Part shown: positions 1-64,000 of the stretch, one piece after another
How positions within the stretch are numbered: position 1 is the stretch's first letter
How the letters are laid out: each line of letters opens with the position of its first letter
From: an uncultured Armatimonadetes bacterium
GTDB lineage: Bacteria > Armatimonadota > UBA5829 > DTJY01
Assembly: GCA_963717145.1 (NCBI GenBank)
Contig: OY970325.1
Location: 3,010,448-3,074,447, forward strand
Length of the DNA stretch: 64,000 nt
Direction: 5' to 3'
Notes under the pieces: model-generated
The model's input: the letters and a program-made list of their open reading frames with translations, nothing else
Told to the model about the DNA's origin: nothing
The model's database searches: none
Position numbers and translations under genes: made by a program

Positions 1-396
1 ATTGAAACTGATGAAGTCCTCTTCCGCGTCTGTGCCGGGCTTCTCGACGGGCGCCAGTTCCAGTCCCCTGGGCAGCCTGCGATACTTGCCGACCGAAGTC
101 GTCAGCGGCACAAGGCTCTCCACGCCCTTCTCATCCTTCATCCGTGCCTCGACCCGGATGCCTGTTTCGGTGCGGTCGAAGGCCACGCGCGTCTCCGTCT
201 GGTGCGCCACGGCATAACTCCGCGCATAGTTGACCACAGAGACGATCATCCGCGCGCCGGACCGCAGCCTGGCATCGCTCAGGGCGGGAGCCATTGACAC
301 GACGACAACAGTGCTCATCAGCACGAAAATCACCATCACCACCATCAGCTCGATGGTGGTGAAGCCTCGTCTAGTCCCAGTTGGCAACATCGGCAT
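1..396 (-). CDS. minor pseudopilin, GspH/FimT-like (N-terminus present, 3' end runs off the window)
   Basis: Absent from the ORF track because there is no stop inside the window. Reverse-strand translation from ATG 396 (or 390): MPMLPTGTRRGFTTIELMVVMVIFVLMSTVVVVSMAPALSDARLRSGARMIVSVVNYARSYAV... This is a prepilin-type leader G|FT.IE followed by a hydrophobic helix. The frame is open to position 1 and the start overlaps the gspG stop. Confidence 0.7.
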   Translation of the reverse strand, partial: MPMLPTGTRRGFTTIELMVVMVIFVLMSTVVVVSMAPALSDARLRSGARMIVSVVNYARSYAVAHQTETRVAFDRTETGIRVEARMKDEKGVESLVPLTTSVGKYRRLPRGLELAPVEKPGTDAEEDFISFN

Positions 397-820
397 CGCT
401 GCCGGTTCCGCCTTCCTTGCCGTCCCGACCGAGCGTCGAGAGATCGAACGACTCGATGTTATTCTGGCCCGGGCATTCATACATGTATTCTCTTCCCCAC
501 GGGTCCGCCGGGATGGCCTTCTTCACGTATGGGCCGTTCCAGTTCTGGAGATCCTCGTTGGCCGGCTTGACCTTCAGGGCGGCGGTGCCCTCGTCGGTAG
601 TCGGATACCGGTTGCAGTGGACGTAGAACTGGTCGAGCGCACTCTCCATGGTATCGATATCCGCCACCGCCTTTGCATGCCGCGCCTCTTCCACTCGCTT
701 GATGACGACGAGCGACACGACGCTGGCCAGTAGTACGATTATGACCATGACGACCAGCAGTTCGAGAAGGGTGAATCCCCGCCTGCTGCGCATGACCGCA
801 TTCAAATCGCGTAAGAGCAT
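371..820 (-). CDS. gspG: type II secretion major pseudopilin GspG
   Basis: Part of ORF 371..1054. MLLRDLNAVMRSRRG|FTLLELLVVMVII prepilin motif, then ...NWNGPYVKK..PADPWGREYMYECPG...GRDGKEGGTGSDADVANW, typical of GspG. ATG 820 has GAGG 6 nt upstream; alternative starts are 844 and 793. The upstream part of the track ORF is translated REP repeat. Confidence 0.85.
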   Translation of the reverse strand: MLLRDLNAVMRSRRGFTLLELLVVMVIIVLLASVVSLVVIKRVEEARHAKAVADIDTMESALDQFYVHCNRYPTTDEGTAALKVKPANEDLQNWNGPYVKKAIPADPWGREYMYECPGQNNIESFDLSTLGRDGKEGGTGSDADVANWD

Positions 821-853
821 CTGTAACCTCGGCTTTCCGTTCATTCGTCTTCT

Positions 854-1063
854 GTAGGGGAGGCCTTCAACGGCCTCCCGCTCGGGCGGGCGTAGAAGCA
901 CCGCCCCTACAGCACATCGTTCCTGGTCCGTAGGGGAGGCCTTCAACGGCCTCCCGCTCGGGCGGGCGTAAGAAGCACCGCCCCTACAGCACATCGTTCC
1001 TGGTCCGTAGGGGAGGCCTTCAACGGCCTCCCGCTCGGGCGGGCGTAGAAGCACCGCCCCTAC
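854..1063. repeat. three tandem copies of REP family A (854-910, 930-987, 1007-1063) with 19-bp spacers
   Basis: Unit: GTAGGGGAGGCCTTCAACGGCCTCCCGCTCGGGCGGGCGTAGAAGCACCGCCCCTAC. The termini GTAGGGG/CCCCTAC are complementary and enclose two internal hairpins. The array lies between gspF and gspG. Confidence 0.9.
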
Positions 1064-2286
1064 CCTGATGTAAGATTCAGTTGGAATACCGGCAGGAGCA
1101 TCGCCATTATGATGAAGGCGATCATGCTCCCGACGGTGATTATGATCAACGGCTCGAGCAGCGAAACGAGGCTCTTCAGGGACGCATCGACCTCGACATC
1201 ATACGAATTCGCTACCGTGAGCAGTGTCCCCTGGAGGTCGCCGGTCTCCTCCCCGACGCCGACCATGTGGGTCAACAGCGGCGGAAAGACTCCGGTGTCC
1301 TTCAGTCGGGTCGCGAAACTCTCTCCTTCGCGCATACCTTCGCGCACCTGGTCCGCACCGCGCGCCAGCACCTCATTCCCCGCGACCTCGCGCACGACAA
1401 CCATCGAGTCGAGCAGCGGGACTCCGCCCTTGAGCAGTGTCGCAGTCGTTCTGGCAAACCGCGAGACCGCCGACTTCAGTATCAGCTTTCCGAACAGCGG
1501 CATCTTGAGCTTCCAGCGATCCACGTGCAGTCGTCCGTTCGTGCTGCGGCCGTACTCCTTCATCCCTACGACGAGACCGACAACCGACCCGATGATGAGC
1601 CACCACCAGTGTGTCAGGAACGCCGAAACCCCGAGCATGATGATCGTCGGCAGCGGGAGCGCCTGGTTGAACTCCTCGAAAATCGTTACGAATCGCGGGA
1701 CTACGAATGTCACCAGCAGGAAGACTGAACTCAGGCCGACCGTTATCAGGAGCACCGGATACGCCAGCGCGCTTCTGATCTGCAGCTTCTGGGTCTGCTC
1801 CTTCTCCTGATAGTCCGCGAGCCACAGCAGGACGTCGGACAACTGGCCACTCGCCTCGCCTGCTTTGACCATGCTGACGTACAGCGGCGGGAATATCCTG
1901 GGATGCGAGCTGAGCGCCTCCCAGAGCGCCTTGCCGCTCTGGACATCCTGCTGCATCCTCTGCATCACCGCGCGCAGTCGAGTGCTCTCCGTATGCTCGG
2001 TGAGGGCCGCGAACGTGCGCATCAACGGCAACCCGCCCGCGACGAGGTTGGCAAGCTGGCGACTGAATACCGTCAGATCGCGGCTATTGATCCCGCCGCC
2101 GACCTTGAATGCTTCCGCCCGAGTCTCGGACGCGGCTGATTGGCTGTCCCCGACGGCTCGGACATCCACAGGGAAGAGCCCCAGGCCCTTGATCTGCAGG
2201 ATGGCGGTCTTCTCATCGTCAGCGGTGACCCGGCCGGCAACCGATCGGCCTCCATTATCCAAACCTTTGTAAGTGAAACCTGGCAT
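1060..2286 (-). CDS. gspF: type II secretion / type IV pilus platform protein GspF/PilC family
   Basis: 408-aa ORF with two T2SSF-type repeats and predicted membrane helices (e.g. ALAYPVLLITVGLSSVFLLVTFVVP). Sits between gspE and gspG. Confidence 0.9.
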   Translation of the reverse strand: MPGFTYKGLDNGGRSVAGRVTADDEKTAILQIKGLGLFPVDVRAVGDSQSAASETRAEAFKVGGGINSRDLTVFSRQLANLVAGGLPLMRTFAALTEHTESTRLRAVMQRMQQDVQSGKALWEALSSHPRIFPPLYVSMVKAGEASGQLSDVLLWLADYQEKEQTQKLQIRSALAYPVLLITVGLSSVFLLVTFVVPRFVTIFEEFNQALPLPTIIMLGVSAFLTHWWWLIIGSVVGLVVGMKEYGRSTNGRLHVDRWKLKMPLFGKLILKSAVSRFARTTATLLKGGVPLLDSMVVVREVAGNEVLARGADQVREGMREGESFATRLKDTGVFPPLLTHMVGVGEETGDLQGTLLTVANSYDVEVDASLKSLVSLLEPLIIITVGSMIAFIIMAMLLPVFQLNLTSG

Positions 2287-2338
2287 ATTTCTTCAGTTAT
2301 CAGTCGTCAGTGGGAGTAGTCTCTGTCCGCGGCCCTGG

Positions 2339-2454
2339 CAAACCCCCTCGGCCCAGAGGCCGGTCCCCCTTCGTAAGGGGGACATCACCGAACCCCTCGC
2401 GCCAAAGATGTCCCCCTTACGAAGGGGGACCGGCCTCTGGGCCGAGGGGGTTTG
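2339..2454. repeat. long compound palindrome (about 46-bp arms, about 23-nt loop)
   Basis: CAAACCCCCTCGGCCCAGAGGCCGGTCCCCCTTCGTAAGGGGGACAT ... ATGTCCCCCTTACGAAGGGGGACCGGCCTCTGGGCCGAGGGGGTTTG. Each arm also contains its own small hairpin. Lies between gspE and gspF. Confidence 0.85.
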
Positions 2455-2466
2455 ACCGGCCGCCAA

Positions 2467-4155
2467 TCATTCCGCGATGTCGAGTTCGTCCTGCTGTGTC
2501 GCGCGGACGACCTCTTCGACAGTTGTGATCCCGGCGCGAACCTTCGACCAGCCATCCTGCCGGAGAGTCGTCATCTTTCGCTCGCAGGCTGAATCGCGGA
2601 TCTCGCCCGCCGGCGCTCGATTGAGTACCAGGGCGCGAATCTTGTCGTCAATCACGAGCAGTTCGAAGATGCCCGTCCGTCCGAGATAACCCCTTCGCTT
2701 GCAGTGCTCGCACCCCTTGCCCTGATAGAGAGTGCGCGATCCCGCCAGCTCGGCATCCTGTTGACGGAGCTTGGAAAGGACTTCATCGGCGTCCTTGCGG
2801 GGCTCCTTGCAGTTCGGGCAGATCACGCGCACGAGGCGCTGTGCGAGTACGGCCTCGACCGACGAGGCGACTAGATATGGTTCGATATCCATTTCGAGCA
2901 GGCGCGTGACGGCGCCTGCCGCGTCGTTTGTGTGCAGTGTGCTGAACACCAGGTGCCCCGTGAGCGCCGAGTGAATCGCGATCTCCGCGGTCTCGGGGTC
3001 TCTGATCTCACCGACCATGATGATGTCCGGGTCCTGGCGCAGGATGTGCCGGAGTCCGTTCGCAAACGTGAGGCCGATGCGCGCGTGTACCTGGATTTGG
3101 TTCACGCCGTCAAGCTGATACTCGACAGGGTCCTCGATGGTGATGATCTTCTTCTCCGGCGAGTATGCCCTCTGCAGCGCGCCGTAGAGGGTCGTCGTCT
3201 TACCGCTTCCAGTGGGACCGGTTGCGAGGATCATCCCGTGCGGGAGGGTGATCAGTTTCTCCATGCGCTTGAGGTCTGTCCCGAGCATCCCTACCTTCTC
3301 GAGGCTGTAACTCATGCTGCTCCGATCGAGGAGTCTCAGGACGACGCTCTCGCCGAACAGGGTCGGGACCGTCGATACGCGGATGTCGATCTCTCGTCCG
3401 CCGATCTTCGTTTTGATGCGTCCGTCCTGCGGCAGTCGTCTCTCCGCGATGTCGAGGTTCGACATGATCTTGAGGCGCGAGATGATCGCAGACTGGAGGC
3501 GTTTCGGCGGGGCCGAGATCTCATGTAGCATGCCGTCTACGCGGTAGCGGACATGGAGACCCTTCTCGAACGGCTCGACGTGTACGTCACTCGCGCGTTC
3601 CTGGACCGCCTGCCGAAGGACCAGGTTGACGAGCTTGATGACCGTCGCTTCCTTGGCCATCCGCTCGAGGTCGCCGATCTCGTCCTGCGACTCATCGAGG
3701 ATCTGTATCTCCTCGTCGGCGGTGTCGGCGATCATTCGCCGCATGTAGTGCTCTTCGACGAGGCGGCGTATCTCCTTCGGGTCGGCGAACACGAGATCGA
3801 CGGCGAGGCCGGTCACCATGCGGATGTCGTCCGCGGCGCAGATGTTGAACGGATCGGCGATGGCCACCTTGATGGTATGATCGCTAAGGCTCAGAGGCAG
3901 CGCCTGATGTCGGTAGGCAAGCTCGGGCGGAATGAGCGAGATCACCTGGGGATTCAGATCGTCTTCCCTGATGTCGATCAGGCATCCGCCTGCCTGTGCG
4001 GCGAGGGCTTCCTGCACCTTCTCAGGCGTGCAGAAACCCATATTGACGACTACCTCACCGAGGAGTTGGCCCGTATCGCGCTGCACGGCCAATGCCTGCT
4101 GCAACTGCTCTTCGGAGAGAGGTACTCGCTCCTGCAATAATTCGGCTATGCGCAT
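2467..4155 (-). CDS. gspE: type II secretion / type IV pilus assembly ATPase GspE/PilB family
   Basis: 562 aa with Walker A GPTGSGKTT, a hexameric secretion-ATPase core, a C-terminal CxxC...CxxC cluster (CPNCKEP...CEHCKRRGY) and an N-terminal T2SSE_N-like domain. Confidence 0.92.
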   Translation of the reverse strand: MRIAELLQERVPLSEEQLQQALAVQRDTGQLLGEVVVNMGFCTPEKVQEALAAQAGGCLIDIREDDLNPQVISLIPPELAYRHQALPLSLSDHTIKVAIADPFNICAADDIRMVTGLAVDLVFADPKEIRRLVEEHYMRRMIADTADEEIQILDESQDEIGDLERMAKEATVIKLVNLVLRQAVQERASDVHVEPFEKGLHVRYRVDGMLHEISAPPKRLQSAIISRLKIMSNLDIAERRLPQDGRIKTKIGGREIDIRVSTVPTLFGESVVLRLLDRSSMSYSLEKVGMLGTDLKRMEKLITLPHGMILATGPTGSGKTTTLYGALQRAYSPEKKIITIEDPVEYQLDGVNQIQVHARIGLTFANGLRHILRQDPDIIMVGEIRDPETAEIAIHSALTGHLVFSTLHTNDAAGAVTRLLEMDIEPYLVASSVEAVLAQRLVRVICPNCKEPRKDADEVLSKLRQQDAELAGSRTLYQGKGCEHCKRRGYLGRTGIFELLVIDDKIRALVLNRAPAGEIRDSACERKMTTLRQDGWSKVRAGITTVEEVVRATQQDELDIAE

Positions 4156-4408
4156 TGCTCATCTTTCCGTTTTGTAATAACCAGGTACTATGACCCGGAA
4201 TTGGCCCGGATTGTTCCTGATACCGTTTACATCCTGCGATCTTCCGCTACCCAGTACTTAGACGCGTATTCAGCCTGAAAAGTTGTGAAACCGGCGGAGA
4301 TGCTTGCATCACGCACCCGCGAACCGTCGTTGCTCAATGGTCTTAGATACTCGCCGGCGTCATCTCCTTCAATCGGTTCCTGATGCAGAAAGAAGAGGGA
4401 ACCGTCTG

Positions 4409-4525
4409 GTCCTGAGTGCGCCGGTGAATGACGGCGTGTATCGAAGGACGGTGGAACATGCACAAAGGTTGGTGGCACAAGGCCGTCCTTCGATACACGC
4501 CGTCATTCACCGGCGCACTCAGGAC
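4409..4525. repeat. long palindrome (43-bp arms, about 31-nt loop)
   Basis: GTCCTGAGTGCGCCGGTGAATGACGGCGTGTATCGAAGGACGG ... CCGTCCTTCGATACACGCCGTCATTCACCGGCGCACTCAGGAC. Confidence 0.85.
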
Positions 4526-4611
4526 TAGCGGGTTCTGGGAAACAAGAAAAAGGGCGGGACACCTTCCGGCATCCCGCCCATTCCGACTTCTGACTCCTGA
4601 CTCCTTGCCAC

Positions 4612-5286
4612 CTACGCGGCAATCGTCGCGACATCCACCTCGCTCCAGTCGCCTTTCTCACCGGAGCGGCTGATCCACCGCATGCGATAGTAGGCCGGCT
4701 GGTTCGCATCCTCAGCAGCGAACTCGACCACATACGGGCTGCGGGTCGCAACGCCGACCATCCGCATGTCCGTGTTGTTGATCGGCGGCTCGCCGATCTT
4801 CAGCCAGACCTCCGCGCCGAGCGCGCCTGCGGGCTTGGCCCTGCTCGTGCCGGTATCCGTCGAGTTCTGGATGCGGAGCACGTGCTTCAGGTGCGGGCGG
4901 ATGTCGATGTTTGCGGTCGGCCTGTTGTCCTGAAGCGTGACGCTCTGAGGAGTATTGCTCGATCCCCGGAGCGGTATCGCCATCTCCTGCCGGTCGACGT
5001 TCGTCGTGCCGGGGTGGGTCTGGATTCGGGCGACCAGCGGGCGGATGAGTTCCTCACAAGCTGCGCGGTTGATCTTCTTGTCCTCACTCGCAGAGGCTGC
5101 GGCCGTCTTGGCGGCATCCCATGCGAGCCGCGCCGTGTTGAAACCCGGCTCTGCGGCGGCAATATCGGTGACATCGCCGGCCACGAGTCCGAACTTGGCG
5201 AGATTCGAACTCACGTAGGCGATGAAAGTGCTCATCCACATCGTGAATTCGAGATCGCTGCTCGGCAAATAGGTTGAAGAGGCCAT
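4612..5286 (-). CDS. hypothetical protein (224 aa)
   Basis: Clean ORF with GAGGG 8 nt upstream of the ATG. No domain I recognise. The C-terminus ...AYYRMRWISRSGEKGDWSEVDVATIAA looks like a beta-sandwich tail. Confidence 0.6.
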   Translation of the reverse strand: MASSTYLPSSDLEFTMWMSTFIAYVSSNLAKFGLVAGDVTDIAAAEPGFNTARLAWDAAKTAAASASEDKKINRAACEELIRPLVARIQTHPGTTNVDRQEMAIPLRGSSNTPQSVTLQDNRPTANIDIRPHLKHVLRIQNSTDTGTSRAKPAGALGAEVWLKIGEPPINNTDMRMVGVATRSPYVVEFAAEDANQPAYYRMRWISRSGEKGDWSEVDVATIAA

Positions 5287-5756
5287 GTCTATGCCCTCAC
5301 TTGATGGCCGACGACGCGCCGGCCGGTAGTCGGCGCAGTGTGACCCGAGCCGCCGTTCATATTATCGGCATTCAGGGCAGACTTCTCCAGCGATAGACGT
5401 GTAACCGCTCGATCGGGGAACGGCATTCCCAAGCCGGGGGGTGGCATAAGTATGCACGCGAACGCCTCAGGTATGACTACCCACGTCACCGGGAGGCATG
5501 GGAACGTGATAAGTATGCATACCCAAAGCACCGGTAGGCCGGGGATCGCCATCGGGACGCATACTTCTGAGATCAGGATTCGTGGGAATATGGTTTGCGG
5601 ATCGAGGCACGGGAGGATGGGTGCGCGTGATTCCGTCATGGGTATCGCACCCGGCGTTCGTTAGGTACTTGTTACGAGTGAAGGGAAGTCTCTTTGTGCG
5701 GGCGCGTGGCGAGAAAGCTGGAGAAGAAATAAGTCGCGTTATCCAACAAGCTGGAA

Positions 5757-5792
5757 GGGGGATGGCCTGGCCTTCAGCCTCTGCCATCCCCC
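5757..5792 (-). terminator. hairpin downstream of the 5897..7407 operon (possible terminator)
   Basis: GGGGGATGGC-N16-GCCATCCCCC, a 10-bp GC-rich stem about 105 nt after the stop at 5897. Only a weak T-rich tail follows on the minus strand. Confidence 0.35.
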
Positions 5793-5896
5793 TCAGGAAG
5801 ACAGTAATCGCAGATCGAGCCTAGTCCAGCAAACTCCACATCAGAAAGCCGTGACTGGCAGGTTAAGCCGTTAGAGACATGCCAAAACCTCTGTGC

Positions 5897-6253
5897 CTAT
5901 TTCGGCGGTTCCAGTCCTTCTGTCTTCTCTATCAGTTTCGTGCCTACATTGACGCCAGCGGATAGGACGCCCGTCACCTTCTCGATCGCTGTGACCCCGC
6001 TTCTCAGATCTTCAAGTGCGTCCTTTATCGATTCGTTAGCTTTGCTAACATCACCAACAAGGCTCTTTATCTGCTGCTCGTGTTTCGAGAAGATCAGGTT
6101 GCGTCCCTTGAGATAGTTGAGATTCGCTTGTTTCCAGGCATTCACTATCTCGAGAGTTTGGGCATAGTTCGCTCTCCGCACCATATCATCTAGGTCGTCG
6201 TCAATGAGTCGGAACTGCTCGCTCAGAAGCAGGTAAACGTCTTGGTCGTTCAC
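5897..6253 (-). CDS. hypothetical small helical protein (118 aa), low-GC island
   Basis: ORF overlaps the upstream gene by 4 nt (ATGA coupling). Composition is charged and helical. No recognisable family. Confidence 0.6.
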   Translation of the reverse strand: MNDQDVYLLLSEQFRLIDDDLDDMVRRANYAQTLEIVNAWKQANLNYLKGRNLIFSKHEQQIKSLVGDVSKANESIKDALEDLRSGVTAIEKVTGVLSAGVNVGTKLIEKTEGLEPPK

Positions 6254-7407
6254 GGCTGCCCTCCTTTTTGGTTTGCCCTCAAAAGCTCAGTCATAAAGTT
6301 GGCCGGCATTCCTTTGGACTCAAGCTCGTCGAGCATGATCTGCACTGTGGCCGATTCACTCATCAGCTCCTGCATGGAAAACGGTTTTTGAGCGGCGAGT
6401 TGCTCATGAAGGACCAGGAGCTTGCCAAGTGCGCGAGAAACACCCGTGCCCGTATCTTCTGAGAGTTCCATCAACGGGTATGCACGTGCAATTATCATTT
6501 TCATGCTACCAGCCTTCAAGCCGGGCTGTGTAAACGGCATCGTAGGCTCGGGCCAGTGCAGTTGGTATTGGCTCAAGACTCGATTCACCAGAGCCGTAGA
6601 GTCGACAGCCTCACTCTCTACAAGTTCAAGAGCTACCGACTTATAGGTGGCTGCGCGTCGACCGGCAATGCCGGAGACTTCCCTATCCTTCCCTTGACTG
6701 TCCTTCATCGTCTTGTCTCCACCATAGAGTGGCATCTCGGCATCAAAAATTTCTTTGGTCTTCTGCACTATCGGGACAAGACGACGACTCTCTCGCAGCA
6801 ATTTGCGGTTATGCTGGATAGTACCTAACTCCTTGATCAGATCCTTAAACAATCCCTGAACCACTGTGGAAATCGTTCCCGTAGGATCTGGAAGGGATAG
6901 ACTGGCTGCGGAATTCGCCGCCTTGATCAGTCCACCAATGCTGTCCTCCAGTTCTTTCGTCGAGTCATAGTCCGCCAACCGTCCATAGCTAGCGTATGCA
7001 CGCTCTATTTCTTTGGCAAGCCGGGCCCTAGCAGCCAATGCCCGATAGGTTACTTGATATTCGTGCAAGATTGCCTCATCTGTTGCCGACATCGCCAAGG
7101 AAGGAGGCGTAGGTGGAGTTTGGCCGTTCTCCTTTGCTTTCTTCACCTGTTCTTCGTATTTCCGTTCAACCAGATAGGCTTCACGAAAGGCATTCAACTC
7201 GTATGTATCCAGGGTATCCTGTTGCAACAACCCATAGTACTCCGCCATCTGCTTGAAAACAGTCTCTCCACCGCTGGCTACCTTTGATGCGTCCTGACGG
7301 AGAGACTTCGTGCAGCCTGTGAGTAAGATCGCACACAGGGCAAATAGCATGAGCCCACGGAATGGCCCACTGCGTGAACCATTTGACCGAAATGAGGGGT
7401 AGAGCAT
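6250..7407 (-). CDS. hypothetical lipoprotein (about 385 aa), low-GC island
   Basis: Lipobox LMLFALCAILLTG|C. ATG 7407 is preceded by GAAGGAGG (6-nt spacing); the track start at 7422 is a TTG inside the RBS. The mature part is predicted all-helical and matches no family I know. Confidence 0.7.
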   Translation of the reverse strand: MLYPSFRSNGSRSGPFRGLMLFALCAILLTGCTKSLRQDASKVASGGETVFKQMAEYYGLLQQDTLDTYELNAFREAYLVERKYEEQVKKAKENGQTPPTPPSLAMSATDEAILHEYQVTYRALAARARLAKEIERAYASYGRLADYDSTKELEDSIGGLIKAANSAASLSLPDPTGTISTVVQGLFKDLIKELGTIQHNRKLLRESRRLVPIVQKTKEIFDAEMPLYGGDKTMKDSQGKDREVSGIAGRRAATYKSVALELVESEAVDSTALVNRVLSQYQLHWPEPTMPFTQPGLKAGSMKMIIARAYPLMELSEDTGTGVSRALGKLLVLHEQLAAQKPFSMQELMSESATVQIMLDELESKGMPANFMTELLRANQKGGQP

Positions 7408-7488
7408 GCAGTCCTCCTTCAAAGCGTCACTTTTCCACTAATGGCTTAACCCAACTAGCCTTGAAAGCTTGGCTGGATTAGCATCGGG

Positions 7489-7517
7489 ATTATAACAATA
7501 TCCGGAGAGGCTGTCAA
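7489..7517 (-). promoter_or_regulatory. consensus sigma70 promoter for the 7407..5897 operon
   Basis: Minus strand reads TTGACA-gcctctccggatattgt-TATAAT: exact -35 and -10 hexamers, 17-bp spacer, and a TGT extended -10. It lies about 80 nt upstream of ATG 7407. Confidence 0.6.
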
Positions 7518-7645
7518 TGGGTAAGTTCAGGGCAATCGCACATTGACGTGCATGCGGTATTGTCACGATTAATGAGATTATTGCTGCACGAACCTTTGGG
7601 ATAAAGCCTCGAGCTGGTGAATAGCACTTTCACCAGGAGGTCACC

Positions 7646-7879
7646 ATGGGCGGTTACGCAGGGTTCTTCGCACACTTTGGCATCGAGCCTGATCCAAGAG
7701 GAGAGCGGGGTATGAAACAGAAGCTGTTAGATGTGCTCTTCATCGCATTGTGCACGGTTCTCTCGGGCGGTGAAGGGTTTACGGATATGCATCTATTTGC
7801 GAAGTCGCGTGAGGAATGGCTGAGGAAGCATATCCAACTGCCTGGAGGCATACCCTCGCACGACACGTTCCGAGGAGTG
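7646..7879 (+). pseudogene. ISAs1-family transposase N-terminal remnant (about 78 codons)
   Basis: FGIEPDPRGERGMKQKLLDVLFIALCTVLSGGEGFTDMHLFAKSREEWLRKHIQLPGGIPSHDTFRGV matches the conserved N-terminus of ISAs1/H-repeat transposases. Similarity stops near 7880 and there is no DDE domain. The rest of track ORF 7646..8176 is unrelated read-through. Confidence 0.6.
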
Positions 7880-8023
7880 CCTTCGATCACTGTCAGCAAC
7901 GAGCGCTCGCCCTGGGTACGTTGGTTCAGACCTAAGCGTATGGCCATGACTTGCAGCCATGGTTTAGGCCGTGATCTGCGGCCAGCGAGTGAGCGATTCC
8001 GTGGGGAAAAGGTGTCGGGTCGC

Positions 8024-8163
8024 CTATTCCAACGGATCCTCGAGCACCCACTGCTTGCCTTCGACCATCGGGGTGCGGTAGGTGTGCTCGATGCGGCCGG
8101 TCTTCTCGAGGTGGTCCATGCACTTCCTCAGGCAGCCCCGACCGCCGCAGATCGTGTGGTGGC
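8024..8163 (-). pseudogene. orphan duplicated 3' end (last ~46 codons plus stop) of the Fe-S gene at 9074..9976
   Basis: 8024-8163 aligns base for base with 9074-9213, with 5 mismatches that I counted. The same frame gives ...CGGRGCLRKCMDHLEKTGRIEH.YRTPMVEGKQWVLEDPLE*. Confidence 0.8.
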
Positions 8164-8233
8164 AGCCTGGAATTGATCGGATAGCTGCGTCACAGCCTCA
8201 CCGATGATAGAGACGTATGGCGCATGCGGGCGC

Positions 8234-8863
8234 TCAGGATGTTACATTCGCGAAGGCGCGGTAATACTTGACCCGGAACTTAGGAAGCTCCAATATCCCC
8301 TGTATCTCTTCCGGTAGAAATTCATGGTCGCCGTAGTCTGCCGGATGTTCCTGCATCCACTTCGCCTGATCCCGGTCGATCGGCGCAGTGAAGTAGGCAT
8401 CGGCTATGCCGTGGTCTATGTGTGACACCTCGGCGTCTGAGGTCGCGGACATTCCGAGCGGATAGAGCCGGAGCAGCCGTCTGTCCTTCCCTGACCAATA
8501 TGCAAGGGGACGGATATCCGCGGTGCAGTCATCCATGCCCCAGTACGAGATGAGTTCCTCGATTCTCGGATACAGCATCCTGTAGTCCATGTCGATGGAA
8601 GCGAGCAGATGTGCTCGGACGACACCCCCACCGATATCATACCCGGCGAATATCGGCTGCTCGGTGCAATCCTTCTGGAAACCTGCCATGCATTGCATTG
8701 CCAGCCAACCGGCCCACGGCAGCCCCTTAGCGGCGGCGTGATCGTACAGAGTGCGATATTCAAACTCGAAGACGGTTGAGCGGAAGACCTCATTCGTGTC
8801 GACGTCCAGCTCAATGGGCACAAGCTCCGAGAGGGAGATGTTAACGACCGGCCATTGTGGCAT
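8234..8863 (-). CDS. hypothetical protein (209 aa) on a cassette between the 140-bp direct repeats
   Basis: Clean ORF with AAGGAGG 7 nt upstream and its own sigma70 promoter. No recognisable domain. GC is lower than in the flanks. Confidence 0.65.
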   Translation of the reverse strand: MPQWPVVNISLSELVPIELDVDTNEVFRSTVFEFEYRTLYDHAAAKGLPWAGWLAMQCMAGFQKDCTEQPIFAGYDIGGGVVRAHLLASIDMDYRMLYPRIEELISYWGMDDCTADIRPLAYWSGKDRRLLRLYPLGMSATSDAEVSHIDHGIADAYFTAPIDRDQAKWMQEHPADYGDHEFLPEEIQGILELPKFRVKYYRAFANVTS

Positions 8864-8900
8864 CCGATACGCCTCCTTTGCCGTGGGTGATATCCAAAGT

Positions 8901-8929
8901 ATTCTAGCGATATTACTTCAAGTATTCAA
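8901..8929 (-). promoter_or_regulatory. sigma70-type promoter for ORF 8234..8863
   Basis: Minus strand reads TTGAAT-acttgaagtaatatcgc-TAGAAT (17-bp spacer), about 38 nt upstream of the ATG. Confidence 0.5.
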
Positions 8930-9073
8930 GGACAGAGTTCCACTACTCCATCACACGATCCTCCCCAAGGTAGGACTCCGACCGGCTGGGAAACAAGATC
9001 ATGAGCGCGAACAAAGCGGAAGGCTTGGGCGCGTGGCAGTCCGGTCGGTGATTGCTGTGATGCGAACAAGGGG

Positions 9074-9976
9074 CTATTCCAGCGGATCCTCGAGCACCCA
9101 CTGCTTGCCTTCGACCATCGGGGTGCGGTAGATGTGCTCGATGCGGCCGGTCTTCTCCAGGTGGTCCATGCACTTCCTCAGGCAGCCGCGACCGCCGCAG
9201 ATCGTGCGGTGGCGGAAGCGGTGATCGAGGAACTTGTAGTACGGGGGCGGGTTCTCCTGGCTGGAGTCCGGCTCGAGGAACGGCGAATACTTCGGGTCCC
9301 AGCCCAGATGCGGATACCAGCACTTCCCGCAATCGAGTGGCGCGTGGCTGAATACCCGATCCTCGATGGTGAACTCGACGCTGCGCTCGGTCGGGATCGC
9401 GTCGGCGGGACACGCCCTCGCGCATTCGCCGCAGTTGTCGCATACGCTCCCTCGGAAGAGCGGATCGGGTTCGAGCGCCGCGTCGGTGAGGACGGCGAAT
9501 ATCCGCTGGCGCGGCCCGAACTGCGGTGTGAGGAGCAGCTTGCTCAGCCCGAGTTCGCCGAGCCCCGCCGCACAGCCGAGGACCCGCATGCTCATCATCC
9601 CGTCCGGTCGTGTACCGCCCGGGCGGACGGGCCGCCCCACGTGAGGCGTGAATGGATTGTGGATCGGCACGGACGTGTAGCCCCGGTCCTCCAGGAAGAG
9701 GATGATCTTTCGCAGCATGTGAGGCGCGAGGATCTCGTTCAGGTACTGGTAGGAGTCGCAGTTGTACGCCTGCCAGTAGTTGCCCTCCTCGATCGTCTTG
9801 AGCGCGCCCCTGAGCATGCGACATCCGAGCACGATGGCGCTCTGTGTGCCGCCGAGGATGGTCCGTGGATGCAGATCGGGCGGCGCATTGTCGAAGCGGT
9901 CGATCGACGCGATCCCGACCAGGTCCGCGCCGGCCTCGCGAGCGACTTTCTTCACCTCGGCGGTTAGTGTGGTCAT
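9074..9976 (-). CDS. 4Fe-4S cluster protein, epoxyqueuosine reductase (QueG)/reductive dehalogenase-like
   Basis: 300 aa. Ferredoxin motif CDNCGECARACP plus further Cys pairs (CGKC, CGGRGCLRKC). The N-terminal AREAGADLVGIASIDRF is typical of the QueG/RdhA-like family. Confidence 0.7.
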   Translation of the reverse strand: MTTLTAEVKKVAREAGADLVGIASIDRFDNAPPDLHPRTILGGTQSAIVLGCRMLRGALKTIEEGNYWQAYNCDSYQYLNEILAPHMLRKIILFLEDRGYTSVPIHNPFTPHVGRPVRPGGTRPDGMMSMRVLGCAAGLGELGLSKLLLTPQFGPRQRIFAVLTDAALEPDPLFRGSVCDNCGECARACPADAIPTERSVEFTIEDRVFSHAPLDCGKCWYPHLGWDPKYSPFLEPDSSQENPPPYYKFLDHRFRHRTICGGRGCLRKCMDHLEKTGRIEHIYRTPMVEGKQWVLEDPLE

Positions 9977-10044
9977 TGTTGTTTCTCCGGGACGGGATCT
10001 ATTCCCTCTCTCGTAGGGACGTGCAGAGCGATCATACGACTTGA

Positions 10045-10812
10045 TTATGCGCCTTGCTCTCCATCAAACAGCCAGCCTGTCTCATCTGAGCCAAATTGCT
10101 CGTCGATGGTCCTAGCGTTCGGCACTGAGGCATAGGTGGCGGGACTGTTGATCTTCTCGATGCGCGGATCGATCAGGCGATCCAGTTCGTCACTATCAGG
10201 CATGGACAGGCCCAGGAAGTCGAACACCTTCCGAAAGGCTTCCCGATTGTGCGCCACATCCATCGTGTACAAATCCTCATAGTACAAGGGCAGACACATG
10301 CCGGGCGGCTTCCGTGCGAGGACTCCGGCGTACAACCGCCTTCTCTCTCCTACACCCACGACCAGCGACCTCAAATCATCGAGATCGATTGGCTGGAGCG
10401 GCGGGTAAGCCGTCTCCGCATCACCCTTGAAGTCCCGTTTCTGCCAAAAGCCCGTCTGTTCTGCTATGAAGCCGGAAACCGTCTGCTGGAGGGTGTTCCG
10501 CCGGTAGAGAGTGATCACTTCGATGTCCGGCCTGAGCAGCAGATGTGTGTAAAGCTCCTCGGAGAGCTGGTAGTCACATACCTTGATGCCGTTGTATCTG
10601 GAGAACAATACGGCCAACTGCTCTTCCAGTGATGGGATGTCTATTATGAGATCGATATAGTCCGGTTCCCCGGGACTCCATGTGTGGTACCTGGGATGCA
10701 GGGGCTCCATTGCAATATTCAGCTCAGGGTGAAGCTGAAGCACGCGATAGAGAATGGTGCCCCCGGTTCGGGGCTGGGCAAATATTACGATTCGATGGGA
10801 AATAGCAGTCAT
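10045..10812 (-). CDS. sulfotransferase family protein (Stf0-like)
   Basis: 255 aa. N-terminal PAPS-binding type loop IFAQPRTGGT. Size and layout fit cytosolic sulfotransferases. Confidence 0.6.
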   Translation of the reverse strand: MTAISHRIVIFAQPRTGGTILYRVLQLHPELNIAMEPLHPRYHTWSPGEPDYIDLIIDIPSLEEQLAVLFSRYNGIKVCDYQLSEELYTHLLLRPDIEVITLYRRNTLQQTVSGFIAEQTGFWQKRDFKGDAETAYPPLQPIDLDDLRSLVVGVGERRRLYAGVLARKPPGMCLPLYYEDLYTMDVAHNREAFRKVFDFLGLSMPDSDELDRLIDPRIEKINSPATYASVPNARTIDEQFGSDETGWLFDGEQGA

Positions 10813-10915
10813 CTTTATCCTATTCTCCTCCGGGCGGGCGTTTTCCTATCGAGCGGGTGTCGATCTAGGGCGCGCTGGGTAGAATGGACACATATACCAA
10901 TCTGAGGAGAGAACC

Positions 10916-11341
10916 ATGCCCATGAGATCAGCGCAAGCCGAATGGAGGGGAAACCTCCGAGACGGCAACGGCTCGATGAAGCTCGAAGCCTGGGAAGGAC
11001 CGTATTCATTCGCATCGCGTTTCGAAGAGGGAGAGGGGACGAACCCGGAGGAGTTGATCGCGGCGGCACACTCGGGATGCTTCAGCATGGCATTTGCGGG
11101 AGACCTCGGTCAGGCCGGCTACAAGCCCGTCCGCGTCCACACGACAGCGAGAGTCACGGTCGAGAAGGTTGGCGATGGATTCACGATCACGAAGAGCCAC
11201 CTCACTACCGAGGCGGAAGTGCCGGACATCGACGAGGAGACGTTCCGCAAGATTGCAGATGGAGCGAAGGCGGGATGCCCGGTATCGAGAGCCCTAGCCG
11301 GGGTGGAGATCACCATAGAAGCCAAGCTGGCGGATTCCTAA
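10916..11341 (+). CDS. osmC: OsmC family peroxiredoxin
   Basis: 141 aa. ...GTNPEELIAAAHSGCFSMA...GCPVSRAL carries the two conserved OsmC cysteines and the expected spacing. Confidence 0.85.
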   Translation: MPMRSAQAEWRGNLRDGNGSMKLEAWEGPYSFASRFEEGEGTNPEELIAAAHSGCFSMAFAGDLGQAGYKPVRVHTTARVTVEKVGDGFTITKSHLTTEAEVPDIDEETFRKIADGAKAGCPVSRALAGVEITIEAKLADS

Positions 11342-11545
11342 CCACGGAGGCACAGAGGACACGGAGAAAACCAAATCCGAAATTCGAGATGCCGCCAACG
11401 TCATGGTAGGGAACGGTCGCCGTCCAGTTCCGTCGCTGTCCCAAGCGGACAGCCGCGGAACGCGACGGCGGCCGTTCCCTGCATTTGTTATGCGAAGGGA
11501 ACAGCACGCGTTCGGTCGAATAGGATGATGTGGAGGAACGGTTAT

Positions 11546-12958
11546 ATGAGCATCACACGGCGGGACTTCATGAAGAAAGCGGCGGCTCTGTCCGCATTTG
11601 CACTTGGAGGTGAATCATTGGTAGATGCGGCACAGGATCAGAAGAAGCCGAACATCGTTTTCGTGTTCAGCGACCAACAGCGGTGGGACAGCGTGGGGTG
11701 CTACGGGCAGGAGCTTCCGCTCACGCCGAACCTCGACAAGATGGCGTCCGAGGGCGTGCGCTTCGAGACGGCATTCACCTGCCAGCCGGTATGCGGTCCC
11801 GCGCGGGCGGCTCTTCAGACCGGCAAGTACCCCACCGAGATGGGCTGCTTCACGAACAACCGCGCGCTTCCGCTCGACGAGAAGACCCTCGCGACCTACC
11901 TCTCCGCTCAGGGATATGAGGTCGGCTACATCGGCAAGTGGCATCTCGCCTCCTCCAAGGGCGACAACTTCCGCGAGATAGGCGTCCCTCCCGAGCGACG
12001 CGGCGGCTACAAGGACTTCTGGCTCGCGTCCGACGTGCTTGAGTTCACGTCCCACAGCTACGACGGCCACATGCATGACGGCAGAGGCGAGAAGGTCGAG
12101 TTCCCGAAGGACCGGTATCGCGCCGACTGCCTGACCGACTATGCCGTCGATTATCTCAGGACGCGCGACTTAGAGAAGCCGTTCTTCCTGTTCATCTCGT
12201 ACATCGAGCCGCATCACCAGAACGACCATAAGGTATTCGAAGGGCCGAAGGGCTCCAAGGAGAAGTGCAAGGACTACAAGGTCCCCGGCGACCTCGTCGG
12301 CACTCAGGGCGACTGGCAGGAGAACTACCCCGACTACCTCGGATGCATCAACAGCCTCGACCGCAACCTCGGCCGAATCCGTGAGGAGTTGGAGAAGCGC
12401 GGACTCGCCGACAACACGCTCGTCATCTACACGAGCGACCACGCCTGCCACTTCCGGACGCGGAACGGCGAGTACAAGCGCGCCTGCCACGACGACTCGA
12501 TCCGCATCCCGATGATCGCCTGCGGTCCGGGGTTCGAGGGCGGCAAGGTCGTCCAGGGACTCGCGAGCCTGATCGACATGCCGCCGACGATCTTGGCAGC
12601 GGCGGGAGTGAAGCCTCCATCGCTCATGAGGGGCCATCCGCTGCAGGACCTCGTCGCCGGGAAGGACTGGCCGGAGGAAGTCTTCGTCCAGATCAGCGAG
12701 GCACAGGTCGGGCGGGCGATTCGGACGAAGAAGTGGAAGTACTCCGTCTATGCGCCGGACAAGAGTGGCGGCAAGGACCCGGGCAGCGATGTCTATGTCG
12801 AGGAGTACCTCTACGACCTCGAGAAGGACCCGTTCGAGAAGAACAGCCTGGTGAGCGACCCGGCCGTCGCCGACGTGAGGAAGGACCTCGCGGCCATCCT
12901 CAAGCGGCGGATGGTCGCTGTCGGCGAGAAGGAACCGGTCATCAACCCAGCGCCGTAG
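11546..12958 (+). CDS. arylsulfatase A-family sulfatase with a Tat signal
   Basis: MSITRRDFMKKAAALSAFALGG is a twin-arginine signal. FSDQQRWD, and the CGPAR formylglycine motif within CQPVCGPARAALQTGKYP. GGAGGA lies 8 nt upstream of ATG 11546; the track start is 11525. Confidence 0.9.
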   Translation: MSITRRDFMKKAAALSAFALGGESLVDAAQDQKKPNIVFVFSDQQRWDSVGCYGQELPLTPNLDKMASEGVRFETAFTCQPVCGPARAALQTGKYPTEMGCFTNNRALPLDEKTLATYLSAQGYEVGYIGKWHLASSKGDNFREIGVPPERRGGYKDFWLASDVLEFTSHSYDGHMHDGRGEKVEFPKDRYRADCLTDYAVDYLRTRDLEKPFFLFISYIEPHHQNDHKVFEGPKGSKEKCKDYKVPGDLVGTQGDWQENYPDYLGCINSLDRNLGRIREELEKRGLADNTLVIYTSDHACHFRTRNGEYKRACHDDSIRIPMIACGPGFEGGKVVQGLASLIDMPPTILAAAGVKPPSLMRGHPLQDLVAGKDWPEEVFVQISEAQVGRAIRTKKWKYSVYAPDKSGGKDPGSDVYVEEYLYDLEKDPFEKNSLVSDPAVADVRKDLAAILKRRMVAVGEKEPVINPAP

Positions 12959-13090
12959 GGGCGGTGCTTCTACGCCCGCCCGCCTTCGGTGTAGTGGCCG
13001 TGCCTCCGTGCCGGCCTTACGGTGGGCTGGCCGGCACGGAGGCACGGCCACTACGACGCGAAACGGGAGGCCGTTGAAGGCCTCCCCTAC
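12955..13090. repeat. REP family A copy (12955-12981 + 13065-13090) interrupted by a REP family C hairpin (12991-13053)
   Basis: GTAGGGGCGGTGCTTCTACGCCCGCCC | GTAGTGGCCGTGCCTCCGTGCCGGCC...GGCCGGCACGGAGGCACGGCCACTAC | GGGAGGCCGTTGAAGGCCTCCCCTAC. The outer halves equal the reverse complement of the 854-910 unit. The inner element equals 21679-21743. Confidence 0.9.
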
Positions 13091-13096
13091 GGAACC

Positions 13097-15505
13097 ATGC
13101 CAGACGATCTGCGCACTACTCTGCAATCATCATTCGGATTCGAGAGCTTCCGTCCGGGACAGGAGGAGGCGATCGAACACCTGCTCGCGGGCAGGCACAC
13201 GGTTGTCGTGATGCCGACCGGCGCGGGGAAATCGCTCGTCTACCAACTCGCATCCCTGTGCGTCCCCACGACGACGCTCGTGATCTCGCCGCTGATCTCC
13301 CTGATGCGCGACCAGGTGACCGCCCTCAACAAGCGCGGAATCCATTCCACGTTCATCAACAGCACGGTTTCCGCCGACAACCAACTCCAAAGGACTCGCA
13401 ATATGGAAGCCGGGCGATACAGACTCGTCTACGTCGCCCCGGAACGGCTGAGGAGCGTCAAGTTCCGCGAGGCGCTCGCCCGCACGCCGATCGGGCTGCT
13501 GGCGGTTGACGAAGCCCACTGCATCTCCCACTGGGGGCACGATTTCCGGCCCGACTACCTGCAGATCGGCCCCGCCCGCGCCTTGATGAACAATCCCACG
13601 ACCGTCGCACTCACTGCAACCGCGACTCCAGATGTGCAGAAGGACATCGCGCGCGTGCTCGGCCTCAAGCCGTGCAAGCTGGTGGTCACCGGGTTCAACC
13701 GCCCGAACCTCTTCTTCGAGGTCCGCTATGCCCCCGATGCCGAAGCCAAGCTGAGGGTGATCTACGAGCTGTTCGCGGAGTGTGAGGATCAGTGCGCAAT
13801 CGTATATGCGGGCACAAGGCGGGATTCCGAGGAACTGGCTGAGTTCATCTCCGCGACCGCCAAGATCGACGCCAGGTATTACCACGGCGGTATGGCCGCT
13901 GATCTGCGGTCGGAGGTCCAGGACGCATTCATCAACCGACGGCTTCAGGTCACGGTCGCCACGAACGCGTTCGGGATGGGGATCGATCGGCCCGACGTGC
14001 GGATGGTGATCCACCATTCGATCCCCGGAACGCTGGAGGCATACTACCAGGAAGCCGGTCGCGCCGGACGAGACGGAGAACCCGCGCGGGCGGTCCTGAT
14101 CTACTCGCCGAAGGATCGGTCACTCCAGGAATGGTTCATCGAGAACAGCACCCCGAGTTGGGATGAGCTGTCTGTGGTGTACGGCGCGGCTCTCTCCGCA
14201 ACTGCGTCCGACGGATGGATAGCGAGTGAGGATATCTCGCTCAAGACGGGGCTGCATGACGTGAGCGTCAGAATCGCGCTGGCTCAGCTCGAATCCGCCG
14301 GGATCGTCGATCATCTTGGAGATTCGGGCCTACGGATGCTGCTGAGGTGCAACGAATGGGATGACAAGGCCCTGCGGACCGTGGACAACGCCGCGAACGA
14401 GCGGAAGAGGCTCCGGATGAAGCAACTCGCCGAGATGGTGTCGTACGCCGAATCGGGTCAGTGCAGGAGGCGGATACTGCTCGGGCACTTCGGCGATACC
14501 GGGCCGGCGGATGCCCTCTCGTGCTGCGATAACTGCGCGGGGAGAGAGACTGAGCAACCGGCGGATTCGAGTATGAGTATGAGTAGGAGTATGAGTACGA
14601 GCGGTGAGATGGACGTGGCCATGACGATCCTCGATACGGTCCGGCTCGCGAAGTACGACCTGGGGCGTTCGAAGCTTGCGCAGGTGCTCTGGGGCGCGAA
14701 ACGAGCCGATCTGAGACAATTCAGCCACGACAGCAATCCGCACTATGGGAAACTCTCGGGCTTCTCGCAGGGAATGATCAGGGATCTGATAGATGAGTTG
14801 GTGTCGAAGGGATACATTCGGATGATCGGCGGCGCGCTCCCGGTGCTCCAACTCACACCACTGGGGATCACAGCCCTGAAGGAGCGGCGGGCGATCAGCT
14901 TGAACGTGCCCCTGCCCCGGCCGCCGAAACCCGCCAGGCCGAGACCCGTCTCGGGCGGCGAGCCAGATACCATCTCAGTCACGGAGGAGATGCTCCAACA
15001 GGGGATGACCCCGCCGCAGATCGCCGAGCTTCGGGCGCTGACGGTCGACACGATACTCAGCCACTGCGCGAAACTGATCGCGTCAGGCACGGTGGAAACC
15101 TGCGATGTCATTCCGACCGACATCGAGGCAGAGATACGCGCCGCAATCGCAGAGGTGGGCGGCGTAGACCGAATCGCTCCGATCAAGCTCCTGCTCCCCG
15201 AATCGGTGAGCTACGGCGAGATCCGGTGTGTGGTCGAAGCATGGAAGACGGAGCATGGGATCATTGACGAATCAGCGCTGCTCAAGCGCATAGTGCAATG
15301 GGGCGAAGAGCGGTCATCAGATTCAGTACCGGAGCTGATCCAGGCACTGGCGAGCTCGGGCGGGAACGTGCGGAGACTGGCGGCCTCTCGCTCTCGGCAA
15401 GATCGGGGACCCCTCGGCGGTGGAGCCGCTGATTGCGCTGTTGAAAACGGAATCTCACCCGCAGGTACGCCAGTATGCCATCAAGGCTCTCGGACGCATC
15501 GGTGA
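13097..15505 (+). CDS. recQ: ATP-dependent DNA helicase RecQ (main part; reading frame continues into 15390..15695 after an apparent +1 shift near 15389)
   Basis: MPDDLRTTLQSSFGFESFRPGQEEAI..., Walker A MPTGAGKS, DEAHCISHWGHDFRPDY, Zn module CRRRILLGHFGD...CCDNC, then winged-helix and HTH-like segments. The N-terminal 25 codons of the track ORF are translated REP. Confidence 0.88.
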   Translation: MPDDLRTTLQSSFGFESFRPGQEEAIEHLLAGRHTVVVMPTGAGKSLVYQLASLCVPTTTLVISPLISLMRDQVTALNKRGIHSTFINSTVSADNQLQRTRNMEAGRYRLVYVAPERLRSVKFREALARTPIGLLAVDEAHCISHWGHDFRPDYLQIGPARALMNNPTTVALTATATPDVQKDIARVLGLKPCKLVVTGFNRPNLFFEVRYAPDAEAKLRVIYELFAECEDQCAIVYAGTRRDSEELAEFISATAKIDARYYHGGMAADLRSEVQDAFINRRLQVTVATNAFGMGIDRPDVRMVIHHSIPGTLEAYYQEAGRAGRDGEPARAVLIYSPKDRSLQEWFIENSTPSWDELSVVYGAALSATASDGWIASEDISLKTGLHDVSVRIALAQLESAGIVDHLGDSGLRMLLRCNEWDDKALRTVDNAANERKRLRMKQLAEMVSYAESGQCRRRILLGHFGDTGPADALSCCDNCAGRETEQPADSSMSMSRSMSTSGEMDVAMTILDTVRLAKYDLGRSKLAQVLWGAKRADLRQFSHDSNPHYGKLSGFSQGMIRDLIDELVSKGYIRMIGGALPVLQLTPLGITALKERRAISLNVPLPRPPKPARPRPVSGGEPDTISVTEEMLQQGMTPPQIAELRALTVDTILSHCAKLIASGTVETCDVIPTDIEAEIRAAIAEVGGVDRIAPIKLLLPESVSYGEIRCVVEAWKTEHGIIDESALLKRIVQWGEERSSDSVPELIQALASSGGNVRRLAASRSRQDRGPLGGGAADCAVENGISPAGTPVCHQGSRTHR

Positions 15506-15695
15506 TCCACGCGCGAAGCCCATTCTCGAGAAGATCGTCTCGGACACGGATGAACCCCCGTACATCCAGGTATCGGCCAGCGAGGCACTTCACCTCATCT
15601 TGAAGGCGGCCTTCTCACGGCCCCAGACCTGTTCCAGCAACGCGGTCAGAGAGGCCGGACGCATCAGACCGATCAGACCGATCCGACGGATCTGA
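15390..15695 (+). CDS. HEAT/PBS-lyase-type repeat tail, probably the C-terminus of RecQ
   Basis: ALGKIGDPSAVEPLIALLKTESHPQVRQYAIKALGRIGDPRAKPILEKIV... The first HEAT unit begins in the recQ frame (VPELIQALASSGGNVRRLAAS) and continues in the next frame, so one repeat straddles the shift. Confidence 0.65.
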   Translation, partial: ALGKIGDPSAVEPLIALLKTESHPQVRQYAIKALGRIGDPRAKPILEKIVSDTDEPPYIQVSASEALHLILKAAFSRPQTCSSNAVREAGRIRPIRPIRRI

Positions 15696-15716
15696 CGGAT
15701 CTGACGGATCTGATGC
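15663..15716. repeat. six tandem 9-bp units (ATCAGACCG x2, ATCCGACGG, ATCTGACGG x2, ATCTGATGC)
   Basis: Read directly. The array spans the stop of the HEAT tail (IRPIRPIRRI*) and the recQ-comF spacer. Confidence 0.8.
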
Positions 15717-15729
15717 GACGCCCGACCCG

Positions 15730-16299
15730 GTGACCGTCTTCCTGTCGCAGGCGCATCCTCGGCCGCTCGTCGGGCCGTGGAGCATCGGATGGGCGCTCGG
15801 ATTCCACAGCGGATTCAGCGGCGACCAGTGGTCCCGCAGCAAGGTCGGCCAGCTTGCGTATCAGCTCAAGTATCAGCAGGACCGCGCGGCCCTGAAGCCG
15901 CTGGTCGGCCTCATCACGTCCCTCATGGCGGAGCACCGGGAGCTTGCGAACGTCGATATCATCGCGCCCGTGCCCCCATCAACGGCCAAGGAGTTCGATC
16001 ACGTCCAAGCATTGTCCGATGCGCTCGGCGGCGGACTCGGGATTCCCGTCCGAGCAGTGATCACCCGTCTCAGACCGACCGAGCCGCAGAAGGAGATGCG
16101 CTCCCTCGCCCAGAAGAAAGCTAACGTGGCGGGAGCGTTCGGGGTCGCCGAGAATGTCGCCGGCAAGAGGGTCCTCATCGTGGACGACTTCTACGACTCC
16201 GGGGCGACCCTGGAGGAGATCACGCGCGTTCTCCGAACCGCAGGGGCTCTCAGCACGGCGGTTCTGACCCTGACACGCACGATACATTCGGATTCATGA
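15730..16299 (+). CDS. ComF-family phosphoribosyltransferase-like protein (no N-terminal zinc finger)
   Basis: PRTase motif KRVLIVDDFYDSGATLEE and the ComF-like IIAPVPPS motif. GTG start. There are no Cys pairs in the N-terminal 60 aa. Confidence 0.75.
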   Translation: MTVFLSQAHPRPLVGPWSIGWALGFHSGFSGDQWSRSKVGQLAYQLKYQQDRAALKPLVGLITSLMAEHRELANVDIIAPVPPSTAKEFDHVQALSDALGGGLGIPVRAVITRLRPTEPQKEMRSLAQKKANVAGAFGVAENVAGKRVLIVDDFYDSGATLEEITRVLRTAGALSTAVLTLTRTIHSDS

Positions 16300-16309
16300 T
16301 CTGTATCGC

Positions 16310-16379
16310 GTAGGGGCGAAGCATTGGCTTCCGAATTCGATAGCGTGTTGGCATACGGTAGCCAATGCTTCGCCCCTAC
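16310..16379. repeat. REP family B hairpin
   Basis: GTAGGGGCGAAGCATTGGCT-N30-AGCCAATGCTTCGCCCCTAC. Confidence 0.9.
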
Positions 16380-16410
16380 AGGTACCATTGAATTCCATTG
16401 AGGAAGAAGT

Positions 16411-17307
16411 ATGAACGACGCTTACTGGCTCGCGCTGAGCACGATACCGGGTATCGGTGGGAAGACGGCCAAACTGCTGATCGAGCGGTTCGGCTCGCTC
16501 CCGGCGGTATTCGACGCGGACGACGATGAGCTGTCGAGCATCCCGCGCATCACTCCCGAGATCGTCTCGGGCCTGAAGAGTGCCCCACTCGAGCAGTTGG
16601 AGGACGAGTTGTGCGACCTGAGGAGCGAGGGCATCCGGCTGCTCACGTGGGACTCGGATGACTACCCCGCGAACCTGCTGAAGGCCGATGACGCCCCGCC
16701 GATGCTCTTCCTCAACGGCTCGATCGAACCCGCGGATGAGCGCGCGGTCGCAGTGATCGGTTCCCGCGAGGCGAGCGAGGAGTCCGTCGAATCGGCTCGG
16801 CGGTTGGCCCGGGAGTTCGCGAGTCGAGGGTTCACCATTATCAGCGGATTGGCGCTCGGGGTCGATGCCGCCGCTCACGAAGGCGCACTGGATGCGAACG
16901 GGAGAACGCTCGGGGTGCTCGGGTGCGGTATCCGGCACATTCATCCCCGGAGCAATCAGTCGCTGGCGGAACGCATCCTCGAGTCGGGCGGCTTGCTCTC
17001 GGAACTGCATCCGAACACTCCGGTTCAGGGGCGAAACCTGATGGCGCGCGACCGGATCATCAGCGGGCTCAGCCTCGGGGTGATCGTCGTCGAGGCGGGA
17101 CTCAAGAGTGGGAGCCTCGATACGGCTTCGAAGGCACGGAAACAGGGACGGCTGGTCGTGGCGGTTCCCGGGAGTCCGGGCGCGGATGAGCTGCTCTCCA
17201 GCGGCGCGGTGCCGATCGACCCGGAGTCCCCGGACATCGACGCCCTCTGCGAGCAGATCGAGGGCCACGAACCTGGCGGCGAAGAGAATCAACTTGGGCT
17301 TTGGTGA
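16411..17307 (+). CDS. dprA: DNA-processing protein DprA (Smf)
   Basis: 298 aa. N-terminal HhH-like WLALSTIPGIGGKTAKLL. Rossmann core VAVIGSREAS...GFTIISGLALGVDAAAHEGAL...ARDRIISGLS. Confidence 0.9.
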   Translation: MNDAYWLALSTIPGIGGKTAKLLIERFGSLPAVFDADDDELSSIPRITPEIVSGLKSAPLEQLEDELCDLRSEGIRLLTWDSDDYPANLLKADDAPPMLFLNGSIEPADERAVAVIGSREASEESVESARRLAREFASRGFTIISGLALGVDAAAHEGALDANGRTLGVLGCGIRHIHPRSNQSLAERILESGGLLSELHPNTPVQGRNLMARDRIISGLSLGVIVVEAGLKSGSLDTASKARKQGRLVVAVPGSPGADELLSSGAVPIDPESPDIDALCEQIEGHEPGGEENQLGLW

Positions 17308-17367
17308 TGTCATGGGGCCTATGTGACCGATATGACGCATGAGACCCATGGGACAAGCGAGTGAGTA

Positions 17368-17580
17368 GTGAAGAAGCATCCTGGCGGGAGGCCGAAGAAT
17401 CCGGAGATGCAGTACGTCCACTGCCGAATGTGCCACCGACGCCTGTGCGCCGCGCCCATCGGCACGGATGTCTACTGCCCGAAGTGCAAGGCATGGACCC
17501 CGGTCGAGAAAACGGAGCTTCCGACCCAGGTCGGCGAGTTGTTTGGGCCTTTGGAGTGCGATGGCTCGACATCGCTTTGA
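17368..17580 (+). CDS. possible small zinc-ribbon protein (Com-like CxxC-N13-CPxCK)
   Basis: VHCRMCHRRLCAAPIGTDVYCPKCKAWTPV. GTG start with a weak RBS. The C-terminus runs into REP family D, so the real length is uncertain. Confidence 0.35.
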   Translation: MKKHPGGRPKNPEMQYVHCRMCHRRLCAAPIGTDVYCPKCKAWTPVEKTELPTQVGELFGPLECDGSTSL

Positions 17581-17662
17581 TCCGGGCGGCTTGACGCCCT
17601 CCGGAGGGCCGCCGTGTCAAGCCACGGCGCGGAAAAGCGATGTCGAGCCATCGCACTCCAAA
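17550..17662. repeat. REP family D hairpin
   Basis: TTTGGAGTGCGATGGCTCGACATCGCTTT ... AAAGCGATGTCGAGCCATCGCACTCCAAA, with a structured ~55-nt loop. A second copy lies at 20418-20529. Confidence 0.9.
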
Positions 17663-17684
17663 TGACAGAGCGAGAAGGACAGCC

Positions 17685-18821
17685 ATGACTCCCAAGGAAC
17701 GCATGCTGAAGACCATGAGGCACGGCACGGCCGATCGAGTGCCGGTCGCGCCCGATATGTCGAACATGATCCCCGCGCGCTTGACCGGGAAGCCGTTTTG
17801 GGACATCTACCTCTACCAGGACCCGCCGCTCTGGATGGCCTACATCGACGCGGTGAAGTACTTCGGCTTCGATGGATTCCTCGACTATCAGGTACACATC
17901 GCGTTCCCGGACGAGATCGGGCCGCCGGATCCGCGCTGGCACAACGTCATCGTCGAGCGCACGGACGAGCACATCGTGACCCGGATCTACCACGAAGAGG
18001 ACGGCACGCGCACCTGGAATCCGTTCACGACCGTCTACCAGCGCGCCAACCCGCCGAGCGGCGGAATCCACTTCAGCAAGCTCGGGCTGCCCGAAGTCCC
18101 CGAGCGCTGGGAGCCGATCGAGGGCGTCAAGGAGTGGCCCCAGGGCGAGGCGCTCTTCCAGGCGGCCTACGAGATGATGGGCGACGCGGGCGTCCTCGGC
18201 ATCACGTGCGGAACGAGCGTCGTGGTCGGGAACGAGGACGGCATCTACGAGTACACGGACAACCCGGAGGCCGTCCGCGAGCGGTCGAGACGGATCCTCG
18301 AGGCCTCGAGAAAGCGGTTCGAGAACATCCGCAACATGAAGATCCGCCCCGATTACGTGAGTTGTGGCGGCTCGGGGACGCTCATCTTCCAGACCGTCGA
18401 CATGTTCCGCGACGTCTCCCTGCCGATCGTGCAGGAGGTCACACGCCTGTGCAAGGATGCCGGCATCGTAAGCCACATTCACTCGTGTGGGCCGGAGACG
18501 GCGCTCGTGAAGATCTGCGCCGAGGAGACCGACCTCGACGTGATCGATCCGCTCGAAGTCCCGCCGATGGGCGACTGCATCCTGCCCGACCTCAAAGCGA
18601 AGTACGGCGACCGGCTCGTACTGAAGGGCAACCTGCACACGACCGAGACCATGCTCCACGGCTCATATGACGATGTCATCCGCGCATCGAGGAAGGCGAT
18701 CGAGGACGCGGCCCGCGGTGGATCGTTCATTCTCTCGACCGGCGATCAGTGTGGGCGCGACACGCCGGATCGGAACGTCCAGGCGATGATCGACGCGGTG
18801 AATGAATTTGGGAGATACTAG
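17685..18821 (+). CDS. uroporphyrinogen decarboxylase (URO-D)/MtaA-family protein, paralog 1
   Basis: MTPKERMLKTMRHGTADRVPV... with a URO-D-like TIM-barrel layout. GAAGGA precedes ATG 17685. The track start 17640 lies inside REP D. Confidence 0.8.
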   Translation: MTPKERMLKTMRHGTADRVPVAPDMSNMIPARLTGKPFWDIYLYQDPPLWMAYIDAVKYFGFDGFLDYQVHIAFPDEIGPPDPRWHNVIVERTDEHIVTRIYHEEDGTRTWNPFTTVYQRANPPSGGIHFSKLGLPEVPERWEPIEGVKEWPQGEALFQAAYEMMGDAGVLGITCGTSVVVGNEDGIYEYTDNPEAVRERSRRILEASRKRFENIRNMKIRPDYVSCGGSGTLIFQTVDMFRDVSLPIVQEVTRLCKDAGIVSHIHSCGPETALVKICAEETDLDVIDPLEVPPMGDCILPDLKAKYGDRLVLKGNLHTTETMLHGSYDDVIRASRKAIEDAARGGSFILSTGDQCGRDTPDRNVQAMIDAVNEFGRY

Positions 18822-20409
18822 CAGCCTGTCTGAGAATTCCCCGCTATGTGGGTGAGTTTCCCATCTGCGGGGTCGCGCTGGCTGCTGTTCGATAGTGTTT
18901 TTCGCCGGATTTCCGGCGAGGGTCTGTAAAGACCCCTTGTACCTTGATAATCAGCCTGATCCAGGTCATATATCTACGTATCGAAGATCGATTTCCGGTC
19001 GCCGTATCGGTATAGCTTCAGCATGTTGTGCCCAAGACACGCAAGCGTCCACTCCGACTTCGCTTTCGCAAGGCCTCGGAGTAGGAAGCCTCGGAAGTTC
19101 CGTGCGCTCTTGATCTGGCCGAACACCGGCTCTACCGTCTCCTTCCGCCTCCCGTAGATCTTTCGGCCAAGAGGAGTCAAGAGCTTTGCTCTCTGGCGAT
19201 CTGCGGCGGATTGCTTTGCCGGATCAAGGCAGGAAGGCGCCGTCGGCTCTTTGCCATGACGTTGTCTGTCAGGCGGTATATAAGCGTCGATCCCTTGCTG
19301 CTCGACCATCTCTATGTTGTCGCTGCTGAAGTATCCGGCATCGGCGGATAGTTCTTCCGGTTTCTTTCCGGTGTTCTCCTTGATTGCCTCGATCATGTCA
19401 CTAAGATGCGGTGAGTCCGCTGCCTGGTTCGTGAGATCACACGCCACTACAATCTGATGATCTGCGTCTACCGCAGCTTGTCCGTTGTATGCCTGCACGA
19501 AGGCTTTCTTTGCGTCCTTCATTATCCGGCTTTCCGGGTCTGTGAAGTTCCGCTGTGCCTTCCCTTCCGGCTCTGTCTTTACGGGCCCCGGCTCTCTGCC
19601 GCGAGGCTTCTTCCCGGATGCTTCCTGCTCCGCCTTCTCTTGGGCTCGCATCGCTTCTTCGGCTGATGCTCGCTCTTTGGCCTCGCGCTCCAGCGCTTCT
19701 TTTGCTTCCCTGATCTTGGCGAGCCGCTTCTCTCTGGTTGCGAGTTCCTCCGGGAGTTCGTCTCCTCGGCGGTCAAGACCATATTCCGCGTCTTCCTGGT
19801 CGTCCACAGAAAGACCCTTCGCAAGGAGCGCCTCGATCTCAGCCTGAAGCTCTTTTTCTTTCTCGACCATCCGAGAGTAGCTCATGGCGGAGTGCTTGCT
19901 TGCGTTGGCAAGCAGCTTTGTTCCGTCTATGGCTATGTGTTTCATCGACACAAGCCCGGCGCTTGCGCATAGCCTGAGCACTTGCACAAACAGGTCCGCA
20001 AGGGACTTGAGATGCCTCTTCCTGAACTCGCTTATCGTGCGGAAGTCGGGATGATTTCCTGCCGCAAGCACCCGGAAGGCTACATCTTCATACGTGGCCA
20101 GGGAGAGCTTTCGAGATGAATACACTCCCCGGCACAAACCGTAGAATATGATCTTTGTAAGCATTGCCGGATGGAACGGCGGCGCTCCTCGGGCCTCTTT
20201 CTCGTATGAGGCGTATATCGCGGAAAGGTCGAGACTGTCTACGACATCGCTCACAAAGTATGCGAGATGTCCCTCGGGCAGCCACTCCGACATCAAGGGC
20301 GGCAACAGCAATATCTGGTCAGGTTGATAAGGAAGGTATGGCTTGCTCATACCCGTATTTTACTACATACCTGGCACCTTGCGCCAGAGGTTATTTCATG
20401 GACAGGCTG
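18822..20409 (-). mobile_element. IS1182-family insertion sequence (1,588 bp) with 4-bp CTAG target duplication
   Basis: Terminal inverted repeats CAGCCTGTC (18822-18830) and GACAGGCTG (20401-20409). They are flanked by CTAG at 18818-18821 and 20410-20413. One transposase ORF is present and GC is lower than in the flanks. Confidence 0.85.
18974..20350 (-). CDS. IS1182-family (IS5-like) DDE transposase
   Basis: 458 aa. N-terminus MSKPYLPYQPDQILLLPPLMSEWLPEGHLAYFV...PPFHPAMLTKIIFYGLCRGVYSSRKL is typical of IS1182 transposases. A coiled-coil middle section and a DDE C-terminal half follow. Confidence 0.9.
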   Translation of the reverse strand: MSKPYLPYQPDQILLLPPLMSEWLPEGHLAYFVSDVVDSLDLSAIYASYEKEARGAPPFHPAMLTKIIFYGLCRGVYSSRKLSLATYEDVAFRVLAAGNHPDFRTISEFRKRHLKSLADLFVQVLRLCASAGLVSMKHIAIDGTKLLANASKHSAMSYSRMVEKEKELQAEIEALLAKGLSVDDQEDAEYGLDRRGDELPEELATREKRLAKIREAKEALEREAKERASAEEAMRAQEKAEQEASGKKPRGREPGPVKTEPEGKAQRNFTDPESRIMKDAKKAFVQAYNGQAAVDADHQIVVACDLTNQAADSPHLSDMIEAIKENTGKKPEELSADAGYFSSDNIEMVEQQGIDAYIPPDRQRHGKEPTAPSCLDPAKQSAADRQRAKLLTPLGRKIYGRRKETVEPVFGQIKSARNFRGFLLRGLAKAKSEWTLACLGHNMLKLYRYGDRKSIFDT

Positions 20410-20417
20410 CTAGCTGC

Positions 20418-20529
20418 TTTGGAGTGCGATGGCTCGACATCGCTTTTCTGAGCCGTGGCTCGACACGGCGCCCCCGGGACGGCGTCAAGCCGCTTGGGTC
20501 AAAGCGATGTCGAGCCATCGCACTCCAAA
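20418..20529. repeat. REP family D hairpin (second copy)
   Basis: Same 29-bp arms as 17550-17662, with a different loop. Confidence 0.9.
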
Positions 20530-20539
20530 GGGAGGACCA

Positions 20540-21682
20540 ATGGCAAGGGCAAAACCGGTGAGTCACGCATCTCTCGCGATCAACGTGAGGCCGTGCGTTC
20601 GGCGGGAGGAATACCTGGACTACATGACCTTCCAGGCAAACGACCGCCCGCTGTTCACGGAGATCTTCGGCCCCCTGATCGGCCTCAAGGAGGAGTGGGC
20701 CGAGCAGGGCGCGACTCCCGAGGAGCTTGACCTCACGGCGTACACGTTTCGCGCGCCGATGAGGGGACGCGTCCCCGTCAATACCGGATGGATCGGCGGA
20801 GAACCCGAGGAGGTCCTGGAAGAGTCCGACGACTACACGATCACCCGCGACCGGATGGGCCGTACGATGAAGCTCCCAAAGGGATACGCCACCCTCGCGC
20901 TGCCGCTCGACTATCCGGTCCAAGATATGGACGACTGGCTCAGGGTGAAGCACCACTATATGTTCTCAGAGGAACGGTTCGGCGCTGATTGGGAGCAGAC
21001 GGCGCGCGATCACCTCCAAGCAGGGAAGGCGCTCGTAGTCGGGATCCCCGGCGGGTTCGACGAGCCGCGACAACTCATGGGTGAAGAGGAACTGTGCGTC
21101 GCGTTCTACACTCAGCCGGAGTTGGTCCACGATATGCTGCAAACGATCGGCGACACGGCATTCGAGGTGCTGGAGCGCGTCTCATCGGTCGTGCAGGTGG
21201 ACGAATTGAGCATTCATGAGGACCTCGCCGGCAAGAGCGGTCCGCTGGTCGGCCCGAAGCAGATCGAGGAGTTCATGAAGCCTTACTACCGGCGCATCTG
21301 GGACATGCTCCGCGACCGAGGCGCGAGGCTCTTCAGCCAGGACTCGGACGGCGACATGAACCCCGTCATCCAGTCCTTCATGGACGCAGGGGTGAACGTG
21401 ATGTATCCATTTGAGCCCGCCGCGGGCATGGACATCGTCAAGACTAGGGAGACCTATGGAAGCAAGCTGGCGTTCTGGGGCGGTATAGACAAGCACGTCA
21501 TCCGAAGGAGCAGGGAGGAGATCGAGGCGGAGTTGGAGTATAAGATTCCGCCGATGGTTCGTACGGGCGGATGCGTGCTCGGCCTCGATCATCGCATCCC
21601 GAACGGCACGCCACTGGATAACTACCGGTTCTATGTACGCAAGGCGTGGGAGATCATCGACCGCGAGGCGAATCACCCGTAG
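20540..21682 (+). CDS. URO-D/MtaA-family protein, paralog 2
   Basis: MARAKPVSHASLAINV... GGGAGGA precedes ATG 20540; the track start 20429 is translated REP. URO-D-like C-terminal half ...GGIDKHVIRRSREEIEAELEYKI... Confidence 0.8.
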   Translation: MARAKPVSHASLAINVRPCVRREEYLDYMTFQANDRPLFTEIFGPLIGLKEEWAEQGATPEELDLTAYTFRAPMRGRVPVNTGWIGGEPEEVLEESDDYTITRDRMGRTMKLPKGYATLALPLDYPVQDMDDWLRVKHHYMFSEERFGADWEQTARDHLQAGKALVVGIPGGFDEPRQLMGEEELCVAFYTQPELVHDMLQTIGDTAFEVLERVSSVVQVDELSIHEDLAGKSGPLVGPKQIEEFMKPYYRRIWDMLRDRGARLFSQDSDGDMNPVIQSFMDAGVNVMYPFEPAAGMDIVKTRETYGSKLAFWGGIDKHVIRRSREEIEAELEYKIPPMVRTGGCVLGLDHRIPNGTPLDNYRFYVRKAWEIIDREANHP

Positions 21683-21743
21683 TGGCCGTGCCTCTGTGCC
21701 GGCCATATGACACAGCAGGCCGGCACAGAGGCACGGCCACTAC
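21679..21743. repeat. REP family C hairpin
   Basis: GTAGTGGCCGTGCCTCTGTGCCGGCC-N13-GGCCGGCACAGAGGCACGGCCACTAC. It contains the TAG stop of the preceding gene. Confidence 0.9.
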
Positions 21744-21775
21744 GGCGCACTACTTGAGTAGATCAGAGGCAAAGA

Positions 21776-22729
21776 ATGACACCTAGAGAACGATTCATCA
21801 CAGCGCTCGAGGGCGGGCAGGTCGAGGGACGCGTGCCTCATTTCGAGCTTGTGTTCTTCCTCACCATGGAAGCATTCGGGAAGGTGCATCCCTCGCAACT
21901 GAGCTTCGGCCAGTGGGACCAGATGGAGGAGAAAGAGCGCCAACTCCACCGCGAGGATATCGCCGATATGTACATCCTCACGGCCGAGCGGTTCGAGCAC
22001 GACGCGATCTTCCTCCACCCGAATCCCGGCCGATTCGACGAGATCCTCAGGCTGATCGACCTCATCCGCGAGAAGACCGGCGACAGGTACTTCCTGATGC
22101 TCCACGGCGATGCGACCTACGGCATCCCGAACGGCAGCCACATGGTCGATTTCAGCTTCCGAATGGTCGATGATCCCGACGGCATGAAGCGCGACGCCGA
22201 TGCGATGGTCGACGGCGCTCTCAGAAACGCCGAGGAATTCGCGAAACATGGCGGTCTCGATGGATTCGCCCTCTGCGCCGACTACTGCCTCAACACCGGG
22301 CCGTTCCTGAGCCCGAATCAGTTCAGCGAGTTCGTGACCCCGTACCTCACCAGGCTCACGAAGGGCTATCGCGACATGGGCTTCTACGTCATCAAGCACA
22401 CCGACGGCAACATCATGCCGATCATCGACCAACTCGTGGAGAGCAATCCCCACGCGCTGCACTCGATCGACCCGCAGGCCGGCGTCGACATCGCCGAGGT
22501 GAAGCGGCTCTATGGCGACAAGGTCTGCCTGATCGGCAACGTGAACTGCGGGATGCTCGACACCGGCACGGACGAGGAAGTGATCGAGTCGGCGCGCTAT
22601 GCCCTGAGGAGCGGAATGCCCGGCGGCGGATACATCTTCTCGACGAGCAACTGCATCTACACGGGCATGCGGCTCGCGCGATATGAGCTGATGCTCGACG
22701 TCTGGCGCAAAGAGGGAAACTACACGTAG
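21776..22729 (+). CDS. URO-D/MtaA-family protein, paralog 3
   Basis: 317 aa, MTPRERFITALEGGQVEGRVPHFE... AGAGG RBS. Confidence 0.8.
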   Translation: MTPRERFITALEGGQVEGRVPHFELVFFLTMEAFGKVHPSQLSFGQWDQMEEKERQLHREDIADMYILTAERFEHDAIFLHPNPGRFDEILRLIDLIREKTGDRYFLMLHGDATYGIPNGSHMVDFSFRMVDDPDGMKRDADAMVDGALRNAEEFAKHGGLDGFALCADYCLNTGPFLSPNQFSEFVTPYLTRLTKGYRDMGFYVIKHTDGNIMPIIDQLVESNPHALHSIDPQAGVDIAEVKRLYGDKVCLIGNVNCGMLDTGTDEEVIESARYALRSGMPGGGYIFSTSNCIYTGMRLARYELMLDVWRKEGNYT

Positions 22730-22736
22730 ACCCGAC

Positions 22737-22806
22737 TGTAGGGGCGAATCTTTGGCTTCCGGTATCCGATAAGTTTCGGCCGTCGGTAGCCAAAGGTTCG
22801 CCCCTA
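22737..22806. repeat. REP family B variant hairpin
   Basis: GTAGGGGCGAATCTTTGGCT-N30-AGCCAAAGGTTCGCCCCTAC. Confidence 0.85.
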
Positions 22807-22820
22807 CCATGGAGGCCCCG

Positions 22821-23789
22821 ATGTCCGATGACCGATTGAAGGCGCTGACGTTCGACTACCCGGAGTTCATCCCGCTGACGGTCGCCCTGCTGCCGGCCAT
22901 GTGGATGAAGTACCGCGACGACCTCCAGGCTCTGGTGGAGAGGCATCCTCTGATCTTCGGCCCGTCGAATGGACAGCCGAGGGACTACGATGCCGTCACC
23001 GAGAACTACGCGGAGGGCTCCTTCACCGATATCTGGGGCTGCACGTGGTCGAATATCCACAAAGGGCTGGCAGCGATAGTGACCGGGAATCCCCTGCCGA
23101 CCCGGGAATCCGTTCAAGCGTTCAAAGCTCCTTTCACTCCTATCGGCGAGCTTCCTCACGGGTTCATGTTCATGCGGCTTTACTACCTGCGAGGATTCGA
23201 GGAGTTGATGATCGACTTCGCGGAGGAGCCGCCAGAACTGCAGATGCTCATAGACCTCGTCTTGGAGCACAACATGCGCGAACTGGAGATCATCCTCTCG
23301 AAGCAGCAGGGCAGGCGGATCATCCACTTCGGCGATGACCTCGGGATGCAGCACGCGCTCCCGATCAGCCCGGAGAAGTGGCGGAAGTACCTGAAGCCGT
23401 GCTACATGCGCCTCTACAGCAGGTGTCGGGAGGCCGGCCACTACGTCTACATGCACTCCGACGGCCACATGACGGAGATCATCCCCGACCTGATCGAGTG
23501 CGGCGTGGACGTCATCAACCCGCAGATACGGGCCAACGGGCTGGAGAACATCGCGCGCCTCTGCAAGGGGAAGGTGTGCGTCAACCTCGATCTCGACCGC
23601 CAGATGTTCCCATTCTGCACGCCGCAGGATATCGATGACCACGTCAGAGTAGCCGTAGAGACGCTCGGGGCGCCGGAGGGCGGCCTATGGCTCTACGCCG
23701 CCCCCTGCGAAAACACCCCGTTGGAGAATATCGAAGCGATCTGCGCCTCGATGGAGAGATACAGAAGCTACTTCACCGGACGCATGTAG
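22821..23789 (+). CDS. URO-D/MtaA-family protein, paralog 4
   Basis: MSDDRLKALTFDYPEFIP... The C-terminal half resembles URO-D. GGAGG lies 6 nt upstream of ATG 22821; the alternative ATG 22809 abuts the REP. Confidence 0.75.
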   Translation: MSDDRLKALTFDYPEFIPLTVALLPAMWMKYRDDLQALVERHPLIFGPSNGQPRDYDAVTENYAEGSFTDIWGCTWSNIHKGLAAIVTGNPLPTRESVQAFKAPFTPIGELPHGFMFMRLYYLRGFEELMIDFAEEPPELQMLIDLVLEHNMRELEIILSKQQGRRIIHFGDDLGMQHALPISPEKWRKYLKPCYMRLYSRCREAGHYVYMHSDGHMTEIIPDLIECGVDVINPQIRANGLENIARLCKGKVCVNLDLDRQMFPFCTPQDIDDHVRVAVETLGAPEGGLWLYAAPCENTPLENIEAICASMERYRSYFTGRM

Positions 23790-25015
23790 TTAGCGCACAC
23801 ATAATCCGCGATCTGTCGTCCGAGCGTCTGGCCGCAGTAGTCCGCAAACCGGAAGTGGATGCCTGCATAGATACGGCTCCGTCCGTTCTCCAGGCATGCC
23901 TGTGAAAACGTCTTGAAACTGCGCGGCCCGGCGAACGGCGAGGTCGAAGGCAGGGTAAACTGCATCATGTCCGTATGACAGAACAGCGCGAGCACCTTCG
24001 CTCCCGCGCCGCCGAACGTGCTGTGGCCTGAGACGTAATCCGGGAACGCCGGGGTGTTCAATAGTGGTGTCCATCCCGGGACCGGCATGGTGAAGTAGTT
24101 CCCATCGGTATCGGCCTCCCTGATCGCAGTGATCGGCCGCCACACATCGTACTTGTACTTGCAGTCCCACGCGGCGATGCAGGAATCGGCAAGGGCTACG
24201 TTCAGGAGCGCGAACAGCCGAGCGTTCTGGGCGAGCGAGAAGTGCCTCTTTGCCGAGACGATCTGCGCTATCAGACTCCAACGCCCGGGAGGAGACACCG
24301 AGCCGACATCATCCGCCCAGAAGAAGGCGATCTGCGTCTGGTCTCTAGTGCGATAGCGACTATTCAGTTCGCCCATTAGCTGCACCTCAAACACAGCCAT
24401 CGCGTAGTCACGACTCCGCATATCGGGCGGCGGCGGGAGAACTATCTGATCCGCGCTCGTCAGGGCAAATGGAGTGACAGAGGGCCAGTTGACCCCGACG
24501 GCGGGTGCGAATCCCGGTGGAGTCGGCCGCCAGACGCCGGGAGCAGGCAGGGCCGTGTAGGGAACAACATCGCCGGAGTGGTCGGTACTGCGCCAGGCGA
24601 TGATCGATTCCGCCACGTAGACGCCGACCGCGATTCCATTATCCTTCGCCGGACCATCGGGCACCCCTGACAGGGACGATGCCAGCGCCTGATCGTATAT
24701 GTACTGCCTGGTCGGGAACAGAGAAACCAGCACGCGATGAGCCGCTGTCGCCGCCGCCGCTTCAGGTGAAGCCGGGTCCTCGGCGGGCGCATCTACATGG
24801 TACGGCTCATATGTCCGCTCGATGGAATTGACGGCATCATAGATGGCCGCATGGACCATCGCTAACGCCCGTGAGCCGAGCGTCGGCCTCAGGTCGGTCG
24901 CCTGTATCGTGTCGAGAGTGACGTTGTTCCAGTCGATGACAAGGTCCGCAGATGCGGGTGTCAACAGCGCGAAAACGCAGGCTAGACAAGCCAGTAGAAA
25001 GATTCGCTGTTTCAT
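23768..25015 (-). CDS. secreted PAP2-superfamily protein, vanadium haloperoxidase/acid phosphatase-like
   Basis: Signal peptide MKQRIFLLACLACVFALLTPASA. C-terminal PAP2 motifs PDYVSGHSTFGGAG and SRIYAGIHFRFADYCG. The 3' end overlaps the convergent gene by 22 nt. Confidence 0.8.
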   Translation of the reverse strand: MKQRIFLLACLACVFALLTPASADLVIDWNNVTLDTIQATDLRPTLGSRALAMVHAAIYDAVNSIERTYEPYHVDAPAEDPASPEAAAATAAHRVLVSLFPTRQYIYDQALASSLSGVPDGPAKDNGIAVGVYVAESIIAWRSTDHSGDVVPYTALPAPGVWRPTPPGFAPAVGVNWPSVTPFALTSADQIVLPPPPDMRSRDYAMAVFEVQLMGELNSRYRTRDQTQIAFFWADDVGSVSPPGRWSLIAQIVSAKRHFSLAQNARLFALLNVALADSCIAAWDCKYKYDVWRPITAIREADTDGNYFTMPVPGWTPLLNTPAFPDYVSGHSTFGGAGAKVLALFCHTDMMQFTLPSTSPFAGPRSFKTFSQACLENGRSRIYAGIHFRFADYCGQTLGRQIADYVCANYMRPVK

Positions 25016-25208
25016 CTCCTATCCTCACCTCATGCTTTGAGTATGGGCGCTCGCGAATGACAACTGCGGCGTCATGTCTACCGTACCCGTGAATTTACAG
25101 AGGCAAACGGTGGGATTGCGCGAATCGTGGAGACGCGATGGATCGGCCGACTGATCCATCGATCAGTCGGCGAGGAATGGAGGAGTACTGCTCCGGCTCG
25201 GGCTGAGG

Positions 25209-28200
25209 CTACCTGGCCAGATGTCTTGGGCTGGGCGTCTCCAGCGGTTCCAGGCTTTGGATCACGCCGGCCAATTGCTCCAAGATGATGATATCGTCTT
25301 GTGTCCTTGGCAACAGGACATTCACGAGATTGCCCTGATAGAACTCACAGCTCGAGATGCCGGTTACGGAGACGAGAGAACCTCTGGATGGGACCAGGAG
25401 GCCCGGCGCTTCGACGTAGACGCCGATCGTTCCGGTGCCATCCTGCACTCCCGAGCCGTCGTCTAGGTAGAACCAGTCCTGCCTTCCGCAGGCAGTCACC
25501 CTGCCCCACACTCTGGTCAGCAGACCGACGTTGTTGGACCCGAATGATCCGAAGATCCCCTGCTGTCCTGTGCCGGTTGCGGGGTCGAATTGCCAGTCAC
25601 CTCCGCCGAGCGTTTTGTGGGTCATGCCAACGGGGCCGATGCTGCCAATGCCGGTACGCATGATGAAGTTCGGGACCAGGCACTTCTCGCCGTTGGAATC
25701 CACCATCGTGAGGCCACTCACGAAGGCCGTATCGCCGACTTGGAGCAACGAATCGCTCGACTCCACCCGGATCCCCGAGGATCGGTCCTTCGCTTCGAGA
25801 TAGAAGCAGTCGTCGAAAGCCGCGGTGACGATGGCGTCTTCGACATTCAGGGGCGTCCCGGACGTGGCGGATTTCGCGCCGGATACCGAGATGAATTGCC
25901 TGGTGACAGCCTGCTCGGTCCCGCCGAACGCGCCCATGTCGATCCGGCTTCCGTCCGGGTCCTGCATCGTGGGATCGCCTGTATCGATGCAGGGGCTCGT
26001 GAAGCCCAGATGGAAGTCACCGTTCGCCGCATCGACAAACTGAGGGTCGAGGCTCAGGCTGTTCGCATCGCGACCAGTCGCCGCTTGCCAAGCGGATAGA
26101 GTCGGGTAGTTGACGTTCTGCAACTGGCCGACGTAGGCGCCGTTGGTCACGGAAAAGTCGTTGTAGTCAGAGAGGTTGAACCCAACCCACGAAAGCACTC
26201 CGAAGCTGTCCGGGCCGTCGGCACAGATGATGTTGTTCAGGAGGGTGGTGTTTGTGTTCCATAGGGTCCGGACTCCTCTGCGGTTGCCTGCGACCGTGCA
26301 GTTGCGCACTGTCACGTTGCGGGACTCGATCGTGATACCCGTGCCGTCATACTCATCCGTCGCATTTGCGGCTATGCAGTTCTCCAGCCGAGCGCTCTCG
26401 GCTGCAATTGAGAACCCTGAATAACGGTTGCCGTCCGCCTCACATCGGCTCAGCGCGCAACCCGTGCCATAGACTCGTATCCCGGTAGCAGCACCGGTTA
26501 CCTTCATCCACCGCTGAGCCACGCCGGGATACCTGTCGCTCGTCGCGGTCGCCAGTGTCACAAAGCCCCCGTCGATCTGCCAGACTATCGACTCCCACGA
26601 CTCCTCGCCATTCCGGCTCAGGATGACTCCATACGGCGACGCCTCGAAGGTCACTGGGGATGTATCCGATCCCTGGTCGGCATCGGACACTACTATGTTG
26701 GCGCTCAGGAGGTAGGTCCCCGTGTCGATACGGACCGTGTCGCCCGGCTCGAGGTCATATGAGTCGAGAATCGCCTGCACGCTTGCCTTCGGATGATCCG
26801 GATCGGCCCCATGGTTCGAGTCATCGCCGGGAGCCGTACACCATTCGTCGGTCGTCGTCGAGACATCGTTGACGTAGAAGAGAATATCCTCTCCCAGCCG
26901 GAACTCGAGCGGACTGGCCGCAGATACGCTCTCATCCTGGACACAGATCACGGCCACACGGTATCGAGCACCGGGAGTCAACCCGCTGATGTCCCAGTCG
27001 TAGTCGCCCGAGGCGGGGTTAGCCGTGCCGGGGACATCCGTCCATGTGGACCCGCTGTCTGAGGAGTATGCGAACCGCACGGTGTCTCCCGCCTGCCAGC
27101 CGGTTCCCACTGACGTCCAGCGAACCTTCACCGGGACCGACAGGTCGAGGAAGTTCTCACCGCCGATCGGTGCATACACCCACAACTCCCGGCCCGCAGG
27201 GGTCGGTGACGACTGCTCCGTGCCGCCGTAAGCGCCCATGTCGATCCGGCTTCCGTCCGGATCCTGCATGGTCGGGTCGCCGGTGTCGATACACGGGCTC
27301 GTCGGCCCCAGGTGGAAGTCACCATTCGCCGGGTCAACGAACTGAGGATCGAGGCTCAGGCTGTTGGCATCGAACCCGGAGGTCAGTCGCCAGTTGTTCA
27401 GTGTCCGGCAGTTCACCTCATTGAACCGGCCGAGGTATGCTCCATTCGTGGCATACACGTCGTTGTAGTCGCATGCGGTCACCGAACACCAGTTGACAAC
27501 CAACCCATACTTGTCCTGGCCGTCCGCGCAGATCACGTTGTTCAGCAGACTCACAGTCGCCACGTACGCGCTAAGGCCGGTTCTGCCACTGCCGGAGACA
27601 GTACAATTCCGAACGGTCACGCTGCCGTATAGGACGGCAATGCCTGTGCCGCTATCTGAGTCCGTTGTGTTCGCGGCCACACAGCTCTCCAACAGGCAGT
27701 CCTGCGCCTCGATGTGGAACCCGGTGTACTCGTTGCCGTTCGCCTCAAGCCGACTCAACTTGCAGCCCTCGCCATACACCATGACCGCGTGGAAGGCGCC
27801 CGTTATACGCATCCATCGCTGAGGAATGGCAGGATATTTCGAACTCTCAGCAGTCGTCAGGGTCACATAGCTGCCCTCGATGAGCCACCCGGCTCCTCCC
27901 TCGGTGCTGCCCCGGTCGATAGTCACCCCATACGGCGACGCCTCAAATGTGACCTGAGCCTCCGCCGATCCCTGGTCGGCCATGGACACCGCGATGTCGG
28001 CGCTCAGATCGTAGGTACCTGTGTCGATACGGACAGCGTCGCCCGGTTCGAGGTCATAGGTGTTGAGGATCGCCTGCACGCTTGCCTTCGGGTGATCCGG
28101 ATCCGTCCCGTGGTTCGAGTCATCGCCGGGGACCGTACACCATTCGTCGGTCGTCGTCGAGGAATCGTTCACGTAGAAGCGAATGTCCCTCCCCAAGCGG

Positions 28201-29165
28201 AAGTCGAATGGACTGGCGGCCGACAAGCTTTCGTCTTGGACGCAGATCACGGCCACATGGTAACGCGCGCCGGGAGTCAACCCGCTGATGTCCCAGTCGT
28301 AGGTCCCCAGGGCGGCTTCGGCCGTGCCGGGGATATCCGTCCACGTGGCCCCACTGTCCGCCGAATATGCGAAGCGCACGGTGTCTCCGGGCTGCCAGCC
28401 CGATCCAGGAGCGGTCCAGCGGATGGTGACAGGAACTGCCTGGTCGAGGAAGTTCTCACCGCCGATCGGCGCATACAACCACAACGCCCGGCCCGCAGGG
28501 GTCGGTGATGACTGCTCCGTCCCGCCGTAAGCGCCCAGGTCGATCCGGCTTCCGTCCGGATCCTGCATCGTCGGATCGCCGGTGTCGATACACGGGCTCG
28601 TCGGCGCCAGGTGGAAGTCACCGTTCGCCGGGTCAACGAACTGAGGGTGGAGGCTCAGGCTGTGGGCGTCGAACCCGGAGGCCGGACGCCAACTGTTCAG
28701 AGTCGGGCAGTTCGTACCATTGAACTCGCAGACGTAAGCTCCATTCACGGCATACAGGTCGTTGTAGTCACAGACATTCACTGAACACCAGCGAACCAGC
28801 AACGCGTGGTCATCCTGGCCATCCGCGCAGATGATGTTGTTCTCAAGGGTGACAGTTGCATAAAACAGGCTTAGACCGGCCCTGCCGTTGCTGGAGATCG
28901 TGCAGTTGCGAACCGTCACGGAACCATTGTAGGCGTCGATGCCTGTGCCGTGGTCGTCATGTGCGTTGTTCGAGGCCACGCAGTTCTCGATCAAGGTGTC
29001 GTTAGCGTTGAGGGAAAAACCTGCATAGAGGTTGCCGTCTGCTACGCATCGCCTGAACGCGCATCCCGAGCCGAGGACATAGACGCCATAGTCAGCGCCG
29101 GTTATTCGCATCCATCGCTCCGCGAGGCCGGGGTATTTGTCCACCGCCGCCGTGGTAAGGGTCAC
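25209..29165 (-). CDS. giant repeat-modular beta-helix surface protein, C-terminal 1,318 aa (same gene as 29162..30883; frame break near 29205-29216)
   Basis: Contains modules 2 (part), 3 and 4. Each module has an Ig-like segment (GWQAGDTVRFAYS.DSG..WTD..G...YDWDISGLTPGARY), a DPDHPKASVQAIL..YDLEPGD head and parallel beta-helix repeats (VRNCT.SG.GR.GL, NNIICADG). A unique ~290-aa tail follows. Confidence 0.85.
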   Translation of the reverse strand: MTLTTAAVDKYPGLAERWMRITGADYGVYVLGSGCAFRRCVADGNLYAGFSLNANDTLIENCVASNNAHDDHGTGIDAYNGSVTVRNCTISSNGRAGLSLFYATVTLENNIICADGQDDHALLVRWCSVNVCDYNDLYAVNGAYVCEFNGTNCPTLNSWRPASGFDAHSLSLHPQFVDPANGDFHLAPTSPCIDTGDPTMQDPDGSRIDLGAYGGTEQSSPTPAGRALWLYAPIGGENFLDQAVPVTIRWTAPGSGWQPGDTVRFAYSADSGATWTDIPGTAEAALGTYDWDISGLTPGARYHVAVICVQDESLSAASPFDFRLGRDIRFYVNDSSTTTDEWCTVPGDDSNHGTDPDHPKASVQAILNTYDLEPGDAVRIDTGTYDLSADIAVSMADQGSAEAQVTFEASPYGVTIDRGSTEGGAGWLIEGSYVTLTTAESSKYPAIPQRWMRITGAFHAVMVYGEGCKLSRLEANGNEYTGFHIEAQDCLLESCVAANTTDSDSGTGIAVLYGSVTVRNCTVSGSGRTGLSAYVATVSLLNNVICADGQDKYGLVVNWCSVTACDYNDVYATNGAYLGRFNEVNCRTLNNWRLTSGFDANSLSLDPQFVDPANGDFHLGPTSPCIDTGDPTMQDPDGSRIDMGAYGGTEQSSPTPAGRELWVYAPIGGENFLDLSVPVKVRWTSVGTGWQAGDTVRFAYSSDSGSTWTDVPGTANPASGDYDWDISGLTPGARYRVAVICVQDESVSAASPLEFRLGEDILFYVNDVSTTTDEWCTAPGDDSNHGADPDHPKASVQAILDSYDLEPGDTVRIDTGTYLLSANIVVSDADQGSDTSPVTFEASPYGVILSRNGEESWESIVWQIDGGFVTLATATSDRYPGVAQRWMKVTGAATGIRVYGTGCALSRCEADGNRYSGFSIAAESARLENCIAANATDEYDGTGITIESRNVTVRNCTVAGNRRGVRTLWNTNTTLLNNIICADGPDSFGVLSWVGFNLSDYNDFSVTNGAYVGQLQNVNYPTLSAWQAATGRDANSLSLDPQFVDAANGDFHLGFTSPCIDTGDPTMQDPDGSRIDMGAFGGTEQAVTRQFISVSGAKSATSGTPLNVEDAIVTAAFDDCFYLEAKDRSSGIRVESSDSLLQVGDTAFVSGLTMVDSNGEKCLVPNFIMRTGIGSIGPVGMTHKTLGGGDWQFDPATGTGQQGIFGSFGSNNVGLLTRVWGRVTACGRQDWFYLDDGSGVQDGTGTIGVYVEAPGLLVPSRGSLVSVTGISSCEFYQGNLVNVLLPRTQDDIIILEQLAGVIQSLEPLETPSPRHLAR

Positions 29166-30790
29166 GTAGCTGCCCTCGATCTTCCAGGCAAAACGATTCG
29201 AGGTTCCCCGACTCGGTTGATGGTCACCCCATACGGCGATGCCTCGAAGGTGACCGGAGCATCCACCGATCCCTGATCAGCCGTGGACACCACGATGTTG
29301 GCGCTCAAGTCGTAAGTCCCGGTGTCAATGCGGACGATATCCCCCGGTTCGAGGTCATACGTGTTGAGGATCGCCTGCACGCTCGCCTTCGGGTGATCCG
29401 GATCCGTCCCGTGGTTCGAGTCGTCGCCGGGCGCGAAGCACCACTCGTCGTTCACATTCAGACCATCGTTGACGTAGAAACTCAGGCCACTCCTGATTCG
29501 AAAGTCGCCGGGACATGCGGCCAACGCGCTCTCGTCCTGGACGCATATCACCGCTATCCGGTAACGCGCGCCGGGAGTCAACCCGCTGATGTCCCAGTCG
29601 TAGCTCCCAGAGGCGGCATCAACCGCACCGGGGATATCAGTCCATGAGACGCCGCTATCGGCCGAATACGCGAACCGCACCGTGTCTCCCGCCTGCCATC
29701 CGGTTCCCACAGATACCCACTCAATGCGGACCGACATCTGGTCCGGGAAGGTCTCCCCGCCGATTGGGGCGCGCAGCCAGAGACGCCGACCCGGAGGAGT
29801 CGGTGATGACTGCTCCGTGCCGCCATAAGCACCCATGTCGATCCGGCTTCCGTCCGGATCCAGCATGGTGGGATCGCCGGTGTCGATGCAGGGGCTCGCC
29901 GGCGATAGATGGAAATCACCGCTCCCTGCATCCGTAAACTGAGGATCGAGGCTCAGGCTGTTTGCATCGAGGTTCGAGGCCAGACGCCAACTGCTCAACG
30001 TCAGGTAGTCTACACCGTCGAGTTGGCCGACCCTCGCTCCGTTGGTTGCATGGAAGTCATTGAAATCGCTGACGGTGATCGAACACCAACTGAGGACAAA
30101 CCCATAGCTGTTTGGTCCGTCGGCACAGATGATGTTGTTCAGCAGAACCACAGTTTCTCCATACAGGTTCAGCCCGATCCTTCCCTGCCCTGAAATCGTG
30201 CAGTTGCGAATGGTTGCGCTGGAACCATAATCAGCCGTAATCCCGCTCCCACCTTCCTCGGACACAGCCACACAGTCTTCCAGCAGGGTATTCGCCACAT
30301 AGTACCCGGCGTAGATACCCACGTTTGTGTTGCCGGACGCCTCGCACCGGCTCACGGTGCACTGAGAACCATGGACCATGACGCCATAGTCAGCGCCGGT
30401 TACCTTCATCCATCGCTGCTCGACGCCCGGATACTTATCGCTCGCAGCGGTGGTCAGAGTGATGTACCAGCCCCCGAGTTTCCAGGCCATCCCGTCCGGA
30501 TCGGTGCTGCCCCGATCGAATGTCACTCCATAGGGGGACGCTTCGAATGTGACCGGCGCATCAGCCGACCCGCTATCGTCAGCCGCTACGACAGTGTCGC
30601 CGGATAGTGCGTATACACCCGTATCCATGTGAACGATGTCGCCCGGCTCGAGATCATACTCATCGAGAATCGACTGAACGCTCGCCTTGGGGTGATCCGG
30701 ATCCGCTCCCGTGCTCGAATCGTCGCCAGGCGCAGTACACCAGTTGTCGTTGGTGGTGGAGGCGTCGTTGACGTACAGATCCCTGTGACT
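26080..30790. repeat. four tandem ~1.3-kb coding repeats inside the giant gene
   Basis: The landmark G[G/A]TGATCCGG recurs at 30691, 29392, 28091 and 26792, giving periods of 1299, 1301 and 1299 nt. Aligned stretches I compared are roughly 85-95% identical. The outer boundaries are approximate. Confidence 0.8.
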
Positions 30791-30883
30791 GGATGTACCC
30801 GGAGAAGCCGATGATCGCGCGGGAAACTGCATCACGATGCACACGGCCAGAAGAATCAAGAAGGCAAGTCTCGAACGTCTCAT
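29162..30883 (-). CDS. giant repeat-modular beta-helix surface protein, N-terminal 573 aa with signal peptide
   Basis: MRRSRLAFLILLAVCIVMQFPARSSA signal peptide, module 1 and the start of module 2. The last ~17 codons (VGEPRIVLPGRSRAAT*) are out of frame relative to the repeat consensus. Confidence 0.85.
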   Translation of the reverse strand: MRRSRLAFLILLAVCIVMQFPARSSASPGTSSHRDLYVNDASTTNDNWCTAPGDDSSTGADPDHPKASVQSILDEYDLEPGDIVHMDTGVYALSGDTVVAADDSGSADAPVTFEASPYGVTFDRGSTDPDGMAWKLGGWYITLTTAASDKYPGVEQRWMKVTGADYGVMVHGSQCTVSRCEASGNTNVGIYAGYYVANTLLEDCVAVSEEGGSGITADYGSSATIRNCTISGQGRIGLNLYGETVVLLNNIICADGPNSYGFVLSWCSITVSDFNDFHATNGARVGQLDGVDYLTLSSWRLASNLDANSLSLDPQFTDAGSGDFHLSPASPCIDTGDPTMLDPDGSRIDMGAYGGTEQSSPTPPGRRLWLRAPIGGETFPDQMSVRIEWVSVGTGWQAGDTVRFAYSADSGVSWTDIPGAVDAASGSYDWDISGLTPGARYRIAVICVQDESALAACPGDFRIRSGLSFYVNDGLNVNDEWCFAPGDDSNHGTDPDHPKASVQAILNTYDLEPGDIVRIDTGTYDLSANIVVSTADQGSVDAPVTFEASPYGVTINRVGEPRIVLPGRSRAAT

Positions 30884-31114
30884 TCCTGAAGACCTCCCAA
30901 GAACTGCTTGTAACAGAGATCAAAGGGTTCTTCACCGGCGTGCGAGGTTGCGAGATGCGCCGGGGTCCCGATGAGCGGCACACGTATGTTAACGCCGTAA
31001 TGTCCGGGCTGTCAACGCCCTGACGAAAAACTGGTAAAAATACCGGGGATGGCTCGTAGTCCGCAGAGCAGGTGAGCGCACTCCAGCCTGTCCTGGGTTT
31101 GAGGAGAAATGCAT

Positions 31115-31189
31115 GGCGCCCCGACAGGACTCGAACCTGTGCTTCGGGCTCCGGAGGCCCGCACTCTATCCGCTGAGCTACGGGGGCGC
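31115..31189 (-). tRNA. tRNA-Arg (anticodon CCG)
   Basis: Reverse complement: GCGCCCCCGTAGCTCAGCGGATAGAGTGCGGGCCTCCGGAGCCCGAAGCACAGGTTCGAGTCCTGTCGGGGCGCC. D arm GCTC/GAGT; anticodon arm CGGGC-CTCCGGA-GCCCG; T arm ACAGG-TTCGAGT-CCTGT. The acceptor stem is canonical only if the 5' C-run is 4 rather than 5. No CCA is encoded. Confidence 0.85.
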
Positions 31190-31229
31190 GTGTTTGTATG
31201 CAGTATCTTACCAAATCCGGGCCGAGGTG

Positions 31230-31430
31230 TCAATCTGAGGCGCTATTGGGACGGAGCGACTTCAGGCGGCGCTCGAACTCATCGCGGGCGAGCATGACTC
31301 GGCGGGCGCACTTGAGGCACTTCATGCCGATGTCCGCGCCGATGCGGGTGACCTCCCACTCCAGGCTCCCGCACGGATGGGGCTTTCTCATGGTGGCGAT
31401 ATCACCGACTTTGACGGCAATTGGACTCAT
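31230..31430 (-). CDS. DUF951-family small protein
   Basis: 66 aa. VGDIATMRKPHPCGSLEWEVTRIGADIGMKCLKCARRVMLARDEFERRLK matches the DUF951 pattern. It overlaps the rluD stop by 4 nt. Confidence 0.8.
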   Translation of the reverse strand: MSPIAVKVGDIATMRKPHPCGSLEWEVTRIGADIGMKCLKCARRVMLARDEFERRLKSLRPNSASD

Positions 31431-32392
31431 GATTCGCTCCGCAGATGCTGCACCAGGGCCTGCATGTCGTCCGGCATGGGGGACGTGAACTCCATGCGCT
31501 CGCCGGTACGCGGGTGATCGAAGCTGAGCCGGAATGCGTGAAGCGCCTGACCGCGCAGGTTGCCGATAAGACGATTGACCTCCTGCACGAACTCCCTGCC
31601 CCCGGACTCGAGCCGACGGTGGCCGGAATAGACCGGGTCGCCGACGACCGGGTGATGGGCATATGCCGAGTGGACGCGGACCTGGTGCGTGCGCCCGGTC
31701 TGGAGCTTGGCCTCGATGAGAGTTATCGGCCCTAAGCGCTCCTTGACGTGCAACTCGGTCACGGCGGACCTCGATCTGTGAGCGGACGATTCGATCACCG
31801 CCATCTTCTTCCGGTCAGCGGGATGCCGACCGATCGGCGCGTCCACGACGGCGTCCGTCCACTTCGGATTACCCCACACGAGCGCCAGATACCTTCGCTC
31901 GGCGCTGCGGGCCTGAATCTGTTTCTGGAGACTCTGATAGGCGGCATCGTTCTTGGCGACTACCATCACGCCGGATGTGTCCTTGTCGAGCCGGTGGACG
32001 ATGCCGGGCCGCTCGACCCCGCCGACCGATGCCAGTCCCTTGCAGTGTGCGAGGAGCGCATTCACGAGCGTGCCATCCCGAGAGCCGGGGGCCGGGTGGA
32101 CGACCATCCCTTTCGGTTTGTCGATCACGATGAGATCGTCGTCCTCATAGATGATGTCGAGCGGGATCTCCTCCGGCTGAGCGTGGGCCGGTTTCGGGGC
32201 CGGCACCGAGTACGCGATCACGTCCCCTGCCCTGACCTTGTACGACGGCTTCTCTGATGATCCGCTGACCGTGACGCATCCGTCCTCGATCAGCTTGGCG
32301 AACATCGAGCGCGTGATCTCGGGCGTGTTGCCGGCAAGGTAGGCATCCAATCGGCGGCCGGACTGATCCTCGGTGACAATCAATTCGGGCAT
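31427..32392 (-). CDS. rluD: 23S rRNA pseudouridine synthase RluD family
   Basis: 321 aa. N-terminal S4 domain, and the catalytic motif HRLDKDTSGVMVVAK. Confidence 0.9.
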   Translation of the reverse strand: MPELIVTEDQSGRRLDAYLAGNTPEITRSMFAKLIEDGCVTVSGSSEKPSYKVRAGDVIAYSVPAPKPAHAQPEEIPLDIIYEDDDLIVIDKPKGMVVHPAPGSRDGTLVNALLAHCKGLASVGGVERPGIVHRLDKDTSGVMVVAKNDAAYQSLQKQIQARSAERRYLALVWGNPKWTDAVVDAPIGRHPADRKKMAVIESSAHRSRSAVTELHVKERLGPITLIEAKLQTGRTHQVRVHSAYAHHPVVGDPVYSGHRRLESGGREFVQEVNRLIGNLRGQALHAFRLSFDHPRTGERMEFTSPMPDDMQALVQHLRSES

Positions 32393-32398
32393 CGGTGT

Positions 32399-33238
32399 TC
32401 AGCTCCCGTGGACCTTTCGAATTTCGGATTTCGGATTTGGGATTCCGGACATCAGGGACTCGCTCCTGCGAGAACGGACCCACAGGAAGGCAGACGCACC
32501 TACGATCATCAGGATGGAGACCACCTGCGCCTCAGTGAGTCCGGCAAAGGCGACGTCGGCGGTGATGCCCTTTCGTGGAAACTCGACCAGGAACCGATAG
32601 ATGCCGTACAGGGCGACGTAGCTGAAGAAGACCTGCCCGCCGAATCTGCGATGCCTCTCGATCCACACTAGGATGCCGAAGATCGCGAAACTGGCGAGCA
32701 TCGCGTATACCTGCGTCGGGTGGCTCGGCTGCGTCAACTGGCCGCCATCGGACATGAATCTCACCGCCCAGGGGAGATCCGTCGGGCAGCCGTAACAGCA
32801 TCCGTTGAGGAAGCATCCGATCCGCGCGATCCCGTATCCGAGCGCGAGTCCCGGCGAGAAGAGGTCGATCACATTGAGAAACAACAAGCCCTTCCGTCGC
32901 GCATAGATGTACGCCGCCAGCATCCCACCGGCGAACCCGCCGTGGAACGACAGCCCGCGGAGTCCGCCCTCCGCGGAGAACATGCCGCTCCAGAGCCCGC
33001 CGATCTCAGACGGGTTGCGAAGGTAGTACGGCAGATCGAGGGCAATCGAGGTCAGATGCGCGAACACGATCCCGAGGAGCAGTGCGTAGATCGAGATATC
33101 CACCACCTGATCGGAGGTCAGGCCACTGCGCTTCGACGCCCTGAGCGTGCGTAGGAGTCCCGCGAGAAGGGCGAACCACAGCATCAGGCCGTAGGCCCTG
33201 ATTGGAATCGGACCGATCTTGAAGAGAACTGAATGCAA
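32399..33238 (-). CDS. lgt: prolipoprotein diacylglyceryl transferase
   Basis: 279 aa. FKIGPIPIRAYGLM..., multiple TM helices, and GRIGCFLNGCCYG. TTG start. Confidence 0.9.
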   Translation of the reverse strand: MHSVLFKIGPIPIRAYGLMLWFALLAGLLRTLRASKRSGLTSDQVVDISIYALLLGIVFAHLTSIALDLPYYLRNPSEIGGLWSGMFSAEGGLRGLSFHGGFAGGMLAAYIYARRKGLLFLNVIDLFSPGLALGYGIARIGCFLNGCCYGCPTDLPWAVRFMSDGGQLTQPSHPTQVYAMLASFAIFGILVWIERHRRFGGQVFFSYVALYGIYRFLVEFPRKGITADVAFAGLTEAQVVSILMIVGASAFLWVRSRRSESLMSGIPNPKSEIRKVHGS

Positions 33239-33241
33239 TGC

Positions 33242-33739
33242 CTACCTCTTTGCGGGCTCGGAATCGGCCAGGGGAGCATCCCCGATCTGATCTGGAGCGG
33301 TCCTGCCACAAAGGACGAGATACGACGCGAGGAGCAGGATGCCGATCGTGATCGACATATCGGCAAAGTTGAAGATCGGCCACACCTGCAGGTTGATGAA
33401 GTCCACAACGTGCCCGTAGCGCAGCCGATCGATCAGATTCCCCAGAGCGCCGCCGAGTTGGAGCGCCAGTGAGATACCGATCAGCGGGCTGAGCGGCACA
33501 CCTCGTCGGCTGATGATCACTATTCCGGCGACGACGACGAGCGAGATGATAGTGAGGGGGATCGCCCCCGACTGGAAGAGGCCGAATGCGCCACCGGGGT
33601 TGCGCACCAGCGTGATCTCGACTGGACCGAACAGAGGCACTGAACCTCCGTAGGGCACGCGGGAAACCACGAACAGCTTGGCAATCTGATCGACTGCGGC
33701 CAGGGCCAGTGCAATTGTGTAAATGTGTACTGCTCTCAA
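33242..33739 (-). CDS. lspA: lipoprotein signal peptidase II
   Basis: ...VRNPGGAFGL...GGALGNLIDRLRYGHVVDFI...WPIFNFADMSI. The likely TTG start at 33739 overlaps the upstream stop (cTTGAg). The track ORF extends further upstream over the DksA-like gene. Confidence 0.85.
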   Translation of the reverse strand: MRAVHIYTIALALAAVDQIAKLFVVSRVPYGGSVPLFGPVEITLVRNPGGAFGLFQSGAIPLTIISLVVVAGIVIISRRGVPLSPLIGISLALQLGGALGNLIDRLRYGHVVDFINLQVWPIFNFADMSITIGILLLASYLVLCGRTAPDQIGDAPLADSEPAKR

Positions 33740-34104
33740 GTTCCCTCGATTACGTCCTGGCACTCGACGCAGTAGATCGCCCACGGACGGGCATCCAGTC
33801 GTCCGATGGGGATCTCCCGCCCGCACCGGTCACACTGACCATACGTGTTCCGCTCGATCTTACCGAGTGCCTCATCGATCTTCCCGATCTCATTGCGCCA
33901 ATTGTCCCGGATGGCCATGTCCTTCTCTTTCTCGAAGGTATCCGTGCCGGAGTCGCCGGGATGGTTGTCATAGTCCGCCAGTTCGCTCTGGGCCTCTGAG
34001 TCGTCAAAGCTTATCTGATGCTCGATGACCTCCATCTCGTCATGGATTCGCAAGCGTTCTTTCTCGAGAATACCCCTGTATTTATCTACGTTCAGATTCC
34101 GCAT
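33736..34104 (-). CDS. DksA/TraR-family C4 zinc-finger protein (YlyA/YteA-like)
   Basis: 122 aa. A coiled N-terminal half, then GQCDRCGREIPIGRLDARPWAIYCVECQ. Confidence 0.8.
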   Translation of the reverse strand: MRNLNVDKYRGILEKERLRIHDEMEVIEHQISFDDSEAQSELADYDNHPGDSGTDTFEKEKDMAIRDNWRNEIGKIDEALGKIERNTYGQCDRCGREIPIGRLDARPWAIYCVECQDVIEGT

Positions 34105-34263
34105 ATGATTCCTCCAAAGTTCGTGCGTAAGAGTTCACGATCGTTGCTAGTTCAACCCACGGGCTGTCAAGGATCGTCAACTCTTACGTTCGCGTCAGTT
34201 CGACCGCCGGGTGTAGCACCTATATACCGCTTCTTGATCTGAGGGAAACCAACCAGTACGAGT

Positions 34264-35118
34264 TCACAGGTCGATTTGCGACACGAAGTCGGCGAGGGCA
34301 TCCTCCCACGATCGAAGATCGTTTCGCCCCTGAAGCTCGAGGGCGTAGTTCCGAAGGACCGAGCATTTCGGTCTCCGAGTGGGACTCGGCCACTCTTCTG
34401 CCTTGATCGGCTTCACCTCAACGTTGTTGATACCCGCAAGAGACAGGGTCTTCCTGGCAAACTCATACCAGGAGCACGATCCCTGATTCGTGACGTGATA
34501 AGTCCCATAGAGCGGACTGCCGACGAGATCACGCACGGTCTGCGCCAGGTCTGCGGTGAATGTGGGCGAACCGATCTGATCGGCGACGACGGTGATCTCC
34601 TTGCGGGTCTTCGCCAAGTCGATCATGGTGCGCGGAAAGCACTTCCCGTGGATGCCGTAGAGCCAGGCCGTGCGGACGATCAGATGCTTCGGGCACAACG
34701 TTCTGACGTGCGTCTCGCCCGCAAGCTTCGATGCTCCGTAGTGGCCGAGCGGGTTCACGGCGTCGTACTCCGTGTACGGCTCACCCTTCTCGCCGTCGAA
34801 CACGAAATCGGTGCTGATATAGACGAGCGTCGCATCGACTCGGGCGCAGGCAGCGGCGACATTCCACGTGCCGAAGCCGTTGACCCGGAAGGCGCTGTCG
34901 GGGTCGCGTTCGCAGCCGTCGACATCGGTATAGGCGGCGGCGTGGATCACGGCATCGGGCTTCCCCTCGGCGATGGTCGAGATCACCTGATCCGTGTCCG
35001 TTACGTCGAGGAGACGGAGATCGCCGGCCACGTCGGTCGGCGTCAAGTCTTGGCCGCTGAGCGCCTCTCGAAGGTCCGTGCCGAGCATTCCGGCCGCACC
35101 GGTGATGAGTATTCGCAT
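34264..35118 (-). CDS. rfbD: dTDP-4-dehydrorhamnose reductase
   Basis: 284 aa. MRILITGAAGMLGTDL, the YGASKLAGE catalytic motif, and RmlD-like length. Confidence 0.9.
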   Translation of the reverse strand: MRILITGAAGMLGTDLREALSGQDLTPTDVAGDLRLLDVTDTDQVISTIAEGKPDAVIHAAAYTDVDGCERDPDSAFRVNGFGTWNVAAACARVDATLVYISTDFVFDGEKGEPYTEYDAVNPLGHYGASKLAGETHVRTLCPKHLIVRTAWLYGIHGKCFPRTMIDLAKTRKEITVVADQIGSPTFTADLAQTVRDLVGSPLYGTYHVTNQGSCSWYEFARKTLSLAGINNVEVKPIKAEEWPSPTRRPKCSVLRNYALELQGRNDLRSWEDALADFVSQIDL

Positions 35119-35121
35119 GGC

Positions 35122-35950
35122 CTAGAACCCGAAGACCGGCGTCTGCCCGGCATCGCCGCGAATCGTGAAAGTCTTCTTCGAGCCCGAACTTGTCGCACAC
35201 CTTGCCAAGCTCCGAGTCCGCCTCGTTGAACTTCTTGTCGAGAGTCCCTGCATCGGCTTTGACGCTATTCAGGGCGGCGATGTCGTTCTTGCCGATCGCA
35301 TCCTGGAACTTGCCCATGAAACCGATGAAGGTGCTGAGCGTATCGTAGTACTTCGCGGCCAATGCTCCGCAATCCGCCGGCGCCTTGACCTGGAGGAAGT
35401 ATGCGGACACCTGCTGCCAGTCACGGGTGAAGTCCATCGACTTCTTGGCCAAGTCCTCCGTCGGCTTCTTCGGTTCGTCCTCATCCCAGTCGAAGGGCAG
35501 CGCCTTCATGATCGATTCCGACGCGCCCGCCATGACGGTCTGCAGTTCCTTGGAATAGACTTGCTGGCGGTATTCCTCGACCTTCTTCAGATGCGCGAGG
35601 TAGGCGATGACTTCCGGCGGGACTTCCTTCTTCTCGGGCACCTTGGCATCCGTCTTCGGCGCTTGAAGGACTCCCGGCTGTTGGCCTGCGGGCATGGAGG
35701 GTCCGCTCAGGACACCGGGTTGCTTCGGAGCGGCCGTCGGTCCCTGATCGGCGACCCTCTGGCCCTTGAGATAGAAGCCTAGAGCCGCCAAGAGGCACAG
35801 AGCCACGATCGCAGCGATCAGGCCGGTCTTCTTCCTGCTGCCGGACGCCGGCATACCGGTGACGGATCGCTCGCCTGATGCCGATGCGCCGCAACCGGAG
35901 CAATATCGTGATTCGGGCGGGATTTCGGTTCCGCACTTATTACACTTCAT
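35122..35950 (-). CDS. zinc-ribbon, single-pass membrane protein (apparent frameshift near 35183)
   Basis: MKCNKCGTEIPPESRYCSGCG, a TM helix (LIAAIVALCLLAALGFY), a Pro-rich linker and a helical domain. The track ORF (34781..35950) reads 340 nt across rfbD. Skipping 1 nt at the CCC run 35183-35185 gives ...SKKTFTIRGDAGQTPVFGF*, ending 3 nt before the rfbD ATG, with high GC3. Confidence 0.6.
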
Positions 35951-35993
35951 GCGAAGGCCTCCCTGGAGATCGGATGATGAGACGACGTTGTCT

Positions 35994-36062
35994 GTAGGGG
36001 CGAAGCATTGGCTGCCGAAGCCGTAATGATCTCCGTGTCGGGAGCCAATGCTTCGCCCCTAC
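35994..36062. repeat. REP family B hairpin
   Basis: GTAGGGGCGAAGCATTGGCT-N29-AGCCAATGCTTCGCCCCTAC. Confidence 0.9.
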
Positions 36063-36173
36063 CGTCTTGAATCGGTTCGAGTATATCATTGGCGTGGGGG
36101 CAAGTCAAACGCAGAAAGGCCCGCGCCTTGGGTGAGGCACGGGCCTTGATGAAGGAGATATATCGGAGAGAGA

Positions 36174-37226
36174 TCAGCTCAATGATCCCAACTCCACCGC
36201 TCGGGCAAGAGTATGGCGCTGCTCGTCGTCCACTTTGGTGAACTGCACGCCGTACTCCCAATTCTGATGTCCGTTGCTCGGCAGCTTGATCGCGCGGGTG
36301 ATCTTGCCGGTTCCAGAGAACTCATCGAGTCCCGCGATGCTGGACGCCTGGATCTTCACCATCGAGCCTGTCTGGAACTGCTCCTCTGTGATGATCTTGA
36401 GCCCGCCGGCGCCGATGTCCTGAGTGAACACTCGGAATGCCGGCCCTATGCTCGGTACGTCGGAGTGCCCATTCTTCTCGACAAGAGCCATATCGACCGC
36501 GATGCGGGCGGGCATTCGCGCATGCTTCCTGCGCTGAACACGATAGATCACGGCTGGCTTGCCGACGACTATCATCGGCAGGTACGAGTCCCGGATCGCC
36601 AGGATGGAAGTCTCGAAGCTGTAGAATGCATCGTCGCCGGCGAATCCGATCGACAGCGCCGACCCCGGCTTGAGGGGCACAGGGCCCGATCCGTTCGATG
36701 GGCACGCAACCGTGAGCGTGAGGTCGTCCTTCTCCTCGATCCGGCTGTGGTACTGGCCGACACCGTCTCCGTCGTGGATCTCCACGAGCAGCGGCTGGCT
36801 ATAGTTGAACAACACGGTCCGTACTGACTCGGACCAGTTGAGTGATTTTTGCCCGATCCCATCATCGAGAGTGGCCTTGACCAGGGCAACGAGGCTGTCC
36901 AGGTCGAACGGCTTGTTGACACATGCCGTGGCGCCCATTGAGAGGGCGCCGGCCATCGTGTCGTGGCTTTCATAGGCCGTCATGATGATGATGGGGATGT
37001 CTTTTCTGTCCTGACGAATACTCTGGAGGGCACTGATGCCATCCATGATCGGCATTCTGACGTCCATAATGACCATGTCGAAGTCGTTCCGACGGGTCTC
37101 TTCCACCGCCTCGGCCCCGTCATGCACGGTACGGACTTCATAGCCGGCTTTCCGCAACTCTGCATCGAGGACGCGACACAGGTTCATTTCGTCATCCGCG
37201 ACGAGTATGCTCCGTTTGTTGATCAT
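36174..37226 (-). CDS. response regulator receiver + PilZ domain protein (c-di-GMP binding predicted)
   Basis: REC: ILVADDE...DMVIMDVRMPIMDG...KPF. C-terminal PilZ motifs RRKHAR and DIGAGGLKI. GGAGG RBS. Confidence 0.85.
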   Translation of the reverse strand: MINKRSILVADDEMNLCRVLDAELRKAGYEVRTVHDGAEAVEETRRNDFDMVIMDVRMPIMDGISALQSIRQDRKDIPIIIMTAYESHDTMAGALSMGATACVNKPFDLDSLVALVKATLDDGIGQKSLNWSESVRTVLFNYSQPLLVEIHDGDGVGQYHSRIEEKDDLTLTVACPSNGSGPVPLKPGSALSIGFAGDDAFYSFETSILAIRDSYLPMIVVGKPAVIYRVQRRKHARMPARIAVDMALVEKNGHSDVPSIGPAFRVFTQDIGAGGLKIITEEQFQTGSMVKIQASSIAGLDEFSGTGKITRAIKLPSNGHQNWEYGVQFTKVDDEQRHTLARAVELGSLS

Positions 37227-37351
37227 TTCCCCATGCCTCCAACAGCAAACAAGGCTGACTGAGCCCGATGACCAGTCAGAAATACTATTATCTGCTCGTG
37301 AGTAGCGCTTCCCCGAGCCATTTTCATGCGATGCTGTCAGGAGTACTTATT

Positions 37352-37367
37352 GCACAAACCGTGCCAT
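37352..37367 (-). promoter_or_regulatory. sigma54 (-24/-12) promoter upstream of the REC-PilZ gene
   Basis: Minus strand reads aaTGGCACGGTTTGTGCAat, against the consensus TGGCACG-N4-TTGCW. The GG and GC dinucleotides are correctly spaced. It lies about 125-140 nt upstream of ATG 37226. Confidence 0.55.
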
Positions 37368-37456
37368 TGAAGGTACATGGGGCAAAGTCGGCGGAATATT
37401 TTTTTGAGGGACTGCGGTTGGTGGCTGTAACGCGATGCGAAACGACCGCAGAAACC

Positions 37457-37528
37457 GTAGGGGCGAAGCATTTGCCCACCGGATATGATGGAGCTTCCTT
37501 TCGATGCGCAAATGCTTCGCCCACCTAC
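37457..37528. repeat. REP family B, degenerate copy
   Basis: GTAGGGGCGAAGCATTTGC-N32-GCAAATGCTTCGCCCACCTAC. It contains the stop codon (37525-37527) of the activator gene. Confidence 0.8.
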
Positions 37529-38727
37529 ACCTGCTCGGTGGCGGCCTGGATCGCAAACGGCAGGAGGTCCGGGGTTATCAGATCGGATGTCGGGTCGGCA
37601 AGCACCACGCACCGCTCGATCGCATTCTCCAACTCGCGGATGTTGCCCGGCCAGTCGTACTTCATCACCAGTTCCAGCGCCTCGGGACTGAGGAACTTGA
37701 CCTCCTTGGCGTTCTCCTTGTTGAACTTCTGGATGAAGTGCTCGGCGAGCGGCGGTATGTCTTCCCTGCGCTCCCGAAGAGACGGCAGGAAGACCTGGAT
37801 GACCTGCAGACGATAGTACAGATCGGCGCGGAAGACGCCATCCGCGACCAGTTGCTCCAAATCGCGGTTAGTGGCCGCGATCAGGCGGACATCGACCTTG
37901 ACGGTCTTGGTGCCGCCGACGCGTTCGAACTCCCGCTCCTGAAGGGCTCGGAGGAGCTTGACCTGGACGGCGGGCGAGACCTCGGGAATCTCATCGAGGA
38001 ACAGAGTCCCCTGATGGGCAAGCTCGAACCGGCCGATCTTCTGGCCGGTCGCGCCTGTGAATGAGCCCTTCTCGTGGCCGAACAGCTCGCTTTCGAGGAG
38101 CGTCTCGGGCAGCGCGGCGCATGAAACAGCGACGAACTGCTTCTGAGCGCGCGGGCTGTTATAATGGATCGCGCGCGCGACGAGTTCCTTGCCCGTGCCG
38201 CTCTCGCCGCGGATGAGCACCGTGGCGTTGCTTCCGGCCACGCGCTCGATGATCTTGTAGACTTCCTGCATCTTCCCGCTCTGGCCGACGATGTTATCGA
38301 ACTTGTAGCGACCCTTCAGTTCCTGCTTGAGTTCGACGTTCTCGCCCATCAGGCGGCTTCGTTCGAGAGCATTCTTGACGACGAGCTTGATCTCATCCAT
38401 ATCGAACGGCTTGGTGATATAGTCGAACGCGCCAAGCTTCATGGCGTCCACGGCGGTCTTGATCGTGCCGTGGGCCGTGATCATGACGACGGACAGCCCG
38501 GGGTTCAATTCTCTCACGGCCTTCAGGACTTCCACACCGTTCATGTCGGGCATGATGAGATCGCATATGACGACGTTCAGGTTGGGATCGGTCGCAACGA
38601 CATCGAGGGCCTTCCGGCCATTGTCGGCCGTTCGGACCTGATAGCCGTCCTTGGTGAACACGGCCTCGAGTACGCGCCTGATATTCGGCTCATCGTCAAC
38701 TATGAGAAGAGACTTCTGCTCGTCCAT
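37525..38727 (-). CDS. sigma54-dependent response regulator (REC + AAA+), lacking the C-terminal HTH DNA-binding domain
   Basis: 400 aa. REC: LLIVDDEP...[11 protein letters not shown]...KPF. AAA+: Walker [15 protein letters not shown]-loop variant GSFTGA, Walker B LFLDEI, and [10 protein letters not shown]. The protein ends about 25 aa after that, with no Fis-type HTH. Confidence 0.9.
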
Positions 38728-38757
38728 ATTCTGCCTTTCTGGAATCGTCGGTAACCC

Positions 38758-38816
38758 GTAGGGGAGGCCTTCAACGGCCTCCCGAACACGGGCGGGCGTA
38801 GAAGCACCGCCCCTAC
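38758..38816. repeat. REP family A copy
   Basis: GTAGGGGAGGCCTTCAACGGCCTCCCGAACACGGGCGGGCGTAGAAGCACCGCCCCTAC, between the kinase and the activator. Confidence 0.9.
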
Positions 38817-38820
38817 GGCA

Positions 38821-41800
38821 CTAGTCGGTAACCCTGCGGCCCCGCTTCAGTAACTCGTCCTCACCCATCTGAACGGCGCTCTCCGCCTGCTCCAGAGCGG
38901 CGCGAGCCTTGTCACCACAGAGCGGGAGGTACACTTGGAAGGTCGTGCCCTGCCCCACCTGACTCTTGACTCGGATTCTCCCGCCGTGATTCTCCACGAT
39001 CTTCTGCACGATCGCAAGGCCGAGGCCGGTACCCTTCGTCTTGGTGGTGAAGAACGGCACGAAAATCTGCTTCAACTGCGTCTCTGTGATCCCCAGCCCT
39101 GTGTCAGTGACCGAGATGTTCACTCCATCCGGTTCAGAGGACGTCACAACCGACAGCTTACCACCTTCGGGCATAGCCTGCAAGGCATTCAAAATGATGT
39201 TGCGGAGCACCTGCTCGAGCTGCTTATCATCGGCGATGACTCTGGGGACATCATACGCCAGATTCGGCTCGACCTGCACGGCATGCTTGCTGATGTCCAT
39301 CTGCATGAACTGCAGCAGCCTGAACAGCACGTCATTGACATCGGTTTCCTTCAGGTTGAACCTGGTCGGCCGCGCGAAATCGAGGAACTCCGTCGTGATC
39401 TTGTTGAGGACGTTGACCTCTTCGATAATGATGTCGAGGAACTCGCACATGAGCACGTGGTCCTCGTACTCCTTGCGGATATACTGGGCGGCCCCTTTGA
39501 TGGAGCTTAGCGGATTGCGCAGTTCGTGAGCGATGCTTGCCGCAAGCTGACCGATCGCCGCAAGCTCCGAGATCCTGCGCATCTCGTTCTCCATCTTGAT
39601 CTCGCGAGTGATGTCCTCGAAGATGATGACCAGGCCCAGCATCTCCCCGACGTGGTCACGGAGTTGGGCAATATTCATATTGATATAGGCGACATCACCG
39701 TCGAGCCCGTGGTATTCCAGCTTGTAGCCCAGGTACTTCTGGCCGGTATCCATCACCCGTTGTATCGCGCCCAGGGTGCGAGCCCTATCCGCGGGCGAGA
39801 TATCGAGCTTCTCGATGACCTCGGGGAACCGCAGCCCGGCTACATCGAGCGCCTGAATCGACGTGATGTCCTCAGCCGCCCTGTTCCAGGTCAGCACGCG
39901 GCCTTCACGATCCAGGGTCAACACGCCGGCCGCGATGCTCCTGAGAATGTCGTCCGTGTAGCTGGCGAGCGCCGTGAGGGCCTCCAGTTCTTTGTAGAGG
40001 GCAGCCGCCTGAGACGCGATCACCGAGAGGATCTTGACGTTCTCCTCGGTGTACGCGTTCGGGGCGTAACTGTGGACGCTGAGCACTCCGACAACCTCGT
40101 CCTGGACGATCAGAGGGATGGCCATGAGCGACCTGACTTCCTTGCTTCGAGCGCCGGTCGCCGAACGGAATCGCGGATCCTTGCGAATATCTCGGGACAC
40201 GAGCGCCTTGCGCTCACGTATCGCCCAACTGCTCAACGTGTCCACGTCAAGAGGCAGGTCGCTGCCCGGAAGTGCGCTTTGCTCGACGCCCCGGCATGCC
40301 TGCGCAACCATTTTGCCCCGCTCGTAGTCGACTGTGTAGATCGAGCTTTCATCGTACCAGACGATGCCGCGCACGATATCGAGGATCGAATCGAAGGCCT
40401 CCTTGGGGCTGCCCGCGGTCGATATACGCTCCGAAAGCTGATAGAGAGCGGACAACTCGAGGACCTTCTGCTCCATCTGCTCTTCGTAACTGCTGGCGTT
40501 CTTGATGATAGTCGCCGCCTGAGCCGCGATGATCGAGAGCAGCCTGATCCGACGCTTCTCCGGAAGCCTTCCGTTGCTTCCGAGCATCAGAACACCGATC
40601 ACCCCGTCCTCGGCAACCAGCGGCACGAGGTTGATGCGCGAGAACGACTTGCCGAGCATGTCCGCGAGTGGGCGCAGACACTCCGGCCAGCGGCCTTTGC
40701 CCTGCGTCAAGAGACTCTGCGGCTCCCTGTGCCGGTGTATCCACGCGATCGCTTCGTCGCCGATCATGTCGGTGACCGACTTGCTCAGCTTCGTCGGCAC
40801 CGAGGCTGAGGCCCATACGCGCACCGGTGATTGTGGCCGGTTGTCCGTCAGTAGAAGCATCGCCGAAACGTCGCCGGTCAACTGTGCCGCCAGCCGAACG
40901 AGTGTATTGGCGGCGTTCTCGAGGCTGTAGGCGCTGCTCAGCTCGTTGCTCATCTCGTACAGGGTCGAAAGCTCCTGCACCCGCTCCTTGAGGCTCTGGT
41001 ACAGGTGCGCGTTCGATATCGCGAGCGCGGCCTGACTGGCAAAGACGCTGAAGAGCTTGACGTCATCCTGGGTAAACATGGCCGCCGGCGAGATGCGCCG
41101 GATGCTGAGTACGCCGTTGACGTGCCCCTCCTCGTCTCGCAGAGGTACGCAGATGGATGACACAATGTCCGGCCTCGGTGTGATCGACACGCCCGCAAAC
41201 CGCGGGTCGTCCTGAAGGTTCGTCAGCAGCATCGGCTCGCCGGTCTGCGCCACCCGGCCCGCGATGCCGTCGCCGTAGGCAACCCTGGTCTCTTCGACGA
41301 CCTCTTCCGAGAGGCCGTGGCTCGCCTTGATGATCAACTCGTCCTTGTGGGGATCCTTGAGCATGAGGGAGCAGGCCTGCGCATCCATAACCGCGGCGGC
41401 TTTCTCAGTGATGAGCTTGAGCAGATCATCGGTCTCGACGCTCTCTATGGCCTGGCTGATCTCGTAGACCGCCGAGACTTCCTCGATGCGTTTCTGAGCC
41501 GATCGGCCGGATGCGGGCGCGTTGAACGTCCGGGTCTCGCGGGACAGGTAGAGGGAGAGATGACGCGCCACCACAGAGAGGAAATCCTTGTCATCCTTTG
41601 CCAGGCGCTCGTCCGGACAGATGAGAGTGCCGAGCACGACCGAGTTCGCCTCGATGGGCACGGCCCAGAAAGATGATCCGTTCGACGAGACGCTGGCGGC
41701 GGATACCCGGCTCTTGGCGAACTCGCGCACGAGCAGGTCGCGGTCGACGGGCAGCTTCCGTGAAGACGCAGACCCAGTTCCCGCCGACAGGTACTCGGAG

Positions 41801-41958
41801 CCGTCATATCCGGGCAGCCATAGACCGACGGACTCGACCGGAAGTACATCCTTCGCACTGGCGAGGATCTTCCGAAGCGTCTGTCGGGGCTCTCTGGCTG
41901 AACTGGTAAGTGTTATTATGTCGCAGATTGCGCTGTAACGACCCGATGGATCGAGCAT
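38821..41958 (-). CDS. sensor histidine kinase with multiple GAF-like domains, a PAS domain, HisKA and HATPase_c
   Basis: About 1,045 aa from ATG 41958 (GAGGAG RBS; the track start is 42075). H-box ASIAHELRNPLSSIKG. N/G boxes LRNIILNALQA, DTGLGI and GTGLGLAIV. Long GAF-like repeats lie N-terminally. No obvious TM segment. Confidence 0.85.
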   Translation of the reverse strand: MLDPSGRYSAICDIITLTSSAREPRQTLRKILASAKDVLPVESVGLWLPGYDGSEYLSAGTGSASSRKLPVDRDLLVREFAKSRVSAASVSSNGSSFWAVPIEANSVVLGTLICPDERLAKDDKDFLSVVARHLSLYLSRETRTFNAPASGRSAQKRIEEVSAVYEISQAIESVETDDLLKLITEKAAAVMDAQACSLMLKDPHKDELIIKASHGLSEEVVEETRVAYGDGIAGRVAQTGEPMLLTNLQDDPRFAGVSITPRPDIVSSICVPLRDEEGHVNGVLSIRRISPAAMFTQDDVKLFSVFASQAALAISNAHLYQSLKERVQELSTLYEMSNELSSAYSLENAANTLVRLAAQLTGDVSAMLLLTDNRPQSPVRVWASASVPTKLSKSVTDMIGDEAIAWIHRHREPQSLLTQGKGRWPECLRPLADMLGKSFSRINLVPLVAEDGVIGVLMLGSNGRLPEKRRIRLLSIIAAQAATIIKNASSYEEQMEQKVLELSALYQLSERISTAGSPKEAFDSILDIVRGIVWYDESSIYTVDYERGKMVAQACRGVEQSALPGSDLPLDVDTLSSWAIRERKALVSRDIRKDPRFRSATGARSKEVRSLMAIPLIVQDEVVGVLSVHSYAPNAYTEENVKILSVIASQAAALYKELEALTALASYTDDILRSIAAGVLTLDREGRVLTWNRAAEDITSIQALDVAGLRFPEVIEKLDISPADRARTLGAIQRVMDTGQKYLGYKLEYHGLDGDVAYINMNIAQLRDHVGEMLGLVIIFEDITREIKMENEMRRISELAAIGQLAASIAHELRNPLSSIKGAAQYIRKEYEDHVLMCEFLDIIIEEVNVLNKITTEFLDFARPTRFNLKETDVNDVLFRLLQFMQMDISKHAVQVEPNLAYDVPRVIADDKQLEQVLRNIILNALQAMPEGGKLSVVTSSEPDGVNISVTDTGLGITETQLKQIFVPFFTTKTKGTGLGLAIVQKIVENHGGRIRVKSQVGQGTTFQVYLPLCGDKARAALEQAESAVQMGEDELLKRGRRVTD

Positions 41959-41990
41959 AAGTCTCCTCAAGTGCAGAGCTTCATGAGTGC

Positions 41991-42019
41991 AGTATAGCAC
42001 AGCGTAAATGCCGTAGCAA
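41991..42019 (-). promoter_or_regulatory. sigma70-type promoter for the kinase operon
   Basis: Minus strand reads TTGCTA-cggcatttacgctgtgc-TATACT (17-bp spacer), about 33 nt upstream of ATG 41958. Confidence 0.45.
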
Positions 42020-42123
42020 GCACCGGAGGACTTGCGCCATGCCGACGCTACGGCACAAAAACGGCCACCTCCCACTTGCGAAGATGGCCTTTACAGGTAT
42101 GTCACCACGGTCAATCGTCCCGC

Positions 42124-42222
42124 CTACCGCGCGGCGGGACTTATCTGCTGCACAACAAGCAGGAGCAGCGCGATCTGGGTTGCGATAACTGCAATGGTCT
42201 TCAAAACGGTCACTCTAGCCAT
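42124..42222 (-). CDS. possible 32-aa hydrophobic peptide
   Basis: MARVTVLKTIAVIATQIALLLLVVQQISPAAR*, with AAGGGGGTG 5 nt upstream. It is below the ORF-track size cutoff and has no homology support. Confidence 0.2.
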   Translation of the reverse strand: MARVTVLKTIAVIATQIALLLLVVQQISPAAR

Positions 42223-42252
42223 CGGACACCCCCTTAGTATGACGGACGCAGA

Positions 42253-42492
42253 TCATGCGGCAAGGCGGAGTTCGATCGGGAAGTCGATGATCTCGCATTC
42301 CACCAGGTCATCCGCACCGAGACAAGCTATCGGTGTGTCCGACCAGAAGCGGTCCCAGTACTCCTCCTCGGCCCGGCAGTTGACAGCGCCGGCCACGAAC
42401 AGGAGTCCGAGTCCTGCTGCCATGAGCACCCCCAATACCTTGGCGCAAAGTATCGCGATCGACAATTCCGTTGCCACATTGCCTCCGATCAT
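42253..42492 (-). CDS. possible small membrane protein (about 79 aa)
   Basis: MIGGNVATELSIAILCAKVLGVLMAAGLGLLFVAGAVNCRAEEEYWDRFWSD... My hand count gives GC3 of about 70%, consistent with coding. The start is uncertain (track: 42561). Confidence 0.35.
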   Translation of the reverse strand: MIGGNVATELSIAILCAKVLGVLMAAGLGLLFVAGAVNCRAEEEYWDRFWSDTPIACLGADDLVECEIIDFPIELRLAA

Positions 42493-42567
42493 GCACACGT
42501 GGACGGGCCATGGTCCGCCATTGACCATTATCGGGGAGAAGCGTGAGGTTCTGGAGGGCACGGGCGT

Positions 42568-42912
42568 TCAGCCGGGGGGCCAACCGAGCCGCCTGCCGCC
42601 GAGCAGATGGAAATGCAGGTGAGGGACACTCTGGCCGGCCAACTCGCCGGAGTTCACTACTACTCGAAAGCCGTTCTCCTCCACGCCGAGTTCTCGCGCG
42701 AGCTTGGGAATGATCTCCCAGATTCGGCTCACCACGCCCATACTTGCCCCATCGATGCTCATCACGCCGGGGATGTGCTCCTTCGGTATCAGCAGAATGT
42801 GGACCGGGGCCACGGGATTTGCGTCCGGAAAAGCGATGACCTCGTCATCCTCATACACAGGCTTGACCGGAATCTCGTGTTTCGCGATTCTGCAGAAGAT
42901 GCAGCCTTCCAT
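42568..42912 (-). CDS. HIT-family (histidine triad) nucleotide hydrolase
   Basis: 114 aa. CIFCRI... and the HIT motif HLHFHLLGG. Confidence 0.85.
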   Translation of the reverse strand: MEGCIFCRIAKHEIPVKPVYEDDEVIAFPDANPVAPVHILLIPKEHIPGVMSIDGASMGVVSRIWEIIPKLARELGVEENGFRVVVNSGELAGQSVPHLHFHLLGGRRLGWPPG

Positions 42913-42944
42913 TCATTCGCCTCCTTAGTGACGCCGTGCGGGTG

Positions 42945-44231
42945 TCATCCGGGCTCTGCTTGAACGTGAACTGTGCCCGTCACCCGCCCGCGGCAGACGG
43001 CGTCGATCCTGACACTGACAATCTCGCCGATCAGGTGCTCCTCGGCCTTGAACTCGACCCTCACGTAGTTGTCGGTGAGACCGCCGAACAGCCCTCCGTC
43101 CAGATGCTTGCCTTCAACCAGCACAGACGACACTGTACCGATTATACCACAAGCGAAATCGTCGGCCTGGCGCCCGGCCAGGCGGATGAGCGTCTTGCTG
43201 CGACGATCTTTCTCGGCGACTGATACATCGTCGGCGAGCTTCGATGCCGCGGTTCCGGGTCTCGCGGAGTATCGGAATACGTGCGCGCGCGAGAACCGGA
43301 TGCCCTCGACGAATGCACGGGAGGATTCGAACTCGTCGTCCGTCTCGCCCGGAAATCCAACCATTATATCTGTGGTGATGCCGATACCCGGGATGCAGGC
43401 CCGCACGTTTTCGACAAACGCGGCGAATTCCTCCGGCGTGTAGGGCCGGTTCATCCGCTTCAGGACGCCGGCGTCGCCACTCTGCAAGGGGAGGTGCAGG
43501 TGCCGGCAGACGCGCCGATCCTCCGCCATATACTCTATGAGGCCCTCGGGGATGTCAGTCAGCTCGATCGAACTGAGACGCACTCGCTCGATACCCGGAG
43601 TCTCGGCCGCCATGCGCACTATGTCCGTGAGGCTCGTCCCATCGTCGTCCGCGTATCGGCCGAGACGAATCCCGGCGAGCACGATCTCCTTGAACCCGCG
43701 CGAGGCAAGGTCGGCGATCTCAGGGCCAATCTCGGCGCTGGGTCGGCTGTGAAGCACCGGGCGCGCAAACGGTACGATGCAGTAGGAGCAGAACTGGTCG
43801 CAGCCGTCCTGGATCTTGACGGTCGCTCTCGTCCTGGCCGGTCGCATGTGTTCGCCCCGACCCGGATCGAGAGTCGCTGCCAGTTCGGGCGAGAGTCGGT
43901 CCAGGACGCGCGCCAGGATATCACCCTTGTCCCGGTTGCCGAGCGCCATGGACACACCTTCGAGCCCCTGAGCGGCATCCGGCGAGGTCTCCGCAAAGCA
44001 GCCGGCGAGCACCACGAGCGCCTCGGGGCTCCGATGCCACGCATTTCGTGCGGCGTGACGGGACTTGGCGTCGGCGGTACTCGTGACCGTGCAGCTATTA
44101 ATGATATAGACATCCGCCCGATCCGCGAAATCGACGACGTCGAAGCCGGCGCGGAGGAAAGCCTCGACCATCGTACGGGTCTCGTATTGGTTTACCTTGC
44201 AGCCGAGTGTGTGAAATGCGACTTTGGCCAA
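42945..44231 (-). CDS. mtaB: radical-SAM methylthiotransferase, MtaB/MiaB family
   Basis: 428 aa. N-terminal UPF0004 domain (VAFHTLGCKVNQYE), radical-SAM CDQFCSYC, and a C-terminal TRAM-like domain. Confidence 0.85.
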   Translation of the reverse strand: MAKVAFHTLGCKVNQYETRTMVEAFLRAGFDVVDFADRADVYIINSCTVTSTADAKSRHAARNAWHRSPEALVVLAGCFAETSPDAAQGLEGVSMALGNRDKGDILARVLDRLSPELAATLDPGRGEHMRPARTRATVKIQDGCDQFCSYCIVPFARPVLHSRPSAEIGPEIADLASRGFKEIVLAGIRLGRYADDDGTSLTDIVRMAAETPGIERVRLSSIELTDIPEGLIEYMAEDRRVCRHLHLPLQSGDAGVLKRMNRPYTPEEFAAFVENVRACIPGIGITTDIMVGFPGETDDEFESSRAFVEGIRFSRAHVFRYSARPGTAASKLADDVSVAEKDRRSKTLIRLAGRQADDFACGIIGTVSSVLVEGKHLDGGLFGGLTDNYVRVEFKAEEHLIGEIVSVRIDAVCRGRVTGTVHVQAEPG

Positions 44232-44328
44232 ACGTATCCTCGCCCTTCTTGCGTCACGTCGGGGCTCTCATGCTACCAGACCGCCTCTCTCCTGTCAACG
44301 CAGATCGCGGTGGGGTGCATTTCCGCAG

Positions 44329-44461
44329 AGTGGGTCAGCCTCTCGTTATGCCACCAGAGTGGCTACTCGAGGAGAACGGTTGTGGTCTGCCGTGAGTCCA
44401 TGGCCCACAACCGTTCTCCTCGAGTAGCCACTCTGGTGGCATAACGAGAGGCTGACCCACT
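44329..44461. repeat. very long perfect hairpin (about 57-bp stem, about 18-nt loop)
   Basis: AGTGGGTCAGCCTCTCGTTATGCCACCAGAGTGGCTACTCGAGGAGAACGGTTGTGG ... CCACAACCGTTCTCCTCGAGTAGCCACTCTGGTGGCATAACGAGAGGCTGACCCACT. Confidence 0.9.
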
Positions 44462-44483
44462 GAACTCGAATGCGCCCATCGCG

Positions 44484-44548
44484 GTGTTCGGGCGGGTACA
44501 AACTCCGGATGCGGTGGCCGTTCCCGGAGTTTGTACCCGCCCGAACAC
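44484..44548. repeat. hairpin (25-bp stem)
   Basis: GTGTTCGGGCGGGTACAAACTCCGG-N15-CCGGAGTTTGTACCCGCCCGAACAC. Confidence 0.9.
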
Positions 44549-44690
44549 CCAGTTGGGAGTTTCTTTCTGGCGGCAACAACTGCGAGACAGGCACAGTACC
44601 CTGCTCAGAATGGCAATCTGCGGCTCCCCGTTCACGGTTTCGAAGACGTTTCGTCACCAGAAAGAAGAATTTTCGCGGAAGTGACGCGAG

Positions 44691-44706
44691 TGGCACGGTT
44701 TTTGCA
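44691..44706 (+). promoter_or_regulatory. sigma54 promoter P1 (exact consensus)
   Basis: TGGCACGGTTTTTGCA equals TGGCACG-N4-TTGCA at every defined position. It is 309 nt upstream of the PEP-CTERM gene ATG. Confidence 0.65.
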
Positions 44707-44821
44707 CTATGCACCACTGACCCTGAATCGAGGGGGCCCGCAGTTCGATCTTTGCAAACTCATGCCGAGGAGACCGCGAAAGTACTGGGATCAGAAATAT
44801 TTCTCAGCCGACCGGTCTGAT

Positions 44822-44837
44822 TGGCATGGTTCTTGCA
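44822..44837 (+). promoter_or_regulatory. sigma54 promoter P2
   Basis: TGGCATGGTTCTTGCA has one deviation (C6 to T) from the consensus and correct -24 GG / -12 GC spacing. It is 178 nt upstream of ATG 45015. Confidence 0.6.
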
Positions 44838-45014
44838 AGTATGGACAGTGGGAACGCGGACGAGGCAAGCCGCCGCTGCCGAAGGGAAACCGGAAAGCAG
44901 CAGGACCGTCCAACCCATGATTCGTTTTCAATCTGCGATGCAAGTGCCTGGTACCCAAACGGCGGCCGGGTGAGCGCGCCAGATCGCTAAACTATCCGAA
45001 AGGAGCATCAGACA

Positions 45015-45794
45015 ATGCGAAAGGTTCTAACATTTGCACTAGCCGCTCTCATGGTAGTGGCGATCGCGGGCGCTTCGAGCGCCGCAGCCCCGAATCCTCT
45101 TAACTGGAGGTTCAACTTCATCACCGACAACGGCGCAGGCTTATTCGCGGCCAGCAACTTCCAGCTCGGCGTCTCCCCGACCTCGGTGGATGGACCCGAT
45201 ACGATCTTGCCTCTCCAGGACCTGAAGGCCAGTTTCGGAACCGACCTTCCCGGGACCGGTCACTGGACAGTCAGCCTTGTTCCCGGTGACACAACGAACC
45301 TGTATCTGCACGACCTGCAGTCGAACGCTTCGCCGTACACCTATACGGAACCCAGGAACACCAAGCTGTGGAATCTGCGGGTCGCAGGGAATTCAAGTGC
45401 TACGGGCGCTCTGCACTTGTCGTTCACCACCACGGGCTTGACGCAGCCGTCGGTCGATCAGGACGGAAAGCCGGTCTTCTACGAGATGCGGATGATCAAC
45501 AACCGAGGTATGGCAGGCGCGCCGACCAACGGCACCATCTGGAACATCCCGATCCCGGCCTCCGGCACGGCATCAAACGTGAAGTTCTGGGACATGGCGG
45601 TCAACGCCGATACCAACGGTACCGTATGGGGCAACATGCCGCTCATCAACGTAAGCGTTCCGAACTACGCCAGCTTCCGTGACGAGGGTTACGAGATGCA
45701 GTTCCGAATGGTCCCTGAGCCGAGCAGCATGCTCGCAATGGGCAGCGGTCTCATCGGACTGATCGGAGTCGCGATCCGCAGACGGAGAGCGTAA
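45015..45794 (+). CDS. PEP-CTERM sorting-domain secreted protein
   Basis: Signal peptide MRKVLTFALAALMVVAIAGASSAAA. C-terminal VPEPSSMLAMGSGLIGLIGVAIRRRRA gives PEP + TM helix + Arg cluster. AAAGGAG RBS. Confidence 0.85.
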   Translation: MRKVLTFALAALMVVAIAGASSAAAPNPLNWRFNFITDNGAGLFAASNFQLGVSPTSVDGPDTILPLQDLKASFGTDLPGTGHWTVSLVPGDTTNLYLHDLQSNASPYTYTEPRNTKLWNLRVAGNSSATGALHLSFTTTGLTQPSVDQDGKPVFYEMRMINNRGMAGAPTNGTIWNIPIPASGTASNVKFWDMAVNADTNGTVWGNMPLINVSVPNYASFRDEGYEMQFRMVPEPSSMLAMGSGLIGLIGVAIRRRRA

Positions 45795-45906
45795 CCAAAG
45801 TAAGGGAAGAGCTTTCGACCCGACTTGACAGAAGGTGTGCTGTAAGGCCGCCGGGTCAGCGAAACAAGAAAAACGCTAATCTTCCTGAAGCACACCATCA
45901 AGCAAG

Positions 45907-45942
45907 AACCGCCCGGTTGACGAACCGGGCGGTTTTCTTTTT
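45907..45942 (+). terminator. Rho-independent terminator
   Basis: AACCGCCCGGTT-GACG-AACCGGGCGGTT followed by TTCTTTTT, 113 nt downstream of the PEP-CTERM gene stop. Confidence 0.8.
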
Positions 45943-45944
45943 GC

Positions 45945-46122
45945 GGAATGGTTGATGGTTGATGGTTGATGGTTCATGGGGGGATGGGGAAGGGAATGGT
46001 TGATGGTTCATGGTTAATGGGGGAATGGGGAATGGTTGATGGTCGATGGTTAATGGTAGATGGGGTATCCGGCCCCCATCAACCATGAACCATCAACCAT
46101 CAACCATTCCCCATTCCCCCCC
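45945..46122. repeat. repeat family E: array of GGTTGATGG-type 9-mers folding into a ~47-bp imperfect hairpin
   Basis: Left arm 46019-46065 pairs with right arm 46074-46120 (3 mismatches). Extra direct copies lie at 45945-46018. The last 7 codons of the epimerase gene (GGMGNG*) lie inside it. Confidence 0.85.
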
Positions 46123-47050
46123 GGAGCCAGGCGAACTCGCGGGCGAGGCCCTCTTCGACGGGGACCTGGGTGTAGTAGCCCAGGATCTCGTGAGCGGCGC
46201 TGGTGTCGGAGAGGGTGTGCCGAACGTCGCCCTTCTGGTCCTCGATGTGACGAATCTTCAACTCACCGCCGGCGAGATCGCGCAGGACGTCGAGCACGTG
46301 AGTCACGGTGACCCGCGAGCCTCCACCTACGTTGAAGACCATGCCGGCAGCGCCATCAGTCTGGGCCGCCAGGAGATTGGCGTTGCAGATATCGGCTATG
46401 AAGGTGAAATCGCGGGTCTGCTCGCCGTCGCCGTGGACGACGATCTCTTCCCCTCGGAGCGCGGCTCGGATGAACTTGTTGAACGCCATGTCCGGGCGCT
46501 GCCTCGGTCCGTAGACCGTAAAGTACCGGAGCGAGACGCATGGCACGCCGTAGTTCACGTGGTAGAGGTAGCACAGGTGCTCGGCCGCCAGCTTCGTGAC
46601 GCCATAGGGCGAGACCGGCATCGGCCTGGCGGATTCCCTCAACGGAAGCTCTGGAGTGTCGCCGTAGACGGACGATGACGATGCGTATACAAGCCGCTTG
46701 ATCTGTGAACCCTTGGCGGATTCGAGGAGCTTCTGGGTCAACTGCACGTTGTTTCGCACGTAGACATCGAAGCTCGTGCCCCAACTGGCGCGGACACCCG
46801 CCTGAGCCGCCTCGTGGAACACCCAGTCCACTCCCCGCAGGAGTGCGTCGAGGTCCATCGCAAGCAGATCGTCCTCCAGAAACGTGTACCGAGGATTCGC
46901 AAGCGCCTGGGCGATGTTGGCTTCCTTGATCTCGCGGGGATAGTAGTCGGTGAAGCAGTCTACGCCGATGACGTCATGGCCCTGACTGAGCAGCAGGTCC
47001 GCGAGTGAGGATCCGATGAACCCGGCCGCGCCGGTGATGAGACATTTCAT
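46100..47050 (-). CDS. NAD-dependent sugar-nucleotide epimerase/dehydratase (SDR family)
   Basis: 316 aa. MKCLITGAAGFIGSSL, YGVTKLAAE (YxxxK), RYFTVYGPRQRPDMA. Confidence 0.85.
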   Translation of the reverse strand: MKCLITGAAGFIGSSLADLLLSQGHDVIGVDCFTDYYPREIKEANIAQALANPRYTFLEDDLLAMDLDALLRGVDWVFHEAAQAGVRASWGTSFDVYVRNNVQLTQKLLESAKGSQIKRLVYASSSSVYGDTPELPLRESARPMPVSPYGVTKLAAEHLCYLYHVNYGVPCVSLRYFTVYGPRQRPDMAFNKFIRAALRGEEIVVHGDGEQTRDFTFIADICNANLLAAQTDGAAGMVFNVGGGSRVTVTHVLDVLRDLAGGELKIRHIEDQKGDVRHTLSDTSAAHEILGYYTQVPVEEGLAREFAWLRGGMGNG

Positions 47051-47147
47051 GGTGTCAGACCTCTGACAAAACCGGGGGCATCGGCTAGTGTTGTGCTGAA
47101 CCGTGCCCCCGAAGATAAAACTGGATCCGAGATGTGGAACGGTCGGT

Positions 47148-47285
47148 CTACTTGCCGATCCGGAACATCTTGGTGCCGCAGCTCGGGCAAGTTCCCGTCG
47201 TTGCCGGCTTCTGGTTCTTCATCGTTGTCTTCGTCGGGTTCTTCATTTCCTTCTTTGACTTGCACTTAACGCAGTAGGCTTCCAT
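47148..47285 (-). CDS. small zinc-ribbon protein resembling the DUF5679 family (45 aa)
   Basis: Not in the ORF track (under 60 aa). MEAYCVKCKSKKEMKNPTKTTMKNQKPATTGTCPSCGTKMFRIGK*, with GGAGGTG 6-7 nt upstream. Track ORF 47047..47265 is in another frame and is rejected. Confidence 0.7.
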   Translation of the reverse strand: MEAYCVKCKSKKEMKNPTKTTMKNQKPATTGTCPSCGTKMFRIGK

Positions 47286-47450
47286 TCAGTTCACCTCCTT
47301 CGCTTTCGGGTTTTGATAGCCGGGTGCTTCGCTCACGGCCGAACGGCGGCCGTTGCGCACCAACCAGGCGCAGAATCTGTATTCGCAGACGTATTCTACG
47401 CTGGATCCACGATTTCCTCCTCGTGGCCCCGATATTGTTGAGAAGGGATT

Positions 47451-48455
47451 TCACGCGATGTGCTGCAGGGACTCGAGCTGACCCGGAGTGCCGACCACGA
47501 TCAGCACGTCGCCCTCCCTGATCTCGATGTCCGGCGCCGGACTCGTGGTGAGCGCGCCTCCCCTGCTTCGGATGGCGATCACGGTGGCGCCTGACTTCTC
47601 CCGGATGCCCGACTCGCGCAGTTTCTTCCCAACGAGTTCGGAATCGTGCGTGACCGTCACCTCGCCGATCTCCAGTTCGAGGCTCTCGCTGTACACCGCC
47701 GTCTCGAGGAAATCGACGACGTTCGGTCGGAGAACCGCCCATGCCATTCGCTTGCCGCCGAGGATATACGGCGACATCACTCGATCCGCGCCGGCGCGTC
47801 GGAGTTTCGGCTCGTCCTCCGCCTTGATCGACCGCGCCACGACGAACAGGTTCGGATTGAGTCCTTTGGCGGTCAGAGTGATGAACGTGTTGTCCGCATC
47901 GGTAGGAGCGACGGAGATCAGACCCTTGGCTCGTTCGACGCCGGCCGCGATCAGAGCGCTCTCCTCGGTGGCATCTGCTTCGATGAAGATCGCCTTCTCC
48001 GACAGCAGTCTGGGCAACTGCACCGGGTTATTCTCCACGACGACGAAGGGAACGTTGCGGGATCGGAACTCGGTGGCGATGGCCTGGCCCATTCGTCCGT
48101 AGCCGCAGATGATGTAGTGATCCCTGATTCCTTTGATGGCCTTATCCATGCGTCTCCTCCAGAACAGATGCTGTGTCCTGTCGCTGGTCGCGAGTGCGAT
48201 CGCATTTGTGATATTCCAGAACACCACGGTGAATATCGTGCCGACTCCGGCAAGCGCGAGGACGATCGTGAATATCATGCCGGCGGGTGAAAGCGGCTTG
48301 ACCTCTCTGTACCCCACGGTGGTCAGGGTGATGACGGTCATGTAGAGGGCGTCGAGGAACGACATCTGTTCGATGACGATGTAGCCAACCGTGCCGAGAC
48401 CGATGAGCGCTATGACGACCAGAGCCGCGAATCTGAGATGTCGATACGATTCCAT
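47451..48455 (-). CDS. potassium channel family protein with RCK (TrkA-N/TrkA-C) domains
   Basis: 334 aa. Two TM helices plus the pore ITLTTVGYRE (an atypical filter). A Rossmann-type RCK domain HYIICGYGRMG and a TrkA-C domain follow. Confidence 0.85.
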   Translation of the reverse strand: MESYRHLRFAALVVIALIGLGTVGYIVIEQMSFLDALYMTVITLTTVGYREVKPLSPAGMIFTIVLALAGVGTIFTVVFWNITNAIALATSDRTQHLFWRRRMDKAIKGIRDHYIICGYGRMGQAIATEFRSRNVPFVVVENNPVQLPRLLSEKAIFIEADATEESALIAAGVERAKGLISVAPTDADNTFITLTAKGLNPNLFVVARSIKAEDEPKLRRAGADRVMSPYILGGKRMAWAVLRPNVVDFLETAVYSESLELEIGEVTVTHDSELVGKKLRESGIREKSGATVIAIRSRGGALTTSPAPDIEIREGDVLIVVGTPGQLESLQHIA

Positions 48456-48524
48456 GTCACCTTCCAGGCGATCCGGACTAGCTTCCTATTACACCCGATG
48501 AGCGGGTAGTCCTGCTGGTCAGGT

Positions 48525-48629
48525 GATCGTAATGTAGGGGCGTGCCTTGTGCCGCCCGCAACCGGCGTGCCTTGTGCCGCCAGACACGCCGGTTGCGGGC
48601 GGCACAAGGCACGCCCCTACATTACGATC
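48525..48629. repeat. GTAGGGGCG-headed long hairpin (about 45-bp arms)
   Basis: GATCGTAATGTAGGGGCGTGCCTTGTGCCGCCCGCAACCGGCGTG ... CACGCCGGTTGCGGGCGGCACAAGGCACGCCCCTACATTACGATC. Confidence 0.9.
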
Positions 48630-49617
48630 ACGCCAGCGGTTGGCTCGCGATGGTATCGAGGTCGAGGCCGTCGATATCGCCGCGCAGGACGTGATGGTAG
48701 CCCGCGCAGGCGATCATGGCCGCGTTGTCGGTGCAGAGTCGCGGGGGAGGATAGGAGAGTTCGATCCCGCGACTGTCGCACACTTCCTGCATCGAACGCT
48801 TGAGGCCCGAGTTCGCCGCGACGCCCCCGCCGAGCGCAACTCGCTCGATGCCGGTCTGCTCGACGGCCCGCATCGTGGTGCTCACCAGCATCTCCACAAC
48901 TGCGGCCTGGAAGCTCGCGGCGAGGTCCTCGATCGGGACCTCGCCTCCGTGAGCCTGGAAGTGCCTGACGACGGCGGTCTTGATCCCACTGAAGCTGAAG
49001 TCGAGCCCATCGACCTTGGAGCGGGGGAAGCGCACTGCCTCCGGGTTCCCATCCTTCGCAAGTGAATCGATGATAGGGCCGCCGGGATATCCGAGTCCCA
49101 TCGCGCGCGCGGACTTGTCGAACGCCTCACCCGACGCGTCGTCCCTCGTGCGACCGAGAATCCTGTACTCACCGTGTCCGCTCACCAGCACGAGGTCCGT
49201 GTGGCCGCCGGAGACGATCAGGCAGACGAACGGGAACTGCAGGCCGGGATTCGCCAGGAAGTTGGCATAGATGTGGCCTTCGAGGTGATGGACTCCGACG
49301 AGCGGGAGGTTCAACGCGGCCGAAATCGCCTTCGCCGCCGAGACACCGACGAGGAGCGCTCCGAGCAGGCCGGGACGATTGGTGACGGCGATCGCATCGA
49401 CGTCCCTGAGCGTGAGATCGGCCTTATCGAGCGCCTCCCGGATCACGATGTTGATCAGCTCGACGTGCTTGCGAGAGGCGATTTCCGGCACGATCCCGCC
49501 GAAACGGGCATGGAGATCGATCTGAGATGCTATGACATCGGAGAGTATCTTGCAGCCGTCTTCAACGATTGAGGAGGATGTGTCGTCGCAGCTTGTCTCG
49601 ATGCCGAGAACTCTCAT
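48628..49617 (-). CDS. tsaD: tRNA N6-adenosine threonylcarbamoyltransferase TsaD
   Basis: MRVLGIETSCDDTS..., HLEGHIYANF and SGGHT motifs. ATG 49617 overlaps the rimI stop (ATGA). The track start is 49692. Confidence 0.9.
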   Translation of the reverse strand: MRVLGIETSCDDTSSSIVEDGCKILSDVIASQIDLHARFGGIVPEIASRKHVELINIVIREALDKADLTLRDVDAIAVTNRPGLLGALLVGVSAAKAISAALNLPLVGVHHLEGHIYANFLANPGLQFPFVCLIVSGGHTDLVLVSGHGEYRILGRTRDDASGEAFDKSARAMGLGYPGGPIIDSLAKDGNPEAVRFPRSKVDGLDFSFSGIKTAVVRHFQAHGGEVPIEDLAASFQAAVVEMLVSTTMRAVEQTGIERVALGGGVAANSGLKRSMQEVCDSRGIELSYPPPRLCTDNAAMIACAGYHHVLRGDIDGLDLDTIASQPLA

Positions 49618-50147
49618 TGCTCGACCGCGAGCCGTTCCTTGTGCTGCCGGAACAGGCGAAGGAACTCGGCGCTCCACATGTCGTCCACCCACATGACGAA
49701 AGCGTCCTCTTCATTGTCGGTGTAGTACCCCTTGCGGATGGCGACAGTGTGGAAGTTGTACTTGTGGTAGAGGTTCTGCGCGATCGAATTGGTGCGCCGG
49801 ACTTCGAGGGTGGCTCTCCGCGCGCCGCGGTGGACTGCTTCGTCGAGGAGGTCGATGAGGATGCGCTCGCCGATCTTCCGTCCCCTGAACTCCGGATCGA
49901 CGCCGACCGTCGTGATGTGGGCCTCGTCCATGATGAGCCACATGCCGGCGTATCCGACGATCCGGCCTCCCGAGCGGGCGACGATGTAGTATGCAGAAGG
50001 ATTGCGGACCTCTGTGTTGTAAGCGCCGGCCGACCAGGGCAGAGGGAAGCATTGCTGATCGAGTTCGGCGACACGCTCGACATCCTCGGGCTGCATGCGT
50101 TCGATAGCTATGAAAACGTGGTCTGTTACCGGCTTCTTAATCGCCAT
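49614..50147 (-). CDS. rimI: ribosomal-protein-alanine N-acetyltransferase RimI (GNAT)
   Basis: 177 aa. GNAT motif A VDPEFRGRKIGERIL. The adjacency to tsaD is the usual rimI-tsaD pairing. Confidence 0.8.
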   Translation of the reverse strand: MAIKKPVTDHVFIAIERMQPEDVERVAELDQQCFPLPWSAGAYNTEVRNPSAYYIVARSGGRIVGYAGMWLIMDEAHITTVGVDPEFRGRKIGERILIDLLDEAVHRGARRATLEVRRTNSIAQNLYHKYNFHTVAIRKGYYTDNEEDAFVMWVDDMWSAEFLRLFRQHKERLAVEQ

Positions 50148-50203
50148 CCCAGGGCTCCTCGCCGCAGTCTAGCATACCGAATCTGAGGGTGTCAAACGGC
50201 GGG

Positions 50204-50288
50204 GGGAGACATTAGACATGAGACTCTAGACCCTAGACCTTGGGAGGTCCGTAGCCAAAGTCTAATGTCTTAGGTCTAAGGTCTCCCC
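50204..50288. repeat. imperfect palindrome built from TAGAC/GTCTA units
   Basis: GGGGAGACATTAGACATGAGACTCTAGACCCTAGACC ... GTCTAATGTCTTAGGTCTAAGGTCTCCCC. Confidence 0.6.
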
Positions 50289-50327
50289 GTCACAGAGTAC
50301 CCTCGGGCCGTCTGCGGGAAACGCGGA

Positions 50328-50897
50328 CTAGCCGAGGGTGAAGGAGAACGTCTCTCGCTTGCGGTAGTTCCTCGGGATGCCGCCCTGGACCGCCGGCTTG
50401 TACTTCCGACCGCTCACGCAGTCGGTCGCGGCGCGGTCGAGGTCCGAGTTGCCTGATGCACTGCTGACCTTGACGCCGACGACTTTGCCCTCGGTGTCGA
50501 TCGTGTACTCGACGGAAACTGTGCCCTCGATCCCCTTCCGTTTCGCGGACTCGGGATACTTCGGGCTCTTCGGGCCGCTGACCAGTTCCGGAACGGACCT
50601 GTCGGCGAGCGTGGAGACGAACTTGGGCTTGCAGACGGTACACTTGGAGTCGGGCTGCCTGCCCGGACGATACGACTTCACGACCGTGTGATCGCAATTG
50701 GCGCACGGAAGCATGCCCGAGTCGGTGCAGACTCGCACATCGACGTCCGCCGGCGGAGGTGGTGGTGGCGGTGGAGGTGGTGGTGGAGCGGGTCCTTGCC
50801 GGGACCGGGTGCCGCATTCTTGACGGGCTCGGGCTTGCCGACACCCTCGCCGCTGCCCGATCCGGAACCCTTGCCGCCGGGACTGCCCGGGACCCAT
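50328..50897 (-). CDS. tonB: TonB C-terminal part (poly-Pro, Cys4 insert, TonB_C domain); continuation of 50678..51376
   Basis: True coding runs from about 50791: APPPPPPPPPPPPADVDV..., then CANC...CTVC, then the TonB_C-like YPESAKRKGIEGTVSVEYTIDTEGKV. Confidence 0.75.
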   Translation of the reverse strand: MGPGQSRRQGFRIGQRRGCRQARARQECGTRSRQGPAPPPPPPPPPPPPADVDVRVCTDSGMLPCANCDHTVVKSYRPGRQPDSKCTVCKPKFVSTLADRSVPELVSGPKSPKYPESAKRKGIEGTVSVEYTIDTEGKVVGVKVSSASGNSDLDRAATDCVSGRKYKPAVQGGIPRNYRKRETFSFTLG

Positions 50898-51376
50898 CCT
50901 GTGGGTGTCTTCCCGCTGCCGCCGAGGTCTTGACCGTTCTTGCTGCCTGAGCCGGTGTTGAGCGCGCCGCCGGGATCGCCCGCGGGCTTGACGGGAGCGA
51001 CGGGCGGTCGATGGAATATGTTCGTGATGCCCGAGAACAGGCTGGGCTTCGCTGGAGGAGTCGGGGCCTTTGCGGGCTGCGGCTTCGACGGCCGGTTGAC
51101 TATCTTCGGCCTCGGCTTCGGCACAGGGGCAGTCTGAAGTCTCTCCGGCGCAGGAAGGGAGACGCGATCGGGCTCGACCGGGTCAGGCTCGGCCGGCTTC
51201 ACTGCCTCCGGTACGGCTTTCGGCTCGTCAGGAAGGTCGACGACCTTGACCTGCACGAGCTTGAGGTCCTCCGGCACGATCGAACGCGCCGCATAGCTCG
51301 CCCCGACGCACACCAGGACGACCAGATGCAGCCCGATGGAGACCGCCAATGTATACTTGAGAAGCTTATCGCCCAT
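50678..51376 (-). CDS. tonB: TonB N-terminal part (membrane anchor plus Pro/Lys-rich spacer); frame is lost at about 50791
   Basis: MGDKLLKYTLAVSIGLHLVVLVCVG anchor and a PEPKAVPEAVKPAEPDP spacer. After ...GPGKDP the ORF reads nonsense (LHHHLHRHHH), while the other frame gives poly-Pro. Confidence 0.75.
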   Translation of the reverse strand: MGDKLLKYTLAVSIGLHLVVLVCVGASYAARSIVPEDLKLVQVKVVDLPDEPKAVPEAVKPAEPDPVEPDRVSLPAPERLQTAPVPKPRPKIVNRPSKPQPAKAPTPPAKPSLFSGITNIFHRPPVAPVKPAGDPGGALNTGSGSKNGQDLGGSGKTPTGWVPGSPGGKGSGSGSGEGVGKPEPVKNAAPGPGKDPLHHHLHRHHHLRRRTSMCESAPTRACFRAPIAITRS

Positions 51377-51379
51377 GCG

Positions 51380-51793
51380 CTAACTCTTCTTTGCTTTCGG
51401 CTCCGTGGCGATGGTCAGAAGCTCCGCGCCGGCCCGCTTGGCCTCGTCCATGACTTCGATTCCCCTGCCCCAGTTGTTCTGCTTGTCGCAGTTGATCACG
51501 ACCACAGTCTTCGGGTTGTCCTGCAGCCTCGCCCTGAGCATGGGATAGATCTGTTCGAAATCGACGCGGCGCTTATCGACGTAGTATGCGCCGGTCTCGG
51601 TGACCGTCACGACCGTCTTCACCATCGAGCGGTCTGTCGCCATCCCCGACTTGGGGAGGTTGACCGGCATGCCCTTCATGGTCGTCATCGCGAGCGACGC
51701 GATCATGAAGAACACGAGGAGGAAGAAGACGGTGTCGATCATCGGGATGATCTCGATGCGCGCCTTCTTAGGCTCCGATCGCTTTAGCCTCAT
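51380..51793 (-). CDS. exbD: biopolymer transport protein ExbD/TolR
   Basis: 137 aa. IEIIPMIDTVFFLLVFFM anchor and a typical periplasmic domain. Confidence 0.85.
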   Translation of the reverse strand: MRLKRSEPKKARIEIIPMIDTVFFLLVFFMIASLAMTTMKGMPVNLPKSGMATDRSMVKTVVTVTETGAYYVDKRRVDFEQIYPMLRARLQDNPKTVVVINCDKQNNWGRGIEVMDEAKRAGAELLTIATEPKAKKS

Positions 51794-52436
51794 TGCGCTC
51801 CTCCGTGCCGGATGTAAGAATGTTGACGAGTCTGGTGCCGTGAATCTCCATGTCGCTGATGATGCCCTTGGCCTTCTCGGTGAGATAGTTGTAGGCGATC
51901 AGCGTGACGATGGCGATGGCAAGACCGGTGGCAGTGGCGATCAGGGCCTCGGCGACGCCGCCGGTGATGGCGGTCGGCGTCCCCATCCCGGACTTGGTCG
52001 AGATGACGTTGAACGACCGGATCATGCCGGTGACAGTCCCGAGCAGACCGAGCAGCGGCGCGATCGTGATGATCGTATCGAGGATATGCAGGCGCTTGAA
52101 GACCTCGGGGGTCATCTTGATCGCATGCTCCTCCATGCAGTGCTCGGCAGACGTTGCATCTCCCTGGGCGCACGTGAGTCCGCTCGCGAGCATGGCTCCC
52201 GTGGGGGTGCCGGCTCGCTCGCAGGCCTGAATGGCTTCACGATACTTCCCGAGCGCGAGATGGTTCTCGATCCGGGCCATCAAACCGACCGAGTCGCCGG
52301 ACGCCTCCCTGAGGCGCATGAAGCGCTCGATGATGACGGCGATGGCTACGATCGAGCATGCCATGAGCGGCACCATGACGGGTCCGCCCTTGACCAGAAA
52401 ACCGAAGGCGTTGCCTAACCAGAGACATATGGTCAT
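51768..52436 (-). CDS. exbB: MotA/TolQ/ExbB proton channel protein
   Basis: 222 aa. Three TM helices; conserved PLLGLLGTVTGMI and GGVAEALIATATGL. Confidence 0.85.
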   Translation of the reverse strand: MTICLWLGNAFGFLVKGGPVMVPLMACSIVAIAVIIERFMRLREASGDSVGLMARIENHLALGKYREAIQACERAGTPTGAMLASGLTCAQGDATSAEHCMEEHAIKMTPEVFKRLHILDTIITIAPLLGLLGTVTGMIRSFNVISTKSGMGTPTAITGGVAEALIATATGLAIAIVTLIAYNYLTEKAKGIISDMEIHGTRLVNILTSGTEERNEAKAIGA

Positions 52437-52531
52437 TCCCTCCCCAGATCAAGGCATAGCGAAGCTGTTCCCGAGGCGCAGTTCGGCCCGGGGCTTAGCT
52501 CAATTATCGGCAGAACGTGCTGGGATTTGCA

Positions 52532-52578
52532 GGGGGATGGGGGATGGTTGATGGCTGATGGTTGATGGTTAATGGGGA
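52532..52578. repeat. repeat family E half-element
   Basis: GGGGGATGGGGGATGGTTGATGGCTGATGGTTGATGGTTAATGGGGA. Confidence 0.75.
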
Positions 52579-52636
52579 GACGGGAGGCCTGCCTTGGCGG
52601 GAACCACCGCTGGCGGAATGCGAGCGGCGGACGATG

Positions 52637-53980
52637 CTAGTGCAGCGCCTTGAGACGGTCCCTGGCGATATCGACCGCCATACTATTGGGAAACTCGATG
52701 GTTATCCTGGTGTACAACACTTTGGCCTCGTCCTCGTAACCTGCAAGATAGTAGTCCGTGGCCACGAAGTAGATGTTTTCCGCATCATCCGGGGCCATCT
52801 GAAGCCGAACTGTGCTCACTTCGAAGGCACTCTTGTTGTCGCCCAACTCGATATACAGGCTGGCCGCGTCACCTAGCAGCCTGAGCCTATCCTGCTTCCG
52901 ATGGTAGAACTTCGGATGCGTAATCAGATACTCATATGCCCTTGTGCCTGCACGATACGTGTCTCTCGCCTCTGCGGGATGACCTGTCTTCTCGTAGATC
53001 TCGCCTAGCTGCCGGTAGCAGTCCAGGACCTTATACCTGTCGCCGTAGTCCCGGAAGCATGACTTGAGCATCGAGATCGCGGACTCGGTGTCTCCGTTCG
53101 ACCAAAGGACCTCGGCCTGATCACTACACTCCGACGGCGCGCGTACATACGTTAACATGCCGGCCTGCCAGATGCCTGTCGTCAGCAGTAAGAGGGCTGT
53201 TATTATACTTAGCGGCTGTGCAGTCAGACGCTCCTTGATGCTCTTCCGAGCCCATTCGGCCTGAACATCTCGACCATCCAGGTAACCGGTGATCCACCGG
53301 TAGTACCATGGGATGATGCTGGCAAGCCCGATAAACAATAATACTCTCAGCGGCCAGACCGCCCAGCCCGGCATGAACAGAGACTGGGTGAACCCAAACG
53401 CAAGGAATACTGACACTGCCAGATGCGCTAGCATAAGCAGGCTGACAAAGCTCCATCGGTACAGGGGATTCTTGGCGATGGTGTGCCTCAGACTGGTTTC
53501 GTCCCTCTCGTACTCCGGCAAGCCTCGGGTTGTTGTACGCCTGATGACCAGAGCGCCGATTATGCCAAGGCCGCCTCCGACAATGACTAGAAGAGCGACC
53601 TCCAAAAACCAGCGCAGCCAGTCAGGGCCGACCCCGGCCAGACCGTGCCCGAAGGATAACAACACAAATGCCAGTCCGCCAACGATGAGGCCCAGAAGAC
53701 CACCAGGGAGACAGCCCATCCGCCAAGACATGGCAAATGCGCCACGTATCCTTGAACGAACCTCACCATTGTAATCGTTCCAGTACTCAGCCGGCGGATC
53801 GTCCGAGACTGACTCGCCGAGAATGCGCCCGAGTGATCGCTCCCGCTCTATCTCCGTACGGCAATCGGGGCAGCCCGAGATGTGCTCCTCCAACTGGCGG
53901 CGGGTGTCATCGTCGAGTTCGCCGCTGCAGTATTGCGGTATCAGGTCTCTTGCTTTCGAACAGTCCATTTCGGGTTCCAA
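52637..53980 (-). CDS. anti-sigma factor (zf-HC2), polytopic membrane protein with a C-terminal TPR-like domain
   Basis: N-terminal CSKARDLIPQYCSGELDDDTRRQLEEHISGCPDC, several TM helices, and a TPR-like C-terminus. It lies immediately downstream of the ECF sigma gene. Confidence 0.8.
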   Translation of the reverse strand: MEPEMDCSKARDLIPQYCSGELDDDTRRQLEEHISGCPDCRTEIERERSLGRILGESVSDDPPAEYWNDYNGEVRSRIRGAFAMSWRMGCLPGGLLGLIVGGLAFVLLSFGHGLAGVGPDWLRWFLEVALLVIVGGGLGIIGALVIRRTTTRGLPEYERDETSLRHTIAKNPLYRWSFVSLLMLAHLAVSVFLAFGFTQSLFMPGWAVWPLRVLLFIGLASIIPWYYRWITGYLDGRDVQAEWARKSIKERLTAQPLSIITALLLLTTGIWQAGMLTYVRAPSECSDQAEVLWSNGDTESAISMLKSCFRDYGDRYKVLDCYRQLGEIYEKTGHPAEARDTYRAGTRAYEYLITHPKFYHRKQDRLRLLGDAASLYIELGDNKSAFEVSTVRLQMAPDDAENIYFVATDYYLAGYEDEAKVLYTRITIEFPNSMAVDIARDRLKALH

Positions 53981-53995
53981 TCAGCTATCGCCGCC

Positions 53996-54547
53996 CTATG
54001 AGATCAAATCAGCCAGTCGCCCTCGCATCTTGCATCTGGCGGCACTCAGTCGTGACCAGACAGTGCCGACCGGGCAACCGAGTGCGTCCGCGATCTCCGT
54101 CTGCTTCAGGCCTTCCATGTAGTAGAGCAGCACAACCGCGCGCTCGGCGGGATCGAGTTCCATGATGGCAGTCCGCACGCTGTCCCGCACCATGCTTCGC
54201 TCGGCATCGGCGGACGGTGATTCCGCGGACTCAATCTCCTGGTCGTCGAGGGATGCAGGCGCGACTCTCTCGGAGTACCGGATGCAAAGGTTCACCAGTA
54301 TCTTCCGGAGCCACGGGCCGAAGCTCTCGGGGTTCTTGAGTTGCCGGATGCGCTTGAACGCCTGAACGAACGCCTCCTGGGAGAGATCGTCCGCCGCATC
54401 GTGATTCTGGGTAATTGCCCTCGCAAGGCGGTAGATGCTCTTCCGGTAGCGCTCGACCAGGAGGTCGAATGCATCCATTGAGCCGCCCCGGGTTCGGCCC
54501 ACCAGTTCGCGGTCGTTCAGTTGTCGCTCGCAGCCCGCGTCCGACAA
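53996..54547 (-). CDS. ECF-family RNA polymerase sigma factor
   Basis: 183 aa. Region 2 (FDLLVERYRKSIYRLARAI...DLSQEAFVQAF) and region 4 (LYYMEGLKQTEIADALGCPVGTVWSRLSAAR). TTG start. Confidence 0.85.
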   Translation of the reverse strand: MSDAGCERQLNDRELVGRTRGGSMDAFDLLVERYRKSIYRLARAITQNHDAADDLSQEAFVQAFKRIRQLKNPESFGPWLRKILVNLCIRYSERVAPASLDDQEIESAESPSADAERSMVRDSVRTAIMELDPAERAVVLLYYMEGLKQTEIADALGCPVGTVWSRLSAARCKMRGRLADLIS

Positions 54548-54637
54548 GGGTCACCTCGGTATCAGTCGTGCCTCACAATGGTAGATGCGCATCATGCCGA
54601 AAACCTTCGCAGATTCCGTGGAGAGTGTAGAGGGGGC

Positions 54638-54676
54638 GTTGTATGGGGAGGGACTCGGAATCCCTCCCCATACAAC
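54638..54676 (-). terminator. 16-bp hairpin after the beta-propeller gene (terminator-like, no U tract)
   Basis: GTTGTATGGGGAGGGA-ctcggaa-TCCCTCCCCATACAAC, 27 nt downstream of the stop at 54703. Confidence 0.35.
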
Positions 54677-54702
54677 CGAATGTCGGGTCAGATATAAGTT
54701 GT

Positions 54703-55797
54703 TCAGTGTGACGACGAGAGCGGTTTGGCGATGGGCTTCTTGTCACCCCGGTCGAGTTCGGCGCAGTAAACTACGTTGCTCTTGACCCAAATGACCCGGT
54801 TGCCGCTGACGGAAGGCCCCTGATCGGAGATGTCCTTGCTGATCTTGAACTCCTGGGCTCCGGGAGTGGTCAACATGCCATAGACGTAACAGACCTTCCC
54901 CTGGGGCTTCAGGTAGACGAGCAGACCGTCATCGATGTCGAGGTAGCTGGTACCCTCCGCGATCCGGCCACGGTACTGCTCTGTGGCGATATCATAGCTG
55001 TAGATGCCACCGGGTTCGCCTGCGCCATACCATACGACGGTCTTACCATCAGTAGCGGAGTTGGAACACTCCATGCCGGTATCCTCGCCTATGGGAGCCA
55101 GACGTTGCCTCGATATCTGGTACACATGGATGCGTCCGCGGTCACATACCGTTGTCCACGTTACATAGTCGCCGCCGATCGAGATCCCGGCATTCATGTT
55201 GCCTTTCGAGGGGTTGCAGATCCGCTGGGAGCGCCCCGTGCGCATGTCGGCAAGATAGACATGTCCGCCATTTACGTAAGCCACCCAGTGGTCCTGAATA
55301 ACCGGGAAGGCCGTGGTGAAGCTTGCCAAAGGCGGGGAGTAGTAGACTCCCGTGGTCAGATCGCACACCAACAGGTTCGACGGCATCTGCTGGTTCGGCT
55401 CGCCATTCAGCGTCCGAAGTGTCTGCTGCGCGCTGGTCTTGCCGGTCCAGGTGACGTAGTTGCCGTTTACGTCGGGCTGGTATGATCCTTCGGGCCACAA
55501 CGTGTACACCTTCTTGGTGACCACGTTGCAGATGACGACCTGCGCCGTGGCATTCGGGTTCTTCTGGTCGGTGTTGTAGATGGCCACCACCCAGTCGCCG
55601 GAGATCCTGGGCCGGAGGATGCGGCCTTCGGGAAACGGGAGTTTGTACTCCTTGAGGACCGTGGCGGTAAGCGGATCGGCTTTGTGAACCGCCGGTTGAG
55701 TAGCACGGACCTCCGAATCGGCGGCTGACCACGCGGGGGACACTAGTACTACTAGTGCCGAGATGGTTAATGCGATGACTACGAGCCTTGCTTTCAT
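54703..55797 (-). CDS. secreted beta-propeller-like repeat protein
   Basis: From ATG 55797 (GGAGGGG RBS): signal MKARLVVIALTISALVVLVSPAWSA. Seven or so units recur with G[DN].V.W (GDWVVAIY, GNYVTWTG, DHWVAYVN, GDYVTWTT, GKTVVWYG, GNRVIWVK). Confidence 0.75.
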   Translation of the reverse strand: MKARLVVIALTISALVVLVSPAWSAADSEVRATQPAVHKADPLTATVLKEYKLPFPEGRILRPRISGDWVVAIYNTDQKNPNATAQVVICNVVTKKVYTLWPEGSYQPDVNGNYVTWTGKTSAQQTLRTLNGEPNQQMPSNLLVCDLTTGVYYSPPLASFTTAFPVIQDHWVAYVNGGHVYLADMRTGRSQRICNPSKGNMNAGISIGGDYVTWTTVCDRGRIHVYQISRQRLAPIGEDTGMECSNSATDGKTVVWYGAGEPGGIYSYDIATEQYRGRIAEGTSYLDIDDGLLVYLKPQGKVCYVYGMLTTPGAQEFKISKDISDQGPSVSGNRVIWVKSNVVYCAELDRGDKKPIAKPLSSSH

Positions 55798-55972
55798 GGT
55801 GACTTCCCCTCCATGCCTCGTTAGATATGGACTGCCGTCAGCCGGGATTACCCACGTCAAGATCAGGGATTCGTATCGCTTGCTGACCACTCAACTTGTC
55901 TTTCCAAGTATACCATATTTCCGTGGCAGCAACACGAATCATCCGCCATCAGATGTACGATCTGCGGAAAAC

Positions 55973-55981
55973 TGGTATAAT
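55973..55981 (+). promoter_or_regulatory. extended -10 element (TGGTATAAT) upstream of mscS
   Basis: TGgTATAAT lies 42 nt upstream of ATG 56023. The -35 element is poor (ATGTAC). Confidence 0.4.
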
Positions 55982-56022
55982 CCCGCCGGTGCTCCCTGCG
56001 GGCCGGAAGGTGAGGATACATC

Positions 56023-56838
56023 ATGGATCTCTTCTCGGGTGCTTTCTGGAGTGGTCTCCTGACTGTGATCTTGCTGAGGATCTGGGACATCGCGAAGATC
56101 CTGATCTTCTTCGTGGTCGTGCGATTCATCGCGTATCGGCTGATCAACCGCGTGCTCAACGCTTTCTGCAGCCGGGAGAGCGCCGGGCCGACCCCGATCA
56201 ACACCGGCCGCGTCCGAACACTCGGCAGCCTCGTCAAGAGCACGGTATCCTACACGCTGATCTTCATCTCGGGCGTGATGCTGCTGCGGGTCTTCAACAT
56301 CGATATCGCACCGGTGCTGACCGCCGCGGGAGTCGTCGGGCTGGCGGTCGGATTCGGCGCGCAGAAACTCGTGCGTGATATCATCGCCGGGTTCTTCATC
56401 GTGCTGGAGAACCAGTACTCGGTCGGGGACTACATCACCATCGGCGCGGTCACGGGAACGGTCGCCGAGTTGGGGATGCGGATCACTCAGCTCAGGGACG
56501 ACGTGGGCAAGCTGGTGATCATCGCGAACGGCGACATCATACAGGTGACGAACCACTCCCGCGGCCCGATCCAGGCGATCCTGGAGATCAGCATCGCGGC
56601 GGACTCCGATCTCGACAAAGCCCGCTCGATCATCGACGATATCGGCAGGGGCTTGGAATCGAGCGTCAAGGGAGTCGTGACGGCTCCGAAGGCGGACGGG
56701 ATCACTGCGGCGGATGCGGCCAAGCTGACCATCCGCGTGTCCGGCGAGGTCAAGCCGGGCAGATCGGACGCGGTTCAGTCCTCCCTCAGGGAGGCCATCC
56801 GCGCACGGTTCGCGCAGGAAGGGATCAAGCTGGTGTAA
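56023..56838 (+). CDS. mscS: mechanosensitive ion channel, MscS family
   Basis: 271 aa. Three TM helices, then GAQKLVRDIIAGFFIVLENQYSVGDYITIG..GTV. Confidence 0.85.
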   Translation: MDLFSGAFWSGLLTVILLRIWDIAKILIFFVVVRFIAYRLINRVLNAFCSRESAGPTPINTGRVRTLGSLVKSTVSYTLIFISGVMLLRVFNIDIAPVLTAAGVVGLAVGFGAQKLVRDIIAGFFIVLENQYSVGDYITIGAVTGTVAELGMRITQLRDDVGKLVIIANGDIIQVTNHSRGPIQAILEISIAADSDLDKARSIIDDIGRGLESSVKGVVTAPKADGITAADAAKLTIRVSGEVKPGRSDAVQSSLREAIRARFAQEGIKLV

Positions 56839-56922
56839 CCCCATGATGTTGGGTAGGGAACGTGCCGCCGTTGACATTCACCTCTAAAATCGCCTAGAAT
56901 GTCGCAAGGAGGTAAGCTACCG

Positions 56923-58185
56923 ATGCGATATTCCGCGCCGAGGGGAACCCAGGACATACTCCCCCGTGAGAGCCCCCGCTGGCAGTACGTCGAGGGCAAG
57001 TTCCGCGACATCTGCCGCTTGTACGGCTATCGTGAACTCCGCACGCCTACCTTCGAGGAGACGGAGCTTTTCACGCGCAGCATCGGCGAGCATACCGACA
57101 TCGTCAGCAAGGAGATGTACACGTTCCTCGACCGCGCCGAGAGGAGCATGACGCTCCGGCCCGAGGGGACGGCGCCCGTCGTCCGCGCGTATCTCCAACA
57201 CAAGCTTTACGGCGAAGCGCCGGTCAACAAAGTCTACTACGTCTCGAGCATCTTCCGCTACGAACGCCCTCAAGCGGGTCGATATCGCGAGCACCATCAG
57301 GTCGGCGCCGAAGCGATCGGTTCCGCCGATCCGGCGGTCGACGCCGAGGTCATCTCGCTCCTGATGCAATACTTGACCTCCCTGGGACTCCAGGGACTCG
57401 ATCTGAAGGTCAACTCAGTCGGATGCCCGGAATGCCGGCCATCATACCGCGAGGCGCTCAGGGAGTCAGTCGCGCCGTACCTGGACGAACTCTGCGAGAA
57501 TTGCCGGACACGCTATGACGCCAATCCGCTCAGGATGCTCGATTGCAAGGTCCCGATCTGCAAGGAGTTGACCGCCGCCGTCCCGAGCATCGTGGATCAC
57601 CTCTGTGACGACTGCTCCGAACACCTGAGGGCGGTCCTCGGCTACCTCGATCTTCTCGGCGTCAACTACACGGTCGATCCCAGGCTCGTGCGCGGGTTCG
57701 ACTACTACACGAAGACGGCATTCGAGGTCCTGAGCGCCCAACTCGGCTCACAGAACGCGGTCGGCGGCGGTGGTCGATATGACGGCCTCGTCGAAGAGAT
57801 GGGCGGGGATCCCACGCCAGGCGTGGGATTCGGATCCGGCATCGAGCGCGTTCTGTTGACCATGGAAGCACTGGGGATCGAGATCCCGGTGACGACGCAT
57901 CCGGATGTGTTTGTGGCAACCCTTGGCGACAAGCCTCGGGAGGCCGGCGTCAAGCTGCTGTCGGACCTGCGCAAGGCCGGAATCGCCGCCGAAACCGACT
58001 ATTCGGGTAAGAGCCTGAAGGCTCAGATGAAGGCCGCCGATCGCGAACAAGCGCGTTTCGTCGTGATCATCGGGGACGATGAATTGAGCCGCGGCCAGAT
58101 CAAGGTGCGGAATATGGCGACGAGGGAAGAGACCGATGTCCCGATCGATCAGGCGGTGGAGAAGATAACGAGCATGTTGGCGTGA
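56923..58185 (+). CDS. hisS: histidine--tRNA ligase
   Basis: MRYSAPRGTQDILP..., class II motifs (FRYERPQAGRYREHHQ, GGGRYD), and an anticodon-binding C-terminus. AAGGAGG lies 10 nt upstream; the alternative ATG is 56899. Confidence 0.9.
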   Translation: MRYSAPRGTQDILPRESPRWQYVEGKFRDICRLYGYRELRTPTFEETELFTRSIGEHTDIVSKEMYTFLDRAERSMTLRPEGTAPVVRAYLQHKLYGEAPVNKVYYVSSIFRYERPQAGRYREHHQVGAEAIGSADPAVDAEVISLLMQYLTSLGLQGLDLKVNSVGCPECRPSYREALRESVAPYLDELCENCRTRYDANPLRMLDCKVPICKELTAAVPSIVDHLCDDCSEHLRAVLGYLDLLGVNYTVDPRLVRGFDYYTKTAFEVLSAQLGSQNAVGGGGRYDGLVEEMGGDPTPGVGFGSGIERVLLTMEALGIEIPVTTHPDVFVATLGDKPREAGVKLLSDLRKAGIAAETDYSGKSLKAQMKAADREQARFVVIIGDDELSRGQIKVRNMATREETDVPIDQAVEKITSMLA

Positions 58186-58838
58186 TGGAACCGCCAAGAC
58201 GCCAAGGACGCCAAGCGCAAATGACTTCTCAGATGCTACTGATAATCGCACTGATGATGAGCATGACGGTGACGAGTCTCGCATCGAGTCTCACCGTCTA
58301 TCCCGGCCCGACCGGAGAGCCCGCATCCCAGGACTATGAGGTCCTAGTGAACGGAAAGCCCTGCTTCGTCTACACGTCGTTCCGCTACGATCCAGAATCC
58401 AAGAGCACCATCGTGGGCAGGCCGGTGTCGCCGGTAAGCTTCTGCTACTTCGACCATGCGGGTCCCGTAGAGGTCGAGGTGCGCTTCCTCGATGGCTTGA
58501 AAAAGGCCGGCATCGACGCGTCAAAGGTCGTCGTGCGTCCTCTGGCGCGTGAAATACGCCCCAAGGTCGAGGATGGGCGCATCCGCATCAAGATCGATCG
58601 GCCGGGACCGATTACCGTCGAGCCGGGCGGATCGCTCAGCCATCCCCTGCACATTTTCGCCAACCCGCCGGAGAAGGATGTCCCTGACCCGAAGGATCCC
58701 GAACGTCCTTTACTACGGCCCGGGGATCCACGAGGTGAGGGAGAAGGACCTCAAGTCTGGGCAGACGGTGTACATCGCAGGCGGCGCGGTCGTCTATCTG
58801 AAGCCGATCCCCGACGATCAGCGCACGGGCAAGCATGA
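58182..58838 (+). CDS. GH28-like pectin-lyase-fold protein, N-terminal part (signal peptide); frame is lost near 58698-58701
   Basis: Signal-like ...MTSQMLLIIALMMSMTVTSLASS. Sensible sequence runs up to ...HIFANPPEKDVPDPKDP, then continues in the next frame. Confidence 0.65.
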   Translation: MMEPPRRQGRQAQMTSQMLLIIALMMSMTVTSLASSLTVYPGPTGEPASQDYEVLVNGKPCFVYTSFRYDPESKSTIVGRPVSPVSFCYFDHAGPVEVEVRFLDGLKKAGIDASKVVVRPLAREIRPKVEDGRIRIKIDRPGPITVEPGGSLSHPLHIFANPPEKDVPDPKDPERPLLRPGDPRGEGEGPQVWADGVHRRRRGRLSEADPRRSAHGQA

Positions 58839-59754
58839 CGCCTACGGCCTGGACGTCTACTGGACTGGCCCCGGCCTGTTCACCAGCACGAACCAGAAGA
58901 ACATCACCCTGCGCGGCAGGGGCATCCTATGCGGGCGCAAGTCGCTGGAACACCGACAGCGCGGACCGCTCGCGAAGTTCGAGTTCGTCGAGAACCTGAC
59001 AGTCGAGGGCGTGATCATCCGGGAGTCGCCGGTCTGGTCGCTCAATATGGTGAACTGCCAACACGTGCGCATCTCGAACGTGAAGGTGATCGGTCACTTC
59101 GTGAACAACGACGGCATCGTCATCGGCGGGACATCCAACGCGTTGGTCGAGGACTGCTTCTCCCACAATGCGGATGATTCCCTCGAGATCAAGGTCTGGA
59201 TACCCCAGCACGATGTCACCTTCCGCAACTGCGTCGTCTGGAACGACATCGGAGGCAGCTTCGGCCTGTTTCACGAGTGCGGGGCCGAGCTGTCGAACGT
59301 CCTGTTCGAGAACTGCACGGTCCTGCACTCGACCGACGATTCATCGGTATGCCCCGTGGTCGGCTTGAAGGTCACGGGCTCGGGGAACGTGCACAACGTC
59401 CGGTTCGAGAACATCACGATCGAGCACGTGGCGTCGAAGAAGCGGCCCGCCCTCAAGCTGATCAACAACTGGGACGACTGGCACATCGAATACCCTACGA
59501 AGCCCGGATCGCCGTATGAACTGCTCGAACCGACGAAGCACGATCCGCCTTACGCGCCGATCCGTGACGTGGTCTTCAAGAATATCCGCGTGCTGGAGTG
59601 CAAGAATACGGATGTCGTGCTGATGTCCGACGGTGCCGGCAGCCCAATTGAGGGTATCATCTTCGAGAACGTGGTCATTGGCGGGAAGCGTCTCGTCCCC
59701 GACGATCCGCGGATTGTGAAGAATGAGTGGGTCCGCAAAGTGACTGTGCGGTAG
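58549..59754 (+). CDS. GH28-like pectin-lyase-fold protein, C-terminal part (true coding from about 58699)
   Basis: NVLYYGPGIHEV..., FVNNDGIVIGG and HNADDSLEIK (GH28-type acidic motifs), with parallel beta-helix periodicity. Confidence 0.75.
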   Translation: MKYAPRSRMGASASRSIGRDRLPSSRADRSAIPCTFSPTRRRRMSLTRRIPNVLYYGPGIHEVREKDLKSGQTVYIAGGAVVYLKPIPDDQRTGKHDAYGLDVYWTGPGLFTSTNQKNITLRGRGILCGRKSLEHRQRGPLAKFEFVENLTVEGVIIRESPVWSLNMVNCQHVRISNVKVIGHFVNNDGIVIGGTSNALVEDCFSHNADDSLEIKVWIPQHDVTFRNCVVWNDIGGSFGLFHECGAELSNVLFENCTVLHSTDDSSVCPVVGLKVTGSGNVHNVRFENITIEHVASKKRPALKLINNWDDWHIEYPTKPGSPYELLEPTKHDPPYAPIRDVVFKNIRVLECKNTDVVLMSDGAGSPIEGIIFENVVIGGKRLVPDDPRIVKNEWVRKVTVR

Positions 59755-59759
59755 GCAGG

Positions 59760-59844
59760 GTGTTTCGGGATTTGAGTGCAACGGAAATCCCGAAACGCAT
59801 CTGTAGCCTTTCGGGATTTCCGTTGCACTCAAATCCCGAAACAC
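59760..59844. repeat. compound hairpin (36-bp arms, each with an internal hairpin)
   Basis: GTGTTTCGGGATTTGAGTGCAACGGAAATCCCGAAA-N13-TTTCGGGATTTCCGTTGCACTCAAATCCCGAAACAC. Confidence 0.9.
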
Positions 59845-59875
59845 CGAACACCGATTACGAGTAGGAGTGGCGAAT

Positions 59876-61522
59876 ATGGAATGGCAGAGGACGAAGAAAT
59901 GCGGCGAGTTGACGGCTGAGAACATCGGGCAGGAAGTACGCCTGAACGGTTGGGTCCAGAAGCGGCGTGACCACGGCGGACTGATCTTCATCGATCTCAG
60001 GGATCGCTGGGGAACCGTTCAGGTCGTGGTCGATCCTAGCCATGCGAAGGAGGCCCACGCAGCGGCGGAATCCGTCCGGAGCGAGTACGTTCTCAGCGTG
60101 CAGGGCAAGGTCCGGCAACGCCCCGAGGGCACCGAGAACCCGAACCTCAACACCGGGCAGGTGGAAGTCGTCACCGACCAGATCTTCATTCTCAACACTT
60201 CCAAGACGCCTCCGTTCCCGATCTCGGATGAGGTCGATGTGGACGAACTCGTTCGTCTGAAGTACCGGTATCTCGACCTCCGGCGACCTGCGATGCAGGA
60301 GAAGCTGATCCTCCGGCACAGGCTCATCAAGCTGATGCGCGATTTCCTCGACGCCCGCGAGTTCCTCGAGATCGAGACGCCGATCCTGATCAAGAGCACC
60401 CCCGAGGGCGCGCGCGACTACCTCGTGCCCAGCCGGCTCTATCCCGGCAGCTTCTACGCACTGCCCCAGTCGCCTCAGCAGCTCAAGCAGCTTCTCATGG
60501 TGGCCGGCATCGAGCGCTATTTCCAGATCGCCAAGTGCTTCCGCGACGAGGACCCTCGAGCCGACCGCCAGCCGGAGTTCACACAGCTCGACCTCGAGAT
60601 GTCATTCGCCAAGCAGGACGATATCCTGGAGGTCACCGAGTCGCTGATGATCCAGATCGTCGAGACGCTCTCCGACAAGAAGATCGTGAAGCCATTCCCG
60701 CGACTCACATACGCTCAGGCTATGGACAGATACGGCTCGGACAAGCCGGACCTGCGCTTCGGGCTCGAACTCATAAGCTTCGACGATCTGGTGGCCGACA
60801 GCCAGTATATGGTCTTCCGGAACGCGCTCGACAAGGGCGGCCGGGTCAAGGGAATCCTCGCGCCGGGATGTGCGAGTTACAGCCGCAAGGATATCGACGA
60901 CATCACGGCGCTGGCCCGAACGTTCGGCGCGAAGGGACTGCTGACGATCCAGGTGACGCCGGAGGGCATCAAGTCGCCGAGCGCCAAGTATCTCACGGAG
61001 CAGGAGATGTCGAGCATCGTCGAGCGGGCAGGCGCGAAGGTCGGCGACATGATTATGATAGTCGCAGACGAGCCGGCGCTGGTCGCGAAGGCGCTCAGCG
61101 GGCTCAGGCTCGAGATCGGCGACCGGCTCAACCTGCGCGACCCGAACATGCTCTACTTCCTGTGGGTCGTCGATTTCCCGATGTTCGAATGGGACGAGAA
61201 GGCCAACCGCTGGGATTCGGCGCACCATCCGTTCACCTCGCCACACGAGGACGACATCGCCCTGCTCGACTCGGATCCGGGCAAGGCGAGGTCGAATGCA
61301 TACGACCTCGTGTGCAGTGGAGCTGAGGTCGCGAGTGGAAGCATCAGGATCCACCAGCGCGAGGTCCAGGAGAAGGTCTTCCGGCTGCTCAACATCCCCG
61401 AGGAGGAGCAGGTCGCGCGGTTCGGGCACATGCTCGAGGCCTTCGAGTACGGCGCCCCACCCCACGGCGGAATCGCTCCCGGCATCGACCGCCTGGTGAT
61501 GTTGATGCTCGGGCGAGGATAA
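59876..61522 (+). CDS. aspS: aspartate--tRNA ligase (main part; frame break at the GGG run 61511-61513)
   Basis: [27 protein letters not shown]..., [10 protein letters not shown], and class II motifs. It ends prematurely at ...[13 protein letters not shown]. Confidence 0.9.
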
Positions 61523-61667
61523 CATCCGCGAGGTGATCGCGTTCCCGAAGACGGCGACGGCATACGATCCGATGACCGAGGCGCCCTCGCCGGTCACCGA
61601 GGAGCAGCTCAAGGAGTTGCACATCAAGCTCCGCGAGGGAGCGGCATCGGATATTCGGACAGTCTGA
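61515..61667 (+). CDS. aspS: aspartate--tRNA ligase, displaced C-terminal 50 codons
   Basis: The next frame reads [39 protein letters not shown]..., the conserved AspRS motif 3 / C-terminus. Confidence 0.8.
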
Positions 61668-61669
61668 GC

Positions 61670-61737
61670 GGAATGGTTGATGGTTCATGGGGCGATCCGC
61701 CGTTAGCCATCAACCATCTCCCCATTGACCATTCCCC
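61670..61737. repeat. repeat family E element (imperfect hairpin)
   Basis: GGAATGGTTGATGGTTCATGGGG ... CCATCAACCATCTCCCCATTGACCATTCCCC. Confidence 0.7.
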
Positions 61738-61749
61738 TGAATGTACCCC

Positions 61750-61778
61750 TTGATTTTCGTGGCATCCCCTGCTAATGT
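61750..61778 (+). promoter_or_regulatory. sigma70-type promoter for ORF 61829..63433
   Basis: TTGATT-ttcgtggcatcccctgc-TAATGT (17-bp spacer), 50 nt upstream of the ATG. GAGGTG RBS. Confidence 0.45.
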
Positions 61779-61828
61779 GGTATCGAGCCGGTTGGCAGAC
61801 GGCGATCATCCCAGCAGAGGTGACATGA

Positions 61829-63433
61829 ATGAAATACACTACGACGGCATCCCTCGGTATTCTCATGCTGCTTGTCGCGAGCTTAGGCCTGGCGCAAGAC
61901 GCCGACCCGCGCCTGGATCAGAAGATCGGCACAAAGGCGCTCGGACAACCGCTGGGCAGCTTCGTGACGGCGCTCGGCATCCAGACCGGAGTCACTGTGA
62001 AGGCCGACAAAGGCGTGGCAGACCACAAGATCACTGTCCTGACCAAGGACCTCCCACTCTCCCAGCTACTCTCGGGAATCGCCGACGCCCTGCATATCCA
62101 ACTCAGAAGCGCGAAGAGCGACAACGGCACACTGGTCTACGAGTTCTACGAGGAAGCAGCTTCCAAGAAGAAGGCTGATCAGCTCTATAGAGATTCCAAA
62201 ACCGGGCTTCAGAGGCAGACGGACCATGCCGCCGATGTGCTGAGGCTCAACCTGCCGGCCGATGAGCTTCAGAAGAAGATCGAAGCCGACCCCCTGGCTT
62301 CGCCCTACCTCGGCGACGCGAGTTTCCGGACCGGGATCGAGGTGTACAGCAAGCTTTCCGACAAAGACCGCGCGAGGTTGTGGAATGTGGGCTCGCTGCC
62401 GGTCTCGCTGGACAAGGTGCCCGAGGACACCCGCAAGAAGATCGTCGAGATGTATGACCAGAACCGCAAGCAGCGCGAGGAGGCGGACAAGGTCAAGCTT
62501 ACGGACACAGTGGCGTCCCTGGCCTTCGAGATGCAGGACGATCCGCTGGCTGGAAGATCGCTCTCGTTCAACATAGTCGGCAGTGGGACACACGGCATGA
62601 CCTACATGTATATGCAGGTCGAGGAATCCGGCCCTGATCTGCTTGGCAACGACGAGTTCTTCACCGTCAAGGAGAACAAGGATACGGGGGAGTATGAGAC
62701 TGAGACCAAACAGATCCCCGAGAAGCTGAACGTCGATGCCAACATCGAACTGCCGGACGTCACTATGCTCCAGGCGATGCAGCGACTCCACGACGCAACC
62801 GGGGTGAACATCATCGCCGACCACTATACTCCTCGCTATTCCGCTCAGGCCTATATAGACAAGTGGGCGATCACCCGAGGCGAGACCATAGCGCATGAGG
62901 TCGAGAAGATCACAGAGGTATACGGGTGCAAGTGGAAGCTCGCGGGCGACGCATGCGTCATTTGGAGCAAGTCCTGGTACGAGGATCGCAACGTCGAGAT
63001 ACCGATGTCGACCATTCAGCGATGGCAGTCGGCGTACCAGAAACTCCTGCAATTCGGATTGCCTGAGCTTGTCGAGATGGCTCTTCTGAGTGACAAGCAG
63101 CAGAGAACGTTCCGCTACTATGGCCTGTCAGTCCCCGACTCGTTGTACCCGTCAATGCGCGCGCTCAGGTTCTATTCGTCCCTCGCTCCATCCGAGCTGG
63201 AGCAGGCGGCCTCCGAGCAGGGACTCTCGGCGGACAAGCTGGCGGAGGATCAGAAGCAGGCCTTGATCCACTGGCTGACATCGCCCGTGGGCCCGGAACG
63301 GAAGCCGTCGCAGTTCTCAGACGAATCAGCGCCGGGAGCGAACATCCGGATCTTTGAGAGGGACGCGGAGTGGGTTTTCCGCGTGCAGACATCAAAGGGA
63401 CCAGTGCGAGAGGATATCTTGAAGCTCAAGTAA
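61829..63433 (+). CDS. hypothetical secreted protein (534 aa)
   Basis: Signal peptide MKYTTTASLGILMLLVASLGLAQ. The N-terminal ~80 aa resemble a secretin/TonB short N-terminal (STN)-type fold (LGSFVTALGIQTGVTVKAD...ITVLTKDLPLSQLL). The rest is unassigned. Confidence 0.75.
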   Translation: MKYTTTASLGILMLLVASLGLAQDADPRLDQKIGTKALGQPLGSFVTALGIQTGVTVKADKGVADHKITVLTKDLPLSQLLSGIADALHIQLRSAKSDNGTLVYEFYEEAASKKKADQLYRDSKTGLQRQTDHAADVLRLNLPADELQKKIEADPLASPYLGDASFRTGIEVYSKLSDKDRARLWNVGSLPVSLDKVPEDTRKKIVEMYDQNRKQREEADKVKLTDTVASLAFEMQDDPLAGRSLSFNIVGSGTHGMTYMYMQVEESGPDLLGNDEFFTVKENKDTGEYETETKQIPEKLNVDANIELPDVTMLQAMQRLHDATGVNIIADHYTPRYSAQAYIDKWAITRGETIAHEVEKITEVYGCKWKLAGDACVIWSKSWYEDRNVEIPMSTIQRWQSAYQKLLQFGLPELVEMALLSDKQQRTFRYYGLSVPDSLYPSMRALRFYSSLAPSELEQAASEQGLSADKLAEDQKQALIHWLTSPVGPERKPSQFSDESAPGANIRIFERDAEWVFRVQTSKGPVREDILKLK

Positions 63434-63531
63434 GCGGTCACACCTGGAGCGCTATGGAGTTTTGCGCACCGCATATGAGGGCATAAAGATATTGACGCAG
63501 GGCTCCACGCATCCTGCGGAGGAGACCCTGA

Positions 63532-63999
63532 ATGAGCATCGGCAGCTACATCGTAGTATTGATCGTATTGGGAATCGTCTCCGGACACCTGACGCATATC
63601 ATGGTTTCCGGAGTCATCTTTCGTGGATTGCGTCATAAGATCAAGAAACTGGGAGAGACAAGAGGCGGCAAGTGGGAGTTCTTCAGCGAAGGGTTCCGCT
63701 GCCAGTTGTGCTCGGGAATCTGGTACTCCTCAATCATCGCGCTGTGGTTGACGATCGCGATATACGTCCTCAAGCCTTCCTTGTGGGCAACCATTGCTGA
63801 GCACCCGCTGGGCCGGTTGGTGCCGTTTGCGTGGATCAGCCTATTCATCATGCAGGCATTCTTCATAGCGGCCGTGGGGCACTTGTTCCGCGAAATCGTC
63901 GGCCTGGTGGAGGATCAGCGGACTCACCAGGAAGGCGAGACCAACATGCTGGAGCAGACGATGCGCCGCATGAGTTCAGACGAGCCTGCGGACAAGTAA
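63532..63999 (+). CDS. integral membrane protein, possibly DUF1360-like
   Basis: 155 aa. Three to four TM helices with a CQLCSGIW motif between them. GGAGGAG RBS. The family assignment is from memory only. Confidence 0.7.
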   Translation: MSIGSYIVVLIVLGIVSGHLTHIMVSGVIFRGLRHKIKKLGETRGGKWEFFSEGFRCQLCSGIWYSSIIALWLTIAIYVLKPSLWATIAEHPLGRLVPFAWISLFIMQAFFIAAVGHLFREIVGLVEDQRTHQEGETNMLEQTMRRMSSDEPADK

Positions 64000-64000
64000 T

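Follow-up and report, generated by a model that had tools for sequence, protein, structure and literature searches.

GTAG-tagged REPs and other palindromic repeats in the intergenic DNA of an Armatimonadota chromosome

Small palindromic repeats of several families have probably colonised the intergenic DNA in a 64,000-nt stretch of an Armatimonadota chromosome (the whole of it referred to here as the window). GTAG-tagged REPs form the main class, made up of families A, B and C together with the 48525 and 11406 elements, while family D, family E and most of the elements originally listed as singletons are palindromic repeats of other kinds that lack a GTAG head. The best overall explanation, to which we assign a probability of roughly 0.7, is that GTAG REPs and other hairpin classes colonise the intergenic DNA, with the GTAG REPs moved by a RAYT transposase acting in trans. 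The elements are listed in Table 1; comparison loci carry the prefix L.

Table 1. Palindromic and repeat elements of the window, numbered from its first nucleotide
Position	Element	Strand	Description
854-1063	Family A tandem cluster, BIME-like		Three head-outward a1+a2 REP dimers (854-910, 930-987, 1007-1063)
2334-2459	S2339		Inverted dimer, 53-bp arms; ~47-nt repeat unit without GTAG; single unit in L032
4399-4535	S4409		Inverted dimer, 53-bp arms; second non-GTAG unit; copies in L032, L015 and L009
11406-11482	Additional GTAG family (GTAGGGAACGG...)		Missed by the original prediction; copies in L029 and L042
12955-13090	Mosaic of families A and C		a2 - C dimer (C1, 12991-13054) - a1
15660-15717			Missed by the original prediction
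16310-16379	Family B hairpin B1		10 nt past PRTase stop
17550-17662	Family D, D1		Perfect 29-30-bp TIRs, 55-nt core
20417-20530	Family D, D2		Inverted D1 copy, 91% identical
21677-21745	Family C dimer C2		Within 92-nt insertion at gene junction
22738-22807	Family B hairpin B2		Between UROD3 and UROD4
34126-34188	17-bp-stem hairpin		Missed by the original prediction; RmlD/DksA junction, where the relative L042 has IleRS
35994-36062	Family B hairpin B3		5' UTR insertion
37457-37528	Family B hairpin B4, degenerate		CTAC contains TAG stop of sigma-54 activator gene
38758-38816	Family A dimer A3		4 nt past histidine-kinase stop
44313-44557	Two adjacent long palindromes		73-nt arms, 90% complementary; 34-nt arms; divergent intergenic region
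45942-46120	E1		Between convergent genes; hairpin arms are tandem heptamers (GGTTGAT)n and their complement
48523-48631	48525 element, 50-bp-stem dimer		GTAG...CTAC core at 48534-48620
50204-50288	Imperfect hairpin		Heptamer-periodic arms (TAGACNN)
52538-52584	E2	+	Direct heptamer array only, without complementary arm
54638-54676	16-bp-stem hairpin		Missed by the original prediction; after gene at 54703-55890; conserved in L006
59759-59845	S59760		40-bp-stem palindrome, 4 nt past GH28 stop
61670-61737	E3		Heptamer-arm hairpin directly past ancestral AspRS end

The exceptional palindrome density that had been predicted for this DNA was borne out. Hairpins with a stem of at least 14 bp, at most one mismatch and a loop of up to 60 nt numbered 18 in the window, compared with 0 in each of five second-order Markov simulations, and the density of long hairpins was 2.8 per 10 kb as against 0 to 1.5 in the syntenic contigs of relatives. 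Some 23 elements make up ~27% of the intergenic DNA, and nearly all occurrences of GTAGGGG (10) and CCCCTAC (9) lie within elements. The loci that had been named do carry the hairpins ascribed to them, except for E2, where only the direct array is present, and the list was extended by four elements. That nearly every gene junction carries an element was an overstatement, as 23 of 54 junctions (~43%) are occupied; when spacers shorter than 40 nt are left aside, the figure is 23 of 40. Placement is mostly 3' of ORFs with co-directional or convergent neighbours: 20 of the 23 occupied junctions are co-directional, ten elements finish no more than 10 nt from a stop codon, and four provide the upstream gene with its TAG stop through their GTAG head.

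All units of families A, B and C, as well as those of the 48525 and 11406 elements, start with GTAG, and it was confirmed that families A, B and C and the 48525 element finish with CTAC. The commonest unit reads (CC)GTAG-GGG-5 nt-TTCNAY loop-5 nt-CCC, with a C before the GTAG at position -2 in 57 and at position -1 in 55 of 67 units. In the a-type unit an 8-bp stem carries the TTCNAY loop and stem variants are compensatory; over 19 variants, 97.4% of the cells are paired and three of the eight stem pairs have changed on both sides. Head-outward pairs of such units form the long hairpins (HH dimers, REPIN-like), in which a single hairpin is formed by two inverted REPs and the short spacer between them, and five to eight copies per family are present within the 64 kb. 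Family A, first described as one hairpin, actually consists of two small REPs of different kinds, paired head-outward. At one locus (854-1063) the pairs stand in tandem as a BIME-like array, with identical 19-nt linkers joining the three a1/a2 pairs and a final CTAC that contains the TAG stop of the minus-strand T2SS-F gene. The element at 12955-13090 (A2) had been listed under family A, and 12991 under family C; the C dimer sits between the two A units, and the TAG stop of the sulfatase gene comes from the GTAG of a2. A nested insertion of C1 into A2 was considered and dropped, because the a1-C-a2 mosaic recurs at other loci (L020 and L023). Families B and C occur in the window always as symmetric doublets, and their single arms alone gave no convincing small stem-loop. 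The unit of the 48525 element is similar to a2 and C, and its outer stem includes the TGA stop of TsaD.

These features place the units with the GTAG REP superfamily (Di Nocera, De Gregorio and Rocco 2013, PMC3733652), which comprises 24 published families, including the E. coli and Pseudomonas REPs and the S. maltophilia SMAGs; its members sit downstream of ORFs between co-directional genes, and GTAG supplies a TAG stop. The superfamily is marked by GT[AG]G at one end of a stem-loop that has a stem of 6-13 bp and a loop typical of the family, and the a-type units conform to this. With the superfamily the window elements share the GTAG tag at one end, the ~8-bp stem-loop, sub-families with complementary stem changes, HH dimers, clusters, several families per genome, location 3' of ORFs and the TAG stop from GTAG. 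They differ from it in the conserved CC before GTAG, the TTCNAY loop and the very long, near-perfect dimer stems of 20-50 bp. Armatimonadota were not found as a REP host in PMC3733652 or in the literature searched.

The array at 854-1063 resembles E. coli BIMEs, with two REP types in alternating orientation and in tandem with constant linkers; unlike in BIMEs, there was no evidence for IHF or gyrase motifs, and it is the single such array in the window. REPINs were reportedly treated together with their RAYT/TnpA_REP by Bertels and Rainey in 2011. Like REPINs, the window elements combine two inverted REPs and a short spacer in one hairpin, exist as several populations together, insert without duplication and in some copies persist across species. 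They are unlike REPINs in that the a1 unit of family A has a varying partner and that no cognate RAYT was seen in the ~393 kb searched. The prediction of several co-existing REPIN populations is supported for the GTAG families in so far as these are genuine REP-type repeats that occur together as inverted doublets, but not for D, E and most of the singletons, which have no GTAG head.

Units of these families also occur outside the window. The a1 26-mer was found at five window positions and at 31 metagenome loci elsewhere, most of them from the sample of the closest relative, and B and C units are likewise present among these loci. Identical units of 26 to 59 nt occur at unrelated window loci and at the 31 metagenome loci, none of which is syntenic with the window. 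Scanning a collection of species-representative genomes with the a1 26-mer gave only two matches, each single-copy. In L001 and L002 a1 stands alone, in one case within the atp operon, in the other flanked by a thiolase-like and an HMG-CoA-synthase-like gene; no transposase was found beside either copy, and the viral contigs scanned for B and a1 gave no match. The 26-nt identity of a1 in an unrelated MAG of 55% GC could conceivably, though improbably, reflect REP/RAYT transfer between phyla. Units of a1 stand alone, with another a1, or with a2, a3 or a4, which makes at least four different partners; it is therefore not evident that family A replicates as a fixed doublet. Such variable partners are better explained by recombination or by REPs that move singly.

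Site comparison with species X (L040, L042) and L043 as outgroups revealed clean presence/absence differences from related species, as the original prediction anticipated, in that the sites of C2, A3, B3 and D1 are empty in relatives. At the C2 junction the genes overlap in L040; the 92-nt insertion has cost UROD2 its last six codons, and the new stop is the TAG within GTAG. A3 and B3 are insertions whose orthologous sites are empty in L042 and L043, B3 lying 3' of a conserved TTGACT-17-TATACT promoter. A true conserved terminator is also present near B3. D1 was inserted in the final codons of a small zinc-ribbon ORF, at a site that in L040 holds no element. None of C2, A3, B3 and D1 showed a target-site duplication. 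Insertion ends are sharp at (CC)GTAG...CTAC(GG), with one insertion truncating a gene and one located in a 5' UTR. Near-identical strain contigs (L003/L004/L005; L040/L041) showed no indels between them. At other sites, UROD4, which borders B2, has no ortholog in L040, and the B4 site in L042 holds an unrelated hairpin. B1 is kept at the orthologous L040 site with two compensated changes in the paired arms (GTAG/CTAC to GCAG/CTGC and ATTGG/CCAAT to ATCGG/CCGAT), while its loop and flanks have diverged. The long persistence of B1 shows that some copies are not recent insertions. In palindromes, arm-to-arm gene conversion instead of selection can also be a source of compensatory changes.

Three other classes, all without a GTAG head (D; S2339 and S4409, which are dimers of ~47-nt units; E-type), share the same niche and may have a different mode of spread or origin. 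Family D, predicted to be one of the REP/REPIN-like families, is rather a TIR-type element. Before an IS5-like element inserted at a CTAG, D2 lay 4 nt past the UROD1 stop. The possibility that D is part of this adjacent IS was rejected, because the IS ends are unlike the D ends. TIR repeat families with TIRYT tyrosine transposases (PMC3733652) occur singly or as dimers; D, S2339 and S4409 resemble the families described there as longer inverted-repeat units without GTAG, single or dimeric, and differ in that no transposase was seen for them. S2339, S4409 and the 44313 palindromes are dimers, 125 to 165 bp in length, built from non-GTAG units. The first two are not singletons, as copies of their units are present elsewhere in the lineage; no further copies of the 44313 palindromes were found. 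S59760 forms, together with the GH28 gene, an insertion between HisRS and AspRS.

Family E had been described as 9-mers, and its period is actually 7 nt, (GGTTGAT)n. E2 exceeds its counterpart in L006 by ~49 nt, a microsatellite-type expansion. The position of E3 is occupied in L003 and L008 by hairpins made of other heptamers, and at the 50204 junction the hairpins of the same two loci differ from that of the window. E-type palindromes may hold their 3'-end position across species while the repeat sequence is replaced. In cyanobacteria, STRR heptamer repeats form tandem heptanucleotide arrays in intergenic DNA. The E-type elements are likewise intergenic tandem heptanucleotide arrays, but they are followed by their own complement, fold as a hairpin at the gene 3' end and belong to a host of another phylum. 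It is conceivable, if rather improbable, that the lineage holds RAYT-independent hairpin classes besides the GTAG REPs (E-type; S2339, S4409 and 44313), whose 3'-end hairpins would be produced or spread in some as yet undescribed manner, either by slippage with subsequent copying between the arms or through an unknown mobilising enzyme.

REPINs have a cognate single-copy RAYT gene (HUH/Y1, PF01797) flanked by the same REPs. In agreement with the original prediction, Pfam analysis of the ~50 genes of the window identified no RAYT or IS200-type gene. Nor was a RAYT detected by phmmer or by HUH and Y-motif patterns in ~393 kb, comprising the window and the loci, ~0.33 Mb of it related DNA. The phmmer queries were E. 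coli RayT (100% identical to PDB 4ER8) and an approximate IS608 TnpA sequence. The GTAG REPs are non-autonomous DNA that inserted in this lineage without target-site duplication, mostly a few bases from the stop codon of the upstream gene, in some cases removing the last codons and providing a TAG stop from the GTAG of the element. Since mobilisation in trans by a RAYT-type HUH/Y1 transposase is known for GTAG REPs, those of the window would presumably be moved in the same way, as single-stranded hairpin DNA, by an enzyme encoded elsewhere in the genome.

After insertion, the host may have retained some copies as structured elements in 3' UTRs or between cistrons, where they would hinder RNA decay or modulate translation or termination; their position and one conserved example point in this direction. 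A role at transcript 3' ends and in stability, as originally suggested, is plausible from position, but few elements have a U-tract. At least five T in the next 10 nt were found for only 2 of 21 elements, so that the combination of a GC-rich hairpin and an immediate U-tract that marks an intrinsic (Rho-independent) terminator was generally not observed. No hairpin gave a gathering-score match in Rfam 15, for which the only match in the window was one tRNA.

The strongest competitor, although we regard it as unlikely, is that the hairpins were built by the host at 3' ends as terminators or RNA-stability structures, with remodelling in situ through slippage and copying between arms and no transposition, so that likeness between loci would come from convergence or gene conversion. 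The presence of different hairpins at the same junction across species (the GNAT junction and the 3' ends of AspRS and the activator gene) would be expected from such remodelling, as would the conservation of B1 with compensatory changes, the microsatellite-like arms of the E-type elements with the expansion of E2, and the pairing that the transcribed strand allows at five of six wobble-type mismatches. It would not account for the 26 to 59 nt units that are identical at unrelated window loci and the 31 metagenome loci, or for sharp-ended insertions that include a gene truncation and a 5' UTR case, and most elements lack a U-tract. The E class is the one group for which this explanation is plausible; for retained REPs it may describe a secondary role. 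Less likely again are MITEs moved by a DDE transposase, for example that of the IS5-like element in the window, in place of REPs. An intact IS5/IS1182-like element does adjoin D2, D has perfect 30-bp terminal inverted repeats, and S2339 and S4409 lack GTAG. The ends of the IS (CTAGCAGCCTGTC), however, are unlike those of any element, and it merely struck a CTAG; none of the four insertion sites showed the target-site duplication that, with terminal inverted repeats matching an IS, defines a DDE-mobilised MITE, and the GTAG head, the small stem-loops with covariation and the head-outward arrangement of the dimers are REP traits.

The over-represented GTAGGGG motif and the presence in the window of DprA, a ComF-like PRTase domain and T2SS/T4P-type ATPase and platform genes raise the question of whether the motif pairs are DNA-uptake-type signals, as Neisseria uptake signals are often inverted pairs downstream of genes. 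We consider this very unlikely, as such signals would not be expected to come in several unrelated families, each with long stems of its own, to show covariation in the stems while the loop is conserved, or to appear as insertions restricted to a lineage. Even less credible is that the long perfect palindromes are assembly artefacts. Frame-breaking indels in AspRS (a single G in a G-run) and in a RecQ-HEAT-PRTase fusion hint at a long-read assembly with residual errors, but the same units appear in independent short-read metagenome assemblies and the elements are placed precisely at gene ends. Integron attC sites were rejected by inspection, given the absence of GTTRRRY/RYYYAAC ends and the synteny of the flanking housekeeping genes.

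The window elements are of a known kind, GTAG-REP/REPIN, in a new host lineage, accompanied by other types of hairpin repeat. GTAG REPs, REPIN-like dimers and BIME-like arrays are thereby extended to the Armatimonadota, a poorly studied phylum represented mostly by MAGs. In genomes of this sort repeats shape many gene starts, gene ends and "TAG" stops, which calls for caution in annotation, and short-read assemblies are broken by these repeats, with some units located at contig ends. The between-species comparison provides unusually clean cases of REP insertion, comprising a gene truncated and re-terminated by GTAG, a 5' UTR insertion and a copy retained with compensatory changes. Should a cognate RAYT be found, the a-type units, with numerous stem variants around one shared loop, would offer a good natural series for the study of RAYT recognition.

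The loci listed in the original prediction were all recovered by an inverted-repeat scan combined with folding. With a stem of at least 14 bp, at most one mismatch and a loop of up to 60 nt, 18 hairpins were found in the window, compared to none in each of five second-order Markov simulations searched with the same thresholds. Genes were mapped by codon-position GC together with Pfam. Against this map, elements were present at 23 of the 54 gene junctions, or at 23 of 40 when spacers shorter than 40 nt were left aside. The earlier wording that nearly every gene junction carries one was too strong, but the high density is real: the elements sum to 2.3 kb (27% of the intergenic DNA, 3.6% of the window), and long hairpins occur at 2.8 per 10 kb versus 0 to 1.5 in syntenic contigs of related species. 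Where homologs of AspRS, RecQ and the histidine kinase are named, they belong without exception to Armatimonadota MAGs. Genome-wide statements are based on related DNA, namely species X (L001, L003-5, L040-42; MAG GCA_964466715.1), with flanking proteins ~85-90% identical to their window counterparts; the closest relative (L006 and L007, JGI sample 3300032516), with a 94% identical AspRS; and the further relatives L043 (GCA_017993055.1), L008 and L044.

Family A consists of two unlike small stem-loops paired head-outward, a1 (GTAG GGGAGGCC TTCAAC GGCCTCCC) and a2 (GTAG GGGCGGTGC TTCTAC GCCCGCCC). At 854-1063, three a1/a2 pairs stand in tandem, separated by the same 19-nt linker each time; E. 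coli BIMEs have this layout. Searching metagenomes for the a1 26-mer gave 31 loci, the majority from the sample of the closest relative. In these loci, lone a1 is fully palindromic (GTAGGGGAGGCCTTCAACGGCCTCCCCTAC), and a1 is otherwise paired with itself, a2, a3 (GGGCGATCC-TTCCAC-GGTCGCCC) or a4 (GGGCGGGC-TTCAAC-GCCCGCCC); a1-C-a2 mosaics resemble the window at 12955-13090. Across 19 distinct unit variants, 97.4% of stem cells were paired (slid controls, 40-56%), three of the eight stem pairs had changed on both sides (A-U/C-G, G-C/A-U, G-C/C-G), and the loop was constant as TTCNAY. The two C before GTAG were found in 57/67 and 55/67 units. The units of family C, a2 and the 48525 element look related (GTAG-KGGCSG-TGCYT...-CCGSCC). 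Family B (GTAGGGGCGAAGCATTGGCT) behaves as a symmetric dimer with long arms and was also found in L034, and L029 and L042 carry copies of an additional GTAG family that lies at 11406-11482. Species X has a REPIN family of its own, GTAGGAGCGGCTTCC(C)AGCCGCGA (L003:3715-3776 and L040:15240-15400), which we take to look much like Pseudomonas-type (GTAG-1) REPs.

On the DNA side, the GTAG class agrees with GTAG REPs in each of the defining features tested, and also fits the structural definitions of REPINs and BIMEs. Judged by its sequence, it is a known kind of repeat, GTAG REPs, in another phylum; literature searches returned no paper linking REPs or RAYTs with Armatimonadota. The identical a1 26-mer was also found in an unrelated ~55%-GC MAG labelled Proteobacteria (L002:2153-2178, L025:4658-4683), as a single copy adjoining another GTAG-headed hairpin (GTAGCCGCAGGCTTTAGCCTGCG). 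Such an identity over 26 nt is very unlikely to have arisen by chance.

The proposal that all families are REP/REPIN-like held for the GTAG class; D, E, S2339, S4409, the 50204 element, the array at 15660-15717, the 44313-44557 and 59759 palindromes and the 34126 hairpin are not GTAG REPs. The arms of E, described earlier as 9-mers, turned out to be tandem heptamers, (GGTTGAT)n followed by the complement. E2 is a direct array alone and exceeds its L006 counterpart by ~49 nt. A heptamer hairpin lies 3' of AspRS in the window, L003 and L008, with different heptamers in each, and none was found there in L007. The 50204 element and the intragenic array between RecQ and its phosphoribosyltransferase (PRTase) part have a periodic build like E. 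S2339 and S4409, previously listed as singletons, are inverted dimers of ~47-nt units lacking GTAG. Single units adjoin each other in L032, and units were also found where contigs of L015 and L009 end, which makes these repeat families as well. The terminal repeats of D are perfect over 30 bp, and its two copies are in mutually inverted orientation. No second copy of the 44313-44557 palindromes, the 59759 palindrome or the 34126 hairpin was found in the window and related DNA. The IS5-like element was considered as kin of D and found unrelated, having its own 13-bp terminal inverted repeats (CTAGCAGCCTGTC and GACAGGCTGCTAG) and CTAG duplicated at both ends. Its target was the CTAG holding the stop codon of UROD1, which in L040 is without insertion. 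UROD1 and UROD2 truly begin downstream of D1 and D2, near 17685 and 20597.

Comparison with related MAGs for presence or absence, as had been suggested, revealed four clean insertions (copies C2, A3, B3 and D1) relative to junctions in species X or L043. At the C2 site, URODb and URODc of L040 overlap (ATGA), and the window has 92 additional nt, including the C dimer, exactly at this position. UROD2 has become six codons shorter at its 3' end, its stop now being the TAG within C2's GTAG; the former gene end persists 3' of C2 as the UROD3 ribosome-binding region. At the A3 site, the stop of the kinase gene is separated from the start of the activator gene by 28 nt in L042 and 14 nt in L043; in the window the flanks are the same, with CC-GTAG...CTAC-GG added. 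At the B3 locus, a promoter-like TTGACT-17-TATACT and a downstream GGGAGG-ATG are kept in the window, L042 and L043; in the window ~94 additional nt including B3 separate them, and B3 is therefore located in a 5' UTR. D1 is inserted among the final codons of a small zinc-ribbon ORF, whose C-terminus it changes.

No target-site duplication was observed at C2, A3, B3 or D1 when compared with the orthologous junctions, which speaks against DDE-type MITEs and is consistent with HUH/Y1-type single-strand transposition. By analogy with the family to which it belongs, the GTAG class would be mobilised by a RAYT. The window was predicted to lack one, and indeed Pfam analysis of its ~50 genes gave no Y1/HUH protein. 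Neither phmmer with E. coli RayT (query 100% identical to PDB 4ER8) or IS608 TnpA nor two motif searches with published HUH and Y signatures gave a match in any reading frame of the window plus loci (393 kb, duplicates counted). As these 393 kb amount to ~6% of one genome's worth, drawn from several organisms, this absence carries little weight.

B1 was also found at the RecQ/PRTase-DprA junction of L040. Its arms differ at two positions each, both compensated (window to L040: GTAG/CTAC to GCAG/CTGC and ATTGG/CCAAT to ATCGG/CCGAT), and the loop and flanks have diverged. This suggests either that the hairpin is under selection or that the arms correct each other. Elsewhere, at the 3' ends of the activator and AspRS genes and at the GNAT junction, the same place holds a different hairpin in each species.

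Co-directional junctions account for 20 of the 23 occupied. The upstream stop codon lies within 10 nt of the end of ten elements; four of them (A1c, A2, C2 and B4) provide this stop themselves, as the TAG of their GTAG head, and a TGA stop lies within the outer stem of 48525. GTAG REPs are biased to downstream of ORFs, can supply the upstream gene's TAG stop, and occur as HH dimers, in clusters and in multi-family genomes (Di Nocera et al., PMC3733652). TAG is the stop codon in 20 of 50 window genes, 12 of them in GTAG context. This share, seemingly high for a bacterium, may in part reflect GTAG repeats lying where genes end. A T-rich stretch follows just 2 of 21 elements; the majority therefore do not qualify as classical intrinsic terminators. 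On the transcribed strand, five of the six wobble-type mismatches form pairs, a weak hint of a role at the RNA level. In E. coli, REPs shield upstream mRNA against 3' exonucleases and, when ~15 nt or closer to the stop codon, can reduce expression of the upstream gene via ribosome stalling; similar effects may apply here.

Other features of the window are listed below. The additional G in AspRS means that its ORF stops at 61522, with the last 48 residues in the +1 frame; either this essential gene is genuinely frameshifted or the assembly contains a homopolymer error.

Genes, insertion sequences and other features of the window
Feature	Position	Observation
Low-GC stretch	5300-8900	51.5% GC at 6-8 kb; genes without Pfam match
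ISAs1-like remnant (DDE_Tnp_1_assoc)	7646-8176	Within the low-GC stretch
Repeated 140-nt segment	8024-8163, 9074-9213	96% identity
RecQ part, HEAT-like stretch, PRTase part	13097-16299	Three different frames; in L040, RecQ fused with ComF-like PRTase domain (924 aa); other homologs add HEAT repeats
Palindromic 9-nt repeat array	15660-15717	RecQ-PRTase linker; PRTase frame reads DASDRSDRSDGSDGSDGSDA
URO-D family tandem paralogs, four	17640-23789	Three in species X (L040:14076-17507)
IS5/IS1182-like insertion sequence, intact	18818-20413	DDE transposase 18974-20350, minus strand
UROD4	22809-23789	No ortholog in species X
Two adjoining beta-helix protein genes	25209-30883	Four tandem repeats, ~1.3 kb (~433 aa), 62-90% mutual identity
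tRNA gene	31117-31187	Minus strand; sole Rfam match in window
RmlD-DksA gap	34104-34264	Hairpin 34126-34188 alone; IleRS in L042
Hairpin + T-rich terminator, then TTGACT-17-TATACT promoter	36063-36175	Minus strand, 3' of PilZ response-regulator gene; both conserved in L042 and L043, terminator stem changes compensatory
GH28 glycoside hydrolase gene and 40-bp-stem palindrome	58168-59862	Inserted between HisRS and AspRS, which directly adjoin in L003, L006, L008
AspRS	59876-61665	One G more than L006 in G-run near 61512
AspRS 3' side	61665-61829	E3 alone; DUF6584 gene in L003, L007, L008

The occurrence of REPs in another phylum will not surprise a specialist. The heptamer-array hairpins and the non-GTAG unit dimers of 125 to 165 bp are less ordinary by-products, as is the a1 26-mer shared with the unrelated MAG, and the between-species insertion cases, together with a natural series of stem variants, provide useful material.

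Follow-up and report, generated by a model that had tools for sequence, protein, structure and literature searches.

The question raised by this locus is how a sigma-54 activator that has no DNA-binding domain (DBD) could be matched to a promoter, and which promoter that would be. The window, a 64-kb stretch of the 5.4-Mb genome of an Armatimonadota bacterium, carries on its minus strand, in this order, the genes for a sensor histidine kinase (1,045 aa) and the activator (400 aa), a -24/-12 element, and the gene for a REC-PilZNR-PilZ protein (350 aa). The coordinates of these and of neighboring features are collected in Table 1.

Table 1. Features of the sigma-54 module and its surroundings, in window positions
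Feature	Position	Strand	Basis or remark
REC (D55) + PilZNR + PilZ response regulator, 350 aa	36174..37226	-	Pfam Response_reg, PilZNR and PilZ
-24/-12 promoter TGGCACGGTTTGTGCA	37351..37366	-	158 nt past activator stop, 124 nt before REC-PilZ ATG
A7 tract	37399..37405	-	32 nt upstream of -24 element
REP-like hairpin	37457..37524	-	directly 3' of activator stop codon; families D15, D17
Sigma-54 activator (bEBP), 400 aa	37525..38727	-	Pfam Response_reg, Sigma54_activat, AAA_lid_14
REP-like palindromic element	38745..38822	.	fills 93-nt kinase-activator spacer; families D11, D12, I10, I23
Soluble sensor histidine kinase, 1,045 aa	38821..41958	-	ORF 38821..42075 and Pfam domains
Sigma-70-like promoter TTGCTA-17-TATACT, extended -10 TG	41991..42019	-	consensus match; 33 nt before kinase ATG
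Terminator-like hairpin with T-run	42063..42089	-	sets upstream gene apart from kinase promoter
Small membrane protein gene, ~79 aa, motif NCRAEEEYWDRFW	42253..42492	-	ORF; directly upstream of kinase unit
Tandem sigma-54 promoters	44691-44706 and 44822-44837	+	before PEP-CTERM gene 45015..45794

The kinase gene starts at an ATG at 41958, with GGAG just before it. A first-pass annotation had described the product as a cytoplasmic kinase of about 1,045 aa with several GAF domains, a PAS domain, and HisKA and HATPase_c domains, and Pfam bears this out: four GAF domains (aa 24-136, 176-314, 345-487, and 517-653) are followed by PAS (about 671-786), HisKA, and HATPase_c, with the H-box HELRNP at 811-816 and H811 in HisKA. 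No transmembrane segment was found in the protein, whose highest 19-residue hydropathy (1.65) falls within a GAF strand, in keeping with a cytoplasmic location. The best NCBIfam match, the C-terminal part of an AtoS-like protein, is under the cut-off. The sigma-70-type promoter that had been placed at 41991-42019 is matched at exactly 42019-41991, by consensus only. Three sites of this pattern were found against 1.7 expected, which is weak evidence taken alone; the promoter gains support from its position, close before the ATG and directly after a terminator-like hairpin.

The activator has the parts expected of a bacterial enhancer-binding protein (bEBP). Both motifs that had been claimed for a 400-aa REC + AAA+ protein, GESGTGKE and GSFTGA, are present together with the Pfam domains (PF00158, Sigma54_activat, 246.5 bits): Walker A lies at 174-181, the sigma-54 contact loop at 221-226, and Walker B (LFLDE) at 242-246. 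Walker A, Walker B, and F223-T224-G225-A226 of the contact loop are invariant among orthologues, as are the receiver residues D11, D12, D56, T84, and K106. The closest solved structure is the REC + AAA+ part of Aquifex NtrC1 (E about 7e-111). With D56, the Walker motifs, and the contact loop intact, the activator looks functional. Its scores are below the NCBIfam cut-offs for AtoC (518.4 against 714), NtrC (457.7 against 558.6), and ZraR (429.3 against 760).

What the protein lacks is a DNA-binding domain. HTH_8 (PF02954) was not found in the activator by the Pfam search, nor in any of the orthologue clusters, of which there are more than 100 at 66-94% identity, all from Armatimonadota where the source is named; their complete members are about 395-425 aa long. 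In 11 aligned orthologues, the stop position is kept, after a nearly invariant LITPDLLP. The control set for HTH tails consisted of the nearest homologues in other phyla, generic NtrC-type proteins among the matches listed; 75 of the best 80 have an HTH_8-like tail and 2 of the 80 end early. In the DNA 3' of the activator, in the window and at eight other Armatimonadota loci, none of those 75 tails was matched. Given the orthologue lengths, the fixed stop, the HTH tails of other phyla, and the lack of a downstream remnant, the loss of the domain is judged to be real and old. By this evidence, the absence is the natural state of the protein, as in the class Ic bEBPs CtcC and FlgR. The earlier claim that no Fis-type HTH is present is therefore upheld, and the check for an HTH hidden by an indel or a REP element turned up no remnant downstream, with the orthologues stopping at the same place. 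The length of the tail needs correction; it had been put at about 25 aa past the motif, and the measured distance is 32 aa after RELEN.

The predicted sigma-54 promoter has GG at -24, GC at -12, and the canonical spacing, and it faces the downstream gene. Its placement 158 nt past the activator stop and before the REC-PilZ gene stands, although the coordinates first given were one base off (37366-37351, not 37367-37352). With 0.14 occurrences expected, the pattern TGGCAY-N6-TGCA is found at three places in the window, a number reached in none of 100 shuffles, and all three sites are intergenic, each facing a gene. The element before the REC-PilZ gene is kept in seven of nine lineages, always before the same receiver gene; the orthologous sites are those of the loci L001/L002, L087, L088, L089, L091, and L003/L004. 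In L003, it persists though the downstream gene has lost its PilZ part and retains the receiver alone. The intergenic DNA around the element has a mean column identity of 52% with little else invariant, and when five REC-PilZ loci are aligned, most of the columns without variation belong to the -24/-12 bases or to an A-tract. Because the element is conserved at orthologous places in otherwise diverged DNA, this test indicates that the promoter is real. It is conserved adjacency, and that alone, which suggests that the activator and this promoter belong together. The A-tract, a run of A6-A8 that precedes TGGCA by 28-32 nt in the window, L001, L087, L088, and L089, is possibly an UP-like or bending element of the REC-PilZ clade; it is the only feature shared upstream of the promoter, where no conserved inverted repeat or palindrome was found. 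The 120-nt REC-PilZ leader is not conserved in sequence and gave no credible Rfam match, only spurious miRNA matches on palindromes. A further hit, at 12825 of L089, was a false positive inside the start of the argC coding sequence.

The gene downstream had been described as encoding a REC-PilZ protein, and Pfam recovers a receiver followed by the YcgR-like two-barrel pair of PilZNR (48.1 bits, cut-off 23) and PilZ (47 bits, cut-off 22.5); across kinase, activator, and output protein, the Pfam searches proposed earlier thus returned the claimed domains and no HTH_8. The receiver is of the NtrC type, 34% identical to that of the activator and with a similar alpha-1 helix; D11, D55, T83, and K105 are invariant and D12 nearly so. 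In an AF2 model (pLDDT 80.7), the C-terminal part folds like MotI/YcgR, the best Foldseek matches being MotI, VCA0042, PP4397, and YcgR (all E <=8e-10); by sequence, the comparison of the PilZ part with solved structures gives only a marginal match to VCA0042 (E 1.3). The RxxxR motif is present as RRKHAR at 232-237, with R232, R233, and R237 invariant in 20 family members. The (D/N)xSxxG motif is altered to DIGAGG at 270-275, with Gly for Ser in the window's clade and D/N and GG kept. Since the canonical Ser is missing in this clade and survives only among more divergent members (P0163, P0166, and P0168-P0170), binding of c-di-GMP by the protein is uncertain. The family comprises about 50 clusters and is apparently confined to Armatimonadota.

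Kinase and activator genes are adjacent in nine of nine lineages (the window and eight others), the gene upstream of the activator in all eight others being that of an orthologous multi-GAF kinase, and the gap between the two ranges from a 4-nt overlap up to 134 nt. Activator and promoter remain neighbors across 67-91% activator identity, with variable flanking genes. In L005 and L090, the REC-PilZ gene and its promoter are both absent, the downstream gene differs, and an M48 peptidase gene follows the nearest sigma-54 site. The activator is unchanged in L003, L005, and L090 despite the absence of the PilZ part or of the whole receiver gene. These comparisons identify the set as a two-component sigma-54 module common to a large Armatimonadota clade.

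DBD-less activators are known from CtcC and FlgR [PMC3162934, PMC7482065], and in the open-access full-text literature they were found only as CtcC, FlgR, and FleT. Chlamydia CtcB/CtcC, like the window, combines an AtoS/AtoC-like kinase with a DBD-less REC + AAA+ activator [PMC7482065]; CtcC, too, is conserved throughout its phylum and is thought to act on the sigma-54 holoenzyme without an enhancer. The likeness is one of domain layout. The window's kinase, however, has four GAF domains and a PAS domain, its host is a free-living member of the Armatimonadota, and a conserved sigma-54 promoter lies directly downstream and leads to a receiver-PilZ protein. Helicobacter pylori FlgS/FlgR likewise pairs a soluble kinase with a DBD-less REC + AAA+ activator of class Ic [PMC3162934], but FlgR controls flagellar genes, none of which is linked to the window's module, and the NCBIfam FlgR model gives the window's activator 339.7 bits against a cut-off of 750. 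The set is most likely a two-component system of the CtcC/FlgR type that activates the sigma-54 holoenzyme from solution, and a known but rare kind of regulator is now extended to the little-studied phylum Armatimonadota.

Other known systems resemble single parts of the module. The tail of NtrC1 beyond its AAA+ domain is a DNA-binding domain. Full-length NtrC1 of Aquifex aeolicus extends past AAA+ (447 aa in 4L4U), whereas the window's activator ends soon after RELEN; over REC, linker, and AAA+, NtrC1 (PDB 1NY5, 4L4U) is the closest structure, and because the linker helix aligns, it is suggested that the activator shares the NtrC1 mechanism of release from repression on phosphorylation. PrsK/PrsR (TIGR02916, TIGR02915), known from PEP-CTERM systems, offers a kinase and a sigma-54 activator, and the window has a PEP-CTERM gene with sigma-54 promoters; however, both proteins are below the cut-offs (activator 401.2 against 502.6 bits, kinase 110.6 against 300 bits), and the activator match ends at position 387 of the 445-position PrsR model, leaving its C-terminal part uncovered. 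YcgR, MotI (DgrA), and VCA0042 (PlzD) share PilZNR + PilZ and RRxxxR with the REC-PilZ protein, which differs in its N-terminal phosphorylatable receiver and in the Gly for Ser in DxSxxG. Myxococcus xanthus PixA also joins a receiver and a c-di-GMP-binding PilZ domain [PMC8316039], but in the order PilZ then REC, without a PilZN-type domain, and as the product of an orphan gene for which sigma-54 control is not known.

Domain architectures, the absence of the DBD and its lineage-wide conservation, gene order, and promoter conservation were observed directly. From them we infer a mechanism, cotranscription and all later steps included, to which as a whole we assign a probability of about 0.65. 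In this model, the sigma-70-type promoter would drive the multi-GAF/PAS kinase together with the NtrC1/AtoC-type REC + AAA+ activator. On an intracellular signal, the kinase would phosphorylate D56 of the activator, freeing the AAA+ domain to form a ring. Since it has no DNA-binding domain, this ring would contact closed complexes of the sigma-54 holoenzyme from solution, as CtcC and FlgR are described to do, and would open the -24/-12 promoter that follows its own stop codon. The product would be a second response regulator, an NtrC-type receiver with a YcgR/MotI-like two-barrel PilZ module; it would probably be phosphorylated by that same kinase, bind c-di-GMP, and exert its effect through protein-protein contact. 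For the tandem sigma-54 promoters upstream of the PEP-CTERM gene, too, the activator would be the natural candidate.

Several other explanations must be weighed against this model. The short activator might be a truncated pseudogene or an assembly artefact, for example, one caused by a REP insertion at the stop, where a REP-like hairpin does begin right after the codon. Independent assemblies, however, give the same length and stop for over 100 orthologue clusters, and that REP is missing from most of them; no HTH remnant lies downstream, the catalytic motifs are all intact, and with the tails of the other-phyla homologues these facts refute the idea, which keeps practically no probability. 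It is conceivable, though distinctly unlikely, that a conventional enhancer-binding activator serves the REC-PilZ promoter and that the DBD-less protein has other targets, or has only a modulating effect on them. Adjacency would then reflect shared function, and the upstream site would possibly lie within the 3' end of the activator gene. The gene for such a protein could lie elsewhere, as 64 kb of 5.4 Mb are in view. In addition, only 36-44 nt separate the activator stop from the -24 element in L003 and L091, so an upstream site there would sit in coding sequence and would go unnoticed, since conservation in such sequence says nothing. Yet the A-tract is the only shared feature upstream of the promoter, activator and promoter stay together over 67-91% identity while their flanks change, and the promoter is missing exactly where the receiver gene is missing.

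It has also to be considered that a partner brings the activator to DNA, either a separate HTH protein or the REC-PilZ protein itself, which is a candidate because the PilZ-fold protein MrkH binds DNA. MrkH structures stand at ranks 11-17 of the PilZ-module fold matches, and MrkH is described as a c-di-GMP-dependent transcriptional activator [PMC3161979]. Such recruitment seems very unlikely, given that no HTH_8-like sequence occurs near the cassette at any locus and that the activator is unchanged in L003, without PilZ, and in L005 and L090, without the gene. Furthermore, MrkH is outscored by MotI, VCA0042, PP4397, and YcgR, none of which is known to bind DNA. A different doubt concerns the output: the PilZ module may no longer bind c-di-GMP, leaving only a phosphorylation-controlled adaptor or a phosphate sink and a cassette without a link to c-di-GMP. 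The Gly in place of Ser would fit such a loss, L003 by retaining the receiver alone shows it to be the indispensable part, and PilZ proteins without ligand binding exist, such as PlpA [PMC8316039]. However, RRxxxR, D/N, and GG are invariant or nearly so even at 29-43% identity, and PixB has kept c-di-GMP binding in vitro although neither of its PilZ domains has that Ser [PMC8316039]. The loss of binding is possible but somewhat unlikely.

Beyond the module, the tandem promoters are probable further sigma-54 targets, and the pair is kept before PEP-CTERM orthologues in L092-L096; L091 likewise has a sigma-54 site before a PEP-CTERM gene. No activator gene lies in the 3-kb flanks of the tandem-promoter orthologues, and this conservation without a neighboring activator argues that sigma-54 works in trans in the lineage. 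That the DBD-less activator serves the tandem promoters too, about 7 kb away, is plausible. The -12 element reads G/A-TGCA at the receiver gene as against TTGCA at the PEP-CTERM genes. Another -24/-12-like site, at 48558-48572, is probably no promoter, as it lies within a palindrome with 50-nt arms. No rpoN and no further activator gene is among the 20 largest other open reading frames of the window. Intact activators are found together with sigma-54 almost without exception [PMC3162934]; this and the invariant contact loop give indirect support to an rpoN gene in the same genome, which may also encode other activators with DNA-binding domains. No account of sigma-54 regulation in Armatimonadota was found in the open-access full-text literature; the Fimbriimonas genome paper itemizes only rpoD, rpoE, and fliA as sigma factors, and its two supplementary text files do not mention rpoN or NtrC.

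Unlikely as it is, a bolder reading would join these points and make the activator the master and perhaps sole sigma-54 activator of this Armatimonadota clade, with feedback through the REC-PilZ protein and a ranking of promoters by their -12 elements. If so, a surface regulon (PEP-CTERM proteins, M48 peptidase) would be switched on from solution, the induced REC-PilZ protein, gated by c-di-GMP, would compete for kinase phosphate and give a self-limiting sigma-54 pulse, and the promoter ranking would be encoded in the -12 element alone.

Up to now, work on natural DBD-less activators has covered only a few bacteria, most of them host-associated (Chlamydia, Helicobacter, and Rhodobacter with FleT). 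In the Armatimonadota, a free-living and poorly studied phylum, the same solution is met as a core module of high conservation (66-94% identity). With a local target promoter and the PEP-CTERM tandem promoters, the module could provide a clean natural system for promoter choice and ranking without DNA tethering. In addition, a receiver joined to a YcgR/MotI-like module would be an uncharacterised type of receptor that could integrate c-di-GMP signals with phosphorylation. Since every part belongs to a known kind, the advance is incremental and not conceptual.

The spacer between kinase and activator, where a REP element had been noted, does hold members of REP-like families, which fold at -42.9 kcal/mol, have copies elsewhere in the window at 818-1068 and 12949-13094, and are absent from this spacer at the orthologous loci. 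The hairpin after the activator stop (-37.9 kcal/mol, z = -5.4) is possibly a partial terminator or a stabiliser of the transcript. Families D9, D11, D12, D15, D17, and I10-I25 are copied at at least eight sites and form stable hairpins, as REP-type elements do. The small membrane protein encoded upstream of the kinase has a 19-residue hydropathy of 2.43 and no Pfam match. It was considered as a universal partner of the kinase and rejected, being present in only three of nine lineages; its homologues lie directly upstream of the kinase only in L001 and L003, and it is an accessory, partly conserved part.

Three minus-strand genes were called within 36174-42019, and the domain content assigned to them in the first-pass annotation, which was made from sequence alone, was borne out by Pfam searches. 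The kinase had been described as a cytoplasmic protein of about 1,045 aa with several GAF-like domains, a PAS domain and HisKA/HATPase_c domains. Searches with the whole protein and with four sub-segments returned four GAF domains (aa 24-136, 176-314, 345-487 and 517-653), followed by PAS, HisKA (H-box HELRNP, 811-816) and HATPase_c. A hydropathy scan of the whole protein found no membrane-spanning segment, that is, none hydrophobic enough for a membrane, and thus the kinase is predicted to be soluble. The second protein, read earlier as a 400-aa REC+AAA+ activator without a helix-turn-helix, contains D56, Walker A GESGTGKE, the sigma-54 contact loop GSFTGA and Walker B LFLDE, and a Pfam search of its 400 residues found neither HTH_8, the Fis-type domain usual at this C-terminus, nor any other DNA-binding domain (DBD). 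Its nearest solved structure is the REC plus AAA+ part of Aquifex NtrC1 (E ~1e-111), with the linker helix aligned as well. Activators without a DNA-binding and/or signal domain form class Ic, ~4% of those surveyed, which includes CtcC and FlgR, lacking the DBD, and FleT, lacking both domains (PMC3162934). DBD-less activators are a recognised minority, and the window activator shares this absence with CtcC and FlgR. Judged by its domains, it fits the structural definition of class Ic but belongs to no named equivalog; it scored below the cut-off of every NCBIfam equivalog model tried (AtoC, NtrC, ZraR, PrsR and FlgR).

It had been allowed that an HTH_8 domain might be hidden by an indel or by a REP insertion at the stop codon. 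None was found. A protein search recovered more than 100 clusters of activator orthologues (66-94% identity), almost all of the source-named ones from Armatimonadota or Armatimonadetes. Complete members are 395-425 aa long, nearly all 395-409, and HTH_8 is among the Pfam domains of none of these clusters. Furthermore, 11 aligned orthologues stop at the same position, ~10-15 residues past a nearly invariant LITPDLLP. As a control, reading frames were extended for the 80 nearest homologues from other phyla listed by a genome scan. An HTH_8-like tail ('...GNKSxAAxxLGIxRxTLxxKL...') is present in 75 of the 80; of the remainder, two Bacteroidia proteins stop early and three run off contigs. Searched against the DNA behind the activator gene, both in the window and at eight Armatimonadota loci, none of the 75 tails gave a match. 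Taken together, the short length, the shared stop, the tailed outside homologues and the lack of a downstream remnant show that the DBD was lost in an ancestor of this Armatimonadota clade and that the short form has been maintained since; these four lines exclude an indel, a REP insertion or an assembly error as its cause.

The gene order is conserved as well. When the neighbourhoods of eight activator orthologues (66-91% identity) were compared, a multi-GAF/PAS kinase of 879-1,190 aa was found directly upstream of the activator in all eight, at distances from a 4-nt overlap to 134 nt. As in the window, the gene downstream of the activator encodes REC-PilZNR-PilZ or REC-PilZ in L001, L087, L088, L089 and L091. 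Its counterpart in L003 encodes 131 aa and is clearly this receiver without the PilZ part, which has been lost. An unrelated membrane protein of 226 aa is encoded at this place in L005, and a prepilin-like one in L090. A zinc-ribbon/membrane protein gene lies downstream of REC-PilZ in the window, L001 and L091. Judged against the 278-aa L001 orthologue, the window copy has an apparent +1 frameshift near 35164, ~15 codons before the expected stop, giving a 389-aa ORF that reaches 338 nt into rmlD; either a sequencing error or a genuine mutation could account for this.

The 'REP' label given to the 93-nt kinase-activator spacer is a fair one. This spacer, and also the stretch right behind the activator stop codon, is occupied by members of repeated palindromic families that have copies at eight or more other window sites, and both spacer elements fold into stable hairpins. 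Other repeats in the window are listed in the table; Rfam miRNA matches to the two long palindromes are spurious.

The lineage-typical sigma-54 pattern, TGGCAY-N6-TGCA, occurs exactly three times in 64 kb versus 0.14 expected, a count reached in 0 of 100 shuffles. Each match is intergenic and faces a gene: one is the element previously placed between the activator and REC-PilZ genes, and the remaining two form the tandem pair at 44691 and 44822. A -24/-12 element is found in the activator-to-receiver spacer of all seven lineages having the receiver gene, and none was found behind the activator in the two lineages without it (L005 and L090). In these two, the sigma-54 site closest to the activator is a few kb off and lies before a gene for an M48 peptidase. 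An alignment of five spacers has 52% mean column identity, the invariant columns being largely the -24/-12 bases and, 28-32 nt further upstream, an A6-A8 tract (window, L001, L087-L089), which could be a UP-like or DNA-bending element. No conserved inverted repeat fit to serve as an enhancer is visible in this alignment. A further sigma-54-like string, AGGCACGCCGGTTGC, lies within the palindrome that separates tsaD from a TrkA-type channel gene and is probably a chance match inside a repeat.

Coordinates of features in the window and, where a locus is named, in related Armatimonadota loci
Feature	Position	Strand	Details
Kinase ORF	38821..42075	minus	likely start ATG 41958 behind GGAG, giving 1,045 aa
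Activator gene	37525..38727	minus	400 aa; Response_reg, Sigma54_activat, AAA_lid_14 (Pfam)
Output gene	36174..37226	minus	350 aa; Response_reg, PilZNR, PilZ (Pfam)
-24/-12 element	37366-37351	minus	TGGCACGGTTTGTGCA; 158 nt past activator stop, 124 nt before next ATG
-24/-12 element, window			CAATGGCACGGTTTGTGCA
-24/-12 element, L001			CAATGGCACGGTTTATGCA
-24/-12 element, L087			CAATGGCATACTTTGTGCA
-24/-12 element, L088			CAATGGCATGGATTGTGCA
-24/-12 element, L089			TTATGGCATGAATTATGCA
-24/-12 element, L091			TTTGGCACGCCGTATGCA
-24/-12 element, L003			TTTGGCACGATTTATGCG
A-tract	37399-37405	minus	
Sigma-54 site, L005	16540-16555	minus	
Sigma-54 site, L090	13333-13348	minus	
Sigma-70-like site	42019-41991	minus	TTGCTA-17-TATACT, extended -10 TG; consensus scan
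Terminator-like hairpin	42089-42063	minus	just upstream of sigma-70-like site
Small membrane protein gene	42253-42492	minus	L001 6776-6994; L003 6365-6595
Tandem sigma-54 promoters	44691-44706 and 44822-44837		before PEP-CTERM gene 45015..45794
PEP-CTERM leader	~44930-45010		L092, L095 ~2920-3000; includes GCGAT/ATCGC pairing
Zinc-ribbon/membrane protein gene	35119-35950	minus	
rmlD	34264..35118		
PilC-like and PilB-like genes	1060-4155	minus	T2SSF; T2SSE with MshEN
Long palindromes	44313-44477 and 44475-44557		73-nt arms, 90% complementarity; 34-nt arms; between mtaB-like gene and PEP-CTERM promoters
Palindrome	48523-48631		50-nt arms, 98% complementary
GGTTGATGGTT-type short-repeat arrays	45942-46120, 52532-52584, 61653-61699		intergenic, partly inverted repeats
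Two adjacent beta-helix/DUF5123 genes	25209-30883	minus	four tandem copies of ~1,300-nt unit, 62-90% identity
Insertion sequence	17548-20531		DDE transposase 18974..20350; 57-62-nt inverted repeats at 17548-17662 and 20418-20531

The gene behind the -24/-12 element of the window cassette had been called REC-PilZ, and Pfam agrees, adding a PilZNR domain. The family comprises ~50 clusters, all from Armatimonadota where named, and diverges faster than the activator. Among 20 members, D11, D55, T83 and K105 of the receiver are invariant and D12 nearly so; R232, R233 and R237 of the first c-di-GMP motif, RRKHAR, are likewise invariant. The second PilZ motif reads D/N-I/V-G-x-G-G in the window's clade, the canonical Ser appearing only in more divergent members, and by the letter the window protein departs from (D/N)xSxxG. 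Binding of c-di-GMP is still probable by analogy, because both PilZ domains of M. xanthus PixB lack that Ser, yet PixB binds c-di-GMP in vitro (PMC8316039). The family alignment was used to build an AlphaFold model (mean pLDDT 80.7; disordered linker 123-137), in which residues 1-120 match ordinary receivers, and the best matches of residues 140-350 are B. subtilis MotI, V. cholerae VCA0042, P. putida PP4397 and E. coli YcgR. An NtrC/AtoC-type domain, the receiver is 34% identical to that of the activator, with a similar alpha-1 helix, which in receivers usually sets kinase specificity. These likenesses are consistent with the adjacent kinase serving both receivers. PilC-like and PilB-like genes elsewhere in the window indicate that the organism has a type IV pilus or type II secretion machine, on which the PilZ protein could conceivably act.

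A mechanism can be proposed from knowledge of NtrC1/DctD-type activators, CtcC and FlgR (PMC3162934, PMC7482065). In this model, the GAF and PAS domains would sense an intracellular cue and the kinase would phosphorylate D56 of the activator, freeing the AAA+ domain for ring assembly. The untethered ring would then touch sigma-54 through GSFTGA and open closed complexes. By further extension, the induced REC-PilZ protein would be a second substrate of the kinase, would integrate c-di-GMP and would act by protein contact, like MotI and YcgR; it may also exert feedback on the pathway by serving as a phosphate sink. What is new is the phylum, the high conservation and the four-GAF soluble kinase, together with a conserved sigma-54 promoter directly behind the activator gene and the product of that promoter, in which a receiver is joined to a YcgR/MotI-like module. 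Among receiver-PilZ proteins, the literature yielded just one studied example, PixA, whose domains come in the opposite order, without a PilZN barrel and with no sigma-54 link (PMC8316039). For specialists, the cassette should be useful rather than startling.

Paired promoters are also conserved before the PEP-CTERM gene. Its orthologues in three further lineages (L092/L093, L094 and L095/L096; 37-51% identity) are each preceded by two TGGCAY-N6-TGCA sites, 125-131 nt apart and ~300 and ~170 nt before the ATG, and the pair is kept even where flanking genes differ. No activator gene lies within the 3-kb flanks of these orthologues. In L091, another PEP-CTERM gene, which lies 7.4 kb downstream of the activator gene, also has a sigma-54 site in front of it. 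Such conservation shows selection on sigma-54 promoters in this lineage, which is indirect evidence of a working rpoN, and it shows trans activation of at least some of these promoters; the DBD-less activator is a natural candidate for driving the tandem pair. The base at the first T of TTGCA is G or A in all seven receiver-gene promoters versus T in eight of nine PEP-CTERM promoters. With an untethered activator, core-promoter differences may be the sole means of ranking promoters. The leader just before the PEP-CTERM ribosome-binding site ('CTGCGATGCAAGTGCC...CAGATCGCTAAACTATCCGAAAGGAG') is strongly conserved though the proteins are only ~50% identical; it has no Rfam match and may be a regulatory RNA element.

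Upstream of the kinase, a consensus scan recovered the sigma-70-like site that the first-pass annotation had placed there. A consensus match of this kind is weak evidence of a promoter, but its position fits an independent kinase-activator transcription unit. In three of the nine lineages, a small single-pass membrane protein with the motif NCRAE-E-WDRFW, matching no Pfam family, is encoded directly upstream of the kinase and may be a membrane partner of this soluble protein.

Follow-up and report, generated by a model that had tools for sequence, protein, structure and literature searches.

A single-gene PEP-CTERM operon in the window (the whole stretch of DNA that was analyzed, 64,000 nucleotides in length) is probably served by one conserved unit consisting of tandem sigma-54 promoters (P1 upstream, P2 downstream), an enhancer-like block, and a folded leader. 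P2 would be the main promoter, being universal in the family, and P1 would be a second real sigma-54 promoter that adds a longer transcript (~298 nt) reading through P2. Both would need an AAA+ activator, so that the gene would be off without a signal and strongly expressible once the signal is given. The leader of ~165 nt, comprising two predicted RNA domains and ending in a strong ribosome-binding site, would most likely set mRNA stability or translation via a protein or ligand at an invariant GCGGCC loop.

The gene encodes a 259-aa secreted PEP-CTERM protein (45015..45794, + strand) and was assigned from profile matches, its translation, and an AlphaFold model. The protein is laid out as a Sec signal peptide (MRKVLTFALAALMVVAIAGASSAAA), a beta-sandwich core, and the tail VPEPSS-TM-RRRRA. 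This ending, previously read from the open reading frame (ORF), was confirmed by above-threshold scores for both Pfam PF07589 (26.5 versus 20.7 bits) and TIGR02595 (21.7 versus 16 bits). The AlphaFold model was all-beta (pLDDT 78), and a PDB fold search with the protein returned nothing significant (best E = 0.49). Fifteen homologues were found at identities of 33-54%. Membership in the flocculation protein family PepA (NF033554) was rejected, given 31.5 bits versus an equivalog cut-off of 80 and a match limited to the C-terminal 97 residues. An intrinsic terminator with a 14-bp stem and a T-run (45905..45946, + strand) closes the single-gene operon.

Tandem promoters and the block upstream of P2

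P1 (44691..44706, + strand) is the 16-mer TGGCACGGTTTTTGCA, an exact match to the sigma-54 -24/-12 consensus, and P2 (44822..44837, + strand) is TGGCATGGTTCTTGCA. Both 16-mers were located where the original prediction had placed them, and its distances were reproduced: 131 nt from start to start, and 309 nt (P1) and 178 nt (P2) between the end of each 16-mer and the start codon (ATG, 45015). Both sites fit TGGCAC-N5-TTGCW at all defined positions, with one exact helical turn separating GG from GC. The pattern TGGCAYGNNNNTTGCW was matched exactly twice in the 64-kb window versus 0.02 times expected by chance, as determined from 100 dinucleotide-preserving shuffles of the window, none of which reached two matches. 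A third sigma-54 site, TGGCACGGTTTGTGCA, lies at 37351-37366 (- strand) and has one mismatch. The GGTT spacer core proposed as common to the three sites is indeed shared within the window, but it fails as a signature, given that orthologous promoters carry GCTT, GATT, GAAT, AGTT, or GATA. Transcription is predicted to start at ~44717 from P1 (leader ~298 nt) and at ~44848 from P2 (leader ~167 nt). A sigma-70 start close to the ATG, which had been named as the competing possibility, was looked for, and no sigma-70-like site was seen near the ATG. A literature search for tandem sigma-54 promoters returned synthetic or unrelated cases only.

Each promoter is preceded by an A/T tract: AATTTT (44668..44673, + strand) lies ~17 nt before the -24 element of P1, and ATATTTCT (44796..44804, + strand) ~18 nt before that of P2. 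Across relatives, the T-run was kept in position at the same offset upstream of P1 in 8 of the 9 lineages bearing P1, and TTTT(T)C/G upstream of P2 in 10/10. The tract upstream of P1 may act by DNA bending or as an IHF-like or UP-like element. A recent tandem duplication was rejected as the source of the promoter pair, there being no extended repeat and only the core and the A/T tract common to both.

Ten distinct homologous loci were recovered (protein identity 36-54%) from uncultured bacteria of soil and sediment. Pattern scans for the P2-leader returned only seven metagenome loci and one genome locus, mostly duplicates of loci already in the set, which remained at 10 distinct sequences. P2 was kept at all ten orthologous loci and P1 at nine, having decayed in lineage L012 where the remainder of the unit is intact. 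Within P1, TGGCA, TT, and TTGCA were invariant across orthologues, and substitutions in the promoters were confined to non-consensus spacer positions. P2 lies 164-178 nt before the ATG across lineages, with P1 another 124-149 nt upstream. Nucleotide identity between the window and relatives was 71-85% in the leader, 59-68% in the coding sequence, 59-86% in the P1-P2 segment, and ~50-58% (background) in the 100 nt upstream of P1. The promoter unit was also found at non-syntenic loci (L007/L013, with URO-D and SSF genes upstream), and the whole unit was absent from more distant homologues (L010, L017, L026, and L027). Because both -24/-12 elements were kept despite protein identities of only 36-54%, with spacer positions alone substituted, the gene is very probably under sigma-54 control, as originally proposed.

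Between the two promoters lies a conserved block, CGCAGTTCGATCTTTGCAAA (44739..44758, + strand), which is a candidate activator-binding site (enhancer) for P2. Its consensus, GCAGTTCGAxCyTTGCAAA, spans about -83 to -64 from P2 and ends 65 nt before it. Relative to the P2 16-mer, the block starts at -84 to -79 in eight of ten lineages, and its distance to P1 varies from 27 to 50 nt, so that its position is fixed relative to P2 instead. The block ends in TTTGCA(AA), 65 nt before P2; motif 1 of proteobacterial PEP-CTERM regions is a 17-nt element ending in TTTACA, with a spacing of 62.8±10.6 nt to the sigma-54 motif (PMC1569441).

Candidate activator and the role of P1

An NtrC-type activator is encoded ~6 kb upstream of the gene (37525-38727). 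It combines a REC domain with an AAA+ domain bearing a GSFTGA loop, and it ends after the AAA+ lid with no HTH domain. We considered whether this activator, lacking a DNA-binding domain (DBD), serves both promoters from solution, as FlgR and CtcC do, with promoter doubling replacing an enhancer as the means of raising output. Its architecture is favorable to this reading, as is the result that no conserved element was found upstream of P1 beyond the A/T tract. However, the kinase-activator cassette was not adjacent to the PEP-CTERM gene at any relative's locus, and the conserved block at a fixed enhancer distance from P2 suggests that a DNA-binding activator is used instead. Service by the DBD-less protein is considered rather unlikely.

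The original prediction had cited the PrsK/PrsR two-component pair of PEP-CTERM systems. Taken as membership, this analogy was not upheld: the activator scored 401.2 bits against TIGR02915 (PrsR; cut-off 502.6; model positions 1-387 of 445) and is without a DNA-binding domain, and the neighboring GAF/PAS kinase scored 110.6 bits against TIGR02916 (PrsK; cut-off 300), with only the catalytic core matching. The 30 largest window ORFs include neither an rpoN nor an exosortase gene, and no exosortase was found either among the tested ORFs of the window or within ±4 kb of the relatives' loci.

Five public metatranscriptomes from three studies contained contigs of relatives in which the leader is joined to the gene start. 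These contigs begin at least 114 nt upstream of the ATG, contain no long piece of the adjacent mtaB, and suggest good expression of the gene in communities from ice, sediment, and rice paddies. In DNA runs, the leader-gene region and mtaB were recovered at equal depth. The RNA evidence consists of assembled contigs at a depth of 2-8x that carry no strand information and derive from relatives rather than from the source organism. Because one RNA contig shares its start base (44732) with a contig from a run guessed to be DNA, contig ends were not read as 5' ends. Run X18 was set aside (depth-2 pieces of mtaB, possibly holding DNA), and nothing was found in runs X21 and X22.

A second alternative is that P2 alone is productive and that P1 is a conserved docking site for sigma-54 holoenzyme ~130 bp upstream which yields no useful transcript; such a site might hold polymerase near the enhancer-like block, compete for activator, or block upstream read-through. 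This would fit the universal retention of P2 next to the decay of P1 in an otherwise intact unit, the placement of the block and leader relative to P2 rather than P1, the lack of a conserved fold in the P1-specific RNA segment, and the starts of three of the five informative RNA contigs (X17, X19, and X20, beginning at ~44863-44901, 15-53 nt downstream of the predicted P2 start). On the other hand, P1 looks like a complete promoter, since an A/T tract precedes it at the offset also seen for P2. The two other RNA contigs, X16 (44732-45018) and X15 (44796-45082), begin upstream of the P2 start and run from the P1-P2 segment across P2 into the leader, in runs without mtaB. A fixed protein-protein geometry is disfavored by the P1-P2 spacing, which ranges over 124-149 bp without keeping helical phase. 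A purely docking role for P1 is considered unlikely, and P1 is retained here as a second promoter.

Structure and conservation of the leader RNA

The P2 leader was better conserved than the coding sequence, and two domains were predicted within it from the RNAalifold consensus. Domain 1 (44858..44911, + strand) is a three-way junction with the closing stem GGACG/CGTCC and the hairpins GGC-AAGCC-GCC and GCUGC...GCAGC. Its helices (1-4) were 86-88% paired with compensatory changes in eight pairs, and the domain was recovered again when the longer P1 transcript was folded. Domain 2 (44935..44987, + strand) is built from the stems GCGAU/AUCGC and GUGCC/GGCGC, and compensatory changes were seen in 11 of the 14 pairs of its helices (5-7). 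Its apical loop holds an invariant GCGGCCRG (44962-44969), of which GCGGCC was invariant in 10/10 lineages. The leader closes with the Shine-Dalgarno sequence AAGGAG (45000..45005, + strand), 9 nt before the ATG, where GAAAGGAGC was invariant in nine of ten lineages.

Across the 10-sequence alignment, 86.7% of cells were paired. Pairs changed on both sides numbered 19, counted on the same alignment from which the structure was predicted, versus 6.8±1.8 in shuffles (0/500 reached 19) and 2-5 in slid controls. Conservation above that of the coding sequence and compensatory base-pair changes support a function for the long leader itself, which the original prediction had suggested may be regulatory. 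Shuffled sequence reached a minimum free energy as good as that of the window leader (z = 0.15). Searches of Rfam 15 with the leader (44838-45014) gave no match at the gathering score, and at E ≤ 10 none fell within it; a weak hit to the microRNA MIR848 (44748-44839) touches only the first two bases, and the other weak matches at this threshold were in unrelated upstream hairpins or in the P1 region.

Further candidate features were evaluated on the same sequences. A small ORF in the leader was rejected on account of scattered 1-nt indels and stops in all three frames in eight of ten lineages. A long-range pairing between GCCGCCG in domain 1 and CGGCGGC in the domain 2 loop was likewise rejected, the 5' side changing uncompensated in L007, L019, and L012 against an invariant 3' side. 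When the whole P1 transcript was folded, the P2 core paired at long range with the region of the ribosome-binding site, and these pairs were uninformative because both sides are invariant. The P1-P2 segment yielded no consensus fold, with only three weak pairs.

It is improbable that the leader is conserved as a set of DNA-level operator sites downstream of the promoters rather than as RNA structure. The unremarkable single-sequence folding energy would be compatible with operators, as would the several invariant stretches (for example, GCGGCCRG), which say nothing on pairing because they never vary. Against this stand the 19 compensatory pairs, far above shuffled or slid controls, and the transcription of the leader region. 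In addition, L013 carries a second paralog whose coding sequence was duplicated together with only the domain 2 (3') half of the leader and with no promoter. A separate small RNA driven by P1 and ending before P2, also raised in the original prediction, is very unlikely despite the conservation of the P1-P2 segment (59-86% identity), since this segment has no terminator-like site and no consensus structure and RNA contigs are continuous across P2.

Significance and comparison with known systems

The control of PEP-CTERM genes by sigma-54, a prediction made in 2006, has been shown experimentally in only a few Betaproteobacteria. What is new here is the probable link between sigma-54 and PEP-CTERM in a distant uncultured lineage, in the form of a tandem promoter pair that has persisted across long evolutionary distances, together with a conserved block upstream of P2 and a candidate new structured RNA leader. 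The parts are compact and testable (a P1/P2 module of ~330 bp and a leader of 165 nt), and they are relevant to sigma-54 promoter tuning in cases where the activator is unable to bind DNA. More speculatively, and with a fairly low probability, tandem complete sigma-54 promoters might replace enhancers as the usual means of setting promoter strength in this lineage, where some sigma-54 activators naturally lack a DBD, with the leader as an undescribed riboregulator that binds a ligand or protein and gates a major exosortase-sorted surface protein; if true, envelope or matrix proteins outside Proteobacteria would have a two-layer control circuit of a new kind.

The proteobacterial PEP-CTERM region described by Haft et al. 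(2006) consists of motif 1, a spacer of ~63 nt, and a sigma-54 motif 2, and it was predicted to be under PrsK/PrsR (PMC1569441). The unit described here is similar in having a single-gene operon, a large intergenic region, a -24/-12 site, and a block upstream of it (65 nt here, 62.8±10.6 nt for motif 1). It differs in having two promoters and a structured leader of 167-298 nt, whereas the proteobacterial region has one promoter and a leader of ~71 nt. In addition, the upstream motif of Haft et al. was found in Proteobacteria only (PMC1569441), whereas the host here is apparently not a proteobacterium and its neighboring kinase and activator fail the PrsK/PrsR models.

In Aquincola tertiaricarbonis, the floc-formation PEP-CTERM gene pepA is RpoN1-dependent and has a mapped -24/-12 promoter (PMC9850573). 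Like the window gene, pepA encodes a small secreted PEP-CTERM protein, similar in size (PepA runs below 29 kDa), and forms a one-gene transcription unit that has a -24/-12 promoter and a terminator of its own; the weak C-terminal match to NF033554, although under cut-off, is a further likeness. Unlike the window gene, pepA is served by a single promoter within ~85 nt of intergenic DNA, and its RpoN dependence was established by experiment, whereas for the window gene we infer it.

Helicobacter FlgR and Chlamydia CtcC share the REC-AAA+ architecture without an HTH domain with the window activator, which could act from solution on any sigma-54 promoter. The present case is distinguished from both by the lack of synteny between the activator and the PEP-CTERM gene in relatives and by the presence of an enhancer-like block.

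The S-layer and outer-membrane genes slpA of Lactobacillus and ompA of E. coli are transcribed from multiple sigma-70-type promoters and have long, stabilizing 5' leaders. The window gene resembles these genes, whose product is an abundant envelope protein, in its tandem promoters, its long, folded, and conserved leader, and its strong ribosome-binding site. In contrast to their sigma-70-type promoters, both promoters here are of the sigma-54 type, and expression would thus be strictly activator-dependent.

Predicted promoter pair and gene

Two tandem sigma-54 -24/-12 promoters had been proposed upstream of a PEP-CTERM gene, and both 16-mers were found on the plus strand: P1 (TGGCACGGTTTTTGCA, 44691-44706) and, downstream of it, P2 (TGGCATGGTTCTTGCA, 44822-44837). 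The pattern TGGCAYGNNNNTTGCW had two exact matches in the window against 0.02 expected from dinucleotide-preserving shuffles, and no shuffle reached two. Both predicted promoters lie inside a 783-nt intergenic region between mtaB (42945-44231, minus strand; TIGR01579, 383 bits, above the cut-off) and the PEP-CTERM gene (45015-45794, plus strand). No sigma-70-like site was found on the plus strand between these two genes. An A/T tract is present about 17-19 nt 5' of the -24 element at each promoter, so P1 and P2 are laid out alike.

The gene encodes a 259-aa protein with a Sec-type signal peptide at its N-terminal side; its tail, VPEPSS-TM-RRRRA, scores above the PF07589 and TIGR02595 cut-offs. 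AlphaFold modelled the protein as an all-beta sandwich (pLDDT 78), for which a PDB search gave no significant hit (best E = 0.49). The gene was considered monocistronic because a strong intrinsic terminator lies downstream at 45905-45946. All 15 homologues (33-54% identity) came from metagenomes or metagenome-assembled genomes.

Between mtaB and P1, two long hairpins (44313-44477, 73-nt arms; 44475-44557, 34-nt arms) were absent from all relatives' loci and occurred once in the window; their insertion makes the intergenic region longer here (783 nt vs. about 420-520 nt). In the public runs X1 and X3 (probable DNA metagenomes), 44306-44453 was covered about 5-30 times as deeply as its flanks, suggesting that the hairpin region is a multi-copy element in the community. 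Elsewhere in the window, a DDE transposase gene (DDE_Tnp_1/DUF772) at 18974-20350 (minus strand) marks an insertion sequence.

Conservation among relatives

Ten distinct upstream regions were collected from the homologues' loci and from a P2-leader pattern scan of metagenome and genome collections. P2 was kept in all ten distinct loci, ending 164-178 nt 5' of the ATG, and P1 in nine, where 108-133 nt separate the two 16-mers (124-149 nt between their starts). TGGCA and TTGCA were invariant in both promoters, and changes fell at position 6 (C/T) and in the spacer. At every locus the pair comprised the only sites matching at least 10/12 within ±4 kb. In locus L012 (128-143), P1 had decayed to GCCGTATGATTTTACA with P2, leader, gene and all else downstream intact; this locus is a natural P2-only variant.

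The gene order mtaB - PEP-CTERM - epimerase was common to most loci. L007 and L013 have URO-D and SSF transporter genes as upstream neighbours, yet carry the identical type of promoter-leader unit, which therefore travels with the gene. Neither promoters nor leader were found at L017 (33% identity) or at L026 and L027 (both 37%, protein alignment); upstream of the L017 gene, a sigma-70-like TTGACT-N16-TATAAT stands in place of the sigma-54 unit. L010, another distant homologue without the unit, stands second in a tandem gene array. Tandem 7-nt repeats, (GCATCGA/GCATCCA)n, were observed in L026 (about 420-470) and L017 (about 2900-2950), just 5' of the sigma-70-like promoters of these distant homologues without the sigma-54 unit.

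Nucleotide identity between the window and its relatives was about 50-58% (background) over the 100 nt upstream of P1, 59-86% over the P1-P2 segment and 58-68% over the coding sequence. Over the leader, the stretch from P2 to the ATG at 45015, it was 71-85% for the six closest relatives and 58-61% for L007, L019 and L012. Judged by these regional identities, the non-coding unit is constrained no less than the protein.

Predicted leader structure and transcription

The RNAalifold consensus of ten leaders gave two domains, a three-way junction (domain 1, 44858-44911) and a long bulged hairpin (domain 2, 44935-44987) whose apical loop, GCGGCCRG, was invariant in all lineages; 86.7% of cells were paired in the consensus structure. 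Counted on the same small 10-sequence alignment that gave the predicted structure, 19 pairs were altered on both sides; column shuffles gave 6.8±1.8 (0/500 reached 19), and a slid control with 3' partners moved by 1-3 columns gave 2-5. Further pair types numbered 33 (26.9±1.9 in shuffles). These counts and the two predicted domains favour the earlier suggestion that the long leader might itself be regulatory.

In folding energy the window leader did not surpass shuffled sequence (z = 0.15). In a model of the longer P1 transcript, domain 1 was stable and domain 2 took a different fold; no supported fold was found in the P1-specific 130 nt. Rfam 15 returned no match to the leader. A coding function was ruled out by scattered 1-nt indels and stops in all three frames in 8/10 lineages. 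A second, tandem PEP-CTERM paralog in L013 (5234-5314) has only the 3' half of the leader (domain 2 and the ribosome-binding site), without a sigma-54 site or other promoter, which suggests that this half acts as RNA. The leader is a candidate new cis-regulatory RNA and the most original part of this case.

Public metatranscriptomes of three studies, covering ice, sediment and rice paddy, contained the leader as low-depth, unstranded assembled contigs from relatives 92-95% identical. These contigs correspond to window positions 44732-45018 (run X16), 44796-45082 (X15), 44876-45082 (X17), about 44863-45082 (X19) and about 44901-45082 (X20). No long piece of mtaB was found in these five runs, and in X1 and X3 (guessed to be DNA) a relative's mtaB and leader had equal depth; the signal therefore comes from RNA, not from DNA carry-over. 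X18 was set aside given that mtaB pieces were also present. The leader was joined to the first 68 nt of coding sequence in four of the five contigs (X16 stops at 45018), so it is a 5' UTR. Three contigs begin shortly 3' of the predicted P2 start; the other two run through P2 and need an upstream start, consistent with P1 activity. Contig ends are not 5' ends, and the X16 contig starts at the same base as an X1 contig. This evidence for leader transcription is supportive, not decisive.

Candidate activators and comparison with known systems

By domain architecture, a gene set at 36174-42075 (minus strand) comprises a GAF/PAS kinase (38821-42075), an NtrC-type REC-AAA+ activator (37525-38727) and a REC-PilZ gene preceded by a third sigma-54 site (37351-37366). 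The activator has a GSFTGA loop and ends after the AAA+ lid, without an HTH domain. The original interpretation is supported in part, for P1 and P2, kept in relatives, and for the leader, predicted to be structured. By the NCBIfam cut-offs, the neighbouring kinase and activator are not PrsK/PrsR (activator 401 bits against 502.6, kinase 110 against 300). Also on the minus strand, 1060-4155 encodes a GspF-like platform protein and a GspE-type ATPase carrying MshEN, a c-di-GMP-binding module, at its N terminus; this may bear on the REC-PilZ gene of the window.

An activator lacking a DNA-binding domain could act on any sigma-54 promoter, and this one might drive the PEP-CTERM gene. We consider this unlikely, given that the kinase-activator cassette is absent beyond mtaB in relatives (HIT, YqeY and 7TM-HD protein genes lie there) and that a conserved enhancer-like block between P1 and P2, GCAGTTCGA(A/T)C(C/T)TTGCAAA (44739-44758), keeps its distance from P2. 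It begins 79-84 nt before the P2 16-mer in 8/10 lineages, and its distance to P1 varies (27-50 nt). At about -108 to -89 relative to the predicted P2 start, it occupies the usual sigma-54 enhancer position. Its fixed placement points rather to a putative DNA-binding activator encoded elsewhere. The block ends 65 nt before P2. For proteobacterial PEP-CTERM genes a 17-nt motif ending TTTACA has been described, 62.8±10.6 nt upstream of the sigma-54 motif (Haft et al., PMC1569441); this likeness is a lead, not a match.

The combination of tandem promoters and a long folded leader is reminiscent of S-layer and ompA-type genes. Nothing relevant on natural tandem sigma-54 promoters was found in the literature searched. 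Sigma-54 sites before PEP-CTERM genes have been predicted for Proteobacteria only (PMC1569441), and Aquincola pepA, which has one mapped -24/-12 promoter, was shown to depend on RpoN1 (PMC9850573). The present case shares with these a single-gene operon, a large intergenic region and a (here predicted) sigma-54 promoter. It differs in that two tandem promoters are kept, the leader has two to four times the length and is predicted to be folded, the host is apparently an Armatimonadota bacterium and the protein, at 31.5 bits against a cut-off of 80, does not qualify as PepA. The link between sigma-54 and PEP-CTERM genes is already known; what is new is its tandem, leader-bearing form.
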